From contig CAWKNZ010000005.1 in the NCBI GenBank assembly GCA_963851265.1, positions 192,001 to 256,000 on the forward strand: 64,000 bases of DNA, read 5' to 3'. Below, piece by piece: positions 1 through 64,000 of the stretch. The notes beneath the pieces were generated by a model that had not been told where the DNA came from, did not search any database, and saw nothing but the letters and a program-made list of their open reading frames with translations. How positions within the stretch are numbered: position 1 is the first letter of the stretch; each line of letters begins with the position of its first letter. A program made the translations under genes and the position numbers. The stretch is from an uncultured Gemmatimonadales bacterium (GTDB lineage: Bacteria; Gemmatimonadota; Gemmatimonadetes; Gemmatimonadales; Gemmatimonadaceae).

Positions 1-1811
1 CCGGCGGCACCCTGCTGGGCGTAGAACGACTGCCCGGCCTCGCTGAACACCTTGGTCAGGTTCTCCTGCGCCGACCGGATCGCGCCCACGTCGTCGCCGC
101 GGAGCGCGGTACGGGCCTGCTCGACCGCCGCGTCCACGCGGGACTTGGTGTCGGCTGGAACCTTGTCTCCCCACTCCTTGACGTTCTTCTCGACCTCGTA
201 GGTGAGCGAGTCGAGCCGGTTGCGCGTGTCGATCTCCTCGCGGCGCGTCTTGTCCGCCTGGGCGTTCGCCTCGGCGTCCTTGACCATCTTGGAGATCTCC
301 GCGTCCGACAGCCCGCTCGAGGCCTCGATGCGGATCTTCTGCTCCTTCCCGGTCTGCTTGTCCTTCGCCGTCACGTGCAGGATGCCGTTCGCGTCGATGT
401 CGAAGGTGACCTCGACCTGCGGCATGCCGCGCGGTGCGGGCGGGATGCCCGTGAGCTGGAACTTGCCGATCGTCTTGTTGTAGGTCGCCAGCTCGCGCTC
501 GCCCTGGAGGACGTGGATCTCGACCTGCGTCTGGTTGTCGTCGGCCGTCGAGAAGGTCTCGGTCTTCTTGGTCGGGATCGTCGTGTTGCGCGGGATGAGC
601 GCGGTCATCACGCCGCCGAGCGTCTCGATGCCGAGCGAGAGCGGGGTCACGTCGAGCAGCAGCACGTCCTTCTGCTCACCCGTGAGCACCGCGCCCTGGA
701 TCGCGGCGCCGATGGCGACGACCTCGTCCGGGTTCACGCCGCGGTTGGGATCCTTGCCGAAGAACTTCTTGACGATCTCCTGGATTTTCGGGATGCGCGT
801 CGAGCCGCCGACGAGGATCACCTCGTCGATCTTGTCCGGCGTGAGCCCCGCGTCCTCGAGCGCCTTCTGCATCGGCGGCATCGTGCGCTGCACGAGGTCG
901 TCGACGAGCTGCTCGAACTTGGCGCGGCTGAGCTGGTAGTTGAGGTGCTTGGGGCCCGACGCGTCGGCCGTGATGAACGGCAGGTTGATGTCGGTCGACT
1001 GCGTGCTCGACAGCTCCATCTTCGCCTTCTCGCCGGCCTCCTTCAGGCGCTGGAGCGCCATCGGGTCCTTCGAGAGGTCGATGCCCTGGTCGCGCTTGAA
1101 CTCCTGGACGAGCCAGTCGATGACGCGCTGGTCGAAGTCGTCGCCGCCGAGGTGCGTGTCGCCGTTGGTCGACTTGACCTCGAAGACGCCCTCGCTCAGC
1201 TCGAGCACCGAGATGTCGTACGTGCCGCCGCCGAGGTCGAACACGGCGATGGTCTCTTCCTTCTTCTTGTCGAGGCCGTAGGCGAGCGCGGCCGCCGTGG
1301 GTTCGTTGACGATGCGGAGCACGTCGAGCCCGGCGATCTTACCGGCGTCCTTGGTGGCCTGGCGCTGCGAGTCGTTGAAGTAGGCCGGCACCGTGACGAC
1401 CGCCTTGGACACCGAGTGCCCGAGGTAGTCCTCCGCCGTCTGCTTCATCTTCTGCAGGATCATCGCCGAGATCTCGGGCGGCGTGTAGCGCTTGCCCTGG
1501 ATCTCGACCGCGGCGAGATCGTTGGTGCCGGGGACGATCTTGTACGGGACGCGCTTCGCCTCTTCCTGCACTTCGCCCACCTTGCGCCCCATGAAGCGCT
1601 TGATGGAGAAGATCGTGTTGGTCGGGTTGGTGACGGCCTGGCGCTTGGCGATCTGCCCGACCAGGCGCTCGCCGTCCTTCGTGAAGGCGACGACCGACGG
1701 CGTGGTGCGGCCGCCTTCCGCGTTCGGGATGACGACCGGGTCGCCCCCCTCGAGGACCGCGACGACCGAGTTGGTCGTGCCGAGGTCGATGCCGATGACC
1801 TTGTCTGCCAT
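1..1811 (-). CDS. dnaK: Molecular chaperone DnaK (Hsp70), 3' end runs off window
   Basis: Minus-strand ATG at 1811 reads [17 protein letters not shown]...[12 protein letters not shown]...[18 protein letters not shown]...[10 protein letters not shown]; classic Hsp70 signatures. Missing from the ORF track because there is no stop in the window. Confidence 0.98.
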
Positions 1812-1998
1812 GAGTTCGGTGGATGGGTGGAAGGTGGTGGTGCTCACGTGCTGCGTGCTGGCCTGCTGTATGGCAAGCAGGGGACCGGGGATCGCTGCCG
1901 CCGCGGCAGATTCGATCGGCCCGTCGGGCGGGGCGGGCTGACACGCTGACACGCCCGGCCCCGTTCTGGCAGGGAGCGCCCATTCTCCCACCCGACCC

Positions 1999-2784
1999 AT
2001 GTTCCCGATCAGCGACGACAACCCGACCCTGCGCACGCCCGTCGTCACCTACGCCCTGCTCATCACCCTGCTCGTCGTCTTCGTGTTCGTGCAGGGCGGG
2101 GGCGGCTTCGTGGGGCCCGACGGCGCGTACAAACTCGTCGCGAGCGTCTGCAACTGGGGGATGGTGCCCGGCGAGCTGACCCACCGCGCCCCGTTCGGGC
2201 TGCGCGTGCCGATGGCGCCGGGGGTCGATTGCGTGGTCGATAACGATGCCCGCAACGTGCTCACGCCGCTCACCTCGATGTTCCTGCACGGCGGCTGGAT
2301 GCACCTGCTCGGCAATTCGCTCTACCTCTGGGTGTTCGGCAACAACGTCGAGGACTCGATGGGGCGCCGTCGCTTCCTCGCTTTCTACCTGATTTGCGGG
2401 CTCACCGCGGCGGCCACGCACGTGCTCGTCGAGGGAGCGAGCCCGGTACCCACGGTCGGGGCATCGGGCGCGATCTCGGGAATTCTGGGCGGCTACCTCG
2501 TGCTCTACCCGCGCGTGCGCGTGCGGACGTTCTTCCCGCCCTTCTTCCTGTTTCACGTCCCCGCGTGGGCGTACCTGATTTTCTGGTTCGCGGGGCAGGC
2601 GCTCACCGGGGTCGCGTCGCTCAACGCGATGCGCCCCGACGCGTCGTCGGGCGTGGCCGTCTGGGCCCACATCGGCGGCTTCGTCGCGGGGTTCGTCCTC
2701 GTGCGGCTGTTCGAGGACCGCGGGCGCGTTGCGCGGCGCGTCTCGGCCGGCGACGCGCGGGCAGTCTGGGACCCGACCGCGTGA
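1999..2784 (+). CDS. Rhomboid family intramembrane serine protease
   Basis: MFPISDDNP start, [19 protein letters not shown] catalytic Ser motif, [10 protein letters not shown] catalytic His. Confidence 0.93.
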
Positions 2785-2809
2785 CCCGATCCCATCGTAA
2801 CCCCCGCCC

Positions 2810-3050
2810 ACGCGCCTGATTCCGAACGACGAGCAGTTCTACGGCATGTTCGGCGAGCTCGCCCGCCGCATCACGGAGAGCCGCCTGCCCGCGCTCGCGA
2901 AGGCCGGCGCGACGGGCATCACGTTCGGCCGCAAGTGAATCGACACGCTGTCGGCCATTGGGCGTGGGTGCTGACAATTCCGGCGGCGGGGCTCGTGGCC
3001 GCGCGCTGTTTCCTGGCGTTGCGCGCGATCGCGCCGGCCGCCAACGGGTG
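2810..3050 (+). pseudogene. Deleted relic of a DUF47 (Pit accessory) + Pit inorganic phosphate transporter operon
   Basis: From ACG at 2810: (T)RLIPNDEQFYGMFGELARRITES (DUF47-like N-terminus), then ALAKAGATGITFGRK*IDTLSAI (Pit-like internal segment with stop), then in another frame from 2959 WAWVLTIPAAGLVAA (Pit C-terminal motif). Family matches are recalled, not searched. Confidence 0.65.
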
Positions 3051-3119
3051 GGCGCGGCAGTTTGTAACGGCGTGCCCGGCCGCGGCCCGCGTCCCGCGGC
3101 GGCCGCATATGATTGACGC

Positions 3120-5306
3120 ATGACCGCTCCGCCGCGGCTCCCCCCCACTGCGCTCTTCATCAACCGCGAGCTCAGTTGGCTCGAGTTCAACGCCCGCGTC
3201 CTGCACGAGGCCGAGGACGACCGCGTGCCGCTGCTCGAGCGGGTGAAGTTTCTCTCGATCTTCAGCACCAACCTGGACGAGTTTTACATGGTCCGGGTGG
3301 CGGGCATCCGCCGCAAGGTCGCGATGGGCGCGCAGCAGTACCCGCCCGACGGACTGGCCCCGCCGGAGCAGCTCGCGGCGATCCGCGCGCGCGTCAAGTC
3401 GCTGGTCGCGGCGCGCGAACGGTGTCTGAACGAGGCGCTGCTCCCCGCGCTCGCCGAGCACGGCGTCGAGCTCGTGCGGATGGCGGATCTCACGCCGTCG
3501 GAGTGGATGCACGTCGACGAGTTCTTCGAGTCGCAGGCGTTCCCGGTACTCACGCCGCTGGCGCTCGACCCGGGGCACCGCTTTCCGTACATCTCCAACC
3601 TGTCGCTCTCGCTCGCCGTCGAGCTGCGCGACCCGGACACCGGGGCCGAACGGTTCGCGCGGGTGAAGGTGCCGCGTTCGCTGCCGCGCTGGGTGCCTAC
3701 GGGCGACGCGGCGCATCCGTACCGGTTCGTGCCCCTGGAAGAAGTGATCGGCGCCAACCTCACGGCGCTCTTCCCGGGTATGGAGGTGCTCCGCTGGTTC
3801 GCGTTCCGCATCACGCGCTACAGCGACCTCGATCTCGGCCAGATCGACCAGGTCGAGGACCTGCTCGACATCGTGGAGCGCCAGGTGGCGCGGCGCCGGT
3901 TCGGCGAGGTGGTGCGCGTCGAGGTGCAGGCCGGAATGCCGGCCGCGCTGCGTACGCTGATCCTCGAAGAGTTGAACGACGTCGAAACGCAGAACGTGAG
4001 CGCGCTCACCGACGCGGACGTCGACGAGAGCGGGCGGCTGCTGGAGTTGGGCGACCTGATGACGCTCCTGGCGCTCGACCTGCCCGACCTCAAGGACGCG
4101 CCGTTCCAGCCGCTCGTGCCGGGAGCGTTGCGCGAGATCGGCCGTCGCGCGCCGCCGGTCGCGCCCGGGATCGCGGCCGGCCCGCCGCGGACCTTCTTCG
4201 ACGTGATCCGCGAACGCGACCTGCTCGTCCACCACCCGTTCCACTCGTTCGACGCGACCGTCGAGCGATTCCTGGAAGACGCGGCGGTCGACCCCAACGT
4301 GCTCGCCATCAAGTGCACGCTGTACCGCACGTCGGGCGACACCGCGATCGTGGAGGCGCTCACCGACGCTGCGGAGGCGGGCAAGCAGGTCGCGGTGCTC
4401 GTCGAGCTGCAGGCGCGCTTCGACGAGACGAACAACATCAACTGGGCGCGCACCCTCGAGCGTGACGGCGTGCACGTCGCGTACGGCACCCCGGGGCTCA
4501 AGACGCACTGCAAGACGGCGTTGGTCATCCGCCGCGATCCCGACGGCGCGATCCGCCGCTACGTGCACATCGGGACGGGCAACTACAACACCAAGACCGC
4601 GCGCCTGTACACCGACCTCGGCCTGTTCACGGCGAGCCCGTCGATCGGGGCCGACGTCTCGGACCTGTTCAACACGCTCACCGGGTACTCGCGGCAGCGC
4701 CTCTACCGCAAGCTGCTCGTCGCGCCGGCCAACCTGCGCGCGCGCGTGGTGGCGCTCATCGAGCGCGAGGCGGCGCACGCGCGCGCCGGGCAGCCGGGGC
4801 GCATCATCGCGAAGATGAACGCCCTCGTCGACCCCGAGACGATCGACGCCCTCTACCGCGCGTCGCAGGCCGGGGTCGAGATCGACCTCATCGTGCGCGG
4901 CACGTGCTGCATCCGCCCGGGTGTGCCGGGGGTGAGCGACCGCATCCGCGTGCTGTCGATCATCGGGCGCTTTCTCGAGCACTCGCGCATCTGGTTCTTC
5001 CAGAACGACGGGCGGCACGAGTACTACCTCGGCTCGGCGGACTGGATGCCGCGCAACTTCGACCGGCGCGTGGAGGTCATCACGCCCGTGGAGGATCCGG
5101 CGCTGCACGCGCCGCTCCGCGCGCTCCTCGAGACCAGCCTCGCCGACAACCGGCAGGCGTGGGAGCTGAGGCCGGACGGGTCGTACGTGCAGCGGCGGCC
5201 GGCGGAGGGCGAGGCGGAGCGGGGCACGCACGCGATCCTGCTGCGCGACCCCTGGGGGCAGGCCCGGGAAGCGACGGAGGCGGGGGGCGGCGCGGGCGAG
5301 CGATGA
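3120..5306 (+). CDS. ppk1: Polyphosphate kinase 1
   Basis: FINRELSWLEFNARVL, NLDEFYMVRVAG, HHPFHSF, TLYRT, ARFDE, IGRFLEHSR, SADWMPRNFDRRVE. Confidence 0.97.
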   Translation: MTAPPRLPPTALFINRELSWLEFNARVLHEAEDDRVPLLERVKFLSIFSTNLDEFYMVRVAGIRRKVAMGAQQYPPDGLAPPEQLAAIRARVKSLVAARERCLNEALLPALAEHGVELVRMADLTPSEWMHVDEFFESQAFPVLTPLALDPGHRFPYISNLSLSLAVELRDPDTGAERFARVKVPRSLPRWVPTGDAAHPYRFVPLEEVIGANLTALFPGMEVLRWFAFRITRYSDLDLGQIDQVEDLLDIVERQVARRRFGEVVRVEVQAGMPAALRTLILEELNDVETQNVSALTDADVDESGRLLELGDLMTLLALDLPDLKDAPFQPLVPGALREIGRRAPPVAPGIAAGPPRTFFDVIRERDLLVHHPFHSFDATVERFLEDAAVDPNVLAIKCTLYRTSGDTAIVEALTDAAEAGKQVAVLVELQARFDETNNINWARTLERDGVHVAYGTPGLKTHCKTALVIRRDPDGAIRRYVHIGTGNYNTKTARLYTDLGLFTASPSIGADVSDLFNTLTGYSRQRLYRKLLVAPANLRARVVALIEREAAHARAGQPGRIIAKMNALVDPETIDALYRASQAGVEIDLIVRGTCCIRPGVPGVSDRIRVLSIIGRFLEHSRIWFFQNDGRHEYYLGSADWMPRNFDRRVEVITPVEDPALHAPLRALLETSLADNRQAWELRPDGSYVQRRPAEGEAERGTHAILLRDPWGQAREATEAGGGAGER

Positions 5307-5429
5307 AACCGGGGGACGTGACGCAGCCGACGTGAGGTCGCGCACGTGACGCGGCGCACGCTCGGGAGGGGGCGTTAACGCACCCAGATGGGGCGCGGGG
5401 TGACGAAGAGCCCGCCGGGCGGGTCCGGC

Positions 5430-5448
5430 TATCACGGCATATCACGGC
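5430..5448 (+). promoter_or_regulatory. Tandem direct repeat TATCACGGC x2 upstream of susC; candidate OmpR/PhoB-type binding site
   Basis: TATCACGGC at 5430-5438 and 5440-5448 (10-bp period), about 95 bp before the susC ATG at 5542. Confidence 0.3.
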
Positions 5449-5541
5449 GCTGAAATACTTCGGCGCCGGATGGCCCTCCCGTCGACGCCGTGAGTGGCCG
5501 GCGTTCGGCGGTGTCCCCCTCTGCTTTTCGGAGCCTCCTCG

Positions 5542-8500
5542 ATGGGACGTACTCTACGCGGTGCCCGACGGGCAACCGCGGCGTTGGCACTCGCGCCGGG
5601 CGCCGTAGCCGGCGGCCTGCTCGCCACGCTCGTTGCCACCCCCCCTGCCGCTCTTGGGCAGCAGCCTGCGGCGGCGGGCGTCATCGTCGGTCGCGTGACC
5701 GAGCGCGGCACCAACGCGCCGCTCAGCAACGTGCAGGTCTACGTCGTCGGCTCGAACCAGAGTGCCCTCACGGGCGACAACGGCGCGTTCCGCATCACCG
5801 GCGTCCTCACCGGGACGGTCGAGGTTCGTGCGCGGCGGCTCGGGTTACGCGCTCACGGCGCTCCCGGCGACGATCCGGGCGGGCGGCACCGTCACCCTCA
5901 ACTTCGCTCTCGACCGCGCGCAGGCGCAGACGCTGTCGCAGGTCATCGTGACCGCGACCGGGGCCGAGCAGGCCGCCCGCGAGACGGGCAACCAGGTCGC
6001 TCGCATCACCCCCGACCAGCAGCCGCTTCCCGCGATCACCACGGGCTCGCAGCTGCTGGAAGGCAAGGCCGCGGGCGTGGTCATCACGCAGAGCGGCGGC
6101 GCGTCGGGGTCGGGCGCGCGCATCCGGATCCGCGGCGGCAACTCGTTGTCGGGCTCGAACGAGCCGTTGCTGATCATCGACGGCGTGCGCGTGAACAGCG
6201 ACCCGAGTTCCACGGCGATCGGCGTCGGCGGCCAGAGTCCGTCGCGCATCAACGACCTGAAGCCCGAGGACATCGAGAACATCGAGATCCTCAAGGGGCC
6301 GGCGGCGACCGGCCTGTACGGCACGCAGGCGGCGAACGGCGTGATTCAGGTGACGACGAAGCGCGGCGTGCGCGGGCGCACCCAGTACACCGCGTTCGCC
6401 GAGGGGGGCGCGCTCGACAACCCGTACACGTTCCCGCTCAACACGCGGGCGTACGGGAAGCGCGCGAACGGGACCACCACGCGTAACTGTCAGCTCCAGT
6501 CGCTCGCATCGGGCGTGTGCGTCCAGCAGGACTCGCTGCAGGCGTTCCAGCCGCTCGACGACTCGCGCACGACCCCGTTCCGCGTGGGCGACCGCCAGCG
6601 CTACGGGGCCAGCGCGTCCGGCGGCGGCGAACGCGCGACGTACTACCTGTCGGGCGACTATGAGAACGAGAAGGGCGTTTACCAGAACAGCGGCATCCGC
6701 CGCGTCAACCTGCGGTCGAACGCCACTGCGCAGCTCCGGTCGAACCTCGACATCACGGCCAACCTCGGGTACCTGAACCTCAACAACCCGCGGCCGCAGA
6801 ACGACAACAACGACCAGGGATTCATCGGCGGCGGTCTGCTCGGCTCCACGGCGTACGACTCGCTCCGCCAGGGCTACCTGCGCGCCGGCCCGTCGATCCT
6901 GAACGGGATCACGACCATTCAGACGGGCGACCGGCTCACCGGCGGCAGCACGCTCAACTACCGGCCGCTCACGTGGCTCCGGTTCGTCGGCCAGACCGGC
7001 CTCGACATCTTCAACCGGAACGACGAGTATCTCGTCCCGTACGCGCTGCTGACGCTGTTCGACTCCGACCGCGCGCAGGGAGAACGCGACCGGGACCTGT
7101 ACCGGATCGCGGCCTACACCGCCAACGCGAGCGGCATTGCGACGCGCACGTTCGGCGACGTCACCTCGACGACCACGCTCGGCCTGCAGTACCAGCGGGA
7201 TCGTACGGACGGCACGCGCGCAATCGGCTACAACATTCTTCCGGGGACGGGAACGCTCTCGACGACCAACTCGCGCTTTTCGGTCGCCGAAGAACAAATC
7301 GAGACGCGTCTCTTCGGCGCGCTCGCGTCCGAGCAGATCGGGTTCCGCGACCGGCTGTTCGTCACCGCGTCGCTGCGCGGCGATAACAACAGTGCGTTCG
7401 GTCAGAACGTCGGCTTCGTCACGTACCCGTCGGCGAACGCGTCGTGGGTGGTCAGCGACGAGTCGTTCTTCCCGAAGATCGCGGCCGTAAACTCGTTCCG
7501 CCTCCGTGCGGCGATCGGGAAGTCCGGGCAGCGCCCGGAGCAGCTGGCTGCGCTTCGCTACTTCAACCCGGTCGCCGTCACGGCCAACGCCACCGACGTG
7601 CCGGGGTTCACGATCGGCAACCTCGGCAACACGAACCTGCGCCCCGAGATCACGACCGAGGGCGAGGTCGGCTTCGACGCGGGTCTCTTCGACCGCCGGG
7701 TCGACCTGCAGGTGACCTACTTCGGCCGCCGCACGCGCGATCAGCTCGTCGCCGTCCCGATCGCGCCGTCCGTCGGCACGGGCCCGGACGCGCCGACCCG
7801 CACGCAGAACATCGGCACGGTGACCAACAAGGGGCTCGAGGTCGGGCTCACCACGACGTTCGTGCGCCAGCGCAACGTGGGCTTCGACGTCACGTGGAAT
7901 TTCGCGACGCTCGCGAACCACGTGTACGCGCTCCGCGACACGACGCCGATCATCTTCGGCTTCAACTCGGTCCAGCAGCACCGCACCGGGTTCCCCGCCG
8001 GGTCGTACTTCCAGGTGCCGTACACCTTCAACGACGCGAACCACGACGGCATCATCACCGCCAACGAGGTACAGCTCGCGTCCGACGGCAACGTCCAGTT
8101 CCTCGGCAACCCGCTGCCCAAGCGCACGCTGTCGGTGCAGCCGGCGCTGACGCTCGGGCCGAACAACCTCATCCGCCTGCAGGCGCTCGTCGACTACCGC
8201 GGCGGCTGGTACCAGTTCAACGGGACCGAAGTCTACCGCTGCCTGTTCGGGATCTGCCCGGAGCTGAGCGCCAAGGGCTCGTCGCTCTCCGACCAGGCGC
8301 GCGCGATCGCGTCCAACAACTACGGCGACTACGCCGGGTACGTCGAGAAGGCGGACTTCGTGAAGCTCCGCGAACTGTCCGCGACCATCGCGCTCCCGCG
8401 GCCGCTGCTCTTCGGCAAGGCGAGCAACGGCACGCTCACGTTCGCCGGCCGCAACCTGCTCACCTCGAGCAAGTACAGCGGGCTCGACCCCGAGGCCAAC

Positions 8501-8590
8501 GGCGCGGCGCAGGCCAACTGGTCGCAGTTCGACTTCCTGTCGCAGCCGCCGGTCCGACTGTTCTCGGTCCGCCTCTCCTACAACTACTGA
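5542..8590 (+). pseudogene. SusC/RagA family TonB-dependent outer membrane transporter with a 1-bp frameshift near 5842-5846 (real lesion or sequencing error)
   Basis: Signal peptide and carboxypeptidase-regulatory-like N-domain in one frame (..VEVRARRLG), continuing in another frame (GYALTALP..VIVTATG..IENIEILKGPAATGLYGTQAANGVIQVTTKRG..VRLSYNY). Removing one base from CTCGGGTTAC restores RRLGY. Confidence 0.88.
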
Positions 8591-8635
8591 GGCGGCGGGA
8601 TGCACACGCCTTCACCACTCCAACACCGCGCTTTC

Positions 8636-9985
8636 ATGACTCACGTACGCCGGATGGCCCGGGGGACGACCGCGGCGGCCGTGGCTCTGGCTGCCGTCGG
8701 CCTCCTCGGAGCCTGTAGCACCGACAAACTCCTCACGGTCAGCAATCCCGGAATCGCCGAGCCGGCAACCCTCACCGGGAACTCCGGGCTGGCGGCATAC
8801 TACGCGGCCGCGATCGGTGACTTCATCGCCGGCTATGCGGGCGACCCCAGCTTCCCGTACGAGGGGATGATCAACTGGGGCGGCCTGCTCGCCGACGAGG
8901 TCGCGAGCGTGGACACCTACACGGGGCGCAACCAGACGGACGCCCGTAGCACCCTGCCAGCGGACGGGAGCAACGCAGACATCTTCCGCGCGATCCAGCG
9001 CTCTCGCTCGACGGCCGAACTGGCCGAAGCGCAGTTTGCGCAGAGCGCGCCCACCGACGCGCGTCGGTCCGAGGTGACGAGTTTGGCCGGGTTCAGCTAC
9101 CTCGCCATGGCCGAATCGTACTGTTCGGGCATTCCGTTCAGCTCGCTCTCCTCTGACGGGACGACCCTGACGTACGGTCAGCCGAACACGACCGACCAGG
9201 TCTTGCAGATCGCCGTCGCGAAGTTCGACACGGCGCTGGCGATCGCCAGTGCCGCCAAGGTCGACTCGCTCGCTGACCTCGCGCGCGTGGGGCGTGCGCG
9301 CGCCCTGCTCGACCTCAACCGCGTCGCGGACGCGGCCACGCAGGCGGCCGCGGTGTCGCCGACGTTCACGTACTACCTGTTCACGTCGGCGAACACGCAG
9401 CGCCAGTACAACGGCGTGTACTATCTCGACAACATCAACCAGCGGTTCAGCGCGATCGACAAGGAGGGCGGGAACGGGCTGCCGTACCTGAGCGCGAACG
9501 ACCCGCGCGTCCTGTCTCAGGACACCGGCGGTCCGGGGTTCGACGGCGAGCGCGAACTGATCAACCAGCTCAAGTACCCGACGCGTACGTCACCCATCCC
9601 GCTCGCCACCGGCGCCGAGGCGCTTCTGATCCAGGCCGAGGGGGCGCTCGCGACGGGGTCGACCAGCCAGTTCCTCGCCTTCCTCACGCGATCGCGCGCT
9701 GCGGTCGGAGACGCGGCACCCGTCACCGACCCGGGCACGCTGACTGGGCGGCAGGACCTGCTCTTCCAGGAGCGCGGGTTCACCCTCTGGCTCACCGGCC
9801 ACCGTCTGGGCGACATGCGGCGACTCATCCGGTTCTACAACCGCGGTGCGGAGACCGTGTTCCCCACGGGCCCCTACTCGGGCCAGGGGATCGACAACTA
9901 CGGGACCGACGTCAACCTGCCGATCCCGATTCAGGAGCAGAACAACCCGAACTACACCGGCACCTGCGACAAGACCCGGCCGTGA
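8636..9985 (+). CDS. SusD/RagB family lipoprotein
   Basis: Lipobox LLGAC, directly downstream of susC, C-terminal ERGFTLWLTGHRLGDMRR and LPIPIQEQNNPN; start could be 8600 or 8654. Confidence 0.9.
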   Translation: MTHVRRMARGTTAAAVALAAVGLLGACSTDKLLTVSNPGIAEPATLTGNSGLAAYYAAAIGDFIAGYAGDPSFPYEGMINWGGLLADEVASVDTYTGRNQTDARSTLPADGSNADIFRAIQRSRSTAELAEAQFAQSAPTDARRSEVTSLAGFSYLAMAESYCSGIPFSSLSSDGTTLTYGQPNTTDQVLQIAVAKFDTALAIASAAKVDSLADLARVGRARALLDLNRVADAATQAAAVSPTFTYYLFTSANTQRQYNGVYYLDNINQRFSAIDKEGGNGLPYLSANDPRVLSQDTGGPGFDGERELINQLKYPTRTSPIPLATGAEALLIQAEGALATGSTSQFLAFLTRSRAAVGDAAPVTDPGTLTGRQDLLFQERGFTLWLTGHRLGDMRRLIRFYNRGAETVFPTGPYSGQGIDNYGTDVNLPIPIQEQNNPNYTGTCDKTRP

Positions 9986-10031
9986 CGACGCGTTCGCACG
10001 CCTAACGGCGCGCGAAGCCTAACGGCGGGCG

Positions 10032-10070
10032 GCGACGGCCCCCCTGCGACCTCCGCAGGGGGGCCGTCGC
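10032..10070. terminator. Strong hairpin between convergent susD and ppx
   Basis: GCGACGGCCCCCCTGCG-acctc-CGCAGGGGGGCCGTCGC, 17-bp perfect stem; no clear U-tract. Confidence 0.7.
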
Positions 10071-10078
10071 GCGTCGCG

Positions 10079-11674
10079 TCACCCCGCGCCCGGCTCGGCG
10101 CCCGGCGCGACCTCCTCGAACGCGACCGGCTTCCCGAGCAGCTTCGCCAGGAGCCCCGCCTTCCGCTCCGCCCCCCACAGCTCCAGCTGCAGCGAGGCCT
10201 CCGGCACCACCGAGGCGACGCGCATCTGGACCCGTCCGTCCGCCTGGGCCACGGTCACGTCGCCCACCGCGCCGGCGTGCCCGCGGTCCAACCCGTCCGC
10301 GACGCGCAGTAGCGCCGAGAGACGCCTGACGCGGCGCCGCAGCGCGCGGTCCAGCGCGCCGAAGTTGGCGTGCGCGCGCTTCGGCACCGCGCCGCGGTGG
10401 TAGCGCGCCACGTTCGCGATGGCGACTTGTTCCGCGGGCGAGACGCCCTGCAGGTCGGCGTGGCGCACGAGGTGGTACGAGTGCTTGTGGTGCTTCTCGT
10501 AGTTGATCTGGTAGCCGACGTCGTGCAGCAGTGCGGCGTCGGCGAGCACCTCGCGGTCGCCGGGCTCGCAGCCCAGCCGCGCGGCGAGCTGGTCGTAGAG
10601 GCGGAGCGCGAGCCGGCGCACCTGCTCCGCGTGCGGCTGCTCGTAGTGGCAGCGCTCCGCGAACGCGCGCACCGAGCGCTCGCGCGAGACCGCGGGGTCG
10701 GCCGGCGCGCTCGGCGCCACCATCGCGGTCTCGAGCAGGATCCCCTCGCGAATGCCGTAGCCCGAAACCAGCAGCTCGCGCCCTTCGAATACGGCGAGCA
10801 CCTCCGCCGCGACCGCGAGGCCGCCGACGATGATGTCGGCGCGCTCGGGGTTCAGGCCGGCGACCGCGCGCCGCTCGGCCGCGCCGAGCGCGGCGAGCTG
10901 GGCGAGCGTGTGCTCGAGCTCCGCACGCGGCACGACCGTGCCGTGGCGCGACTTGTTCCCGCCGCCCTGCACGCCCGCGCGCGCGTTCACCACGCCCGCG
11001 AGGTTGGTGTACGTCCCGCCCGAGCCGATCACGCGCGCGCCGCGCCACTCCTTCACCGAGAGCTCGTCGCGGATGGCCCAGCGGACCGCGCGCCGCAGCT
11101 CGCGCAGCGCCTGCCGGGCGCGAGACGGCGTTTTCATGTCGTCGGGAGACAAGAACTGGTCGGTCGCGCGGATCGCGCCGAACGGCAGCGAGACGAGCCG
11201 GTCGAGCAATCCCTCCGCCGCGAGGGCCAGCTCCAGCGAGCCGCCGCCGATGTCGGCGACGACCGTGCGCCCGGTGCCGACCTCGAAGTGCGCCATCGCC
11301 GAGCGGAACGACAGGCGCGCCTCCTCGTCGCCCGTGAGCAGGCGGACGCGGAGCCCAGTCGCCTCGTGCACGCGCTCGAGGAATGCCCCGCCGTTGGCGG
11401 CGTCGCGCACGGCGCTCGTCGCCACCGCCTCGATGCGCTCGGCCTTCAGCTGGCCGGCGAGCGCGGCCATGCGCTGCAGGGCGTCGAGCGCGGCGCGCAT
11501 CGGGCCCTCGCCCAACAGGCCCGTCTGGTCCACGCCCGTGCCGAGGCGCGGCATCGCCTTCATCTCGTCGACGACGCGGATTTCGCCGCTGGTCGACACG
11601 TCGGCCACGATGGCGCGGATGGAGTTGGAACCGATGTCGACGGCGGCGATACGCGTGGTGGCGTCGGTGGTCAT
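10079..11674 (-). CDS. ppx: Exopolyphosphatase Ppx/GppA with HD domain
   Basis: AAVDIGSNSIR, VATSAVRDA, GDEEARLS, DIGGGSLEL, GIREG, AALLHDVG..HHKHSYHLV. Confidence 0.95.
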   Translation of the reverse strand: MTTDATTRIAAVDIGSNSIRAIVADVSTSGEIRVVDEMKAMPRLGTGVDQTGLLGEGPMRAALDALQRMAALAGQLKAERIEAVATSAVRDAANGGAFLERVHEATGLRVRLLTGDEEARLSFRSAMAHFEVGTGRTVVADIGGGSLELALAAEGLLDRLVSLPFGAIRATDQFLSPDDMKTPSRARQALRELRRAVRWAIRDELSVKEWRGARVIGSGGTYTNLAGVVNARAGVQGGGNKSRHGTVVPRAELEHTLAQLAALGAAERRAVAGLNPERADIIVGGLAVAAEVLAVFEGRELLVSGYGIREGILLETAMVAPSAPADPAVSRERSVRAFAERCHYEQPHAEQVRRLALRLYDQLAARLGCEPGDREVLADAALLHDVGYQINYEKHHKHSYHLVRHADLQGVSPAEQVAIANVARYHRGAVPKRAHANFGALDRALRRRVRRLSALLRVADGLDRGHAGAVGDVTVAQADGRVQMRVASVVPEASLQLELWGAERKAGLLAKLLGKPVAFEEVAPGAEPGAG

Positions 11675-11710
11675 CTGCGGGCGGAGGGGGGCGAGATCAA
11701 GCGTCCCGAA

Positions 11711-13573
11711 TCATACGGCGGCCGGGCCCGGCGTCGTGGGAAATCGCACCTCGATCGTCGTGCCCTCGCCGAGCGTGCTCACCGCGTGCGCCTCGCCACC
11801 GTGCGCTTCGGCGAGGTGTTTGACCACCGACAGCCCGAGCCCCGTCCCGCCCTGCTCGCGCGAGCGCCCCGGGTCGGCGCGATAGAACCGCTCGAAGATG
11901 CGCGGCAGGTGCGCGGCCGAGATGCCGACGCCGGTGTCGCGCACGCCGAGCCATACGTCGCCGGTGGCCGAATCGCGCCGGGTGTAGACCGTGACGCGCC
12001 CCGCCGGCGTGTGGCGCACGGCGTTCTCGACCAGGTTGCTCAGCACCTGGCGTGCGGCGGTCGGGTCGGCGTAGACGCACGGCGCTGCGGGGTCGGGCTC
12101 GATGTCCAGCGCGATCCCGCGGGCCGCGGCCGCGTCGCGCGCGGGACCGAGCGCGTCGGCCGCGGCCGCGAGCACGCTCACCGCCGTCGGCGCGGGGCGC
12201 CAACCTCCGCTCTCGATCCGCGACAGGTCGAGCAGGTCGTCGACGATGCGCTGCATACGGGTCGCGTTGGCGCGGATGGTCTGCGCGAAGCGGCGCGGCG
12301 CGGCGGCGAGGCCGGCGTCGTCGGCGAGCGTCTCGGCGAAGCCGCCGACCACGGTGAGCGGCGTCTTGAGTTCGTGCGAGACGTTGGCCACGAAGTCGCG
12401 CCGCACGGTCTCGAGTCGGCGCACGGCGGTGAGGTCGCGGAAGGCGAGCACCGCGCCGCGCGCGGCCGGGAGCGGGCGCGCGGTCAGGGCGAGCGTGCGC
12501 CCGTGCACGCGCAGCTCGACCGCGGGCTCCGCGCCGTGTTCGCCGGTCGCGGTCATGTTGGTGGTGCCGTTTCCCATCGGCTCGCCGCCGACCAGCTCGC
12601 CGCGCAGCGCGGCCGCGAGCGCCTCGCGGAGTGCGCGGTCGCGCGGCAGATACTCCGCCGGGAACGGGGGCGCATCGGGGAGGCGGAGCAGGCGCCGGGC
12701 CGTGTCGTTCACGCGCACCACCTGCCCGCGGCCGTCGACGGCCACCACGCCCTCACTCAGCGACTCGATGAGCGCGGCGAGCAGCTCCTGCTCGGCGGCG
12801 AGCGCGTCGAGGCGCGCGCCGAGCTGCTCCGCGAGCCGGTGCATCGCGCCGGCGACCTCGCCGATCTCGCCGGGGGCGACGAGGGCCGGGCGATTGGACA
12901 GGTCGCCCGCGGCGAGCGCGCGCGCGACGTCACGCAACTCGGCGAGCGGGCGCGTGATGGAACGCGCGAGGAGCAGCGCGCCCAGCGCCGCCGTGAGCAG
13001 CCCCACGAGCCCGGCCGTGAGTATGCCGTCCCGCAACGCGTCGGTGAGCGGGCGGATGTCGACGCCCGACGACGCGACGCGGACCACGCCGTGCGCCGCG
13101 CGCGCGGCCGCGGCGTACTCGTACGCGCCGGTCGCGCTCGACGCGTCGGCGTGCGCCGCGCCGGTGCTGTCGCGCGCGGCGGCTGCCACCTCGGGCAGTC
13201 GCGCGTAGCCGGCGAGCCAGGAGGCCGTGGTGTCGCGCAGCTCGTCGTCGCGCGCCTCGGAGTCGCCGCGCACGCGCCCGCTCGCGTCGATGAACGTGAC
13301 GTGGCGACCGAGGAGAATGGCGAGCGAGTCGGCGAGCCGCACGTCGGCGGCCGCCGCCGCGGCGGCCGCGCCGGCCGACCTCACAGTGGGCCCGGCGGGA
13401 CCGGCGGCGGCCGTCCAGAGACGCGCGCCCACGGTCGCCTCCACGCGCAACCGATCGAGGGTGGCCGTGCGTTCGGCGGCCCGGGCCCGCGTGCCCACGG
13501 TGGCGGCGACGAGGGCGACGAGGACCGCGACCGTGACGGCGGCCGCGAGCAGCAGGCGGGCCGTCAGGCGCAT
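11711..13573 (-). CDS. phoR: HAMP/PAS sensor histidine kinase, PhoR-like
   Basis: ATG at 13573 (MRLTARLLL), two TM segments, HAMP, RRDFVANVSHELKTPLT H-box, NLVENAVRH, DTGVGI, FERFYRAD..GGTGLGL. Confidence 0.85.
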   Translation of the reverse strand: MRLTARLLLAAAVTVAVLVALVAATVGTRARAAERTATLDRLRVEATVGARLWTAAAGPAGPTVRSAGAAAAAAAADVRLADSLAILLGRHVTFIDASGRVRGDSEARDDELRDTTASWLAGYARLPEVAAAARDSTGAAHADASSATGAYEYAAAARAAHGVVRVASSGVDIRPLTDALRDGILTAGLVGLLTAALGALLLARSITRPLAELRDVARALAAGDLSNRPALVAPGEIGEVAGAMHRLAEQLGARLDALAAEQELLAALIESLSEGVVAVDGRGQVVRVNDTARRLLRLPDAPPFPAEYLPRDRALREALAAALRGELVGGEPMGNGTTNMTATGEHGAEPAVELRVHGRTLALTARPLPAARGAVLAFRDLTAVRRLETVRRDFVANVSHELKTPLTVVGGFAETLADDAGLAAAPRRFAQTIRANATRMQRIVDDLLDLSRIESGGWRPAPTAVSVLAAAADALGPARDAAAARGIALDIEPDPAAPCVYADPTAARQVLSNLVENAVRHTPAGRVTVYTRRDSATGDVWLGVRDTGVGISAAHLPRIFERFYRADPGRSREQGGTGLGLSVVKHLAEAHGGEAHAVSTLGEGTTIEVRFPTTPGPAAV

Positions 13574-13575
13574 CG

Positions 13576-14460
13576 CTAGCGGCTGGCGTCTCGAAGGCGG
13601 GACGCGTCGCCGTTGGCCCCGCCGCGCAGCCGGTAGCCGAAGCCGCGCACCGTCTCGATCAGCTCGCCTGCGGCGCCCAACTTGGCGCGCAGTCGTTGGA
13701 CGTGCATGTCGACCGTACGCGTCTGGATGTCGGGCGCCGCCTCCCACACCGTCTCGAGCAGGTGCGTGCGTGCCTGCACCCGCCCGCGCCGCTCGGCGAG
13801 CATGACGAGCAGGCGGTACTCCGTGGGCGTGAGGTCGATGCGGCGTCCGTCGGCGTCGACCGTCATCGCCGCGCGGTCGATGCGGATGGGGCCGACCGAG
13901 AGCACGTCGTCGGCCGCAGGCGCCTCGCGCGCATCGCCGGCGCGCGGTGCGTCTGCGCCGTCGGCCGCCGCGGCGACGCGGCGCAGGATCGCGCCCACGC
14001 GCAGCACCAGTTCCTGCGGGCTGAACGGCTTGGCGAGGTAGTCGTCGGCGCCGAGCGAGAGGCCGCGGATCCGGTCGGCCTCGCCGCCGCGCGCGGTGAG
14101 CATGAGGACGGCGAGGCGGCGCGTGTCCTCGGCCGCGCGCAGCTGCTCGAGCACGTCGAACCCCGAGCGGTCGGGGAGCATGAGGTCGAGCACGACGAGC
14201 GCCGGTCGCTCGCGGCTGGCCTGGGCGAGCGCCTCGGCGCCCGTAGCGGCGGTGGCGACCTGGTAGCCCGAGCGGGCGAGGTGGTAAGCGACGAGCGCGA
14301 CGATGTCCGGCTCGTCGTCGACGACCAGCACGCGCTCGCCGGTGCCGGCGGGACCCGGCACGGCGCTGGCGGGCGCGTCGGGGCTGGGCGTGGCCGTGCT
14401 GGCGGCCGGCGCGGGGGCGCCGGGGTGTTCGGTGCGGTCGGGGGCGTCGGCGGTCGTCAT
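13576..14460 (-). CDS. phoB: OmpR-family response regulator, PhoB-like
   Basis: VLVVDDEPDI, LDLMLPD, GADDYLAKPFS, winged-helix LTPTEYRLL..TRTVDMHVQRLRAKL..ETVRGFGY; true start may be downstream. Confidence 0.85.
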   Translation of the reverse strand: MTTADAPDRTEHPGAPAPAASTATPSPDAPASAVPGPAGTGERVLVVDDEPDIVALVAYHLARSGYQVATAATGAEALAQASRERPALVVLDLMLPDRSGFDVLEQLRAAEDTRRLAVLMLTARGGEADRIRGLSLGADDYLAKPFSPQELVLRVGAILRRVAAAADGADAPRAGDAREAPAADDVLSVGPIRIDRAAMTVDADGRRIDLTPTEYRLLVMLAERRGRVQARTHLLETVWEAAPDIQTRTVDMHVQRLRAKLGAAGELIETVRGFGYRLRGGANGDASRLRDASR

Positions 14461-14484
14461 GGGCGGCGGCGTGGGGCTGCGACG

Positions 14485-15183
14485 TTAGGCCGGGGCGGGC
14501 GCGTCGGCCGGCGCCGCGTCGCGGCGGTCGGCGAGGCGGCGCTGGATCTTCGCGACGATCATTTCGATCGCGACGGCGTTGTGCCCGCCGCGTGGCACGA
14601 TCACGTCGGCGTGCCGCTTGCTGGGCTCGACGAACTGCTGGTGCATCGGGCGCACGGTCGTCAGATACTGCTCCAGGATCTCCTCGAACGGCCGCCCTCG
14701 CTGTCCCATGTCGCGGCGCAGGCGCCGGATGACGCGCACGTCGGCGTCGGCGTCCACGTAGACCTTCACGTCGCAGAGCTCGCGCACGCGCGCATCCACG
14801 AACAGCAGGATTCCGTCGACGACGACCACGTCGGCCGGCGCGACGGCGACGGTGTACGGTGCGCGCACGTGCTCGGCGAAATCGTACACCGGCTTGTCGA
14901 CCGGCTCGCCGCGCGCCAGACGCTGCAGGTGACCGATAAAGAGGTCGAAGTCGAAGGCGTCGGGGTGGTCCCAGTTGACGCGCCGCCGCTCCGCCGATGG
15001 CAGGTGCGCGAAGTTCTTGTAGTACGCGTCCATGTCGACGAAGGCCACCGATGCGCGGCGCAGCGTCTCCGCGACCTTGCGCGCGACGGTCGACTTGCCC
15101 GAGCCCGACCCGCCGGCGATCCCGATCACGAGCGGCTTCGGTGACGCGCCGTACGACCGATCCGCCCCGCCGGGCGTGCTCAT
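14485..15183 (-). CDS. udk: Uridine kinase
   Basis: IGIAGGSGSGKST, DAYY, NWDHPDAFD, PVYDF, RRLRRD, FVEPSKRHADVIVP. Confidence 0.95.
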   Translation of the reverse strand: MSTPGGADRSYGASPKPLVIGIAGGSGSGKSTVARKVAETLRRASVAFVDMDAYYKNFAHLPSAERRRVNWDHPDAFDFDLFIGHLQRLARGEPVDKPVYDFAEHVRAPYTVAVAPADVVVVDGILLFVDARVRELCDVKVYVDADADVRVIRRLRRDMGQRGRPFEEILEQYLTTVRPMHQQFVEPSKRHADVIVPRGGHNAVAIEMIVAKIQRRLADRRDAAPADAPAPA

Positions 15184-15396
15184 GCGTCCTTCCCCCCCGC
15201 TGTGACGGAGGATCGCGCCACGGCCTCGTAAAGGGCAGCGGGGCGCGCGTCACGGTCGCGTATCGGGCCGGACGCGTGGCGCGCGTCGGCGGTGGTCGGG
15301 GCGGCGGGCATCCGCGAACGTTGCCGGTCCGGTGCAGGGAGGTCAACGGTGCGCCGCGAGGGATCCTACCGTGGCCAACATAGCTTTGGCACCACG

Positions 15397-16551
15397 ATGA
15401 CCGACCGCATCACCGACCGACTGCCCGCCGCGCGCGCCGTCTCGCCCGCCGAACCCGAGCCGCGCACCGAGCCGCTCACGCAACTTCTCGCCCGGCTGCC
15501 GAAGGCCGAACTGCACTGTCACCTCGACGGCTCCGTGCGCCCCGCGACGCTCCTCGACCTCGGGGCGGAGCAGGGAGTCGCGATGCCCGCGGCCACCCCG
15601 GACGCCCTCGCGGCGTACATGCGCGTCGACGACGCGCGCGACCTCGAAGACTACCTCGCGCGCTTCGACGTGACGCTCTCGGTGTTGCAGACCGAACCGG
15701 CGCTCGAACGCGTCGCGTACGAGCTGGCCGTCGACGCCGCCGCGGAGGGCGTGCGCTACCTGGAAGTCCGCTACGCGCCCGTGCTGAACACCCGAGCACG
15801 CCTCGACCTGCACGGCGCCGTGGAGGCCGCGTTGCGCGGGCTCGCGCGCGCGGAGCGCGACGCGCACGTGACGGCCCGCGTGATCGTCTGCGCCATCCGC
15901 AACCAGCCGGCGGAACTCGCGCTGGACGCGGCGCGCGTGGCCGTCGAGTATCGCCGGCGCGGGGTCGTCGGCTTCGACCTCGCCGGCGGCGAGGCCGGAC
16001 ATCCGGCCACCAGCTTCGTGCGCGCCTTCGAATACGCGCGCGGCCACGACCTCGCGTGCACCTGCCACGCCGGCGAGGGCGCGGGAGCCCAGAGCGTCCG
16101 CGACGCCGTGCAGGGCTGCGGTTGCGACCGCGTCGGCCACGGCACGCGCATCATCGAGGACGCCTCGCTGCTCGACTACCTCGTCGACCGCCGCGTGTGC
16201 GTCGAATGCTGCCTCACGTCCAACGTGCAGACGCGCGCGGCCGCGTCGTACGAGTCGCATCCCTTCCGCGCGTACTTCGACCGCGGCCTCAACGTCGTGC
16301 TCAACACCGACAACCGCCTCATGAGTGGGACCACGCTCGTCGACGAGTACGCGCACGCCGCCCGCCGGCTCGGCTTCACCCTCCCCGAGCTCGCCCGCGT
16401 GGCCCGTCAGGGCTTCGAGAGCGCGTTCCTGCCCTACGCGGAGCGCGAGGCGTTGCTGGCGCGGCTGGCGCCCGCGTTCGACGCGGTGCTGCGCGAGGAC
16501 GCGGCGGCGACCGCGATCGAGACGGGCGCGGGCATGCCGGTGACGGCCTGA
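15397..16551 (+). CDS. add: Adenosine deaminase
   Basis: LPKAELHCHLDGS, GFDLAGGE, HAGE, RVGHG, CLTSN, NTDN. Confidence 0.93.
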   Translation: MTDRITDRLPAARAVSPAEPEPRTEPLTQLLARLPKAELHCHLDGSVRPATLLDLGAEQGVAMPAATPDALAAYMRVDDARDLEDYLARFDVTLSVLQTEPALERVAYELAVDAAAEGVRYLEVRYAPVLNTRARLDLHGAVEAALRGLARAERDAHVTARVIVCAIRNQPAELALDAARVAVEYRRRGVVGFDLAGGEAGHPATSFVRAFEYARGHDLACTCHAGEGAGAQSVRDAVQGCGCDRVGHGTRIIEDASLLDYLVDRRVCVECCLTSNVQTRAAASYESHPFRAYFDRGLNVVLNTDNRLMSGTTLVDEYAHAARRLGFTLPELARVARQGFESAFLPYAEREALLARLAPAFDAVLREDAAATAIETGAGMPVTA

Positions 16552-17444
16552 TGGGCCTGCCCCCGTCCGGCCTCATGCCGCCCGACGTGTCGGCCGACGT
16601 CGCGGCAGCGGTCCGCTACGGCGCGGCCGCGGCGCGCGCCGCGGCCGCCGCGGTGCGCGACCGCCTCGGCCTCGCGGACGGCGCCGCGCCCGCCTGCGCG
16701 ATCGTGCTCGGCTCGGGGCTCGGCGACCTCGCGGGCGACGTGGCGGACGCGCGACGCGTGCCGTTCGCCGACGTGCCGGGCTTCCCACCGGCGACCGTCG
16801 AGGGACACGCCGGCGCCCTCCTCAGCGGCGCGCTCGGAGGCCGGCCGGTGCTCCTCCTCGCCGGGCGCTTCCACCTGTACGAGGGGCACCCCGCGCCGCT
16901 CGCCGCCTTCGCGGTGCGCGTCGTGCACGCGCTCGGCGCGCGCACGCTCTTCCTCAGCAACGCCGCCGGCGGCGTGCGCCGCACGTTAGGCCCTGGGGAC
17001 CTCATGGTGATCGCCGACCACCTCAACCTGACCGGACGCAACCCGCTCGTCGGGCCGCTCCAGGACGGCGACCTCCGATTCCCCGACATGTCGGAGCCGT
17101 ACGACGGCCGGCTGCGCGCGCGGCTGCGCGACGCCGCGCGCGCCACAGGGGTGCCGGTCGCCGAGGGCGTCTACGCCGGGCTCCTCGGCCCGAGCTTCGA
17201 GACGCCCGCCGAGGTGCGGATGCTCGAGCGGCTCGGCGCCGACGCCGTCGGCATGTCGACCGTGCCCGAGGCGATCGTCGCGCGTGCGTTAGGCATGCGC
17301 GTGGCGGGGGTGAGCCTCGTGACCAACGCGGCGAGCGGGCACACCGGGCAGGCGCTCACGCACGCCGAGGTTCTCGAGGCCGGCCGGGAGGCGTCGGCGC
17401 GGTTCCGGGCGCTGGTGACGGAGTTCGTGCGGCGGTTGGAGTGA
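16551..17444 (+). CDS. punA: Purine nucleoside phosphorylase (PunA/trimeric type)
   Basis: IVLGSGLG, GHAG, GRFHLYEG, NAAGG, RFPDMS, GPSFETPAE, GADAVGMSTVPE; overlaps add stop (TGATG). Confidence 0.92.
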   Translation: MGLPPSGLMPPDVSADVAAAVRYGAAAARAAAAAVRDRLGLADGAAPACAIVLGSGLGDLAGDVADARRVPFADVPGFPPATVEGHAGALLSGALGGRPVLLLAGRFHLYEGHPAPLAAFAVRVVHALGARTLFLSNAAGGVRRTLGPGDLMVIADHLNLTGRNPLVGPLQDGDLRFPDMSEPYDGRLRARLRDAARATGVPVAEGVYAGLLGPSFETPAEVRMLERLGADAVGMSTVPEAIVARALGMRVAGVSLVTNAASGHTGQALTHAEVLEAGREASARFRALVTEFVRRLE

Positions 17445-17446
17445 CG

Positions 17447-17481
17447 GCGGCGCGCGGTCGCGCGCCGCTCGACTAGTCGAG
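17447..17481. terminator. Hairpin plus 14-bp palindrome between convergent punA and M48 genes
   Basis: GCGGCGCGC-ggtc-GCGCGCCGC (17447-17468), followed by CTCGACTAGTCGAG (17468-17481). Confidence 0.45.
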
Positions 17482-17540
17482 GTCCTTCCGATTTCGGGCC
17501 GTTCGACCCCGCCGCTTCCTCGCCGCGCGCGCGGCCGCCG

Positions 17541-18389
17541 CTACTGCGCCCGCCGCTGCTGCGGCGCGCGCGGCAGGCTGCGCAGCCGGTCCTGGAACGC
17601 GTGGAAGTTACGGGTGTCGCGCGTCAGCGTGGCCAGCTGGGCCGGCGACACCATCTGCTGGATCTCCTCGCGCGTCGCGCGGATGCGGTCCTCCTCCAGC
17701 GGGTGCGACGCGAACCACGAGCTCACCATGTCGGGTCGGCTCTGGCGCTCGTCGAGCAGGATCTGGAACATGTCCGGGATGCCGCGCGGGTCGATGCCGG
17801 CCTTCGTCGTGAAGATCACGCCCTCGTGGTCGGCCTCCGACTCGTCCTGCCGGCTGAACTTGGCGAACGCCACGCCCGCGCCGAGTTGCACGGCCGTCGC
17901 GGCGGCGCCGCTCTCGCACACGCGCGTGAGGCCGCAGAGGAGCGTGACGCCGATGTTCGCGTTCTGCTGCTGCGCCATCTGCTTGATCGAGTGTCGCAGC
18001 ACCACGTGCCCGATCTCGTGCCCCATCGGCCCGGCGAGCTCGCTCATGTTCTGCGCGCGCTCGATCAGCCCGCGGTTCACGTAGATGAACCCACCCGGCA
18101 CGGCGAACGCGTTGATGTCGGGGCTGTCGACGATGTAGAAATGCCACTGCAGGTCGGACCGCGGCGTCACGCGCGCGAGCGAGTCGCCGAGCACGTTGAT
18201 GTACCGGTTCACCTCCGCATCCTGCACGAGTGGCAGTTGCTGGTTGATCTGCCCCGCGTACTGCTGCCCCATCTGCACCTCTTGCTGCTGCGACACGCTG
18301 CCCGCGGTCGCGCAGCCGGTGGCGCACAGCGTAGCACTCGCGACGCACAGCGAGCCGCGGATGGCGAGATTACGGAAGAGACGATTCAT
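17541..18389 (-). CDS. M48 family zinc metalloprotease, probable lipoprotein
   Basis: INAFAVPGG, HEIGH, FSRQDESEAD, WFASHP; N-terminal ATGC lipobox-like. Confidence 0.92.
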   Translation of the reverse strand: MNRLFRNLAIRGSLCVASATLCATGCATAGSVSQQQEVQMGQQYAGQINQQLPLVQDAEVNRYINVLGDSLARVTPRSDLQWHFYIVDSPDINAFAVPGGFIYVNRGLIERAQNMSELAGPMGHEIGHVVLRHSIKQMAQQQNANIGVTLLCGLTRVCESGAAATAVQLGAGVAFAKFSRQDESEADHEGVIFTTKAGIDPRGIPDMFQILLDERQSRPDMVSSWFASHPLEEDRIRATREEIQQMVSPAQLATLTRDTRNFHAFQDRLRSLPRAPQQRRAQ

Positions 18390-18515
18390 GGAAACTCCAC
18401 ACGTGCAGGGTCGGACGGCGCGGCGCGACCGTCGTCGGAACGCCCGCGATGTCGTGCGACCTCGGGCAAGTCACGTTCCCGACCACGGCCCACGTTCGTC
18501 CCCGCTCCATACCCC

Positions 18516-19340
18516 GTGCGGCTGCTAACGCTCGCCCGCGACCTCACGCGTCGCAAATCACGCGAACGCCACGGCCTCTTCGTCGCCGAAGGGGTGCGTG
18601 CGGCCGAGGCGACGCTCGCTGCCGGGGTCACGCTGCGGGGCGCGGTCGTAGCGCCCGCGCTGCACGCGACACCGCGTGGCGTGGCCCTCCGCACCGCGCT
18701 CGAGACGCGCGGCGTTGCGTTGCTGGACGTGGACGACGCCGCGTTCGCAAGCGCGGCCGATACCGACACGCCGCAGGGCGTGCTGCTCGTCGCGGAACGC
18801 CCGGCCGCGTCGCTCGCCGACCTCCAGGCGGCGGCTACCGCGGCCGGCGACGCCCACGAATTCCGCCTGCTCGTGATCGACGCGGTGCAGGACCCCGGGA
18901 ACGTCGGCACGCTGGTGCGCGCCGCCGCCGCCCTCGGCGCGGCCGGCGTCGTCGCACTGCCGGGTACTGGCGACCTGTGGAGCGCGAAGGCGGTGCGCGC
19001 CGGCATGGGAGCACATTTCGCGATCCCGGTGCTGCACGCCCCGCTCGATGCGCTCGCCGAGGTGCTCGACTCCGCGCGCGTGCCGCTCTGGGGCGCGGAC
19101 GGCGTGGGGCAGCCGGTCGACGTTCTCGCCGCCGACGCGCCCGCGCGCCTCGCCGTCGCGGTCGGGAACGAGGGCGCCGGCCTCGGCGACGCGGTACGCG
19201 CACGGGTCACGTCCCTCGTGAGTGTGCCGAGTAGCGGGGTCGTGGAGTCGTTGAACGCGGCCGTCGCGGGTTCGATCCTGCTGTACGCGCTGCGCCCCGC
19301 ATCACTCCGCGGCGATCGGCGATCCGATCCTCGTTCCTGA
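18516..19340 (+). CDS. TrmH/SpoU family RNA methyltransferase
   Basis: GTG at 18516; FVAEG, TPQG, DAVQDPGNVGTLVR, GNEGAG, ESLNAAVAGSILLY. Confidence 0.9.
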   Translation: MRLLTLARDLTRRKSRERHGLFVAEGVRAAEATLAAGVTLRGAVVAPALHATPRGVALRTALETRGVALLDVDDAAFASAADTDTPQGVLLVAERPAASLADLQAAATAAGDAHEFRLLVIDAVQDPGNVGTLVRAAAALGAAGVVALPGTGDLWSAKAVRAGMGAHFAIPVLHAPLDALAEVLDSARVPLWGADGVGQPVDVLAADAPARLAVAVGNEGAGLGDAVRARVTSLVSVPSSGVVESLNAAVAGSILLYALRPASLRGDRRSDPRS

Positions 19341-19361
19341 CTTCCCCGCGTCCCCCTTCCG

Positions 19362-20309
19362 TTGCCCGTCGGCTACATCCCTCCGCACACCGCCTGGCCG
19401 CTGCTCCTCCTCGCGCTCGTCGCGGGGCTCGCCGTGGGGTCGTTCCTCAACGTGTGTATCGTGCGCTGGCCGGCGGAGGAGTCGGTCGTGCGGCCGCCGT
19501 CGCGATGTCCCCGCTGCGGGCGCGGGGTGCGGTGGTATGAGAACGTCCCCGTGCTGAGCTGGCTCGCCCTGCGCGGCCGGTGTGCCGGCTGCGGGCTGCC
19601 CATCTCGTCCCTGTACCCACTCGTCGAACTCTCGACGGGGCTGATCTGGCTCGGCACGGTCTGGAGCTTCGGCGCCACCTTCGACGCGGTGCGCGTGGCC
19701 GTGCTGCTCACCGTGCTGCTCGGCATCGCCGTCACCGACGCGCGCGCGATGGTCATTCCCGACGGGTTCACCGTGTTCCTGCTCCTGTTCGGGCTCGTCG
19801 GGTCGATCGTGAGTCGGACGGCGGGCGCGGTGTCGCTCTTTGCTCAGCCGTATGAAGCGTTCCTCGGCGCCTGCGCGGGTGCGGGGCTCGTCGCGATCAT
19901 CGGCTGGCTGGGAGAGCTCGCCTTCAAGCGCGAGGCGATGGGGTTCGGCGACGTGACGATGATGGCCGCGGTCGGCGCCTCGCTCGGCCCCGAGCGCGCG
20001 CTCATGACCGTGCTGCTCGGCGCGGTGTTCGGCGCGGTCGCGTCGGTGTTCGTGCTCGTCCCGCTCACGATGCTGCGTGCCAGGACCGCCCCGGCCCACG
20101 CCACCCCGGACGCGTCGGGTGTGGTCGCGTCGGGGGCCGTCGCGTCCGGACCGTCCGGGGCGGAGCCGGTCGAGAGCCTCGGCACGTTGCTCGCCAACCT
20201 GCCTCACGTGCCGTTCGGCGTTTTCCTTGCACCGGGTGCCGCGGTCGCCCTGTTCTACGGCGACCGCATCATCGCGTGGTACTTCACCCACATTCTCGTT
20301 GGCACCTGA
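19362..20309 (+). CDS. pilD: Prepilin peptidase / N-methyltransferase (A24)
   Basis: GSFLNVCIVR, CPRC..ENVPVLSWL.LRGRCAGC, YPLVE, IPD, AMGFGD, VPFGVFL. Confidence 0.93.
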   Translation: MPVGYIPPHTAWPLLLLALVAGLAVGSFLNVCIVRWPAEESVVRPPSRCPRCGRGVRWYENVPVLSWLALRGRCAGCGLPISSLYPLVELSTGLIWLGTVWSFGATFDAVRVAVLLTVLLGIAVTDARAMVIPDGFTVFLLLFGLVGSIVSRTAGAVSLFAQPYEAFLGACAGAGLVAIIGWLGELAFKREAMGFGDVTMMAAVGASLGPERALMTVLLGAVFGAVASVFVLVPLTMLRARTAPAHATPDASGVVASGAVASGPSGAEPVESLGTLLANLPHVPFGVFLAPGAAVALFYGDRIIAWYFTHILVGT

Positions 20310-20329
20310 CGCCCTAGCCGCACGCTCCG

Positions 20330-21693
20330 ACGTTCCCGCGACCGCGCGGCCGCTGCCGCACCCGCGTCCCCGCCGGGGCCGCGCCGCCGGCGTCGCGCTC
20401 GGCGCGTGGCTCGCGGTCGCGACGAGCGCGGCGTGCGCCCCTGGTGCACCGCGGCTGACGGCGGTCGAGCAGGCCGCGGCCCTCGCTCCCGAGATCGAAC
20501 AGGCCGTCGGGCTTCGCTTCCGCGCCCCGCCGCGCATCGAGCGCCGATCGCGCGCCGACGTGCACGGGTTCGTCGCGGCTACGCTCGCCCGCCCCGAAGC
20601 GCGCGCCCTGCTCGCCGCGCAGCAGCTCGCCTACCGCCGCCTCGGCCTCATTCCCGACACGCTCGACCTCGTGGCGCTCATGGGCCGCGTGCTCGACGAG
20701 CAGGTGGCGGGGTACTACGACCCGCGCGCCAAGACGCTGTACCTCGTCGAGGGCATCGACTCGGCGACGACCACCGCGACGCTCCGCCACGAAATGGTCC
20801 ACGCGCTCCAGGATCAGCACGTCAACCTCGACTCGGTGCTCACGCACCCGCGCGACGCCGACGCGGACGCGGCGGCGCACGCCGCGCTCGAGGGGCAGGC
20901 GACGTGGGTGCAGCTCGGGGGTGGGCGAGACATCGCGTCGCGGCTGCCGGGCGGGTGGGACCGCGTCCGCGAGGACATCCGCGCCAACGCCGACCGCGAC
21001 CCGCAGCTCGCGGGCGCACCGCTGGTCGTGCGCGAGGGCCTGCTCTTTCCGTACCTCAGCGGTGCGGAGCTGGCCCGTCAGGCCGCGGCCCTCGGCCGGC
21101 TCGATTCGCTCGCGCTCCGGCTTCCGGTGAGCACGCGGCAGGTACTCCACCCGGACGTCTACCTCGGCGCCGGACGCCCGACGGCGACCGCCGGCGGCCC
21201 GGCGGCTGCCGCCGTCCGCCTCGTCACCGTCACACTGCCGCCGCCGCGCACCGGGACCGTGACGGCGAGCAACGTGCTCGGTGAATTCGACACCCGCCTC
21301 TTTCTGTATCAGCAGTCGACCGACCTCGCCGGCGCGGCGCGCGCGGCTGCTGGGCTCGCGGGCGACCACTGGGCCTCGGTGCGCACGGGCGGTGGCGACG
21401 CGTTCGTGTGGCTCACGGTCTGGGACTCGGGCGTCGACGCGGCCGAGTTCTTTCAGGCGGCGGGCGATGCGGTGTCGAAGCGGTACGAGGGCGCGCGCGC
21501 CGACTCGAGTGCGGCGGGCGGGCGCGGGGCCGGAAGCACGAAGACGTTCACGAGCGCGGCGCGCGACGGCGGCCGCACCGTGCGACTCCGCGCGCTCGAC
21601 GTCGGTGGACGCCCCGCCGTCCTCTACGTCGACGCCGCGTCCGCGGCCGACCTCGACGTCGTCGACGCCGCCCGGGCGAGCGTGCGCCCCTGA
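20330..21693 (+). CDS. Exported HExxH zinc-metallopeptidase-like lipoprotein, uncharacterised (start uncertain)
   Basis: Hydrophobic stretch ending SAAC, EQVAGYYDP, LRHEMVHALQDQH, EGQAT, FPYLSG, PVSTRQVLHP. Confidence 0.7.
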
Positions 21694-21717
21694 GATGCGG
21701 CCGCTGAGACTCCGCGC

Positions 21718-23112
21718 GTGACGCTCCTCGCTCCCGGCCCCTCGTCCGGCCCGCCGTCGGACGGTTCCGCCGACGAGCACCGGTCCGTGCAGCCGGCCTC
21801 GCCGGCCGCGGCGGCCGGTGAAGCCGCGGTCGCACACGACCCGCGCGTCCCCCCGCCGGTCCCCGACGAGGAGCAGAAGCTGCAGGCGCTGCGCAGCATG
21901 CAGCGCCGCGCGACCGGCCTGTTGATCGCCGCCGCCGTGCTCTTCGTCGTCGCGCGCGCGCTCGAGGCAGCCCACCCCTGGGTGGCCTACGTGCGCGCGT
22001 TTGCCGAGGCGGCGATGGTCGGCGGGATCGCCGACTGGTTCGCGGTCACGGCGCTCTTCCGCCATCCGTTAGGCATTCCGATCCCGCACACGGCCATCGT
22101 GCCGGCGCGCAAGGACCGGATCGGCCGCTCGCTCGGCAAGTTCGTGCAGCAGAATTTCCTCTCGCGCGAGGTGGTCGGCGCCAAGCTCGCCGCGGCGCGC
22201 CCGGGAGAGCGCGCCGCGCGCTGGCTCGCCGAGCCCGCGCACGCGCGGCTGCTCGCCCGGCAGGTCGCGGTGGCGCTCTCGGGCGCGGCCGAGGTGTTGC
22301 GGGACGACGACGTGAACGCGTTCGTCGAGCGCTCGCTCGTCTCGCGGCTGCGCAAGGTGCAGGCGGGCCCGCTCGTCGGCCGGGCGCTGTCGCTGCTCAC
22401 GGCCGACGGCCGCCATCAGGAGCTCCTCGACGAGGCGCTCCGCATCACGGCACGCGGCGTCGCGACCAACCAGGACGTCATACGCGCGCGCATCGCCGCG
22501 GAGGCGCCCTGGTGGGTGCCGGGCGCGGTCGAGGACAAGCTCCACCAGAAGATCATCGACGGACTCGAGCGCACGCTGCAGCAGGTGAGCGCCGACCCGC
22601 ACCACCCGCTGCGCGCGCGCTTCGACGACGCGGTGCAGCAGTTCGCCGAGCGCCTGCGCACCTCGCCCGAGACGATCGAGCGGGCGGAGGCGGTGAAGGA
22701 GGAGCTGCTCGCGCACCCGGCCGTGCGCGAGTACGCCGGCGGCCTCTGGGGCGACGTGAAGCGCGCCCTCGCGCGCCAGGCCGAGACGTTAGGCCACGCC
22801 GACGAGGGCGACGCGCCCAACGCGATCGAGCGGGGGCTCACGTCGCTCGCCGGCACCGCGCTCGCGGACCGGGCGCTCGCGGCGAAGCTCGACGGCTGGA
22901 TCGTCGAGGCGGTGCTCGCCGTGATCGAGCAGTACCGCGACGAGGTGAGTCAGCTGATCGAGAGCACGGTCGCGGGCTGGGACCCCGCGGCCACGTCGCA
23001 CCGGATCGAGGTGCAGATCGGGCGGGACCTGCAGTTCATCCGGATCAACGGCACGCTGGTGGGCGGGCTCGTCGGGGTGGCACTCTACGCGATCGGGAGG
23101 ATCGTCGGGTAG
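21718..23112 (+). CDS. DUF445 family membrane protein
   Basis: AEAAMVGGIADWFAVTALFRHPLGIPIPHTAI; C-terminal GRDLQFIRINGTLVGGLVG. Confidence 0.92.
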   Translation: MTLLAPGPSSGPPSDGSADEHRSVQPASPAAAAGEAAVAHDPRVPPPVPDEEQKLQALRSMQRRATGLLIAAAVLFVVARALEAAHPWVAYVRAFAEAAMVGGIADWFAVTALFRHPLGIPIPHTAIVPARKDRIGRSLGKFVQQNFLSREVVGAKLAAARPGERAARWLAEPAHARLLARQVAVALSGAAEVLRDDDVNAFVERSLVSRLRKVQAGPLVGRALSLLTADGRHQELLDEALRITARGVATNQDVIRARIAAEAPWWVPGAVEDKLHQKIIDGLERTLQQVSADPHHPLRARFDDAVQQFAERLRTSPETIERAEAVKEELLAHPAVREYAGGLWGDVKRALARQAETLGHADEGDAPNAIERGLTSLAGTALADRALAAKLDGWIVEAVLAVIEQYRDEVSQLIESTVAGWDPAATSHRIEVQIGRDLQFIRINGTLVGGLVGVALYAIGRIVG

Positions 23113-23156
23113 GGAGTGTTCGCCGACGGGTCGACGCCGAGGGCCGATCGCCGCGC

Positions 23157-25829
23157 CTAGGCGTCCTCGCTCGCCCTCCGCTCCGTTCCGCCCTCCTCCG
23201 CGTTCCGCGCCCCCGGCGTCCGGTGGTGCTGTCCAACGGCCAGCGTGTCCCCATCGGCGAGCGCCGCGCTTTCGGTCGCGGCCTCCGCGGCGAGGTCTGC
23301 CCGCGGCACCACCGCCGGCAGCAGCGCGATCCGCAGCACCTCGTCCATCGCGGAGACGAACGTGAACGTGGTCCCCTCCCGGACCTCCGTCGGTACGTCG
23401 CGCAGGTCCTTCTCGTTCGCCTTCGGCAGGAGCACCTCGCGCAGCCCGGCGCGGTACGCGGCGAGCACCTTCTCCTTCACGCCGCCGATCTCCAGCACCT
23501 TCCCGCGCAGCGTCACCTCGCCGGTCATCGCGAGGTCGCGCCGCACCGGCCGGCGTGAGAGGACGCTCGCGATCGCCAGCGTGATCGCGATCCCCGCCGA
23601 CGGCCCGTCCTTGGGCACCGCCCCCGCCGGGAAGTGCACGTGGATGTCGTGCTCCTTGAACGCGCGGTCCTCGACTCCCAACGTGGTCGCGCGCGAACGC
23701 ACGTACGAGAGCGCCGCGTCGACGCTCTCGCGCATCACGTCGCCGAGTTGGCCGGTGACCGTGAGCTTGCCCGTGCCCGGCATGCGCAGCGCCTCGATCG
23801 ACATCAGGTCGCCCCCGGTGCTCGTCCAGGCGAGCCCCGTCACGACGCCGACCTCGGCGTCGCGCTCCGCCGCCTCGGCCGCGTAGCGCGGCGGTCCCAG
23901 CACCTCCTCGACCGCGGCATGGTCGAGCACCCACGCCGCCTCGTCCCCCTCGGCCTTGCGCCGCGCGCGCTTGCGCATGAGCGTCGCGAGGTTGCGGCCG
24001 AAGTTGCGAAGCCCCGCCTCGCGCGAGTAGCGGTTGGCGACGAACGAGAGGATCTCGTCGGTGAACACGATGTCGTGCTCGACGAGGCCGTGGTCGTCGA
24101 GCAGCTGCGGGATCGTGTAGCGCCACGCGATCTCGACCTTCTCCTCGACCGTGTAGCCCGCGATGCGGATCACCTCGAGCCGGTCGCGCAGGGGGCCCGG
24201 GATGTCGTACAGGTTGTTGGCCGTGCAGATGAACAGCACCTGCGACAGGTCGAACGGCAGGTTGAGGTAGTGGTCGACGAACGTCGAGTTCTGGTTGGGG
24301 TCGAGCACCTCGAGCATCGCCGCCGTCGGGTCGCCCGCCGGGCCCCCGCCGCTCATCTTGTCGATCTCGTCGATGAGGAACACCGGGTCCTTCACCGCGA
24401 CGCGCCGCATCGCCTGCACCAGCAGCCCCGGCATCGACCCCACGTAGGTACGCCGGTGGCCGCGGATCTCCGCCTCGTCGCGCACGCCGCCCACCGAGAT
24501 GCGGTAGAACTGCCGCCCGATCGCCTTCGCGATCACCTCGCCTAACGACGTCTTTCCCGTGCCCGGCGGGCCCGCGAAGCAGAGGATCGGGCCCGACGAG
24601 CGTCCCCCCTTGAGCTTGCGCACCGCGAGGTACTCGACGATCCGGTCCTTGGCCTCGCTCAGCCCGTAGTGCCGCTCGCCCAACGCGTCCTCGACCTTCC
24701 GCAGGTCGATCTCCGGCGGCTCGTCCGCGGCGTGCCACGGCAGCGCGAGCACCCAGTCGAGGTAGGTGCGCACCACCTGGTACTCGCTCGACGCGGTCGA
24801 GAGCATGCGCAGCCGCTCGACCTCGCGTCGCGCCTCGGCCGCGACGCGCTCGGGGAGGTTCGCGTCCTCGATGCGCTTGAGGATCTCGCTCGATTCCTTC
24901 TCGCCCGGGTCGGTCTCGCCCAACTCGGTCTGGATCGCGCGCAACTGCTGCCGCAGGTAGAACTCGCGGTGGTGCTGCTCGATCTTGATCTCGGTCTGCT
25001 TCTTCACCTGCTCCATCACCTGCGCGCGCCCCACTTCGCGCTCCAGCCGCGAGAGGATGAAGCGCAGCCGGTCGGCGACGTCGAGCTTCTGCAGCACCTC
25101 GTCCTTGTCGGCGATGCGCAGGTTCATGTTGGTCGCGGCGAGGTCGGCGAATCGCCCCGGGTCGCTCACGTTCATCCGGAGGATCGCGGGCACCTCGTCC
25201 GGGATCCGCTCCACGAGCGTCGAGAGCGTCTCGGCCGCCGACACCACACGCGTCACGAGTTCGTCGACCGCCGTACGCGAGGCCTCAGCGCCGATCGCCT
25301 CCGCGCCGGTGGATTCCGCGTCGGTCGAGTCGGCGCCGGTCGCGCCCGCTCCGGTCGCGCCCGCGCCGGTCGCGGCCGCGCCGGTCGCGTCCGCGCCGGT
25401 CCCGTCCGCGCCGGTCCCGTCCGGGTCCTCGTCCGGCGCCAGCAGGTCGTACGCCGGCGACACGCGCGCGATCGGATAGGGCGTCACCTGCTCGACCGCG
25501 TCGATGCGGATGCGGCGCAGCCCCTGCAGCGTGATCTGCACCGTGTCGCCGGGCAGGTTGATGCGTTCGTGCACGCGCGCGGCCACGCCGATCCGACCGA
25601 GGAAGCGCTCGTTGTCGATCGGCTCCTCGTATTCGCCGTGCGCGACGACGAGAGCGACGATCTCGCCCGGCGCGTCGTGCGCGCGCAGTAGTGCGAGGTT
25701 CTCCGGCGCGCCCATCTGCACGGCGATCGTGCCGAGTGGGTAGACGATCGTCGAGCGCAGCGCCATGAGCGGCAGCGTCGGCGGCAGTTCGGAGTGCAGG
25801 ATCTCGTCCTTGCGCTGTGATCGGGCCAT
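23157..25829 (-). CDS. lon: ATP-dependent Lon protease with low-complexity insertion in the N-domain
   Basis: ATG at 25829; Walker [33 protein letters not shown] (catalytic Ser), IGGVKEK (catalytic Lys). Confidence 0.96.
25288..25422 (-). repeat. About 9 degenerate 15-bp tandem repeats inside lon
   Basis: Encodes [45 protein letters not shown]. Confidence 0.85.
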
Positions 25830-26217
25830 GCGACGGGAACGGTGGTGCGGGACGGGGCAGCGTGCGGCTGCCGCAATTTGGCACCGTTCACCGGCCGTGT
25901 GCGACTTGCCCCGCAGCCGCGGCGCGCCCCGCGGCGGAACGTGCGCTGTGGCGTCGCGCGCGCGTTGGGCCGAGACCCGGTAGCACTGCGTCGCCACGTC
26001 GGGCGTTCGGTGTGGCTTGCTCCTCAAACGACGCGTCGGTACACTCGCCGTCTGCGGCAGGTGACCACGGCGATCGGGGTCGCCGGCGTGATCGGCGCCA
26101 TGTGGGCGCTCGCGCCGTTCGTCCGCCGCGTGAGCGCCTGCGTGGCCCGCGCCGGTCCGGGGCGCCAAACCCGCTCCGTTGTAGAAGTGTAAGCGGCACC
26201 ATAGTTTACACCGCCTT

Positions 26218-27567
26218 ATGTTCGACGAGCTGACCGACAAACTCGAGCAGACCTTCGCCCGCCTACGCGGCAAGGGCACGCTCACCGACGCCGACATCAA
26301 GGAAGGGCTGCGCGAGGTCCGACGCGTCCTCCTCGAGGCCGACGTGAACTTCCAGCTCACGCGCGAGTTTCTCGAGCGCGTCGAGCAGGCGGCCGTCGGC
26401 GTCGCGCAGCTCAAGGGCGTCAACCCCGCCCAGCAGCTCGTCAAGATCGTCTATGACGAGCTGCGCAAGATGCTCGGTGAGCAGCGCGAGGGGCTCAAGC
26501 TGAGCACCATCCCGCCGACCGTCGTGATGATGGTCGGGCTGCAAGGCTCGGGCAAGACGACCACCGCGGGCAAGCTCGCGCGCAAGCTCAAGATGGAGGG
26601 GCGGCAGACCAGCCTCGTCGCCGGCGACGTGTACCGCCCCGCGGCCATCGACCAGCTCGAGACCGTGGGCAAGCAGGTGGGCGCGCAGGTGTACGCCAAC
26701 CGCGGCACGCAGGACGTCGTGCGAATCGCGCGCGAGGGGATCGAGCAGGCCAAGCGCGACCGCGACCGCGTCGTGATCGTCGACACCGCCGGCCGGCTGC
26801 AGATCGACGCCGAGCTGATGGACGAGCTCCGGCGCGTCAAGGCGGCCGTGCAGCCCACCGAGATCCTCTTCGTCGCCGACGGGATGACGGGGCAGGAGGC
26901 GGTGCGCATCGCGCAGGGCTTCGACGAGGCGTTAGGCGTCACCGGCGTGATCCTCACCAAGATGGACGGCGACGCCCGCGGCGGAGCGGCGCTCTCCATC
27001 TACGGCGTCATCAAGAAGCCGATCAAGTACGTCGGCGTCGGCGAGAAGCTCGACGCGCTCGAGGACTTCCACCCGGACCGCATGGCCGGCCGGATCCTCC
27101 AGCAGGGCGACGTGCTCACCCTGGTCGAGAAGGCGCAGGCCGTCTTCGACCAGGACGAAGCGAAGCGGATGGAGAAGAAGGTCCGGAAGGAGGGCATGGA
27201 CCTCGAGGACTTCCTCACCGCGATGAAGCAGATGCAGAAGCTCGGGCCGCTGGAGAACCTGCTCAAGCTGCTGCCGGGGGTGAACTCGGCGATGCTCAAG
27301 CAGATCAAGATCGACCCCAAGCGCATGAAGCACGTCGAGGCGATCATCCTCTCGATGACGCCCAAGGAGCGCAAGAAGCCCGACCTCATCAACGGGTCGC
27401 GGCGGCTGCGCATCGCGAAGGGCTGCGGACGGCCGGTGCAGGAGGTCAACGCCCTGCTCGACCAGTTCCGCCAGATGCAGAAGATGATGAAGAAGATGTC
27501 CGGGGGCCCGGGCGGACGCCCGCCGCAGCTCCCGGGCATGCCGCGGATGCCGTTCGGCCCGCGGTAG
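26218..27567 (+). CDS. ffh: Signal recognition particle protein Ffh
   Basis: [35 protein letters not shown], Met-rich M domain. Confidence 0.98.
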
Positions 27568-27668
27568 TTCGCGCCGTTCGGCGCATCGCGCCGGGTGCGC
27601 GCCGGAACCGCCGGCGTCGCGAGGAACCCGCGCGCTCGTTCGACCGCTCTCCTACCAGCACACTACCG

Positions 27669-28055
27669 ATGGTCCGTATCCGCCTCCGCCGCGTCGGCCG
27701 CAAGAAGGCCCCCGCCTACCGCATCGTCATCGCCGACAGCAAGAGCCCGCGTGACGGCAAGTTCATCGAGATCATCGGCCAGTACGCGCCGCGGTCGAGC
27801 GACGAACAGAAGATCAACATCGACGTGGCGCGCGCCACACACTGGCTCTCCGTCGGCGCGCAACCGTCCGACACCGTGCGCTCCATCCTCCGCCGCGCCG
27901 GCGTGCTGAAGGCGATGCACGAGGACCGCCTCGCCCGCGGACGCCAGGCGAGCGCGGTCGCGCTCCCCGACGCGCCGGTGACCGCGCCCGCCGCGGCGCC
28001 GGCCGGCACCGACGCGTCGCCGACGGCGGACGCGTCGGCCTCCGTGGAGGCGTGA
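27669..28055 (+). CDS. rpsP: 30S ribosomal protein S16
   Basis: [42 protein letters not shown]. Confidence 0.98.
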
Positions 28056-28636
28056 CGGCCACACGGCCGATGGACGACCTCGCGCTCGTGGGAGTCGTGC
28101 GCCGCGCGCACGGCCTCCGCGGCGAGCTCGCGGTCGAACTGTTCACCGACGCGCCGGACGCGGTCTTCGCGTCCGGCCGTCGCGTGTTCGGGGGGACGCC
28201 CGAGGGACGCGTGCTCACCGCCGACCGGCGCCTCGGCGGCCCGCCACTCACCCTGACGGTGCGCCACACCACGCCGTTCAAGGGCGGCCTGATCGTCAGC
28301 TTCGACGAGATCGCCGACCGCACGACCGCCGACGCGTGGCGCGAGCGAGCGCTGCTCGTGCCCTATGCCGAACTCCCGCCGCCGGCCGACGACGAGGTGT
28401 ATCTGCACGAGCTCGTCGGGATGCGCGTCGTGCACCAGCAGGGCGGGGAGGTGGGCGAGGTGATCGACCTCATCGAACTGCCGCAGGGGCTCGCACTCGA
28501 CGTGCGCCTCGCCGGCACACCCGATGGCGCGAAGCCGCGCACGGCATATCTCCCCTACCGCCCCGAGATGATCGTCGAGGTGGACGTCCCCGCGCGCACG
28601 ATCACGATCGACCCGCCGGAGGGGCTGTTCGAGTAA
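28052..28636 (+). CDS. rimM: Ribosome maturation factor RimM
   Basis: [24 protein letters not shown]-terminal PPEGLFE; position between rpsP and trmD. Confidence 0.92.
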
Positions 28637-28654
28637 GTCTGTCGTCACGCGACC

Positions 28655-28720
28655 GTGGACCCCCGCTTCCGCTGGGGTGACACTGATCCTGCCGTCGCCC
28701 TCGCGGAAGCGGGGGTCCAC
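28655..28720. repeat. Inverted pair of REP-like palindromic elements
   Basis: GTGGACCCCCGCTTCCGCTGGGGTGAC (28655-28681) and GTCGCCCTCGCGGAAGCGGGGGTCCAC (28694-28720) are reverse complements with 3 mismatches; each has an internal hairpin. Confidence 0.75.
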
Positions 28721-28742
28721 CTTTCATCGGCGATCCGGTTCG

Positions 28743-29603
28743 GTGCTCCGCGTCAACGTCGTCACGATTTTCCCGCAGTTCTTCGAGGGCCCGCTCTCGC
28801 TCAGCATCCCGGCGCGTGCACGCGCGGCGGGGAGCGTCGAGTACCACGTCGTCGACCTGCGCGATTTCACACACGACCGTCACCGGTCGGTGGACGACTA
28901 CCCGTACGGCGGCGGCCCGGGCATGGTGATGCGGCCCGGGCCGTTCTTCGAGGCCGTCGCCCACCTGCGGGGCGCCGGGTCGGTCGCCGACGAACCGGGG
29001 GAACGCGCGCCGGTGGTGCTGCTGTCGCCGCGCGGAAAGCCGTTCGAGCAGGCGGACGCGCTGCGCTACGCCGCGGGCCGCGAGCTGACGCTGCTCTGCG
29101 GCCACTACAAGGATGTCGATCAGCGCGTCGCCGACCACCTCGCGACCGAGGAACTCTCGCTCGGCGACTTCGTGTTGAGCGGCGGCGAACCGGCCGCGCT
29201 CGCCGTGATCGACGCCGTCGTCCGCCTGCTGCCGGGTGCGATGTCGGACCACGACTCGGCATATGGCGACTCGTTCTACGGGCGCGGTCTGTCGGCGCCG
29301 AGCTACACGAGGCCGCCCGAGTACGCGGGGCACGCGGTGCCGCCCGTGCTGCTCTCGGGCGACCATGCGAAGATCGCCCAGTGGCGCGAGTGGGAGGGGC
29401 GCCGCCTGACGGCGCGCCGCGCGGGGCTGCCCGAGCCCGTGCCCGACGCGCCGCGCTCACGCAGGCCGCGCCGTCGCGCCGTCGCGCCGCCCGACACGCG
29501 GCCGCCCGATACTGCGGCGGTCGATGCGGCGCCGCCCGATTCGGCGCCGGTCGATCCGGCGCTGGTGGATCAGTCGTCCGCGGGTGAGCCGCGGTCGGTA
29601 TAG
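28743..29603 (+). CDS. trmD: tRNA (guanine-N1)-methyltransferase
   Basis: GTG at 28743; VDDYPYGGGPGMV, LSPRG, CGHYKDVDQRV, SLGDFVLSGGE, YTRPPEY, VLLSGDH. Confidence 0.96.
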   Translation: MLRVNVVTIFPQFFEGPLSLSIPARARAAGSVEYHVVDLRDFTHDRHRSVDDYPYGGGPGMVMRPGPFFEAVAHLRGAGSVADEPGERAPVVLLSPRGKPFEQADALRYAAGRELTLLCGHYKDVDQRVADHLATEELSLGDFVLSGGEPAALAVIDAVVRLLPGAMSDHDSAYGDSFYGRGLSAPSYTRPPEYAGHAVPPVLLSGDHAKIAQWREWEGRRLTARRAGLPEPVPDAPRSRRPRRRAVAPPDTRPPDTAAVDAAPPDSAPVDPALVDQSSAGEPRSV

Positions 29604-29674
29604 CTTCTCGCTCTGCCGGCGTTCGCCGCCGGCGCGCGTCTCTCCAGCACGTCCTCCCGCCAACACCTCTTCGT

Positions 29675-31354
29675 ATGCTCCGGCGCCCGCGTACGGCCCT
29701 GGCCCTCACCGCCACGCTCGCGAGCGCTGCGGTGTTCGTCGCCTGCCACGACGACGCGGTGAGCCCGCGTGCCACGCCCAACACCAGCGCGACCGCTTCG
29801 GCCGCCGCCCCCGCCCCGGACGTTGCGACCGGCGAGGTCGTCCCCGGCCAGTACGTCGTGCTCTTCCGGCGCGAGCGGGTGGCGATGAGTCCGTACACGG
29901 CGGAGCAGCTGAGCGCGCGCAAGCTCGGCGGGCGGCCGGCCGCGCTGCGCCGCACCTTCACGCACGTCGTCCAGGGCTTCGCGGCCCGCCTCACCGACTC
30001 GGCCGTCACCGCGCTCCGCGCCGATCCGGACGTCGCGCTGGTCGCGCCCGACCCGGTCGTGCACGCGACCGCGGGGCAGGTCGAGACGGGCAGCCCGTGG
30101 GGCCTCGACCGCATCGACCAGATGTGGCTGACGCTCGACGGGCAGTACCACTACACCGCCACCGGGGCGGGAACGTCGGTCTACATCGTCGACACCGGGA
30201 TCAACCTGTCGCACGTCGAGTTCGGCGGAAGGGCCGTCACGGGGATCGACTACGTGACCGCCGGGGGCACGGCCACCGACTGCAACGGCCACGGCACGCA
30301 CGTGGCGGGCATCGTCGGCGGGGCGACGTACGGCGTGGCCAAGGGTGCGCGGCTCGTCGCCGTGCGCGTGCTGGACTGTTCGGGCAGTGGCGACGGCTCG
30401 ACGGTGATCGCCGGCCTCGACTGGGTGGCGCAGCAGAAGCTGGCGAACCCGGGCACGCCGATGGTCGTCAACATGAGCCTGGGCGGCGGCGCGGCACCGG
30501 TGATCGACTCGGCGGTGGCGCGCACCGTGGCGGCCGGCGTCACCGTCGTCGTCGCGGCCGGGAACTCGGCGGCCGACGCGTGCGCCACGTCGCCCGCTCG
30601 CGCGCCCGACGCGATCACCGTCGCGGCCACCGACGCGTCGGACAACTTCGCGAGCTTCTCGAACTACGGCACGTGCGTCGACCTCGCCGCCCCGGGGGTG
30701 AGCATTCTCAGCGCCTACGCCGGGAGCACGACGGCGAGCGCGTACCTGAGTGGCACGTCGATGGCGTCGCCGCACGTGGCCGGCGCGGCCGCGCTGTACC
30801 TGTCGACGAACCCGGCGGCGACGCCGGCGCAGGTTACCGGCGCGCTCACGAGCAACGCCGTCGGCGGCCCGATCCAGGGACTGCCCGCGAACACCACCTC
30901 GCGCCTGCTCGACGTGGAGTTCCTGGCCGGGAAGACGGCAGTTCCCGGCGTCGCCAGCACGATCCGGAGCGCCGCGTGGCCGCAGTGTGTGGACGTCCCC
31001 TCGGGCGCGCGCACCAACGGAACGACGCTGCAGAGTTGGAGCTGCTACGGCGGGAGCAATCAGCAGTTCGTCGTGCCCGCGCCTGGGACGACGGGCCCAA
31101 TCCACAGCGCGAGCGGGCTCTGCCTGGATGCCCTGAGCGGCGGGTCGCAGAATGGCGAGGTGGTCGGGCTGTGGGCGTGCAACGGGTGGGTGCACCAGCA
31201 GTGGACCGTGACGACGAACGGGCAGATCAGGGACGCGGCGACCGGCCTGTGCCTCGATCTCGACAGTGGCGGCCGGGGCGCCAACGCCTCGCGGATGCAG
31301 CTCTGGACGTGCTACGGCAGCAGCAACCAGACGTGGGTCACGGCGAGTCAATGA
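29675..31354 (+). CDS. S8 (proteinase K/aqualysin-like) serine protease lipoprotein with I9 prodomain and C-terminal ricin-B lectin domain
   Basis: Lipobox FVAC; WGLDRID, IVDTG, HGTHVAG, AAGN, GTSMASPHVAG; QxW-type repeats NQQF/HQQW/NQTW. Confidence 0.93.
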   Translation: MLRRPRTALALTATLASAAVFVACHDDAVSPRATPNTSATASAAAPAPDVATGEVVPGQYVVLFRRERVAMSPYTAEQLSARKLGGRPAALRRTFTHVVQGFAARLTDSAVTALRADPDVALVAPDPVVHATAGQVETGSPWGLDRIDQMWLTLDGQYHYTATGAGTSVYIVDTGINLSHVEFGGRAVTGIDYVTAGGTATDCNGHGTHVAGIVGGATYGVAKGARLVAVRVLDCSGSGDGSTVIAGLDWVAQQKLANPGTPMVVNMSLGGGAAPVIDSAVARTVAAGVTVVVAAGNSAADACATSPARAPDAITVAATDASDNFASFSNYGTCVDLAAPGVSILSAYAGSTTASAYLSGTSMASPHVAGAAALYLSTNPAATPAQVTGALTSNAVGGPIQGLPANTTSRLLDVEFLAGKTAVPGVASTIRSAAWPQCVDVPSGARTNGTTLQSWSCYGGSNQQFVVPAPGTTGPIHSASGLCLDALSGGSQNGEVVGLWACNGWVHQQWTVTTNGQIRDAATGLCLDLDSGGRGANASRMQLWTCYGSSNQTWVTASQ

Positions 31355-31537
31355 GCGGCGCGTCGCGCGCGGCCGGTCACCAGCTAGCGTGCGATGTCAC
31401 AAGCAGTTACGTTGCCGAGTTCCACGCGCTTGCACACACGACCCGTCGGGCGCGACGATCCTTGAGGCAGGCAGGCGCCGGTTGCGTGTGACCGGCCGGC
31501 CGGCCCCGCGCACCCCTCTCCGCCCGGAGATCGCCAT

Positions 31538-31954
31538 ATGCATCCGTTCATCGAAACTCAGAAGGAGTGGCTCCGCACCGTCCCCCCGTTCCGCGCCGGC
31601 GACACGCTGCGCGTGAACGTTCGCGTGAAGGAGGGCGAGAAGGAGCGCCTGCAGGCGTTCGAGGGGGTCTGCATCGCGCGTCGGGGCAGCGGCGTGAGCG
31701 CGACGTTCACGGTCCGTAAGATCTCGAACGGCGTGGGCGTCGAGCGCATCTTCCCGCTCCACAGCCCGATGCTCGGCGACATCACGGTGGTCCGCCGCGG
31801 CCTCGTGCGCCGCGCGAAGCTGTACTACCTGCGCAACGTGACGGGCAAGGCGGCGCGCATCCGCGAGCGCAAGGTCGTCAAGGGTGCCCGCTCGGGTTCG
31901 GCGGCGAGCGCCGCAGCGGCCGCGCCGACGCAGCCGCAGACGTCGCAGTCGTAA
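31538..31954 (+). CDS. rplS: 50S ribosomal protein L19
   Basis: [46 protein letters not shown]. Confidence 0.98.
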
Positions 31955-32670
31955 TGGCCGCGCGCGGCGTCCGGGCCGAGCGCCCGGGCGGCCTGCGCTG
32001 GAGCGAGGTCGAGCGCGAGTTGCAGCGGGTCCACGGGCCGCTGCTCGCCGCAGTCGACGAGGTCGGGCGGGGCCCCCTGGCGGGCCCCGTCGTCGTTTGC
32101 GCCCTCGTCATGCCCCCCGACGCGCCCGAGGTGCCGGGCGTCGACGATTCGAAGAAGCTCGCGCCGGCCGCGCGCGAGCGGGTCGCGGAGGCCGTGCGCG
32201 CGGCCGCCGTCGCCTGCGCGTTAGGCGCCGCGTCCGCGCGCGAGGTGGACGCCCTCAACGTCTACCACGCCACGGCGCTCGCGATGCGTCGGGCGCTCGC
32301 CGGGCTCGCGCGCCGGCTCGACGCGCGCGGGCTCGGGGCCGCGCCCGGGCACGTGCTCGTCGACGGCAAGCCGGTGCGGTCGTTGGGCGTGCCGCACACC
32401 GCGGTGGTCGGCGGCGACGCGCGGTGCTACGCGGTCGCGTGCGCGTCGGTGGTCGCGAAGGTGACGCGCGACCGGCTCATGCGCGCACTCGCCGCGCGTC
32501 ACGCGGCCTACGCGTGGGAGCGCAACGCCGGGTATCCGACGCCGGCGCACCGCGCCGCCCTCGGCGCGTTCGGACCCACCGCGCATCACCGGCGGAGCTT
32601 TCTCCACGGCGCGTCGGGCGCGGCGGGGACGTCGGAGCTGGCGCCGCGCGGCCTGACCCGCGGCCGGTAG
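31954..32670 (+). CDS. rnhB: Ribonuclease HII
   Basis: VDEVGRGPLAGPV, DDSKKL, VDG, GD, ASVVAKVTRD, GYPT, HRRSF. Confidence 0.94.
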   Translation: MAARGVRAERPGGLRWSEVERELQRVHGPLLAAVDEVGRGPLAGPVVVCALVMPPDAPEVPGVDDSKKLAPAARERVAEAVRAAAVACALGAASAREVDALNVYHATALAMRRALAGLARRLDARGLGAAPGHVLVDGKPVRSLGVPHTAVVGGDARCYAVACASVVAKVTRDRLMRALAARHAAYAWERNAGYPTPAHRAALGAFGPTAHHRRSFLHGASGAAGTSELAPRGLTRGR

Positions 32671-32893
32671 CGCCGGCGCTACGCCTAACGCGTCGGGCGT
32701 TAGTCCTGCTACGTCGCGCGGGCGACCGGGTGACGCGTGCCGCACGGGATGCGGCGGAGTCCGGCGTAGGACCGCCGGCGTGTGATGCGGGTCACCCGCG
32801 GGCGGGTGCGCTGGCCGTAGGTTCGCGTTGTCGGTCTACGAAGTCCGGGGCATCAGAGTCCCGCGTGCGACACTCACACCGTCGAGGATTCCT

Positions 32894-33520
32894 ATGAAGC
32901 GTTCCCTGCTCGCCGCCGCGCTCGCGTTCGGCGCCGTCTCCACCAGCGCCTGCGCCACGAAGGGCTACGTCAACCGCCAGGTCGAGGGCGCGGTGAGCGC
33001 CGAGCGACTCGCGCGGGCCAACGGGGACAGCACGAACGCCCGCGACATCGCGGCGGTGCGGGCGGACGTGCAGGGGCTGCGCGGGGACCTGCAGTCGCTG
33101 CGCACCGAGTTCGGCGCGCGTATCACGGCGATGGAGAATTCGGTGAAGTTCGACATGCCCGTACACTTCGCCTATGACAACTCGTCGGTCCGCACCGAAG
33201 ACGAGGCCGCGCTCGCGCGCTTCGCCGGCGTGGCGCAGAAGTATTACGGCGGGTCGGTGATCACGGTCGAGGGCTTCGCCGACAACGCGGGCTCGGAGCG
33301 CTACAACCTCGCGCTCTCGCAGCGCCGCGCCGACGCCGTGCGCGACTACCTCGTCAGCCACGGCCTGCAGCAGGCCCAGCTGAAGACCGTTGGCTACGGC
33401 AAGACCCGTCAGGTGCGTCCGGGCGCCGCGGGCGACGCGCCGGGCGCGGAGCTGAACCGCCGCGTCGTGTTCGTCGTCGAGGCCTCCGGCGCGTCGACCG
33501 TGACCGCGATGGCGCAGTAA
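32894..33520 (+). CDS. OmpA-like peptidoglycan-binding lipoprotein
   Basis: Lipobox TSAC; VEGFAD..YNLALSQRRADAV..GYG..NRRV. Confidence 0.92.
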   Translation: MKRSLLAAALAFGAVSTSACATKGYVNRQVEGAVSAERLARANGDSTNARDIAAVRADVQGLRGDLQSLRTEFGARITAMENSVKFDMPVHFAYDNSSVRTEDEAALARFAGVAQKYYGGSVITVEGFADNAGSERYNLALSQRRADAVRDYLVSHGLQQAQLKTVGYGKTRQVRPGAAGDAPGAELNRRVVFVVEASGASTVTAMAQ

Positions 33521-33540
33521 GTAGCAAGCTGTCGCCCATA

Positions 33541-33570
33541 GCGCCGGGACCGCGATCGCGGTCCCGGCGC
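33541..33570. terminator. 30-bp perfect palindrome after the ompA-like gene (terminator-like hairpin)
   Basis: GCGCCGGGACCGCGA|TCGCGGTCCCGGCGC. Confidence 0.6.
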
Positions 33571-33621
33571 GCGACTTGAAGGGGTGGGGAAGGGTACCCA
33601 GTGGGCGCTACCTTCTCCGCC

Positions 33622-35775
33622 ATGACAGATCTTCCTGCCAGCGCGCCGCCCGCGGGCGCCGTCCCCGACCGCCGCCGCGCGCGACCGGCGGCCGCGGCGA
33701 CCACGTTCCCGCCGATCATCGTCGATGCCGTGACCCCCGCCGTGGACGGCGGCCGGTTCGCGGTCAAGCGCCTCCTCGGCGACACCATCACCGTCGAGGC
33801 CAACGCGTTCAAGGACGGCCACGACAAGCTGCGCGCCCGCGTGCGCTACCGCGGGCCGACCGGCGCGTCGGGCGAACCCGGCGAGTGGCGCACGGCGCCG
33901 ATGCGTTACGACGACGCGACCGACCGGTGGGTCGGGGCGTTCACCGTGGACGCGATCGGGACGTGGACGTACACGGTCGAGGCGTGGACCGACACCTTCG
34001 AGACCTGGCGTTCGGGACTCGGCAAGAAGTACGAGGCGGGGCAGGACGTCTCGGTCGAACTGATCGAAGGCAGCCGGATGATCGACGCGGCCGCGCGCCG
34101 CACCCGCTTCGGCGCGGGCCGCCGCGCGCTCGAAACCGCGGCCCGTGCCCTCGGTGACACCGCGCAGAGTGCCGACGAGCGCGTACGTGCCGCGCTCGCC
34201 CCCGAGCTGCGCGCCGTGATGGCCGAACACGCGCCGCCGTCGGACCTCACCGCGTACGCGCGCGAGCTACCGCTGCTTGTCGAGCGCCGGCGCGCGGGAT
34301 TCGCGGCGTGGTACGAGTTCTTCCCGCGTTCCGCGACCGACGACCCGGCCGTCCACGGCACGTTCCAGCAGGCCGAAGCGATGCTGCCGCGCATCGCCGC
34401 GCTCGGCTTCGACGTGGTCTACCTGCCGCCCGTCCACCCCATCGGCGTCACGTTCCGCAAGGGCAAGAACAACTCGCTCGAGGCCGGGCCCGACGACGTG
34501 GGCAGCCCGTGGGCGATCGGCGGCGAGGCGGGCGGGCACACCGCCGTGCACCCGCAGTTAGGCACCATCGAGGACTTCGACCGCTTCGTCGCGCGCGCCG
34601 CCGAGCTCGGCCTCGAGGTCGCGCTCGACTACGCGCTGCAGTGCTCGCCCGACCACCCCTGGGTGAAGGAGCACCCAGACTGGTTCCGCGCCCGCGCCGA
34701 CGGGTCCATCGCCTACGCCGAGAACCCGCCGAAGAAGTACCAGGACATCTACCCGCTCGACTTCTGGACGGCCGACCGCGAGGCGCTGTGGAACGCGTGC
34801 CGCGACGCCCTGCTGTTCTGGGCGGAGCACGGCGTGCGCACGTTCCGCGTCGACAACCCGCACACGAAACCGTTCGCGTTCTGGGAGTGGGTGATGGCCG
34901 AGGTGCGGCGCACGTACCCGGACGTGGTGTTCCTGGCCGAGGCGTTCACGCGGCCCAACAAGATGCTGCACCTCGCCAAGGCGGGCTTCTCGCAGTCGTA
35001 CACGTATTTCACGTGGAAGACCGAGAAGTGGCAGATCGAGCAGTGGCTGGCGGAGTTCCTGTCACCCGCGGTGACCGAGTACCACCGCGGGAATCTGTTT
35101 CCCAACACCCCGGACATCCTGCACGAGTCGCTCGTCGCGGGCGGCCGGCCGATGTTCCGGCAGCGTCTCGTCCTCGCCGGCACGCTGAGCCCCGTGTGGG
35201 GGATGTACAGCGGTTTCGAGCTGTGCGAGAACGTGCCCGTGCGCCCGGGCAGTGAGGAGTACCTCGACAGCGAGAAGTACCAGATTCGCGTGCGCGACTA
35301 CGCGCAGCCCGGCAACCTCGACGCCGACGTCCTGCGCATCAACCGCATCCGGCACGCCGAGCCCGCACTGCAGCGGCAGGACAACCTCACCTTCCACCCC
35401 ATCAGCGACGACCGGATGCTGTTCTTCCGGAAGGCCGGGCGTGAGGGAATCGAGGCCGACCTCCTCGTCGCGGTGAACCTCGACCCGCACGCGGTGCGCT
35501 ACGCGTGGGTGGAGGTGCCGATCGCCGCGATGAACATCGGGCCCGACGAGTCGTACGAAGTGGAGGACCTGCTCACGGGCGCGCGCTACACGTGGCGCGG
35601 CGCGCACAATTTCGTGCGGCTCAACCCGTGGCACGAGCCGGCGCACGTGCTGCGAGTGGCGCCGCGCGCGCCGCGGTACCGGCCGCCCGCGCCCGGGCTC
35701 GACACGGACGCACACGGGCAGCCCGTCCCGGACCCGTCGCCCACGGCGGCGGTCGGGTCGACGCCGGCCGCTTGA
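33622..35775 (+). CDS. glgE: Alpha-1,4-glucan:maltose-1-phosphate maltosyltransferase
   Basis: WYEFFPRS, RKGKNN, GSPWAIG, AENPPKKYQDIYP, FRVDNPHTKP, FSQSYTYFTW, PNTPDIL, SEKYQ. Confidence 0.95.
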   Translation: MTDLPASAPPAGAVPDRRRARPAAAATTFPPIIVDAVTPAVDGGRFAVKRLLGDTITVEANAFKDGHDKLRARVRYRGPTGASGEPGEWRTAPMRYDDATDRWVGAFTVDAIGTWTYTVEAWTDTFETWRSGLGKKYEAGQDVSVELIEGSRMIDAAARRTRFGAGRRALETAARALGDTAQSADERVRAALAPELRAVMAEHAPPSDLTAYARELPLLVERRRAGFAAWYEFFPRSATDDPAVHGTFQQAEAMLPRIAALGFDVVYLPPVHPIGVTFRKGKNNSLEAGPDDVGSPWAIGGEAGGHTAVHPQLGTIEDFDRFVARAAELGLEVALDYALQCSPDHPWVKEHPDWFRARADGSIAYAENPPKKYQDIYPLDFWTADREALWNACRDALLFWAEHGVRTFRVDNPHTKPFAFWEWVMAEVRRTYPDVVFLAEAFTRPNKMLHLAKAGFSQSYTYFTWKTEKWQIEQWLAEFLSPAVTEYHRGNLFPNTPDILHESLVAGGRPMFRQRLVLAGTLSPVWGMYSGFELCENVPVRPGSEEYLDSEKYQIRVRDYAQPGNLDADVLRINRIRHAEPALQRQDNLTFHPISDDRMLFFRKAGREGIEADLLVAVNLDPHAVRYAWVEVPIAAMNIGPDESYEVEDLLTGARYTWRGAHNFVRLNPWHEPAHVLRVAPRAPRYRPPAPGLDTDAHGQPVPDPSPTAAVGSTPAA

Positions 35776-35813
35776 CCTCGGGGGGTGACCTCGGGGGTTT
35801 GACCTCGGGGTGA
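35773..35813. repeat. TGACCTCGGGG x3 direct repeat starting at the glgE stop codon
   Basis: Copies at 35773, 35786 and 35800. Confidence 0.8.
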
Positions 35814-35880
35814 GCACCGCGCGGCCCCCGACCGCACCGCGCACGCCTTCGTTGCTCCACGACGTCCCGCACTGCCAGAC

Positions 35881-37607
<1,727 letters not shown>

Positions 37608-37611
<4 letters not shown>

Positions 37612-39254
37612 GCTTCTGGCGCCGAACGCCGGCCAGCGGCGAAGCGGCCGAGGACCCGCGCCCGGACGTGACGCCCTACGGCGCACGGCGCGGTGCGCCG
37701 GGTGCGCGGCCGCCGGGAGCGCCCTGGAGCGCGGGACTGCCTGGGCGCAGTGGCGTGCTGAACGAAGCCGCCGTCGCGGCCTACGTCGCGCGCCAGCGGT
37801 GGGCGGGCGCGAGGGGCGCGCGGTTGGCCGACGTGCGCATCGAAACGTTGATCCCGCTCGACGACGTGCCCGCGTTCGCCGCCGCGCGCCCCGCCGCGGT
37901 GGCTGTGGTCACGGCCACGCTCGGCGACACACCGGTGCGCTACCAGCTTCCGCTCGCGAGTCGCGGCGTGTCGGGAGCCGGCGACGCGGCGGGCGCCGCG
38001 GTCGAGGGTGACGTGATCTGCTACGCCGGGCAGACGCCGCGTGCGGTCGTCGACGGCGCGCACGACGCGGCGTTCCGCGCCGCGCTTCTCGCCGCGTGCG
38101 CGGCCGGCGCCGCGACCGAGGCGACCGACGACCACGGCCACGCGCCGCGATGGGTGGCGACCCGCGTGCGGCCGGGTGGCGCGCTCGCCGGCTCCGACGC
38201 GTGGCTCGACGACGCAACGGAGGTGGCCGCGGCCGGCGCTGCCGGACGCGTCGGATCGGCGGAGCAGAGCAACACCTCGGTCCTTTACGGGGGACGTGCG
38301 ATCCTCAAGCTGTTCCGGCGACTCGAACGCGGTGCGCACCCCGACGTCGAGATCGGCGCGTTCCTGGCCGAACGTGGATTCCCGCACGTGCCGGCGCTGC
38401 TCGGCACGATCGCGCTCCGCGACGCGGACGGGGAGAGCGTCGCGGGGATGTTGCAGGCGCTGGTGCCTGGGGCGGAGGACGCGTGGGCGCACGCCGTACG
38501 CGCGGCCGCGGACGCGCTCGCCGGACGCGGCGCGCTGACGGCGTACGCGGAAGAGGCGGGGCGGTTGGGGGCGGTCACGCGTGCGCTGCACGACGCGCTC
38601 GCGAGCGACCCCGCGCAGCCCGATTTCGCGCCGGAGCCGGCGCAGATGGGCGACGTGCGGCGGTGGGCGCAGGGCGCGCACGCGGCCTACGACGCGATGC
38701 GGGTGGCCGCCGAGTCGGGGGGCACGGCCCTTCCGGACGCGGTGCGAGACCGCGCGGGCACGCTCGAGCGGGTGGACGCGATCGCGGCGGCCGCCGCGGA
38801 CGACGCCGGCGCTGCCATCCGTCACCACGGCGACTACCACCTCGGGCAGGTGCTCCGCGCGGCGGACGGAACGCTGTTCGTCGTGGATTTCGAGGGCGAG
38901 CCGGCGCGGCCGCTCGTGGAACGGCGGCGCAAGCACTCGCCGTTGCGCGACGTCGCCGGGATGCTTCGGTCGTTCGCGTACGCGGCCGCGTTCGCTGCGC
39001 GAGAGGCGGGCGGCACGGCGTCGAGCGAACAGGCGGACGCTTGGGAACGCGCGGCGCGCGCCGCGTACCTCGGCGCATACTTCGCGCCCGGTGCGGCGTC
39101 GTACCTGCCGCGCACGCGCGCGGCTGCGGACGCCCTCGTCGCGCTGTTCGAGACCGAGAAGCTGTTCTACGAGCTGCGCTACGAGCTGAACAACCGCCCC
39201 GATTGGGTGGACATTCCGCTCCGCGGACTCACGCGTGGCGACGGGTGGGGCTGA
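37608..39254 (+). CDS. mak: Maltokinase (Mak/Pep2)
   Basis: [54 protein letters not shown]; true start may be downstream. Confidence 0.88.
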
Positions 39255-39490
39255 GCAGGGGCGCTGGGCGCGGGCGGCGTGCGCAGCGCCGGGGCTGCGG
39301 CCCGGCGCGGACGGTGCAATAGGTTCCGCTCGCGCGGCGGCCGTCTCACGGCCGCCGACGCGTCACGTCCCCGCTCGCTTCGACCTCTCGTGCTCCTGCT
39401 CGTCGCGCGTTCGCTCGTCCTCACCGCCCCGCCGGTCGGCAGGGTCCTGGCCTTCTCTGCCGCGCCGGCTGTATCGGGCGCCCGCTTCTG

Positions 39491-42057
39491 ATGCGCGTCT
39501 GGCCCGGTCAACCGTACCCGCTCGGCGCCTCGTGGGACGGCGGCGGCGTCAACTTCGCGCTCTTCTCGGAGAACGCCACGGGCGTCGACCTCTGCCTGTT
39601 CGACGCGCCCGACGACGCGCGCGAGCGGCTGCGGATCCCGCTGCGCGAGCGCAGCGATCAGGTGTGGCACTGCTACCTCCCCGACGTGCGCCCGGGGCAG
39701 CTCTACGGCTACCGCGTGCACGGGCCGTACGCGCCCAAGCACGGCCACCGCTTCAACCCGGCCAAGCTGCTCATCGACCCGTACACCAAGGCGGTGAGCA
39801 ACAGCATCCGCTGGAGCGACGCGCTGTTCGCGTACCAGGTGGGGAGCCCGCGCGAGGACCTCACGCTGAATCGCGACGAGGAGACGTCTGGGGCGGTGAA
39901 GTGCGTGGTCATCGACGACGCGTTCACCTGGGGGGACGACCGGCCGCCGCGCACGCCGTGGAACCGCACGGTGATCTACGAGGCGCACGTGAAGGGGATG
40001 ACCGTCGCGCACCCGGAGCTCGACCCCAAGGTCCGCGGCACGTACCTCGGGCTCTGTACCGACCCGATCCTCGACCACCTGCAATCGTTAGGCGTGACCG
40101 CGCTGGAGCTGCTCCCCGTGCACCACGCCGTGGTCGACCGGCAGCTGGCCGACAAGGGGCTGACCAACTACTGGGGCTACAACTCGATCGCCTTCCTCGC
40201 CCCCGACATCCGCTACGCCAGCGAGGGCGCGACGCGCGGGCAGCAGGTGTACGAGTTCAAGACGATGGTGAAGAAGCTGCACGCGGCGGGGATCGAGGTG
40301 ATCCTCGACGTCGTGTACAACCACACCGGCGAGGGAAACCACCTCGGGCCGACGCTCTCGCTGCGCGGGGTCGACAACAAGGCGTACTACCGCCTCGTGC
40401 CGGGGGACGAGCGGTACTACATGGACTTCACCGGGACGGGCAACTCGCTCAACATGATGCACCCGCGGACGATCCAGCTGATCATGGATTCGCTCCGCTA
40501 CTGGGTGACCGAGATGCACGTGGACGGTTTCCGGTTCGACCTGGCGCCGGTGCTCGCGCGCGAGCTGTTCGAGGTGAACCGGCTGTCGGCGTTCTTCGAC
40601 ATCATCCACCAGGACCCGATCCTGAGCCGGGTGAAGTTGATCGCCGAGCCGTGGGACGTCGGGCCCGGCGGCTACCAGGCCGGCAACTTCCCCGTCGGGT
40701 GGGCGGAGTGGAACGGGCAGTACCGCGACTGCGTGCGGCGCTTCTGGCGCGGCGACCAGGGCGTGGTGCCCGAACTGGCGAGCCGGCTGTCGGGGTCGAG
40801 CGACGTGTACGCGTGGAGCGACCGCGCCGCGTACGCGAGCGTCAACTTCGTGACTGCGCACGACGGCTACACGCTGCGCGACCTCGTCAGCTACGAGCGC
40901 AAGCACAACGAGGCGAACGGCGAGGGCAACCGCGACGGGCACGACGACAACCTCTCGCGCAACTGGGGGCAGGAGGGCGAGACCGACGACGCCGCGGTGA
41001 ACGCGCGGCGGCGGCGCGCGATGCGGAACTTCATCGCCACGCTCGCCTTCTCGCAGGGCGTGCCGATGTTGTCGCACGGCGACGAAGTCGCGCGCACGCA
41101 GCGCGGCAACAACAACGCGTACGCGCAGGACAACGCCCTGTCGTGGGTCGACTGGGACCTGGCGCCGTGGCAGGACGAGCTGCGCGAGTTCACGCAGCGG
41201 GTGATCGCCATCCGCCACGCGAACCCGGTGCTGCGGCGGCGCAGCTTCTTCCGCGGCCGCCCGATCGGCGCGGCCGGGGCGAAGGACCTCGCGTGGGTGC
41301 GCCCGGACGGGGCCGAGATGACGCAGGGCGACTGGAACGACCGGACGCGCCGCGTGCTCGGGATGCTCATCAACGGCGATGCGGCGGACGAGACCGACGA
41401 CCGCGGTCGCCCGGTTAAGGGGGACACGATGCTGCTCGTGCTCAACGGCGGGTTCGACCCGGTGGAGTTCACCCTTCCCGTGGTGGCCGGCGCGGACGCC
41501 GCACACGGCGATCACCAGAACGGCGACCACCAGAACGGCGCCCACGAGCCCGGGTCGTGGGCGACGCTCATCGACACGGCGCACGACGGGTCGCGCGGCG
41601 AGGCGCAGGGCGCGTCGGTGCACGTGGACGGCTTCTCGCTCGTGCTCCTGCGCTACGGGCTCGAGCGGCGCCTCGCGCTCTCGGACCCGGCCGAGGCGGC
41701 GCTCGTCAACACGCTGGCGGTCAGCGGCCGCGGCGCGTTCACCGGCGGTTCGGGCCCGACGCGCGACGTCGACCCCGCGAGTCCCGAGGCGCACGAGCCG
41801 CGCGATCCGGCGTCGGCGGGCGTGCCGACCCCGATTCCTGCCGTCCCGCTCGCGGCGCAGGCGACCACTACCGGGCCGAAGAAGCCGTCGGAGTACGTTC
41901 CACCCGAGGCGCGCTCCGAAGACCCGGACGATGAGACGACGACGGCGTCCGGGGACGGGGCGGTCGAGGGCGCGGCGACCGCGCCGGACGCCCCCGCACC
42001 CCGGGCGTCCGCAGCAGACGCGGCCGCGCCGGATGCGCGGGACGCCGAGGGCGCGTC

Positions 42058-42061
<4 letters not shown>
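39491..42061 (+). CDS. glgX: Glycogen debranching enzyme / isoamylase
   Basis: PYPLGA, NYWGYN, DVVYNHT, DGFRFDLA, AEPWD, VTAHDG; low-complexity C-terminal tail. Confidence 0.96.
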
Positions 42062-44533
<2,472 letters not shown>

Positions 44534-44541
<8 letters not shown>

Positions 44542-46756
44542 GGCGCTCTCGCTGCGCGCGCTGGCCGCGTACGTCGGCGTGCTGCCGGGGTACACGGCGA
44601 TGGACGGTGAGTACCGCGCGGCGTCGGACGCCGCGCGCGAGCGGATCCTCGCCGCACTGGGGCACGACGCGCACGATGCGCCGGCCGCGCGCGGCACCCT
44701 GCGGATGCTGTTGGCCGACGCGCGCGCGCGTCCGATCGCGGAGTCGCGAGTGGTGGTCGCGGGCGCGGAGGCGCGCGCCGTGCGCGTGCGCCTCGAGGCC
44801 GCGCCGTGCGACCTCGTCGACTGGACGCTCGCGCTCACGCTCGAAGACGGGAGCACGCACGAGGCCGCGGGCCGCGCGCCGGTCGAGGCGCGCGGCCCGC
44901 GCGCGGGCGTGGTCGCGCTCGACCTGCCCGTGGACCCGCCACTCGGCTACCACACGCTGCGCGTCACGGTGGACGGCGCGGGCGAGCGGCGCGAGGCGGC
45001 GCAGCACCTGATCGTCGTCCCGCCGCGCTGCGCGTCGCCGGCGGCGGTGCTCCGCGGCGAGCGCGTGGCCGGGGTCACCGCCAGCCTCTACGCCGTGCGG
45101 AGCGCGCGCAACTGGGGCGCGGGCGACCTCACCGACCTCGGCGCGCTCGTCGGCCTCACCGCGGACCACGGCGGCGCGTTCGTCGGCGTGAACCCGCTCC
45201 ACGCGCTCCGCACGTCCGGCCACGAGCCGAGCCCGTACGGGCCCGTGAGCCGCGTCTTCCGGCACCTCCTCTACCTCGACGTCGACGCCGTGCCCGAACT
45301 GGCGCACGACGCCGACGCGCGCGCGCTCCGCGGCGACCCGGCGCTGGCCGAGACGTTAGGCACGCTCCGCGCGGCCGACCGGGTGGACCACTCGGCGGTC
45401 CTCGCCGCGAAGCGGCCGGTGCTCGAGGCGCTCCACCGCGCGTTCCGCCGGCTGCCGGCGAGCGCCCCCCGCCGGCGCGCCTACGACGCGTACGCGGCGG
45501 AGCAGGGCGACGCGCTCGACCGATACGCGACTTTCCAGGCGCTCGACGAGGACTTCCGCGGGGAAGGCCTCGGGTGGTGGCCGGAGTGGCCGGCCGAGCT
45601 GCAAAACGCGGCGGGTGACGCGGTGCGGGCGCTCGCGGCGGAGCACGCCGAGGCGGTCGACTTCCACCGCTGGGTGCAGTTCGAGCTCGACGCGCAGCTC
45701 GGCGCGGCCGCGGCGCGCGCGCGCGGGCGCGGGCTGCCGGTCGGATTGTACCAGGACCTCGCGGTCGGCGTCTCGCCCGCCGGGGGCGACGTCTGGGGGG
45801 AACGCGCGCTCTTCGTCACCGGCGTGTCGCTCGGCGCGCCCCCCGACGCGTTAGGCCCGGACGGGCAGAACTGGGGCCTGCCGCCGATGAACCCGCGCCG
45901 GCTCGCGAGCGGCGGCTACGCGCCGTGGGTGCGGCTCGTGCGCAGCGCCATGCGCCATGCGGGCGCGCTGCGCATCGACCACGCGATCGGGATCTTCCGC
46001 CAGTTCTGGATCCCGGAGGGGAGTACGGGGCGTGACGGCGCGTACATGCGCATGCCCGCCGACGATCTGTTGGGCATCCTCGCGCTCGAGAGCGTGCGCG
46101 CGAACGGCGGCGCGGGCGCCCTGGTCGTCGGCGAGGACCTCGGCACGGTGCCTCCCGAGGTGGCGCCCGGGCTCGCGCGGTGGGGCGTGCTGTCGAGCAA
46201 GGTGCTGTACTTCGAACGCGGCGAGCACGGCACGTTCACTCCGCCGCGCACCTACGCGCGCACCGCGCTCGCGACCGTCAACACGCACGACCTCGCGACG
46301 CTCGCGGGGTGGTGGGCCGGGCGCGACGTGTCGCTCCGGCGCGAACTCGAGCTGGCGACCGACGAGGAAACCGAAGTCGCGCGCGGGGACCGGGCGCGCG
46401 AGCGGGCGCAGCTCGTGCGGCTTCTCGTCGGCGAGGGTGTCCTGGACCCGGCGGCGGTCGAGGGCGCGGAGCACGGCGAGATCCCGGACGCGCTCGAGGC
46501 GGAGGCGCTCGACGACCTGGTGCTCCGCTCGGCGGTGCACGCGGCGCTGCGGCGCGCGCCGAGCTGGATGGTCGGGCTCGCGCTCGAGGACCTCGTCGGC
46601 GAGACGGAGCCGGTGAACCTGCCCGGGGTGGGACCGGACAAGTTCTCGAGCTGGACGCGGCGGCTGCGGATGCCGTTGGAGGCGGCCGCGACCGATCCGG
46701 GGGTGGCGCGGGCGTTCGGAGTGGAGCGGGTCTGGACCGTCCCTCCCCACGCCTGA
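44534..46756 (+). CDS. malQ: 4-alpha-glucanotransferase (amylomaltase, GH77)
   Basis: ATG at 44534; SPY, YQDLAVG, GAPPD, GQNWGLPP, RIDH, GEDLG, THD, NLPG. Confidence 0.94.
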
Positions 46757-46797
46757 CCGTTCGCCGTCGACGTCCCGAGCACGCGTGCGGTGCTGGA

Positions 46798-48240
46798 TCA
46801 CCCCGCCGGCGCGACCAGGAACTGCTCGAGCAAGCCCTCGGGCGTCTCGAACGTGGTCACGACCAGCTCGCGCGACGGGAAGACGACGCGAAAGTCGCGG
46901 GCCGTCATCCCGCCACGGAGCGACTGGCTCGTCTGGATCACCGACGTCGGCGCGCCGAGCGGGCCGAGGCTGCCGGCGAGATCGCGGAGCGCCTGGGCGC
47001 TGAAGTAGGCGTTCGCGTTCGGCGTGAAGAGTGCGCGGTCGATTCTCCCCATCTGCAGCCCCTCGAACACCTCGCGCGCGCGGCGAAGGCTCGCCTGAGT
47101 GCCGGTGCCGGCGGTGGTGGCGAGGAGGAGGTGGGCGATCTGCCCGCCGATCGCGCCCGCGGCTGCCGAGGCGTCCTCGTTGGTGAGCACGACCACCGCC
47201 GCACTGTCTTCCGGCAGCACGATGTTCTCCGCGACGAAGCCGGCCACCTCGCCGCTGTGCTCCAGCACGCGGTGCCCGCGTTGGGTGCCGACGAACACCC
47301 CGAGCCCGTAATTGCTGCTCGTCCCGTCGGTGAGCAGCACCGTGCGCGTCATTTCACGATACGAGGCGGGCGCGAGCAGCGACTGGCGGATGATCGACGC
47401 GTCCCACGTCGCGAGGTCGCGTGCGCTCATGGCGAGCTCGCCGGCGGCGAAGATCCACCCGGGGCCCGTGGCGGTCGCCGGCCGGAGCGGCCCGAGTCCG
47501 TAGCGCATGTACCCGACGGGTTCGATCGAGGACGGCCCGCCGGTGTCGAAATCGACGGTCGACGTTAGGCCGAGCGGGTCGAGGATGCGCGTGCGGACGA
47601 ACCGTGCGAACGGGACGCCGCTCGCGCGCTCGACGCAGAGGCCCGCGATCACGTAGTTGGTGTTGCTGTACTGCCAGCGCGTCCCCGGGTCGAAGTCGAG
47701 CGGGCGCTTGGCCCACCGCGTCAGGATCGCCGCCGCGCTCGTCGGCCGCTCCATCTCGGGCGGGACGTAGTCCTGCGGCCAGTAATCCTGGAACCCCGAG
47801 GTGTGTGACAGCAGCTGACGGATCGTGACGTCCTTCCCTCGCGTGAGGCCGGGCGCGCACCGCTCGACCTTGTCGTCGAGCGAGAGCTTGCCCTCCTGTT
47901 GGAGGAGCAGAATCGCGGCCGCCGTGAACTGCTTGCTGATCGATCCGACGCCGTACCGCATCGCCGGCGCGGCCGGCATCCGGGGGGCGACGCGCGCGTC
48001 GCCGTACGCGTGCGCGTAGGCGAGCTGTCCGTGGCGCACGACGGCAACCGACGCACTCGGAACGCCGGTGGTGGCGAGGACGCGGGTAGCGATCGAGTCG
48101 ACGTGGGCCGCGAGCGAGTCGGCGCCCGGGGCCGCCTGCGCGCCGGCCCCTCGCGCGGTGCACAGGGCGGCGACGATCACGCCGGCGGAGCACGCCGCCG
48201 CGCGCGCGGCGTGTGGGGTGTTGAGGGGCGGGGGTCGCAT
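46798..48240 (-). CDS. Beta-lactamase-family (class C/AmpH-like) serine hydrolase, exported
   Basis: Signal peptide, SISK (SxxK), LLSHTSG, YSN, HSG. Confidence 0.9.
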   Translation of the reverse strand: MRPPPLNTPHAARAAACSAGVIVAALCTARGAGAQAAPGADSLAAHVDSIATRVLATTGVPSASVAVVRHGQLAYAHAYGDARVAPRMPAAPAMRYGVGSISKQFTAAAILLLQQEGKLSLDDKVERCAPGLTRGKDVTIRQLLSHTSGFQDYWPQDYVPPEMERPTSAAAILTRWAKRPLDFDPGTRWQYSNTNYVIAGLCVERASGVPFARFVRTRILDPLGLTSTVDFDTGGPSSIEPVGYMRYGLGPLRPATATGPGWIFAAGELAMSARDLATWDASIIRQSLLAPASYREMTRTVLLTDGTSSNYGLGVFVGTQRGHRVLEHSGEVAGFVAENIVLPEDSAAVVVLTNEDASAAAGAIGGQIAHLLLATTAGTGTQASLRRAREVFEGLQMGRIDRALFTPNANAYFSAQALRDLAGSLGPLGAPTSVIQTSQSLRGGMTARDFRVVFPSRELVVTTFETPEGLLEQFLVAPAG

Positions 48241-48438
48241 GCGGGATACGATACGCGTTCGTCACGTCGACGGCGATCCGCGCGCCGCGAGCCGATGGGG
48301 CGCGCCCCGTCGACGGCGCGATTCGCTCGCCGGACCGGTCGGCCGCCGGTCGGTCGACCACCGGTGGGCCGCCGCGCTCGCCGGGGTAGCAGGCACGCTC
48401 CGACCCCCGCGGCACATCGTTCGCCCTACGCGCGCGCG

Positions 48439-51141
48439 ATGACTGCCCCTCCGACCCGACCGCTCGCCGGGCCGCCGTTCACGGCGACCTACCGCCTCCA
48501 GCTCGGCCCGCACCTCGACTTCGACGGCGCGCGCGCGCTCGTCCCGTACGTCCAGCGCCTCGGCGCGTCGCACCTCTATCTCTCGCCCGTTCTCCACTCG
48601 CGGGCGGGCAGCACGCACGGGTACGACGTCGTCGACCCGTCGCACGCCAACCCCGCCCTCGGGGGCGACCGCGCGTTCGACCGCCTTGCCAGGGCCGCGA
48701 CGCGCGCCGGGCTGGGCGTCGTGCTCGACGTGGTGCCCAACCACATGGGCGTGGGCCCCGAGAATCCGTACTGGGACGACGTGCTCGCCCGCGGCGAGGC
48801 GTCGCCGTTCGCGCGCTGGTTCGACGTCGACTGGGACGCGCTCGGCCGCGCGCGGCGGCGCCAGATCGCGCTCCCCGTGCTCGGCGACCCGCTCGAGACC
48901 GTACTCGCGCGCGGCGAGCTCGTCGTGAAGCGCGGGCCCACGGGGCCGCGTGTGTCCTACTACGACCATTCGTTCCCGCTCAGCCCCGAGACCGCCGGCG
49001 CGTTTGCCGGGCGCGGCCCCGCCGCCGTCGACGCCGAGCTGCTCGCCCGCCAGCACTGGCGGCTCGCGCACTGGCGCGACGCGTGGCGCGAACTCAACTA
49101 CCGCCGCTTCTTCGACGTCTCTGATTTGGTAGCGTTGCGCGCCGAAGACCCGGCCGTGTTCGAGGCCACGCACGCGTGGGCGCTCGCGCGCGTGGAGGCG
49201 GGGCAGGTGCACGCGCTCCGCATCGACCACGTGGACGGGCTCCGCGACCCGCTCGGTTACCTGCAGCGCCTGCGCGCGGCGCTCGACGCGCGGCGCCCCG
49301 ACGCGCACGTGCCCGTGCTCGTCGAGAAGATCCTGGTCGGCGACGAGCGGCTGCGCCCCGAGTGGCCCGTCGACGGCACCACCGGCTACGAGGCGCTCGA
49401 CGCGCTGGAGCGCGTGTTCGTCGACGCGGACGGCGCGGCCGCGCTGGAGCGGGCGTACCAGCGGGTGTCGGGCCGCGGTGCCGGGGGCGAGTTCTCGGAA
49501 ATCGCGGTACGCGGCAAGGAGGAGGTGCTGCGCCTGAGCTTCCGCCCGGAGGTGCGGCGCGTCGTGCGCGCGCTCCTCACGGCCGCGCCGCGCGGCGCGG
49601 GCGAGGGGCGGCGTCTGGCCGAGGCGGTGCTGCGCCTCGCCGCCGCGCTCCCCGTGTACCGCACGTACATCGCGGCCGAGCGCGGAGACGGCGCGCTGCC
49701 GGGGCCGCTCGTCACCGAGCCGGCCGACCGCGTCTCGCTCGACTGGGCGACCGCGCGGGCCATCGCGCGGGCTCCGCAGCTGGCCGGCGACATCGGGTAC
49801 GTCGCCGCCGTGCTCGCGGGGGACCTGCCAGCGCCGGGCGCCCCGGCGGTGGCGCGCGTACGGCGCGCAGCCGAGGAGGCCGCGCTGCGGTTCCAGCAGA
49901 CCAGCGGTCCCGCGACGGCGAAGGGGGTCGAGGACACGGCGCTCTACCGTTGGGCGCCGGTCGCGTCGCTGTGTGAGGTCGGGGGCGAGCCCGACGCGCC
50001 GCTGCGGCACGCGACGAGTGCGTGGCACGCCGCGAACGTCGAGCGCCGCGCGGCGACGCCGCTCGCCCTCGTCCCCGTCACCACGCACGACACCAAGCGC
50101 GGTGCCGACGTGCGCGCACGCCTCGACGCGCTGAGCGAGATCGCGCCCGAGTGGGTCGCGCTCGTGTCGAGCTGGCGTCGGCGGCACGCGCCCCTCCGGC
50201 GCTACGCCGAGGTGAGCGGGCGCACGCGCGCGGTGGACGGCGCGATGGAGTGGCTCGTCTACCAGACGCTCGTCGGCGTGTGGCCGGCCGACGGCGGCGC
50301 GTCGGCGCAATCCCCGACGCTCGCCGGGCGCGTGCGCGACTACCTGCAGAAGGCCGCGCGCGAGGCCAAGCTGCGGACGAACTGGACCGACCCCGACGCG
50401 GCGTACGAAGGCGCGCTGTTCGCGTTCGCCGACGCGCTCGTCATGGGCGAGGCGGGAGCGGAGTTTCGCCGTGAGCTCGCCGGCGTGGTCCGCCGCGTCG
50501 CGGCCGCGGGCGCGTGGACCGCGCTGGCGCGCACGCTGCTGCAGGCGGCCGCACCGGGCACGCCCGACGTGTACCAGGGCGACGAGTTGTGGAACCTCGT
50601 GCTCGTCGACCCCGACAACCGGCGTGCGGTCGACTGGCGGCTGCGTGCGGCGCTCCTGACCGACGCCGAGCGCGACGACGATCCGACGGCGTGGTGGGGC
50701 GCGGCGCTCGGCACGGCAGCGCGCGGCGTCGGCGCGCCGAAGCTGCGCCTACTCCACCGCCTGCTCGCGGCGCGGCGGGCCAACCCCGCATTGTTCGGCG
50801 CGGGCGAATACGCGGCCGTCGTCGCGGAGGGGCCCAACGCCGAGCAGGTGGTGGCGCTGCTCCGCACGCACGGCGACGCCGTCGCGCTGGCGGTCGCGCC
50901 GCGGCTCGTTCTGACGCTGCGCCCCGACGGGGGCCCGCCGACCGGCGAGGCGGTGTGGACTGCGACGTCGCTCGCGCTCCCCACCCACCTCGCGGGGCGC
51001 GCGCTGCGGGACGTGGTCACCGGGCGCGTGCACGCCATCGACGCGCGGCCCGCGCCGCGGCTGCGTGTGGCGGATCTTCTGCGCGACGCGCCGGTGGCCC
51101 TTCTGGTGGCCGAGCCCGCCGTGGAACCGATCGCGCGCTGA
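48439..51141 (+). CDS. treY: Malto-oligosyltrehalose synthase
   Basis: ATG at 48439; ATYRLQ, GSTHGYDVVD, DVVPNHM, NYRRFFD, LRIDHVDGL, VEKIL, AKGVEDT, THDTKR, LVDPDNRR. Confidence 0.95.
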   Translation: MTAPPTRPLAGPPFTATYRLQLGPHLDFDGARALVPYVQRLGASHLYLSPVLHSRAGSTHGYDVVDPSHANPALGGDRAFDRLARAATRAGLGVVLDVVPNHMGVGPENPYWDDVLARGEASPFARWFDVDWDALGRARRRQIALPVLGDPLETVLARGELVVKRGPTGPRVSYYDHSFPLSPETAGAFAGRGPAAVDAELLARQHWRLAHWRDAWRELNYRRFFDVSDLVALRAEDPAVFEATHAWALARVEAGQVHALRIDHVDGLRDPLGYLQRLRAALDARRPDAHVPVLVEKILVGDERLRPEWPVDGTTGYEALDALERVFVDADGAAALERAYQRVSGRGAGGEFSEIAVRGKEEVLRLSFRPEVRRVVRALLTAAPRGAGEGRRLAEAVLRLAAALPVYRTYIAAERGDGALPGPLVTEPADRVSLDWATARAIARAPQLAGDIGYVAAVLAGDLPAPGAPAVARVRRAAEEAALRFQQTSGPATAKGVEDTALYRWAPVASLCEVGGEPDAPLRHATSAWHAANVERRAATPLALVPVTTHDTKRGADVRARLDALSEIAPEWVALVSSWRRRHAPLRRYAEVSGRTRAVDGAMEWLVYQTLVGVWPADGGASAQSPTLAGRVRDYLQKAAREAKLRTNWTDPDAAYEGALFAFADALVMGEAGAEFRRELAGVVRRVAAAGAWTALARTLLQAAAPGTPDVYQGDELWNLVLVDPDNRRAVDWRLRAALLTDAERDDDPTAWWGAALGTAARGVGAPKLRLLHRLLAARRANPALFGAGEYAAVVAEGPNAEQVVALLRTHGDAVALAVAPRLVLTLRPDGGPPTGEAVWTATSLALPTHLAGRALRDVVTGRVHAIDARPAPRLRVADLLRDAPVALLVAEPAVEPIAR

Positions 51142-51294
51142 GCGGAACGCCGGCGCGGGGTGCCGCCGGACGGGGGTGTGTCGTCCTTCGACGTACCAGG
51201 CTCGCTAACTTGGGCGGGCCTGGACGTGTCGTGCGTCCTCGCCCGTGCGCCAGGCGCGCGCCTTCCTTCCCCGTCTTCCCGCCCAGAGGTCATC

Positions 51295-53052
51295 ATGGCC
51301 ACGGCGCCACTCACCGTCGCCTATTTCTCGATGGAGGTCTGCCTCGAGCAGGCGCTCCCCACCTACAGCGGCGGGCTCGGCGTGCTCGCCGGCGATACGC
51401 TGCGTTCCGCGGCCGACCTGGCCTTGCCCATGGTCGCCGTCACGCTCGCGCACCGGTGTGGCTACTTCACGCAACACCTCGGCCCCGACGGCCGGCAGAG
51501 CGAGACGTCGGCCGAGTGGGACCCGTCGGAGCGGCTGGCGCGGGTACCGCATTCGGTCACCGTCGAGATCGAGGGCCGGCCGGTGGTGGTCAACGCGTGG
51601 CGCTACGACGTGCGCGGCGTGGGCGGCCACGTCGTGCCGGTGTACCTGCTCGACACGCGCGACGATGCGAACGCCGCGTACGACCGCACGCTCACCGACA
51701 CGCTCTACGGCGGCGACCTGCGCTACCGCCTGTGCCAGGAGGTCGTCCTCGGTGAGGGCGGCGCGGCGCTGCTCGACGCGTTAGGCGTGGGCGCCGACGC
51801 GGGCACCCAGTACCACATCAACGAGGGGCACGCGGCGCTCCTCACGCTGCACCTGCTGGAGCGCCAGCTCAACGGGCGCGGCGCGGCGGAGGCCTCGGTG
51901 GCCGACGTCGAGGCGGTCGCGCGGCGCACCATCTTCACGACGCACACGCCGGTGCCCGCGGGCCACGACAAGTTCCCGGGCGACCTCGCGCGCGGCGTGC
52001 TCGGCGCCAAGGCGAAGCTGATGGACGCGCTCTCGCTGTGGGACCACGGGCAGCTGAACATGACGCGCCTGGCGCTGCGCTGCTCGCGCTACGTCAACGG
52101 CGTGGCGATGCGGCACCAGCAGGTCTCGCAGGAGATGTTCCCGGAGTACCGCATCGAGTCGGTGACCAACGGCGTGCACGCGACCACGTGGGCGGCCGAG
52201 CCGTTCCGGCAGCTGTTCGACAAGCACATCCCCGAGTGGCGGCAGGACAACCTGTACCTGCGGTACGCCGTCGCGCTCCCGACCGAGGAGCTGCGCGAGG
52301 CGCACCGCGCCGCGAAGCAGGCCATGCTCGACGAGGTTCAGCGCCGCACGGGGCAGTCGCTCGATCCGAAGGCCTTCACCATCGGGTTCGCGCGCCGCTC
52401 GGCGACGTACAAGCGCGCGGACCTCGTGTTCTCGGACCTCGACCGGCTGCGGCGGATCGCGCGCGAGACCGGGCCGCTGCAGTTCGTGTTCGCCGGCAAG
52501 GCGCACCCGCGCGACGAGTACGGCAAGGCGCTCATCCGCAACGTGTACGAGGCCGCGCGGCAGCTGGGCGACGCGCTGCGCGTGGTCTACGTCGAGAACT
52601 ACGAGATGACGTTAGGCCACCTGCTCACGTCGGGCGTGGACCTGTGGCTCAACAACCCGCTCCGCCCGCTCGAGGCGAGCGGCACGAGCGGGATGAAGGC
52701 CGCGCTCAACGGCGTGCCGTCGCTGTCCGTGCTCGACGGCTGGTGGGTGGAAGGGTGCGTGGAGGGCGCGACGGGCTGGGCCATCGGCCGCGACGACAAG
52801 GCGCTCGCGGACCCGACCACGGACGTCACGACCGCCTACGCGCGCTCCGACGCCGCGTCGCTCTACGACAAGCTCGAGCAGACCATCGTCCCGCTCTACT
52901 ACGGCATGCCCTATAAGTGGGCCGACGTGATGCGGTCGGCGATCGCGGTGAACGGGTCGTATTTCAACACGCAGCGCATGGTGTGGCAGTACCTGCACAA
53001 CGCCTACCTGCCGGGCGCGGAGCTGGCCGCGCTGCAGCCCGCGACCGCGTGA
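51295..53052 (+). CDS. glgP: Alpha-glucan phosphorylase (short form)
   Basis: ATG at 51295; AYFSME, YSGGLGVLAGD, NEGH, FTTHTPVPAGHD, GFARR.ATYKR, EASGTSGMKA (PLP Lys). Confidence 0.94.
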   Translation: MATAPLTVAYFSMEVCLEQALPTYSGGLGVLAGDTLRSAADLALPMVAVTLAHRCGYFTQHLGPDGRQSETSAEWDPSERLARVPHSVTVEIEGRPVVVNAWRYDVRGVGGHVVPVYLLDTRDDANAAYDRTLTDTLYGGDLRYRLCQEVVLGEGGAALLDALGVGADAGTQYHINEGHAALLTLHLLERQLNGRGAAEASVADVEAVARRTIFTTHTPVPAGHDKFPGDLARGVLGAKAKLMDALSLWDHGQLNMTRLALRCSRYVNGVAMRHQQVSQEMFPEYRIESVTNGVHATTWAAEPFRQLFDKHIPEWRQDNLYLRYAVALPTEELREAHRAAKQAMLDEVQRRTGQSLDPKAFTIGFARRSATYKRADLVFSDLDRLRRIARETGPLQFVFAGKAHPRDEYGKALIRNVYEAARQLGDALRVVYVENYEMTLGHLLTSGVDLWLNNPLRPLEASGTSGMKAALNGVPSLSVLDGWWVEGCVEGATGWAIGRDDKALADPTTDVTTAYARSDAASLYDKLEQTIVPLYYGMPYKWADVMRSAIAVNGSYFNTQRMVWQYLHNAYLPGAELAALQPATA

Positions 53053-55076
53053 CCGACGCCGGGGATGGCCCGACGGCGGTGGTCCCGCCGTCGGCCGCCC
53101 CGGCGGCCGCCCCGCCGGGTGAGCCGCTCGGCCGCGTCGTCGCGACGGAGCGGAAGCCGAACACCGCGTTCGAGTTCCACTTCTGGACCGCGCTCGACGC
53201 GCCGGTGGGGATCGGGACCATCGTGCGCGTCGACGCGGGGGTGGCCGTGGGCGGCGTACGGCCCACGATCTACGGGGTGGTGACAGAGGGGTTCGCGTAC
53301 ACCGACCTCCAGAGCCCCCTGCACGACGTGATGGGGCACGACGGCTCGCCGGCGGCGGCGGGCTTCGCGACCACGGCGCGCACCGAGGTGCGGCTCTACA
53401 CCGCCGCGGTGCTGCGCCAGGTGCCCGAGGAGCCGCTGCAGCCGGTGCCGATGGGCGAGGTGTACCTCGCCGGCGACGCCGACGTGGCGGCGGCACTGCG
53501 CATGGACGCGTACCTGGCCGAGGGGTCGCGGACGGCCATTCCGGTCGGGCTGTACCGGTCGGGCGGCACCGAGAGCCCGGTCTACCTCGACGCCGACTTT
53601 CTCCTGGGTCCCGAGGCGGCGCACCTCAACATCACGGGCGTCTCGGGGCTCGCGACCAAGACGAGCGCGGTCGAGTGGCTCATGTCGTCCATCTTCGCGC
53701 ACTTCCCGGCGCAGAAGGGCGCGGTCGCGGCCGTGTGCTTCAACGTGAAGGGGCCCGACCTGCTGTTCCTCGACCAGCCCGCGTCGAAGCTCGACGACAA
53801 CGACCGGGCGATGTACGAGAAGCTGGGCGTCCCGGCCGAGCCGTTCGGCAAGGTGCGCTACTACGCGCCGTACACGGCCAAGGGGTACGCGCTCGCCACG
53901 CTCCGCTCGCACGAAGCGCTGCAGCACAACGTGCGGCCGCTGACGTGGGGGCTCAAGGAGGTCTTCCAGTTCGCGCAGGTCCTGCTCAACAAGGACGACA
54001 TCGACGCGAAGGCCGACGCGCTCATCGACTTCGTCGAGGAGCGCGTGATCGAGCGCGAGTTCACCGACCCGCTGCTGCGCAAGCCGTACCGCGTGACCAC
54101 GTTCGCCGGGCTGGAGGAGTGGTTCCGCGACCTCCTCGTCGCGATCGAAGGGAAGGGCGGCGGCGACACGTGGCGCACCCACCACGTGGCGACCATCCGC
54201 AAGGTGCGCAACCGTCTCGTGAACATCGCGCTCCGCTGCCAGGGGCTCGTCACCGACGGCGGCGAGGCGAGCGACCTGCCGTTCGGGAGCTTCGAGGACC
54301 GCGCGGTGTACGTGGTGGACGTTGCGGGGCTCGAGGAAGACGCGCAGGACCTGATCTTCGCCCGCGTGGTCAGCAAGCTGCGCGAGCACCTCGAACGCCG
54401 CGACCTCGGCGTTCAACACGTCGTCGTCTTCGTCGACGAGTTGAACAAGTACGCCCCGGGCGACGGGCCCGACACGTACGTCCGCAAGATGCTCCTCGAC
54501 ATCGCGGAGCGCGGGCGGTACCTGGGGCTCGTGCTCTTCTCGGCGCAGCAGTTCCGCAGTCAGGTGCACCGGCGCGTGGTGGGGAACTCGGCCACCGCAC
54601 TGTACGGGCGCATGGACGGCGACGAGCTGGCGACGCCGGGCTACGCGGTGCTTTCGCCCGCGGTGAAGACCAAGCTCGCCACGCTCGACAAGGGACAGTT
54701 GATGGTCCGTCACCCGCACTTCACGCAGCCCGTGTTCGTCCGCTTCCCGCGGCCCGCCGTCATGACGGGACGCGAGGGCGTGGAGCGGTACCCGCAGATG
54801 GCGGAAGTCGCGCTGGACGCCGCGGTGACGCGCGCGCTGCGCACGCTCGACCCGAGCATCGCGCTGGCGTGGGTGCAGGAGGTGACCGCGCTCGCCGACG
54901 AGCGCGACGTGCTCGCGGCACGCGACCGCACGCTGGTGGCGCGCCCGGACGACGTGCGGGCCTACTTCCGCGCGCAGCTGCGCCCGGTGGTCGTGGCGCG
55001 GCAGGCGAGCATGCCGGCGGCGTCGCCGGTGCCGGCGGTGCGCGCCATCTCGAACGACGACCCGTACGGGTTCTGA
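53049..55076 (+). CDS. herA: HerA-family ATPase/DNA translocase (HAS-barrel-like N-domain)
   Basis: GTG overlapping the glgP stop; HLNITGVSGLATKTS variant Walker A, FNVKGPDL, VFVDELNKYAP Walker B, IAERGRYLGLVLFSAQQ Arg finger. Confidence 0.8.
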   Translation: MTDAGDGPTAVVPPSAAPAAAPPGEPLGRVVATERKPNTAFEFHFWTALDAPVGIGTIVRVDAGVAVGGVRPTIYGVVTEGFAYTDLQSPLHDVMGHDGSPAAAGFATTARTEVRLYTAAVLRQVPEEPLQPVPMGEVYLAGDADVAAALRMDAYLAEGSRTAIPVGLYRSGGTESPVYLDADFLLGPEAAHLNITGVSGLATKTSAVEWLMSSIFAHFPAQKGAVAAVCFNVKGPDLLFLDQPASKLDDNDRAMYEKLGVPAEPFGKVRYYAPYTAKGYALATLRSHEALQHNVRPLTWGLKEVFQFAQVLLNKDDIDAKADALIDFVEERVIEREFTDPLLRKPYRVTTFAGLEEWFRDLLVAIEGKGGGDTWRTHHVATIRKVRNRLVNIALRCQGLVTDGGEASDLPFGSFEDRAVYVVDVAGLEEDAQDLIFARVVSKLREHLERRDLGVQHVVVFVDELNKYAPGDGPDTYVRKMLLDIAERGRYLGLVLFSAQQFRSQVHRRVVGNSATALYGRMDGDELATPGYAVLSPAVKTKLATLDKGQLMVRHPHFTQPVFVRFPRPAVMTGREGVERYPQMAEVALDAAVTRALRTLDPSIALAWVQEVTALADERDVLAARDRTLVARPDDVRAYFRAQLRPVVVARQASMPAASPVPAVRAISNDDPYGF

Positions 55077-55083
55077 CCGCGCG

Positions 55084-56013
55084 GTGCGGAGGCGTTGGGT
55101 CGGAACGGTCGCGGCGGGCATCGCGTTAGGCACGACGTTCGCCACGTCGTCGCGCGCGGCCCGCGGCCAGCCGGGGGTGGCTGCTCTCGCGGCGCCGCGG
55201 CCGGCCCCGGTGGCCGCTCCGCGTTCGTCGCGGCCGCGCGGGGTCGCGCTCCGGCTGCGCCCCCGCGTGGGCGACACGGTGCGGACGCGATTCGAGCAGA
55301 CGGTCCGCCTGATGCCGCGCGGCACGGCCGGCTCGGCCGACGTGGTCCCGGCGAGCGCCATGCTCGTGATCGCGCGCTCGATCGTCGAGCGCGTCGACGA
55401 CGCCGGCGCATTTCTGCTGGCGGTCACGGACTCGGTCGCGTTTCGCGCCCCCGGCGCGCCGGCGGCCGCGGTCGAGCGCATGCGGCGCGGGATGCAGGGG
55501 CGCCGCGCCGAGATGCACGTCGCGCCGGACGGCGCACTCGCGGCGAGCGACGGCGTGGCGGGCGGACTGCCCGCGGGGCTGGCAGGCGGGGCCGTCGGCG
55601 TGGTCGCCTCGCTCCGCCTGCCCGGCACGCTCCCGGCGACGGTCGTCGCGCCCGGCGCGCGCTGGCGGCGCGCGATGGCCGTGCCGGCCTGGGGCCCCGC
55701 CGCGGCCCCGCCGCACCTCGACGTCGCCTTCCGGTTCGACTCGATGACCGCCGACGAGTCGCGCGCCTACATCTCACTTCGCGGCCGCGTGCACGGCGCC
55801 GCGACGCCCGAGTCGGACGACGACCTGCTTCCGGGCACGATGGGCGCCGCCGAGCCCGGGCGCGTCGAGGGCGCGCTCGTCGTCGACCTCGCGCGCGGCT
55901 GGGTGGTCGAGTCGTGGGCGACGTTCCGGCTCAACGCCGTCCTGGTGAGCGCGCCCGGCGCGGCGCCCGCGCCGGTGTGGGTGGTCGTCACGCAGCGTCT
56001 CAGGGCCTACTGA
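55084..56013 (+). CDS. Hypothetical exported protein
   Basis: Basic plus hydrophobic N-terminus, GC3-rich codons, beta-rich body; no family recognised. Confidence 0.7.
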   Translation: MRRRWVGTVAAGIALGTTFATSSRAARGQPGVAALAAPRPAPVAAPRSSRPRGVALRLRPRVGDTVRTRFEQTVRLMPRGTAGSADVVPASAMLVIARSIVERVDDAGAFLLAVTDSVAFRAPGAPAAAVERMRRGMQGRRAEMHVAPDGALAASDGVAGGLPAGLAGGAVGVVASLRLPGTLPATVVAPGARWRRAMAVPAWGPAAAPPHLDVAFRFDSMTADESRAYISLRGRVHGAATPESDDDLLPGTMGAAEPGRVEGALVVDLARGWVVESWATFRLNAVLVSAPGAAPAPVWVVVTQRLRAY

Positions 56014-56054
56014 GGGTCTACCGCTAAGGGCCTACCGCGTGCGCGGGGCTGCGG

Positions 56055-57224
56055 TCACGCCCGCACCTCGCGCGAGTGCGCCAGGTCGTCCTCGAACATC
56101 GCCGCCATGCGCGCGCCGAGGTCGGCGTCGTCGATCACGGCGTCGAGCTCGAAGTTGATCGCCACGCCTAACGGATTGAAGTCGGTCGACCCGATCCGCG
56201 CGTAGCGCGCGTCCGACACGGTGGTCTTGGCGTGCATCATCTCGCCCTGCCACTCCCAGATGCGCACGCCGTCGCGCAGGAGCCGCGGGTAGTAGCGGCG
56301 CGTGATGGGCAGCACCCACCCGTGGTCGCCGCGCCCCGGGGTGAGCAGCCGCACGTCCACCCCGTCGCGCGCGGCGCCCGTGAGCGCCTCGATCAGCGAC
56401 GGCGACGGCGTGAAGTACGCGTCCGCGATCCAGATCGTGTGCTCGGCTTCGACGGCCACCGTCTCGAGTGCGCGCGTGATCCGGTAGCGCCCCGGCTCGC
56501 CCTGGACGATGCCGATCACGCCGACGGTGTCCCGCTCGGCCGGCGCCCCCGGCGCGTCGCCCGGCGCGACGGTCGGCCGCGACGCCTCGGGGTGCTGCCG
56601 CTTGTACCGCGGCGTGAGCGCCCACATCCGATCGAACGCCTCGGCCATCACCGCCGCGGCCGGCCCGTCGATCTGCACGGCCGTATCGCGCCACGGCCCG
56701 CTACCGGGGCGCCCCGGGTGCTCGCCCACCGCCCACTCGTGCCCGAGGCCCACGCCGCCGGTCACGCCCGACCGCCCATCGACCACGAGCAGCTTGCGGT
56801 GGTCACGCGGCACCACCCCGAACCAGGTCGTGCCCAGTCGGGGCGGGTTGAAGTCGTGCACCTCGACGCCCCCCTCGCGCAACTTGCGGACGAACGTCTT
56901 CGAAATCCCGCGCGAACCTGCCCAATCGTAGAGCACCCGCACCCGCACGCCGCGGCCGGCCGCCTCCATCAGCGCGGGGGCGAACCGCGAGCCGACCGCG
57001 TCGCTGCGGACGATGTAGCTCTCGAGCATCACCTGTTCGCGCGCGCCCGCGATCAGGTCGAGCATCGCGTCGAACGTCGCCGGGCCGTTGCGGAGCAGGG
57101 TCGACACGTTGCCGCCCGAGACGTGCGCGGAGGCGATGCGCCACATGCGGTGGGCGAAGGTGTTCGCGCCGCCCGACGCCGGAGAGGTGCCGGGTCCGTC
57201 GGTCATTCCAGGTGCTTCGGTCAT
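56055..57224 (-). CDS. cls: Cardiolipin synthase-like phospholipase D (ClsB type, no N-terminal TM)
   Basis: Two HKD motifs: DHRKLLVVD and MHAKTTVSD; WRDT, YFTP. Confidence 0.88.
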   Translation of the reverse strand: MTEAPGMTDGPGTSPASGGANTFAHRMWRIASAHVSGGNVSTLLRNGPATFDAMLDLIAGAREQVMLESYIVRSDAVGSRFAPALMEAAGRGVRVRVLYDWAGSRGISKTFVRKLREGGVEVHDFNPPRLGTTWFGVVPRDHRKLLVVDGRSGVTGGVGLGHEWAVGEHPGRPGSGPWRDTAVQIDGPAAAVMAEAFDRMWALTPRYKRQHPEASRPTVAPGDAPGAPAERDTVGVIGIVQGEPGRYRITRALETVAVEAEHTIWIADAYFTPSPSLIEALTGAARDGVDVRLLTPGRGDHGWVLPITRRYYPRLLRDGVRIWEWQGEMMHAKTTVSDARYARIGSTDFNPLGVAINFELDAVIDDADLGARMAAMFEDDLAHSREVRA

Positions 57225-57332
57225 CAATCGCCCTCCGGCGGTGCTGGCCTTGCGTGAGGTCCGGGTCGCGCCGCGTGGCGGCGCGGGCGGCGACATTCGG
57301 CGCCGCCGGCCTCAACCTTTCGCACGTCCTCT

Positions 57333-58325
57333 ATGCACGCCGCGTTCTTCGACCGTCAGGGTCCCGCCCACGACGTACTGCGGGTGGGCGAGCTGCCCAC
57401 CCCCGAGCCGGGACCCGGCGAGGTGCGCGTGCGCGTGCAGGCGTCGGCGGTGAACCCGTCCGACACGAAAACGCGCGGCGGGTGGGGCGGCGCGCCGATG
57501 CCGTTCCCGCGCATCACGCCGCACCAGGACGGGGCCGGAATCCTCGACGCGGTGGGTGCGGGCGTGCCCGCATCGCGCGTGGGCGAGCGCGTGTGGGTGT
57601 ACGAGGCGCAACGCGGGCGTGCCGGCGGCACCGCGGCCGAGTTCACGGTGGTGCCCGCAAGTCAGGCCGTGCCGCTGCCCGACGGCATCGGGTTCGACGT
57701 CGGCGCGTGCCTGGGCGTCCCGGCGCTCACGGCGCACCGGTGCCTCTTTGCCGACGGCCCGGCGACCGGGCGCGCGGTGCTGGTGCAGGGCGGGGCGGGG
57801 GCGGTGGGACTCGCGGCGGTGCTGCTCGCGCGGTGGGCTGGCGCGCGCGTGCTGGCCACGGTGAGCCGCCCCGAGCAGGCGGCCGCCGCGGAGGCCGCGG
57901 GCGCGCACGTCGTCATCAACCGTCGCACCGAGGACGTCGCCGCCCGCGTGCGCAGCGCGACCGACGGGGCGGGCGTCGACCGGGTCGTCGAGGTCGACCT
58001 CGCGGCCAACCTCGAGCAGGACCTCGCGTGCCTCGCGCCGAACGGCGTGATCAGCGCCTACGCCAGCGCGGCGCCCGACGCGGCGGCCGCGCTCGTGGTC
58101 CGCCGCACGATGATGCTGAACGCGGTGGTCCGCACCGTGTTCGTGTACGGCATGGGCCCGCAGGCGCACGCCGACGCCGTGCGCGACGTGACCGCGTGTC
58201 TCGCGGCCGGCGCGTACCGCCCGCTGATCGGGCTCCGGCTCCCGCTCGAACGCGTGGCCGACGCGCACGACGCGCAGGACGCGGGGGCGACGGTCGGGAA
58301 GATCGTCCTCGAGATCGCGCGCTGA
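57333..58325 (+). CDS. qor: NADPH:quinone reductase (zeta-crystallin/MDR family)
   Basis: AVNPSD, PHQDGAG, GTAAE, VLVQGGAGAVG, GKIVL. Confidence 0.9.
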   Translation: MHAAFFDRQGPAHDVLRVGELPTPEPGPGEVRVRVQASAVNPSDTKTRGGWGGAPMPFPRITPHQDGAGILDAVGAGVPASRVGERVWVYEAQRGRAGGTAAEFTVVPASQAVPLPDGIGFDVGACLGVPALTAHRCLFADGPATGRAVLVQGGAGAVGLAAVLLARWAGARVLATVSRPEQAAAAEAAGAHVVINRRTEDVAARVRSATDGAGVDRVVEVDLAANLEQDLACLAPNGVISAYASAAPDAAAALVVRRTMMLNAVVRTVFVYGMGPQAHADAVRDVTACLAAGAYRPLIGLRLPLERVADAHDAQDAGATVGKIVLEIAR

Positions 58326-58413
58326 GTACGGCCGCGCGCGCCCGACCGGGTGCGGGCCGTCGGACGCCTGCCGGGGCACGCCGTATCTTACGGGTCGACA
58401 CCGTCCCGACTTC

Positions 58414-59700
58414 GTGCGCCTCGTCCACCTCGCCGACCTTCACCTCGGCTTCCGCCAGTACCAGCGCCTCACCCCGACCGGCGTCAACCAGCGGGAGGCG
58501 GACGTCGCGCGCACCTTCGCCCGCGCGATCGACCGCACCATCGAGCTGGCGCCGGACCTCGTGGTGGTCGCCGGCGACGTGTTTCACGTCGTGCGGCCGC
58601 CCAACCCCGCGATCCTGCACGCGTTCCGGCAGTTCATGCGCCTGCAGCTCGCGCTGCCTAACGCGACGGTCGTGATGGTCGCGGGCAACCACGACGCGCC
58701 GCGCACGGCCGAGACGGGCTCCATCCTGAAGCTGTTCACCGAGTGCGGCGTGCGCGTGGTGGATGGCGCGGCCGAGCGGATCGCGCTCCCCGCACTCGAC
58801 GCGAGCGTGCTCGCCGTGCCCGACGTGCCGGGGCACGTGCGCCCGGTGCTCGCGCCCGACCCGTCGGCGCGCCACAACGTGCTGCTGCTCCACGGCGAGG
58901 TCGAGGGCATGCTGCGCGGCGTCGCCTCCGCGGAGCGAGCCGCGACCGAGATCCCGCGCGCCGACCTGCGCGCCCCGGAGTGGGATTACATCGCGCTCGG
59001 CCACTATCACGTCTACCGCGAGGTCGAGCCGAACGCGTACTACTCGGGGTCGATCGACTACACGAGCTTCGACGCGTGGGGCGAGCGGCGCGACGAGCGC
59101 GACCAGGGCATCCCGGGCAAGGGGATCGTCGAGCGCGACCTCGCGACGGGGCGGCACACCTTCCACCCGCTCGAGCCCTCGCGCACGCTCGTCGACCTGC
59201 ACCCGGTCGCGGGTGCGGGGCTCGGCGCGCGCGAACTCGATGCGGCGGTCCGCGCGGCGGTCGACGGGGTGGCGGGCGGCATCGAAGACAAGATCGTGCG
59301 GCTCCGCGCGGTCGACGTGCCGCGCCACATCGCGCGGGAGATGGACCACAAGGCCCTGCGCGAGTACAAGCGGCGCGCGTTGCACTTCCAGTTCGAGACC
59401 GTGCGCCCCGACGTCGCGCGCGTCGCGGCCGGCGGCTCGCCCGGGCGCCGCCCGTCGCTCGCCGACGTGGTGCGCGAGAAGCTCGCCGCGCGGCTGCTGC
59501 CGGGCGAGGTTCCGCGCGACGCCTTCGTCGCGTTAGGCCTCAAGTACCTGGCCGACGCCGACGCGGCGGCCGCCGAGGCCCCCGCGGGCGCGATGGCCGG
59601 CGCGGGCGACGGCGACGGCGCGTTCGCGGCCGCCGCGTCCGTGGGCGGCACCCCCGTGGGCGGCACGCCCGCGGGCGGAACCGCCGGGGGCGTCGCGTGA
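58414..59700 (+). CDS. sbcD: SbcD/Mre11 family nuclease
   Basis: HLADLHLG, AGDVF, AGNHD, LHG, YIALGHYH, YSGS. Confidence 0.92.
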   Translation: MRLVHLADLHLGFRQYQRLTPTGVNQREADVARTFARAIDRTIELAPDLVVVAGDVFHVVRPPNPAILHAFRQFMRLQLALPNATVVMVAGNHDAPRTAETGSILKLFTECGVRVVDGAAERIALPALDASVLAVPDVPGHVRPVLAPDPSARHNVLLLHGEVEGMLRGVASAERAATEIPRADLRAPEWDYIALGHYHVYREVEPNAYYSGSIDYTSFDAWGERRDERDQGIPGKGIVERDLATGRHTFHPLEPSRTLVDLHPVAGAGLGARELDAAVRAAVDGVAGGIEDKIVRLRAVDVPRHIAREMDHKALREYKRRALHFQFETVRPDVARVAAGGSPGRRPSLADVVREKLAARLLPGEVPRDAFVALGLKYLADADAAAAEAPAGAMAGAGDGDGAFAAAASVGGTPVGGTPAGGTAGGVA

Positions 59701-62162
59701 AGCTGCGCGCGCTGCGCCTCGTCAACTTCCGGCAGCACGCGGACTCGTCGCTCACGTTCGGCGACGGGCTCACGGGGATCATCGGGCCCAACGGGTCGGG
59801 CAAGACCACCGTGCTCGAGGCGATCGCGTGGGCGCTCTACGGCCAGCAGGCCGCGCGCGGCACCCGCGACTCGCTGCGCTTCACCCGCGCGCCGGCGCGC
59901 GCGTCCGTGCGGGTCGAGCTGGAGTTCGAGCTCGCCGGGCACCGCTACCGCGTCGTGCGCGGCCTGACCAGCGCGGAGGTCTACCTCGACAACGCCCCGT
60001 CGCCGGTCGCCAACTCGATCACCGGCGTCACCGAGCTCCTGCAACGCCGGCTCGGGATGACGAAGGGTGAGTTCTTCAACACGTACTTCACGGGACAGAA
60101 GGAGCTCTCGGTGATGGCCGCGATGGGGCCCACCGAGCGCGCGCAGTTCCTGTCCCGCGTGTTGGGCTACGAACGGCTGCGCGCCGCGCAGCACCTCGTG
60201 CGCGAGCGCCGGAAACTCGTGGTCGCCGAGCTCCAGGGGCTGCGTTCCGGGCTCCCCGACCCCGACGCGGTGCGCGCGGCGCTCCGCGAGGCCGAGGCGC
60301 GCGTGGCGTCCGCCCGCGCGGGGGCCGAGGCGGCGGAGCGCGACCGCGTGCGGGCACAGGAGCGCCTCGCCACCGTGGTGCCGCGCTGGCAGGCGGTGCA
60401 GGAGGCGCGCGAGCGCGCGCTCGCCCTCGCCGGCGAGCTGCGGGTGGCCGAGGGCGAGGCGGCCACGCTCGGGCGCGAGGTCGAGCGGATCGCGCGCGAA
60501 CTCGACGCCGCCACCGCGGCCGGGGTGGAAGTCGAGCGCCTGGCGTCGATGCTCGCGCCGCTCCCGATCCTGCGGACCGAGCTCGCACGCCTCGACCAGC
60601 TCGCGGCGGCGGAGGGGCGGCGTCAGGCGCTGCTCGACTCCGAGCGCGCGCTCGCCGACGAGGCCGCGAAGCTGGCCGAGCGGCGCGCGAAGCTGGGCGC
60701 CGCGCCCGCGCTGGAGCGCGAGACCGAGGCGCAACTCGCCTCCCGCCGGCAGGAGCTGGACGCGGTGCAGGGCGAGCACGAGGCGCAGCGCACGGCGTAC
60801 GTGCGCGACCGGCAGGAGGCCGACACGAAGCTCGAATCGCTGCGCGCGCAGTTCGCCGACGCCAAGGCGCAGCGCGACCGCGTGCAGCAACTCGGCCCCG
60901 AGAGCCCGTGCCCTACGTGCACGCGTCCGTTGGGCGCGAGCTTCACGACCGTCCTCGACGCGCTCGACGACCAGCTCGACACGCTGAGCGCGAACGGGCA
61001 GTACTTCAAGAACCGCCTCAAGCAGCTCGAGGGCGAGCCCGAGGCGCTGCGCGCGTTAGGCGAGCGCCGCCGCGCGCTCGCGGCCGACGTGACCGCGCTG
61101 GAGCGCCGCTTCGCCAAGTGCCAGGCCGGCGTGCAGGAGCTGCGGCTGGTGGAGCAGGACGCCGCCGCGCGCGAGCGTCGGCTGGCGGGCGTGCGCGCCG
61201 ACCTCGCCGCGCTCCCCGCCGGGTACGACCACGCCGCGCACCGCGCGACGAAGGCCGAGACCGAGCGCCTCGTCCAGCTCGACCGCGAGCGCGTGCGCGC
61301 CGAGGCGACCGTCGCGCGCGCGGCCGAGGCGCGCGCCGCGCTGGAGCGCGCGACCGCCGCGCTCGCACAGACCCGCGAGCGCGTCGACGCGCTGCGCGCG
61401 CGCGCGGCCGCGACGTCGTTCGACGAGGGCGCGTTCGCGCGCGGGCGGAGCGAATACGACGAGGCCACGGCCGCGGCGCGCGGCGCCGAGGTCCGTGCGG
61501 CGCAGTCCGAGGGCGAGCTCGCCGCCGCGCGCGGCGCGCTCGAGAGCGCGGAGCGGCAGCGCGCCGAGTTGGAGCGCGGCCGCGAGCGGCTGCAGGCGCT
61601 GTCGCACGAGCGCCTGCTGCACGAGGAGCTCGACCGCGCGTACACCGACCTGCGCACCGACCTCAATTTCCAGCTGCGCCCCGAACTCTCGGACGCGGCC
61701 AGTCGCTTCCTGGAGGACCTCACCGACGGTCGTTACGACGCACTCGAGCTCGACGACCAGTACAACGTGATCGTGCTCGAGGGGAAGGTGCCCAAGCCCG
61801 TGATCTCGGGTGGCGAGGAGGACCTCGCGAATCTCGTACTGCGCCTCGCGATCTCGCAGATGATCGCGGAGCGCGCGGGACAGAGCTTCTCGCTGCTCGT
61901 GCTCGACGAGGTATTCGGGTCGCTCGACGAGTCGCGCCGGGCCAACGTGATCGAGCTGCTGCGGCGCCTGCACGACCGCTTCGAGCAGGTGATCGTGATC
62001 ACGCACATCGAGGACGTGCGCGAGGGGCTCGACCAGGTGATCCGCGTGCGCTACGACGAGGCGCGCGGTACCTCGGTAGTCGAGCAGGACGGGCGCGGTG
62101 AGGGCGACGACGTCGATTCCGCGCCGCCCGACGCCCGTCCGGCACTCGTCGCCGCGGCCTGA
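59697..62162 (+). CDS. sbcC: SbcC/Rad50 family SMC-like ATPase
   Basis: GTG at 59697 overlapping the sbcD stop; GPNGSGKT, coiled coil, CPTC zinc hook, ISGGE signature, LVLDEVFGSLD, VITH. Confidence 0.93.
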   Translation: MKLRALRLVNFRQHADSSLTFGDGLTGIIGPNGSGKTTVLEAIAWALYGQQAARGTRDSLRFTRAPARASVRVELEFELAGHRYRVVRGLTSAEVYLDNAPSPVANSITGVTELLQRRLGMTKGEFFNTYFTGQKELSVMAAMGPTERAQFLSRVLGYERLRAAQHLVRERRKLVVAELQGLRSGLPDPDAVRAALREAEARVASARAGAEAAERDRVRAQERLATVVPRWQAVQEARERALALAGELRVAEGEAATLGREVERIARELDAATAAGVEVERLASMLAPLPILRTELARLDQLAAAEGRRQALLDSERALADEAAKLAERRAKLGAAPALERETEAQLASRRQELDAVQGEHEAQRTAYVRDRQEADTKLESLRAQFADAKAQRDRVQQLGPESPCPTCTRPLGASFTTVLDALDDQLDTLSANGQYFKNRLKQLEGEPEALRALGERRRALAADVTALERRFAKCQAGVQELRLVEQDAAARERRLAGVRADLAALPAGYDHAAHRATKAETERLVQLDRERVRAEATVARAAEARAALERATAALAQTRERVDALRARAAATSFDEGAFARGRSEYDEATAAARGAEVRAAQSEGELAAARGALESAERQRAELERGRERLQALSHERLLHEELDRAYTDLRTDLNFQLRPELSDAASRFLEDLTDGRYDALELDDQYNVIVLEGKVPKPVISGGEEDLANLVLRLAISQMIAERAGQSFSLLVLDEVFGSLDESRRANVIELLRRLHDRFEQVIVITHIEDVREGLDQVIRVRYDEARGTSVVEQDGRGEGDDVDSAPPDARPALVAAA

Positions 62163-62189
62163 CCGCGTGACACCTCCGGTGCCGAGCCG

Positions 62190-63170
62190 ATGACCGGGCT
62201 GCGCCCGTGGCGCGCGTCGTCGCGCACCGCCGACGGCCCGTACCGCGCCACGGCGGCCGACATTCCGTCGCTGAACACCGCGTTCAGCGAGGCGTTCACG
62301 GACCGTTACCGCAAGGACGGTCTCGTGGGCGTGCGGGTGCCCGCGCTCAACCCGCTCATCTGGCGCTACGCGCTCGCCGACGCGGGCGAGGGCGCGGTCC
62401 TCTGGCGCGGCGACCGCGCCGAGGTGGTCGCGTTCAACGTCGCGCACCACTCGGGCGAGGAGGGGTGGATGGGGCCGCTCGCGGTCGCGCCGACGCACCA
62501 GGGGCGCGGGCTCGGCAAGGCGGTCGTCGGCGCGGGGGTCGAGTGGCTACGGTCGTGCGGCGCGCGCACGATCGGGCTCGAGACGATGCCGCGCACGATG
62601 GACAACATCGGCTTCTACTCGTCGCTGGGCTTCGTTCCCGGCCGCCTCACGCTCACGCTCACGCTCGACGCGGCCGCCGCGGCGCGCGCTCCCACGCTGC
62701 TGGGGCGGCTGCCGCAGGGCGCGCGCGAGGCTGCCGCGGCGGAGTGCGCGGCGCTCACGGCCGCGGTCGGGCCGGGGCGCGACTTCACGCGCGAGATGGC
62801 GCTCACCGAGGAGTTCGCGGTCGGCGACACGGTGCTCGCGTACGGGCCCGGGGGCGCGCTCGCGGGGTTCGCGCTCTGCCATTCTGCGCCCCTCGTCGAG
62901 GGGCGGGTGCGCGAGGAGGTGCGCGTGCTGAAACTCGTCATCGCCTCGCCGGACGCGCTGAGCGCGCTGGCCGAGGCGGTGTGCGACTTCGCGCGGCGGA
63001 GCGGCGCGCGGCGGGCGGCGTTCCGCGTGCAGGGCGAGTACACGTGGCTGTACCAGGCGCTCCTCGCGCGGGGGGCGCGGGTGCGGTGGAGTGATTTGCG
63101 GATGACGTTAGACGGGTATCCGGAGCCGGCGGTGGCGGAAGGGGCGGTGCTGTCGAACTGGGAGATTTAG
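62190..63170 (+). CDS. GNAT family N-acetyltransferase
   Basis: GPLAVAPTHQGRGLGKAVV acetyl-CoA motif, NIGFYSSLGF. Confidence 0.85.
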   Translation: MTGLRPWRASSRTADGPYRATAADIPSLNTAFSEAFTDRYRKDGLVGVRVPALNPLIWRYALADAGEGAVLWRGDRAEVVAFNVAHHSGEEGWMGPLAVAPTHQGRGLGKAVVGAGVEWLRSCGARTIGLETMPRTMDNIGFYSSLGFVPGRLTLTLTLDAAAAARAPTLLGRLPQGAREAAAAECAALTAAVGPGRDFTREMALTEEFAVGDTVLAYGPGGALAGFALCHSAPLVEGRVREEVRVLKLVIASPDALSALAEAVCDFARRSGARRAAFRVQGEYTWLYQALLARGARVRWSDLRMTLDGYPEPAVAEGAVLSNWEI

Positions 63171-63244
63171 GGGCGGTGGAAGGGTGGGGCGCGCGGCTGT
63201 CACGCGTGCCCGTGACGGGTCGGGGATCGGCGCTTCTTGAACGC

Positions 63245-63408
63245 CAGGCTGGCGATGAACGAGCCGGGAATAATACGGCCGGGGAGACGACGGCTCGGGA
63301 GGTACGACCGGGGGTTACGGACGGCCTGGCCGTCGCCCTTGCGAGCGTCATCGCCTCCGCTGTCGTATCCCCGGGCCGTCCCTCCTCGGCCCTACTCCCA
63401 CGCGCCTG
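63245..63408. ncRNA. Candidate structured ncRNA (long imperfect rod, 6S-like geometry)
   Basis: 63275-63294 pairs with 63359-63379, GGAGG/CCTCC inside, apical GACGGC/GCCGTC, outer CAGGC/GCCTG; no credible ORF. Confidence 0.35.
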
Positions 63409-63452
63409 ACCGACCGCCGCCGCCGTTAGGCAGCATCCGTCCCCCTCCGACC

Positions 63453-63611
63453 CTACGGCCTCCGCTCCGTCCCCCGCTGCACCACCCGGTAGATCAGCAC
63501 GAACACCCCGGCGGTGAGCAGCGCGTTCACCCACCCCGGCGCCGCGGTGCCCAACGTGAGCCCCGCCCAGACGACGAGGAGGGCGGCGGCGGCGAGGTAC
63601 CAGAGATCCAT
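63453..63611 (-). CDS. 52-aa two-helix small membrane protein (DUF5670/lmo0937-like)
   Basis: ATG 63611 to TAG 63453: MDLWYLAAAALLVVWAGLTLGTAAPGWVNALLTAGVFVLIYRVVQRGTERRP; GC3-rich; not in the ORF track. Confidence 0.7.
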   Translation of the reverse strand: MDLWYLAAAALLVVWAGLTLGTAAPGWVNALLTAGVFVLIYRVVQRGTERRP

Positions 63612-63770
63612 GGCGGTCGGGGCAGGGGGAACGCGCGACGCCGTTGGCGGCCCATCGTTGGCGGCGCGCTATGCACCCGCACAACTTAGTGGGGCGTCCT
63701 GAGCGCCGGCCGCGCGGCCCCACCGCGCGCCGGACCGTGCCCACCCGCCACGCCCATCGCCGGAGCCGTA

Positions 63771-64000
63771 ATGCCTCGCCCGTCCCTCTCCCTCCGCGCC
63801 GCGGCGCTCGCGATCGTCGCGACGGGGTGCGCCTCGACCGGCACCGCGCCCATCGAGTCCGCGGCCGCGACCACGCAGCAGACCGTGCGCGTCGACGGGG
63901 GCCCCACGACGTACCAGACGCAGCTCACGCGCAACGACCGGGCGACCGAGACCGACCTCGTCGTTCCGGCGGACCGCGCCTACGCGTTCCTCCCGCTCGT
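63771..64000 (+). CDS. Hypothetical lipoprotein, truncated at window end
   Basis: ATG 63771: MPRPSLSLRAAALAIVATGCASTGTAPIES...; lipobox ATGC; open to the end of the window. Confidence 0.7.
   Translation, partial: MPRPSLSLRAAALAIVATGCASTGTAPIESAAATTQQTVRVDGGPTTYQTQLTRNDRATETDLVVPADRAYAFLPL

What the first reader, a model, noticed from the sequence alone, without database searches (positions are those of the whole stretch)
10000..63431. Over-represented non-palindromic octamer CGTTAGGC scattered through core genes: candidate uptake-sequence, Chi/KOPS or HIP-like signal
Seen: 26 perfect copies counted by eye (19 CGTTAGGC and 7 GCCTAACG on the + strand). A zero-order estimate at about 74% GC gives about 2 per 64 kb on both strands. 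Eighteen copies sit in genes as NCG-TTA-GGC (A/T/P/S-Leu-Gly), using the TTA codon that this genome otherwise almost never uses. The other two TTA codons I noticed are one-mismatch variants (AGTTAGGC at 34556, CGTTAGAC at 63106). The motif also occurs in other frames (CCT-AAC in glgB 42540 and sbcD 58656; CTA-ACG at 47563), as the udk stop (GCC-TAA, 14483) and between genes (10000, 10017, 32683, 63424), so the constraint acts on DNA rather than protein. Known: Neisseria DUS, Pasteurellaceae USS, Chi, KOPS and cyanobacterial HIP1 accumulate this way through synonymous sites. Inference: this lineage has its own sequence-specific uptake, recombination, translocation or methyl-directed repair system. 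I know of no description of this motif. The 19:7 strand skew is confounded with gene orientation.
Basis: partly seen in the sequence, partly recalled or inferred. Interest (0 to 1): 0.88.

Follow-up and report, generated by a model that had tools for sequence, protein, structure and literature searches.

The report
Genome-wide DNA word CGTTAGGC, uptake-tag-like
This soil bacterium and about a third of its family keep one exact eight-letter DNA word written thousands of times into ordinary genes against their own codon habits, spaced as if one copy per few hundred bases is enough, which looks most like the DNA-uptake "self tags" of Neisseria and Haemophilus, although what reads the word is still unknown.

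Summary
The window holds 26 copies against about 1.2 expected, and the genome (Gemmatimonadaceae according to earlier scan notes) holds 1,396. In called genes there are 880 against 39 ± 7 under a synonymous-codon shuffle. The scan has reported this word before, on other windows of this genome and on other genomes.

New here:
- Copies interfere. Convertible sites within 200 bp of another copy are occupied 3-6% of the time, against 30-34% further away. The effect does not depend on frame or orientation, and its range is shorter in a denser genome.
- Sites are conserved. 75% are identical in two congeners, against 21% for phase-matched controls. Gains and losses are still frequent.
- There is no consistent replichore polarity.
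- No candidate reader tracks the trait across 41 relatives: Vsr, C5 or N6/N4 methylases, RecC, AddAB-type nucleases, integron integrase.
- ComEC and ComEA were each found in 40 of 41 genomes, rich and poor alike.
- All 8 bases match the R' end of integron attC sites.
- A conserved word-poor zone covers parAB-gidA.

Best reading (about 0.4): a USS/DUS-like tag kept up by a one-copy-per-fragment drive. Chi, KOPS and methyl-directed readings are not supported.

The parts
10000..10007 (-). word copy, intergenic, 15 bp after a stop codon; first of a direct pair
10017..10024 (-). word copy, intergenic; second of the direct pair, just before a G+C-rich hairpin
14483..14490 (+). word copy at a gene end (GCC-TAA stop on the - strand); no open frame runs through it
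16984..16991 (+). word copy, wobble phase 2/5/8; gene strand ambiguous
17287..17294 (+). word copy, wobble phase 2/5/8; gene strand ambiguous
22067..22074 (+). word copy in a gene as xCG-TTA-GGC
22787..22794 (+). word copy in a gene as xCG-TTA-GGC
24540..24547 (-). word copy in a - strand gene as xCG-TTA-GGC
26930..26937 (+). word copy in coding DNA, wobble phase 2/5/8 (one search reads it as sense, as antisense)
32219..32226 (+). word copy, wobble phase 2/5/8; gene strand ambiguous
32683..32690 (-). word copy, intergenic (no open frame)
36050..36057 (+). word copy in a gene as xCG-TTA-GGC; kept in G004 and G001
40086..40093 (+). word copy in a gene as xCG-TTA-GGC; kept in G004, CGCTGGGC in G001
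42540..42547 (-). word copy read by a + gene as G-CCT-AAC-G; G004 and G001 both have CGTTGGGC here
43931..43938 (+). word copy in a gene as xCG-TTA-GGC; kept in both congeners
45354..45361 (+). word copy in a gene as xCG-TTA-GGC; kept in both congeners
45849..45856 (+). word copy in a gene as xCG-TTA-GGC; kept in G004, CGCTCGGC in G001
47563..47570 (+). word copy read by a - strand gene as xGC-CTA-ACG
51779..51786 (+). word copy in a gene as xCG-TTA-GGC; kept in G001, CGCTCGGC in G004
52610..52617 (+). word copy in a gene as xCG-TTA-GGC; private to G000
55124..55131 (+). word copy in a gene as xCG-TTA-GGC; private to G000
56166..56173 (-). word copy in a - strand gene as xCG-TTA-GGC; kept in G001
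58656..58663 (-). word copy read by a + gene as G-CCT-AAC-G; TGTTAGGC in G001
59531..59538 (+). word copy in a gene as xCG-TTA-GGC; kept in both congeners
61054..61061 (+). word copy, wobble phase 2/5/8; kept in G004
63424..63431 (+). word copy, intergenic (no open frame)

Best explanation
CGTTAGGC is a word on duplex DNA read by a still unidentified sequence-specific protein. The core GTTAGGC is strict and the 5' C is preferred. The word is kept abundant by a force that acts on stretches of DNA, not on single sites, because one copy per few hundred bases is enough. The best-fitting mechanism is that of the DNA uptake sequences (USS of Pasteurellaceae, DUS of Neisseriaceae). In that mechanism a type IV pilus/ComEA/ComEC uptake route prefers fragments that carry the word, imported fragments replace resident alleles, and point mutations that create the word spread (molecular drive, with or without selection for taking up own-kind DNA). 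The word then accumulates wherever coding allows and is held there. Shown here: DNA-level action, sharpness, interference, conservation with turnover, absence of polarity, presence of uptake genes, and the patchy, graded distribution. Inferred, not shown: that the cells are competent, that uptake prefers the word, and which protein reads it.
For: Sharpness: 1,396 of the genome's 2,470 TTAG tetramers lie in the word, and the flanks carry no information. The specificity profile from TTA occupancy is C 27% > T 11% > A 6% > G 2% at base 1, and 3% or less for any change at bases 2, 7 or 8.
DNA level and strand-blind: occupancy of convertible sites is 597 of 2,203 in the sense frame and 200 of 640 in the antisense frame, and density is twice as high outside called genes.
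Interference: occupancy is 6.5% at 0-100 bp from another copy, 3.3% at 100-200 bp, 21% at 200-400 bp and 30-34% at 400-3,200 bp. 78 occupied sites have a neighbour within 400 bp, against 170 +/- 14 under permutation. It holds between frame types (1 of 35 and 1 of 43) and for both relative orientations. In the denser G012 (1.12 per kb; occupancy 27 of 38 and 16 of 21) it shrinks to 100 bp or less. This is what diminishing returns predict.
Maintenance: 18 of 24 sense-frame sites are identical in both congeners, against 6,295 of 30,244 phase-matched 8-mers and 7 of 32 CGCTCGGC sites. Turnover is still frequent (patterns 100 = 11, 010 = 25, 001 = 21, 011 = 12, 101 = 4).
No consistent polarity.
Uptake genes: ComEC in 40 of 41 genomes and ComEA-type in 40 of 41. 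In G000, comEA lies next to pilB and pilC.
Passages of Bakkali 2007 (PMC1939737) state the same properties for known uptake sequences: no orientation bias, excess in non-coding DNA, even spacing, and one sequence bound per fragment.
Rival readers are missing.
Against: No receptor was found. Natural competence of this phylum did not come up in my literature search (listing only). The uptake genes do not track the trait. They are present in word-poor genomes too, and the word-poor G118 keeps ComEC, ComEA and a secretin inside a word-rich genus.
Poor relatives show no alternative word, so there are no dialects (200 kb from each of 2 genomes).
The 8-of-8 identity with the integron attC R' end is not explained by uptake alone.
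A 45 kb stretch of core genes around parAB-gidA has 33 convertible sites and none occupied. It is also word-poor in two congeners, which simple uptake drive does not predict.
On C5, density is no lower in DNA that does not align to congeners (0.38 against 0.40 per kb).
A genuine tailed phage carries the word at host-like density, and earlier notes report a small circular virus that is denser than its hosts (not checked here).
Confidence: 0.4

Rival explanations
1. The word is read inside the cell, on the chromosome. It would be a binding or marking site for a mobile, undescribed reader such as a nucleoid-associated protein, a protective 'self' mark for a nuclease or defence system, or a recombination or repair landmark. 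Selection for coverage (one site per few hundred bases) keeps it abundant, and phages copy it to pass as self.
For: Interference and conservation fit any coverage function. The conserved word-poor zone over parA-parB-gidA in three species would make sense if a bound reader clashed with the partition complex. A tailed phage carries the word at host-like density in both orientations, and earlier notes describe a small virus denser than its hosts (unchecked). The trait is patchy, graded and mixed within genus g56, as expected of a mobile gene with fixed specificity. There are no dialects.
Against: No candidate was found. RecC, AddAB-type nucleases, Vsr and the C5 and N6/N4 methylases do not track the trait. 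Thousands of sites is far more than known nucleoid-occlusion or partition systems use (from general knowledge). An interference range of 200-400 bp is large for simple steric exclusion, and it shrinks with density. No parS-like site was found that would tie the desert to ParB (the consensus was recalled).
Confidence: 0.27
2. The word spreads because of integron biology. An integron integrase, or a relative that recognises the same R-box, acts on or selects for genomic copies of its core site.
For: All 8 bases match. G000's own attC-like sites (C6:1591; C10:188935, 194557, 202949, 203673) have the form GCCTAAC...GTTAGGC. Cassette arrays next to IntI in word-poor relatives, and in 5 environmental contigs inspected, end each attC in CGTTAGGC. 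Across 12 such contigs the R' side carries the same 5' C that the genome-wide word prefers (79% C).
Against: IntI over its curated cut-off was found in 17 of 26 word-poor and 8 of 15 word-rich genomes. In the rich G000 it is split by a serine-recombinase insertion, in G001 it is a fragment with a stop, and in the richest genome, G012, it is frameshifted. The word is nevertheless conserved between G000 and G001. Fewer than 1% of G000's copies lie in attC-like hairpin pairs. Copies arise by point changes at synonymous sites, not by insertion.
Confidence: 0.1
3. A context-specific mutation or repair bias writes the word site by site, as in VSP-like very-short-patch repair or the methylation-linked HIP1 model.
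For: Occupancy is similar in two different frames (27% and 31%). TGTTAGGC is the only raised neighbour (243 copies). CTG is depleted at convertible sites (5% against 33%).
Against: Strong, frame-independent interference between neighbouring sites cannot arise from independent per-site events. Many gains come from CGCTCGGC, which needs two changes including a transversion. No Vsr was found in any rich genome, and G001 has no match to any of three methylase families. The word is AT-richer than its alternatives, the opposite direction to VSP repair (inference).
Confidence: 0.06
4. A Chi-like or KOPS-like polar signal for recombinational repair or chromosome translocation.
For: It is an 8-mer at about one copy per 3.3 kb. 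On C2 at 0.8-1.83 Mb, occupancy was 31.8% on the presumed leading strand against 21.4% on the lagging strand.
Against: The trend reverses on C1 to the right of dnaA (19 of 94 against 23 of 77) and vanishes elsewhere. G012 and G154 samples are balanced and interleaved. RecC was found in 1 of 41 genomes. PD-(D/E)XK AddAB-type matches were found in 12 of 26 poor and 5 of 15 rich genomes, and not in G001, G004, G008 or G012.
Confidence: 0.03

Closest known systems
DNA uptake sequences: USS of Pasteurellaceae (9-bp core) and DUS of Neisseriaceae (10-12 bp; read by the minor pilin ComP)
   Same: It is a short non-palindromic word present hundreds to thousands of times, equal on both strands and without polarity. 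It is denser outside genes and written into tolerated reading frames by point mutation. It is more evenly spaced than chance, conserved at orthologous sites with turnover, and shared by related genera. The properties of USS and DUS are taken from passages of PMC1939737 and from the abstracts listed.
   Different: There are no informative flanks (USS has AT-rich flanks; recalled) and no inverted-pair terminators (DUS often has them; recalled). No dialects were seen in the poor relatives sampled. The same spelling occurs across at least 24 genera, and according to earlier notes in another phylum. The spelling is identical to the integron attC core. Competence and a receptor are unknown. The uptake genes do not co-vary with the trait.
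Integron attC recombination sites (R'' RYYYAAC ... R' GTTRRRY; consensus recalled)
   Same: The word is letter for letter the R' end of the attC sites seen here, including the preceding C.
   Different: attC sites are 60-120 bp imperfect hairpins with paired R and L boxes beside cassettes and an IntI gene. More than 99% of the genomic copies are lone 8-mers inside ordinary genes, and IntI does not track the trait.
HIP1 (GCGATCGC) of cyanobacteria
   Same: It is an 8-bp word hyper-abundant inside genes at synonymous sites (recalled).
   Different: HIP1 is a palindrome and has been linked to methyltransferases (recalled). This word is not a palindrome, and no methylase family tracks it.
Chi (RecBCD/AddAB) and KOPS (FtsK)
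   Same: They are 8-mers over-represented in core genes.
   Different: Those are co-oriented with replication and have known readers. Here there is no consistent polarity and no reader.

Membership tests
DNA uptake sequences (USS/DUS) | One short exact word hyper-abundant genome-wide, far above a codon-aware null | tested here: met
   1,396 copies. 880 lie in called genes against 39.4 +/- 6.6 in synonymous-codon shuffles.
DNA uptake sequences (USS/DUS) | [quoted passage not shown] | tested here: met
   708 + and 688 -. Polarity is inconsistent between C2, C1 and elsewhere. G012 has 154/139 and G154:C1 has 27/23. Replichores could be defined only roughly because GC skew is uninformative.
DNA uptake sequences (USS/DUS) | Excess in non-coding DNA and use of tolerated reading frames | tested here: met
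   516 copies lie in the 23% of the genome outside called genes. Within genes the counts are 597 sense xCG-TTA-GGC, 200 CCT-AAC, 50 CTA-ACG and 33 GTT-AGG. The gene model is crude (77% coverage).
DNA uptake sequences (USS/DUS) | More even spacing than chance (one sequence per fragment suffices) | tested here: met
   Gaps of 200 bp or less: 31 against 83 expected. Occupancy is 3-6% within 200 bp against 30-34% further away, with 78 against 170 +/- 14 under permutation. G012 behaves likewise at shorter range.
DNA uptake sequences (USS/DUS) | Competent cells take up DNA with the word in preference to DNA without it | not testable with these tools
   This needs uptake or transformation assays.
DNA uptake sequences (USS/DUS) | DNA-uptake machinery present (type IV pilus, ComEA, ComEC) | tested here: met
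   ComEC is at G000:C2:1510102-1510974. ComEA at C7:759936-760115 lies beside pilB and pilC.
DNA uptake sequences (USS/DUS) | A word-specific receptor whose presence goes with the word (ComP in Neisseria) | tested here: inconclusive
   The generic machinery does not co-vary with the trait (40 of 41 genomes; G118 keeps it). An extra small HHH_3 protein is genus-specific only. No unbiased gene-content comparison was possible.
Chi | Read by RecBCD or AddAB; co-oriented with replication | tested here: not met
   RecC in 1 of 41 genomes. No AddAB-type match in the rich G001, G004, G008 or G012. No consistent polarity.
KOPS / architecture-imparting sequences | Strong strand skew that flips at origin and terminus | tested here: not met
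   At most a 1.5-fold difference on one stretch of C2, reversed on C1.
HIP1 / VSP-repair-driven words | Palindromic or methylase-recognition word with a cognate C5 methylase and Vsr | tested here: not met
   The word is not a palindrome. Vsr was found in 4 of 41 genomes, all word-poor. C5 methylase was found in 4 of 41, of which 3 are poor and one is a partial match in G018.
Integron attC site | Imperfect hairpin with paired R''/R' and L''/L' boxes at cassette ends near IntI | tested here: not met
   Only about 5 attC-looking inverted pairs in G000. The spelling of R' is identical, but the bulk copies are lone 8-mers.
REP / MITE-type dispersed repeats | Conserved sequence extending beyond the core; intergenic location | tested here: not met
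   The flanks show only codon periodicity, with 0.2 bit or less per position. Most copies are inside genes.

The most novel reading that the evidence does not exclude
A horizontally mobile, undescribed reader with a fixed 8-bp specificity uses the integron attC core itself as a mark on duplex DNA. Either it is an uptake receptor tuned to harvest gene cassettes from soil DNA, with the host genome then filling up with the word by drive. Or it is a 'self' mark read inside the cell that cassettes and phages imitate. Either way, natural DNA exchange, integrons and phages in soil Gemmatimonadaceae (and reportedly another phylum) would be tied together by one word.
Probability: 0.15. Interest if true: 0.92.

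Novelty: new variant of a known kind. Interest (0 to 1): 0.78.

Why it matters
Sequence-tagged DNA uptake is known from only two proteobacterial families. A third case would be a major extension. It would sit in an abundant soil phylum where competence has not been described, reach saturation levels of 70% or more of convertible sites in some genera, and use a tag identical to the integron recombination core. It would give a direct handle on gene flow in soil communities and a ready host marker for phages and cassettes.

Tried and rejected
1. A transition-only path CTG>TTG>TTA, suggested by CTG depletion. Rejected because many lineage-specific gains start from CGCTCGGC, which needs two changes including a transversion.
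2. Replichore polarity. GC skew and strand-corrected GC3 skew gave no usable replichore signal. The 1.5-fold leading-strand excess on part of C2 did not replicate on C1 next to dnaA, or elsewhere.
3. Apparent 17 of 17, 19 of 19 and 10 of 10 one-strand runs in genus g55. These were an artefact of listing order: G154:C1 has 27 + and 23 - copies, interleaved.
4. Dialects. 200 kb from each of the word-poor G006 and G024 shows no comparable 8-mer (best z 8-14 against 40-48 in the rich samples). Only 2 poor genomes were sampled.
5. Depletion in accessory DNA. On C5 the density is 0.40 per kb in DNA aligned to both congeners and 0.38 in unaligned DNA. The large deserts hold ordinary genes, not mobile elements.
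6. Word density against inter-species identity. No correlation in 38 windows.
7. parS-like sites, using a consensus recalled from memory with up to 2 mismatches. None were found anywhere in G000, so the parAB desert could not be tied to ParB.
8. The extra ComEA-like paralog (G000:C3:101258) as a receptor candidate. It occurs in all of genus g1 that were searched but not in the other rich genera.
9. A scan of viral contigs for pairs of the word. It returned mostly integron cassette arrays, not phages.
10. Max-order Markov 8-mer ranking does not flag the word, because its 7-mers are equally enriched. Order-3 and codon-shuffle nulls do flag it.


Full report
**Observation.** The window holds 26 exact copies of CGTTAGGC, 19 on the + strand and 7 on the - strand. 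Dinucleotide-preserving shuffles give a mean of 1.2 and a maximum of 5. The window is G000:C5:192001-256000 in a 4.60 Mb assembly of 12 contigs at 73% G+C.

Genome-wide there are 1,396 copies, 708 + and 688 -, spread evenly over all contigs at 0.27-0.41 per kb. The zero-order expectation is about 145.

The word is very sharp:
- 1,396 of the genome's 2,470 TTAG tetramers lie inside it.
- The 15 bases on either side carry only codon periodicity.
- The only raised one-letter neighbour is TGTTAGGC, with 243 copies.

A max-order Markov model does not flag the word, because its own 7-mers are equally enriched. An order-3 model gives a ratio of about 25 and z of about 40. That shuffle keeps the rare codons that the word itself contributes, so it is conservative.

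One exception: two further TTA codons unrelated to the word exist in the window.

**The signal acts on duplex DNA.** I used a crude gene model of my own, based on long ORFs with high GC3. It covers 77% of the genome, so the "intergenic" class includes some missed genes.

| Position of copy | Copies |
|---|---|
| xCG-TTA-GGC, sense | 597 |
| G-CCT-AAC-G, read on the other strand | 200 |
| CTA-ACG | 50 |
| GTT-AGG | 33 |
| Outside called genes | 516 |

Density outside called genes is twice that inside. TTA is 27% of Leu codons in xCG-Leu-GGC (597 of 2,203) and 0.3% elsewhere (219 of 74,108). 597 of the 1,094 TTA codons in called genes sit in the word. CCT is 200 of 640 Pro codons in G-Pro-AAC-G.

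Occupancy is therefore the same whichever strand is transcribed. That argues against an RNA-level or protein-level signal.

Occupancy at synonymous one-off contexts gives a specificity profile:
- Base 1: C 27% > T 11% > A 6% > G 2%.
- Bases 2, 7 and 8: any change gives 3% or less.

**Interference.** This is the main new result. Gaps of 200 bp or less between copies number 31 against 83 expected. Among the 2,843 convertible sites, occupancy depends on the distance to the nearest other copy:

| Distance to nearest other copy | Occupancy |
|---|---|
| 0-100 bp | 6.5% |
| 100-200 bp | 3.3% |
| 200-400 bp | 21% |
| 400-3,200 bp | 30-34% |
| Beyond 6.4 kb | 10% |

Reassigning occupancy at random among convertible sites gives 170 +/- 14 occupied sites with a neighbour within 400 bp. 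The observed number is 78.

The effect holds between different frame types: antisense-type sites next to sense-type copies are occupied 1 of 35 times, and the reverse case 1 of 43. It also holds for both relative orientations. It is therefore not a rare-codon effect on translation.

In G012, from another genus at 62.7% G+C, a 260 kb sample has 1.12 copies per kb and occupancy of 27 of 38 and 16 of 21. There the deficit is confined to shorter gaps: 1 against 15.7 expected at 50 bp or less, and 7 against 30.6 at 100 bp or less.

Independent site-by-site events cannot produce this pattern. A force with diminishing returns per stretch of DNA can, and its range should shrink as the force grows. That is what is seen.

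**Evolution.** G001 and G004, from the same genus, are syntenic with C5 at about 80-84% identity. In three-way aligned DNA, 106 positions carry the word in at least one genome. The presence patterns (G000, G004, G001) are 111 = 22, 110 = 11, 101 = 4, 011 = 12, 100 = 11, 010 = 25 and 001 = 21.

Of G000's sense-frame copies, 18 of 24 are identical in both congeners. The figure is 21% for all phase-matched 8-mers (6,295 of 30,244) and 7 of 32 for CGCTCGGC. Over all frames it is 22 of 48.

So the word is held in place despite using the rarest codon, while new copies keep arising and old ones are lost. Many gains start from CGCTCGGC, which needs two changes including a transversion. That ruled out my earlier idea of a transition-only path.

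**Polarity.** GC skew is uninformative in this genome. A stretch of C2 with a clear switch in gene orientation suggested 1.5-fold higher occupancy on the presumed leading strand. On C1, to the right of dnaA, the trend is reversed, and elsewhere there is none. Apparent one-strand runs in genus g55 were an artefact of listing order.

**Distribution.** I counted a genome as rich at 150 copies or more in the 41-genome set. G016 and G019 are borderline, because they fall below their own backwards-read control.
- In 41 relatives, all 5 genomes of the window's genus (counting G000) are rich, with 727-2,415 copies. Ten other genomes hold 173-6,360 copies. The remaining 26 hold 65 or fewer, mostly far below the backwards-read control.
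- In 201 genomes of the family (68 genera), about 63 genomes in about 24 genera have at least twice the control by my reading of the table. The maximum is 7,821 in G193.
- Intensity is graded and mostly consistent within a genus. Genus g56 is mixed: G118 has 66 copies and its four congeners have 3,244-4,141.
- These tallies include the unpublished G011, G051 and G097, all non-rich by the criteria used (9, 13 and 138 copies). No specific claim rests on them.
- Two word-poor genomes sampled over 200 kb each show no alternative hyper-abundant 8-mer.

**Candidate readers, by phyletic profile over the same 41 genomes.**

| Candidate | Word-rich (of 15) | Word-poor (of 26) |
|---|---|---|
| Integron integrase over its cut-off | 8 | 17 |
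| Vsr | 0 | 4 |
| C5 methylase | 1 (partial match, G018) | 3 |
| RecC | 1 (G017) | 0 |
| AddAB-type PD-(D/E)XK matches | 5 | 12 |
| N6_N4 methylase | 8 | 12 |
| N6 methylase | 10 | 14 |

- Integron integrase is split by a serine-recombinase insertion in G000, is a fragment with a stop in G001, and is frameshifted in G012.
- AddAB-type matches were not found in G001, G004, G008 or G012.
- G001 (97% complete, 2,137 copies) has no match to any of the three methylase families. G000 has only fragmented remnants of the N6 family.
- ComEC and a ComEA-type protein were each found in 40 of 41 genomes. G021 lacks both and is word-poor.
- In G000, comEA lies next to pilB and pilC.
- The word-poor G118 keeps ComEC, ComEA and a secretin.

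The uptake route therefore exists but does not explain who has the word. A specific receptor, if there is one, remains to be found.

**The integron link.** This lead came from earlier notes of the scan, and I tested it.
- G000 has about five attC-looking inverted pairs of the form GCCTAAC...GTTAGGC, 89-121 bp apart. One lies beside the IntI remnant and a BrnT cassette.
- In word-poor relatives, most copies lie in one-strand runs at 500-650 bp spacing next to IntI. These are cassette arrays.
- A scan of IMG/VR for pairs of the word returned mainly such arrays, at 48-67% G+C. In them the attC R' end is CGTTAGGC, while R'' reads GCCTAAC followed by C.
- The genome-wide word therefore matches the R' end over all 8 bases, including the preferred 5' C.
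- Lone genomic copies are not attC sites, and IntI does not track the trait. The link is unexplained.

**Phages.** One contig from the same scan, L069, is a genuine tailed phage with terminase, portal, holin and a CI-like regulator. It carries 19 copies in 15 kb on both strands without attC structure. Earlier notes describe another phage and a small circular virus saturated with the word. I did not check those.

**Deserts.** The largest gap is 45 kb at G000:C1:182875-227962. It has normal G+C and 33 convertible sites, none occupied (P about 2e-5). It encodes pgm, mnmG/gidA, parA, parB, mnmE, ada and other ordinary genes. The orthologous stretch has 4 copies in 22 kb in G004 and 3 in 27 kb in G001, which is 3-4 times below their averages. 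Other deserts also hold ordinary genes. On C5 the density is the same in DNA aligned and not aligned to congeners.

**Reading.** The pattern matches what passages of Bakkali 2007 (PMC1939737) state for known uptake sequences:
- no orientation bias
- excess in non-coding DNA
- even spacing
- one sequence bound per fragment
- accumulation by mutation plus uptake bias

I therefore rank a USS/DUS-like tag first, at about 0.4. An intracellular reader ranks second at about 0.27. It would better explain the parAB-zone depletion and the phage copies. An integron-integrase-related process comes third at about 0.1. Site-by-site repair bias (about 0.06) and Chi/KOPS (about 0.03) are largely excluded.

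My literature searches found no description of this word as a genomic signature. I saw only listings and abstracts, apart from the passages of PMC1939737.

Noticed in passing
L185-L187 (G000:C1:182001-230000): A 45 kb stretch of core genes (pgm, mnmG/gidA, parA, parB, mnmE, ada, a PAS-GGDEF-EAL protein) has no copy of the word although it holds 33 convertible sites. The orthologous stretches in G004 and G001 are 3-4 times poorer than their genome averages, and they are also more diverged (74-79% identity).
   Followed up: partly
L183 (G000:C6:1-12000) and L184 (G000:C10:186001-206000): This is an integron remnant. intI on the - strand is split (profile positions 2-265 at 5244-6044 and 260-313 at 3005-3166) by an insertion that carries a large serine recombinase. 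A BrnT-toxin cassette with an attC lies at about 1273-1700. The last 30 kb of contig C10 looks like the matching cassette array, with 27 copies that are mostly attC ends.
   Followed up: partly
L100, L053, L041, L076, L074 (IMG/VR contigs): Contigs filed as viral are integron cassette arrays. They hold 9-12 cassettes of 250-1,300 bp, each ending in an attC of the form GCCTAAC...CGTTAGGC, at 48-64% G+C.
   Followed up: partly
L089:5561-6503: A low-G+C (30%) viral contig carries a tandem array with a 108 bp period. Each unit ends in the word, and one inverted copy lies at the array end. This is unrelated to integron attC structure.
   Followed up: no
L171-L180 (G024:C4:300001-500000): The word-poor G024 shows a modestly over-represented 8-mer GCTTTGGG / CCAAAGCC, with 15 copies against about 1 expected under an order-3 model.
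   Followed up: no
L224:11588-16039 (G000:C8) and L185:13627-14643 with L187:534-3452 (G000:C1): Two of the large word deserts each contain a ParA-type ATPase (AAA_31/CbiA) and a PAS-GGDEF-EAL protein. This may be coincidence.
   Followed up: no
G000:C7:771474-772495 and G000:C9:923-1858: N6 DNA methylase (PF02384) matches are broken over several frames, so they are probably decayed restriction-modification genes. The AddAB-like pair at C3:244523-248949 has a TGA inside one member.
   Followed up: no
window 10000-10066: Two direct copies 17 bp apart follow a stop codon and immediately precede a G+C-rich inverted repeat (GGCCCCCCTGCG...CGCAGGGGGGCC) that looks like a terminator stem.
   Followed up: no
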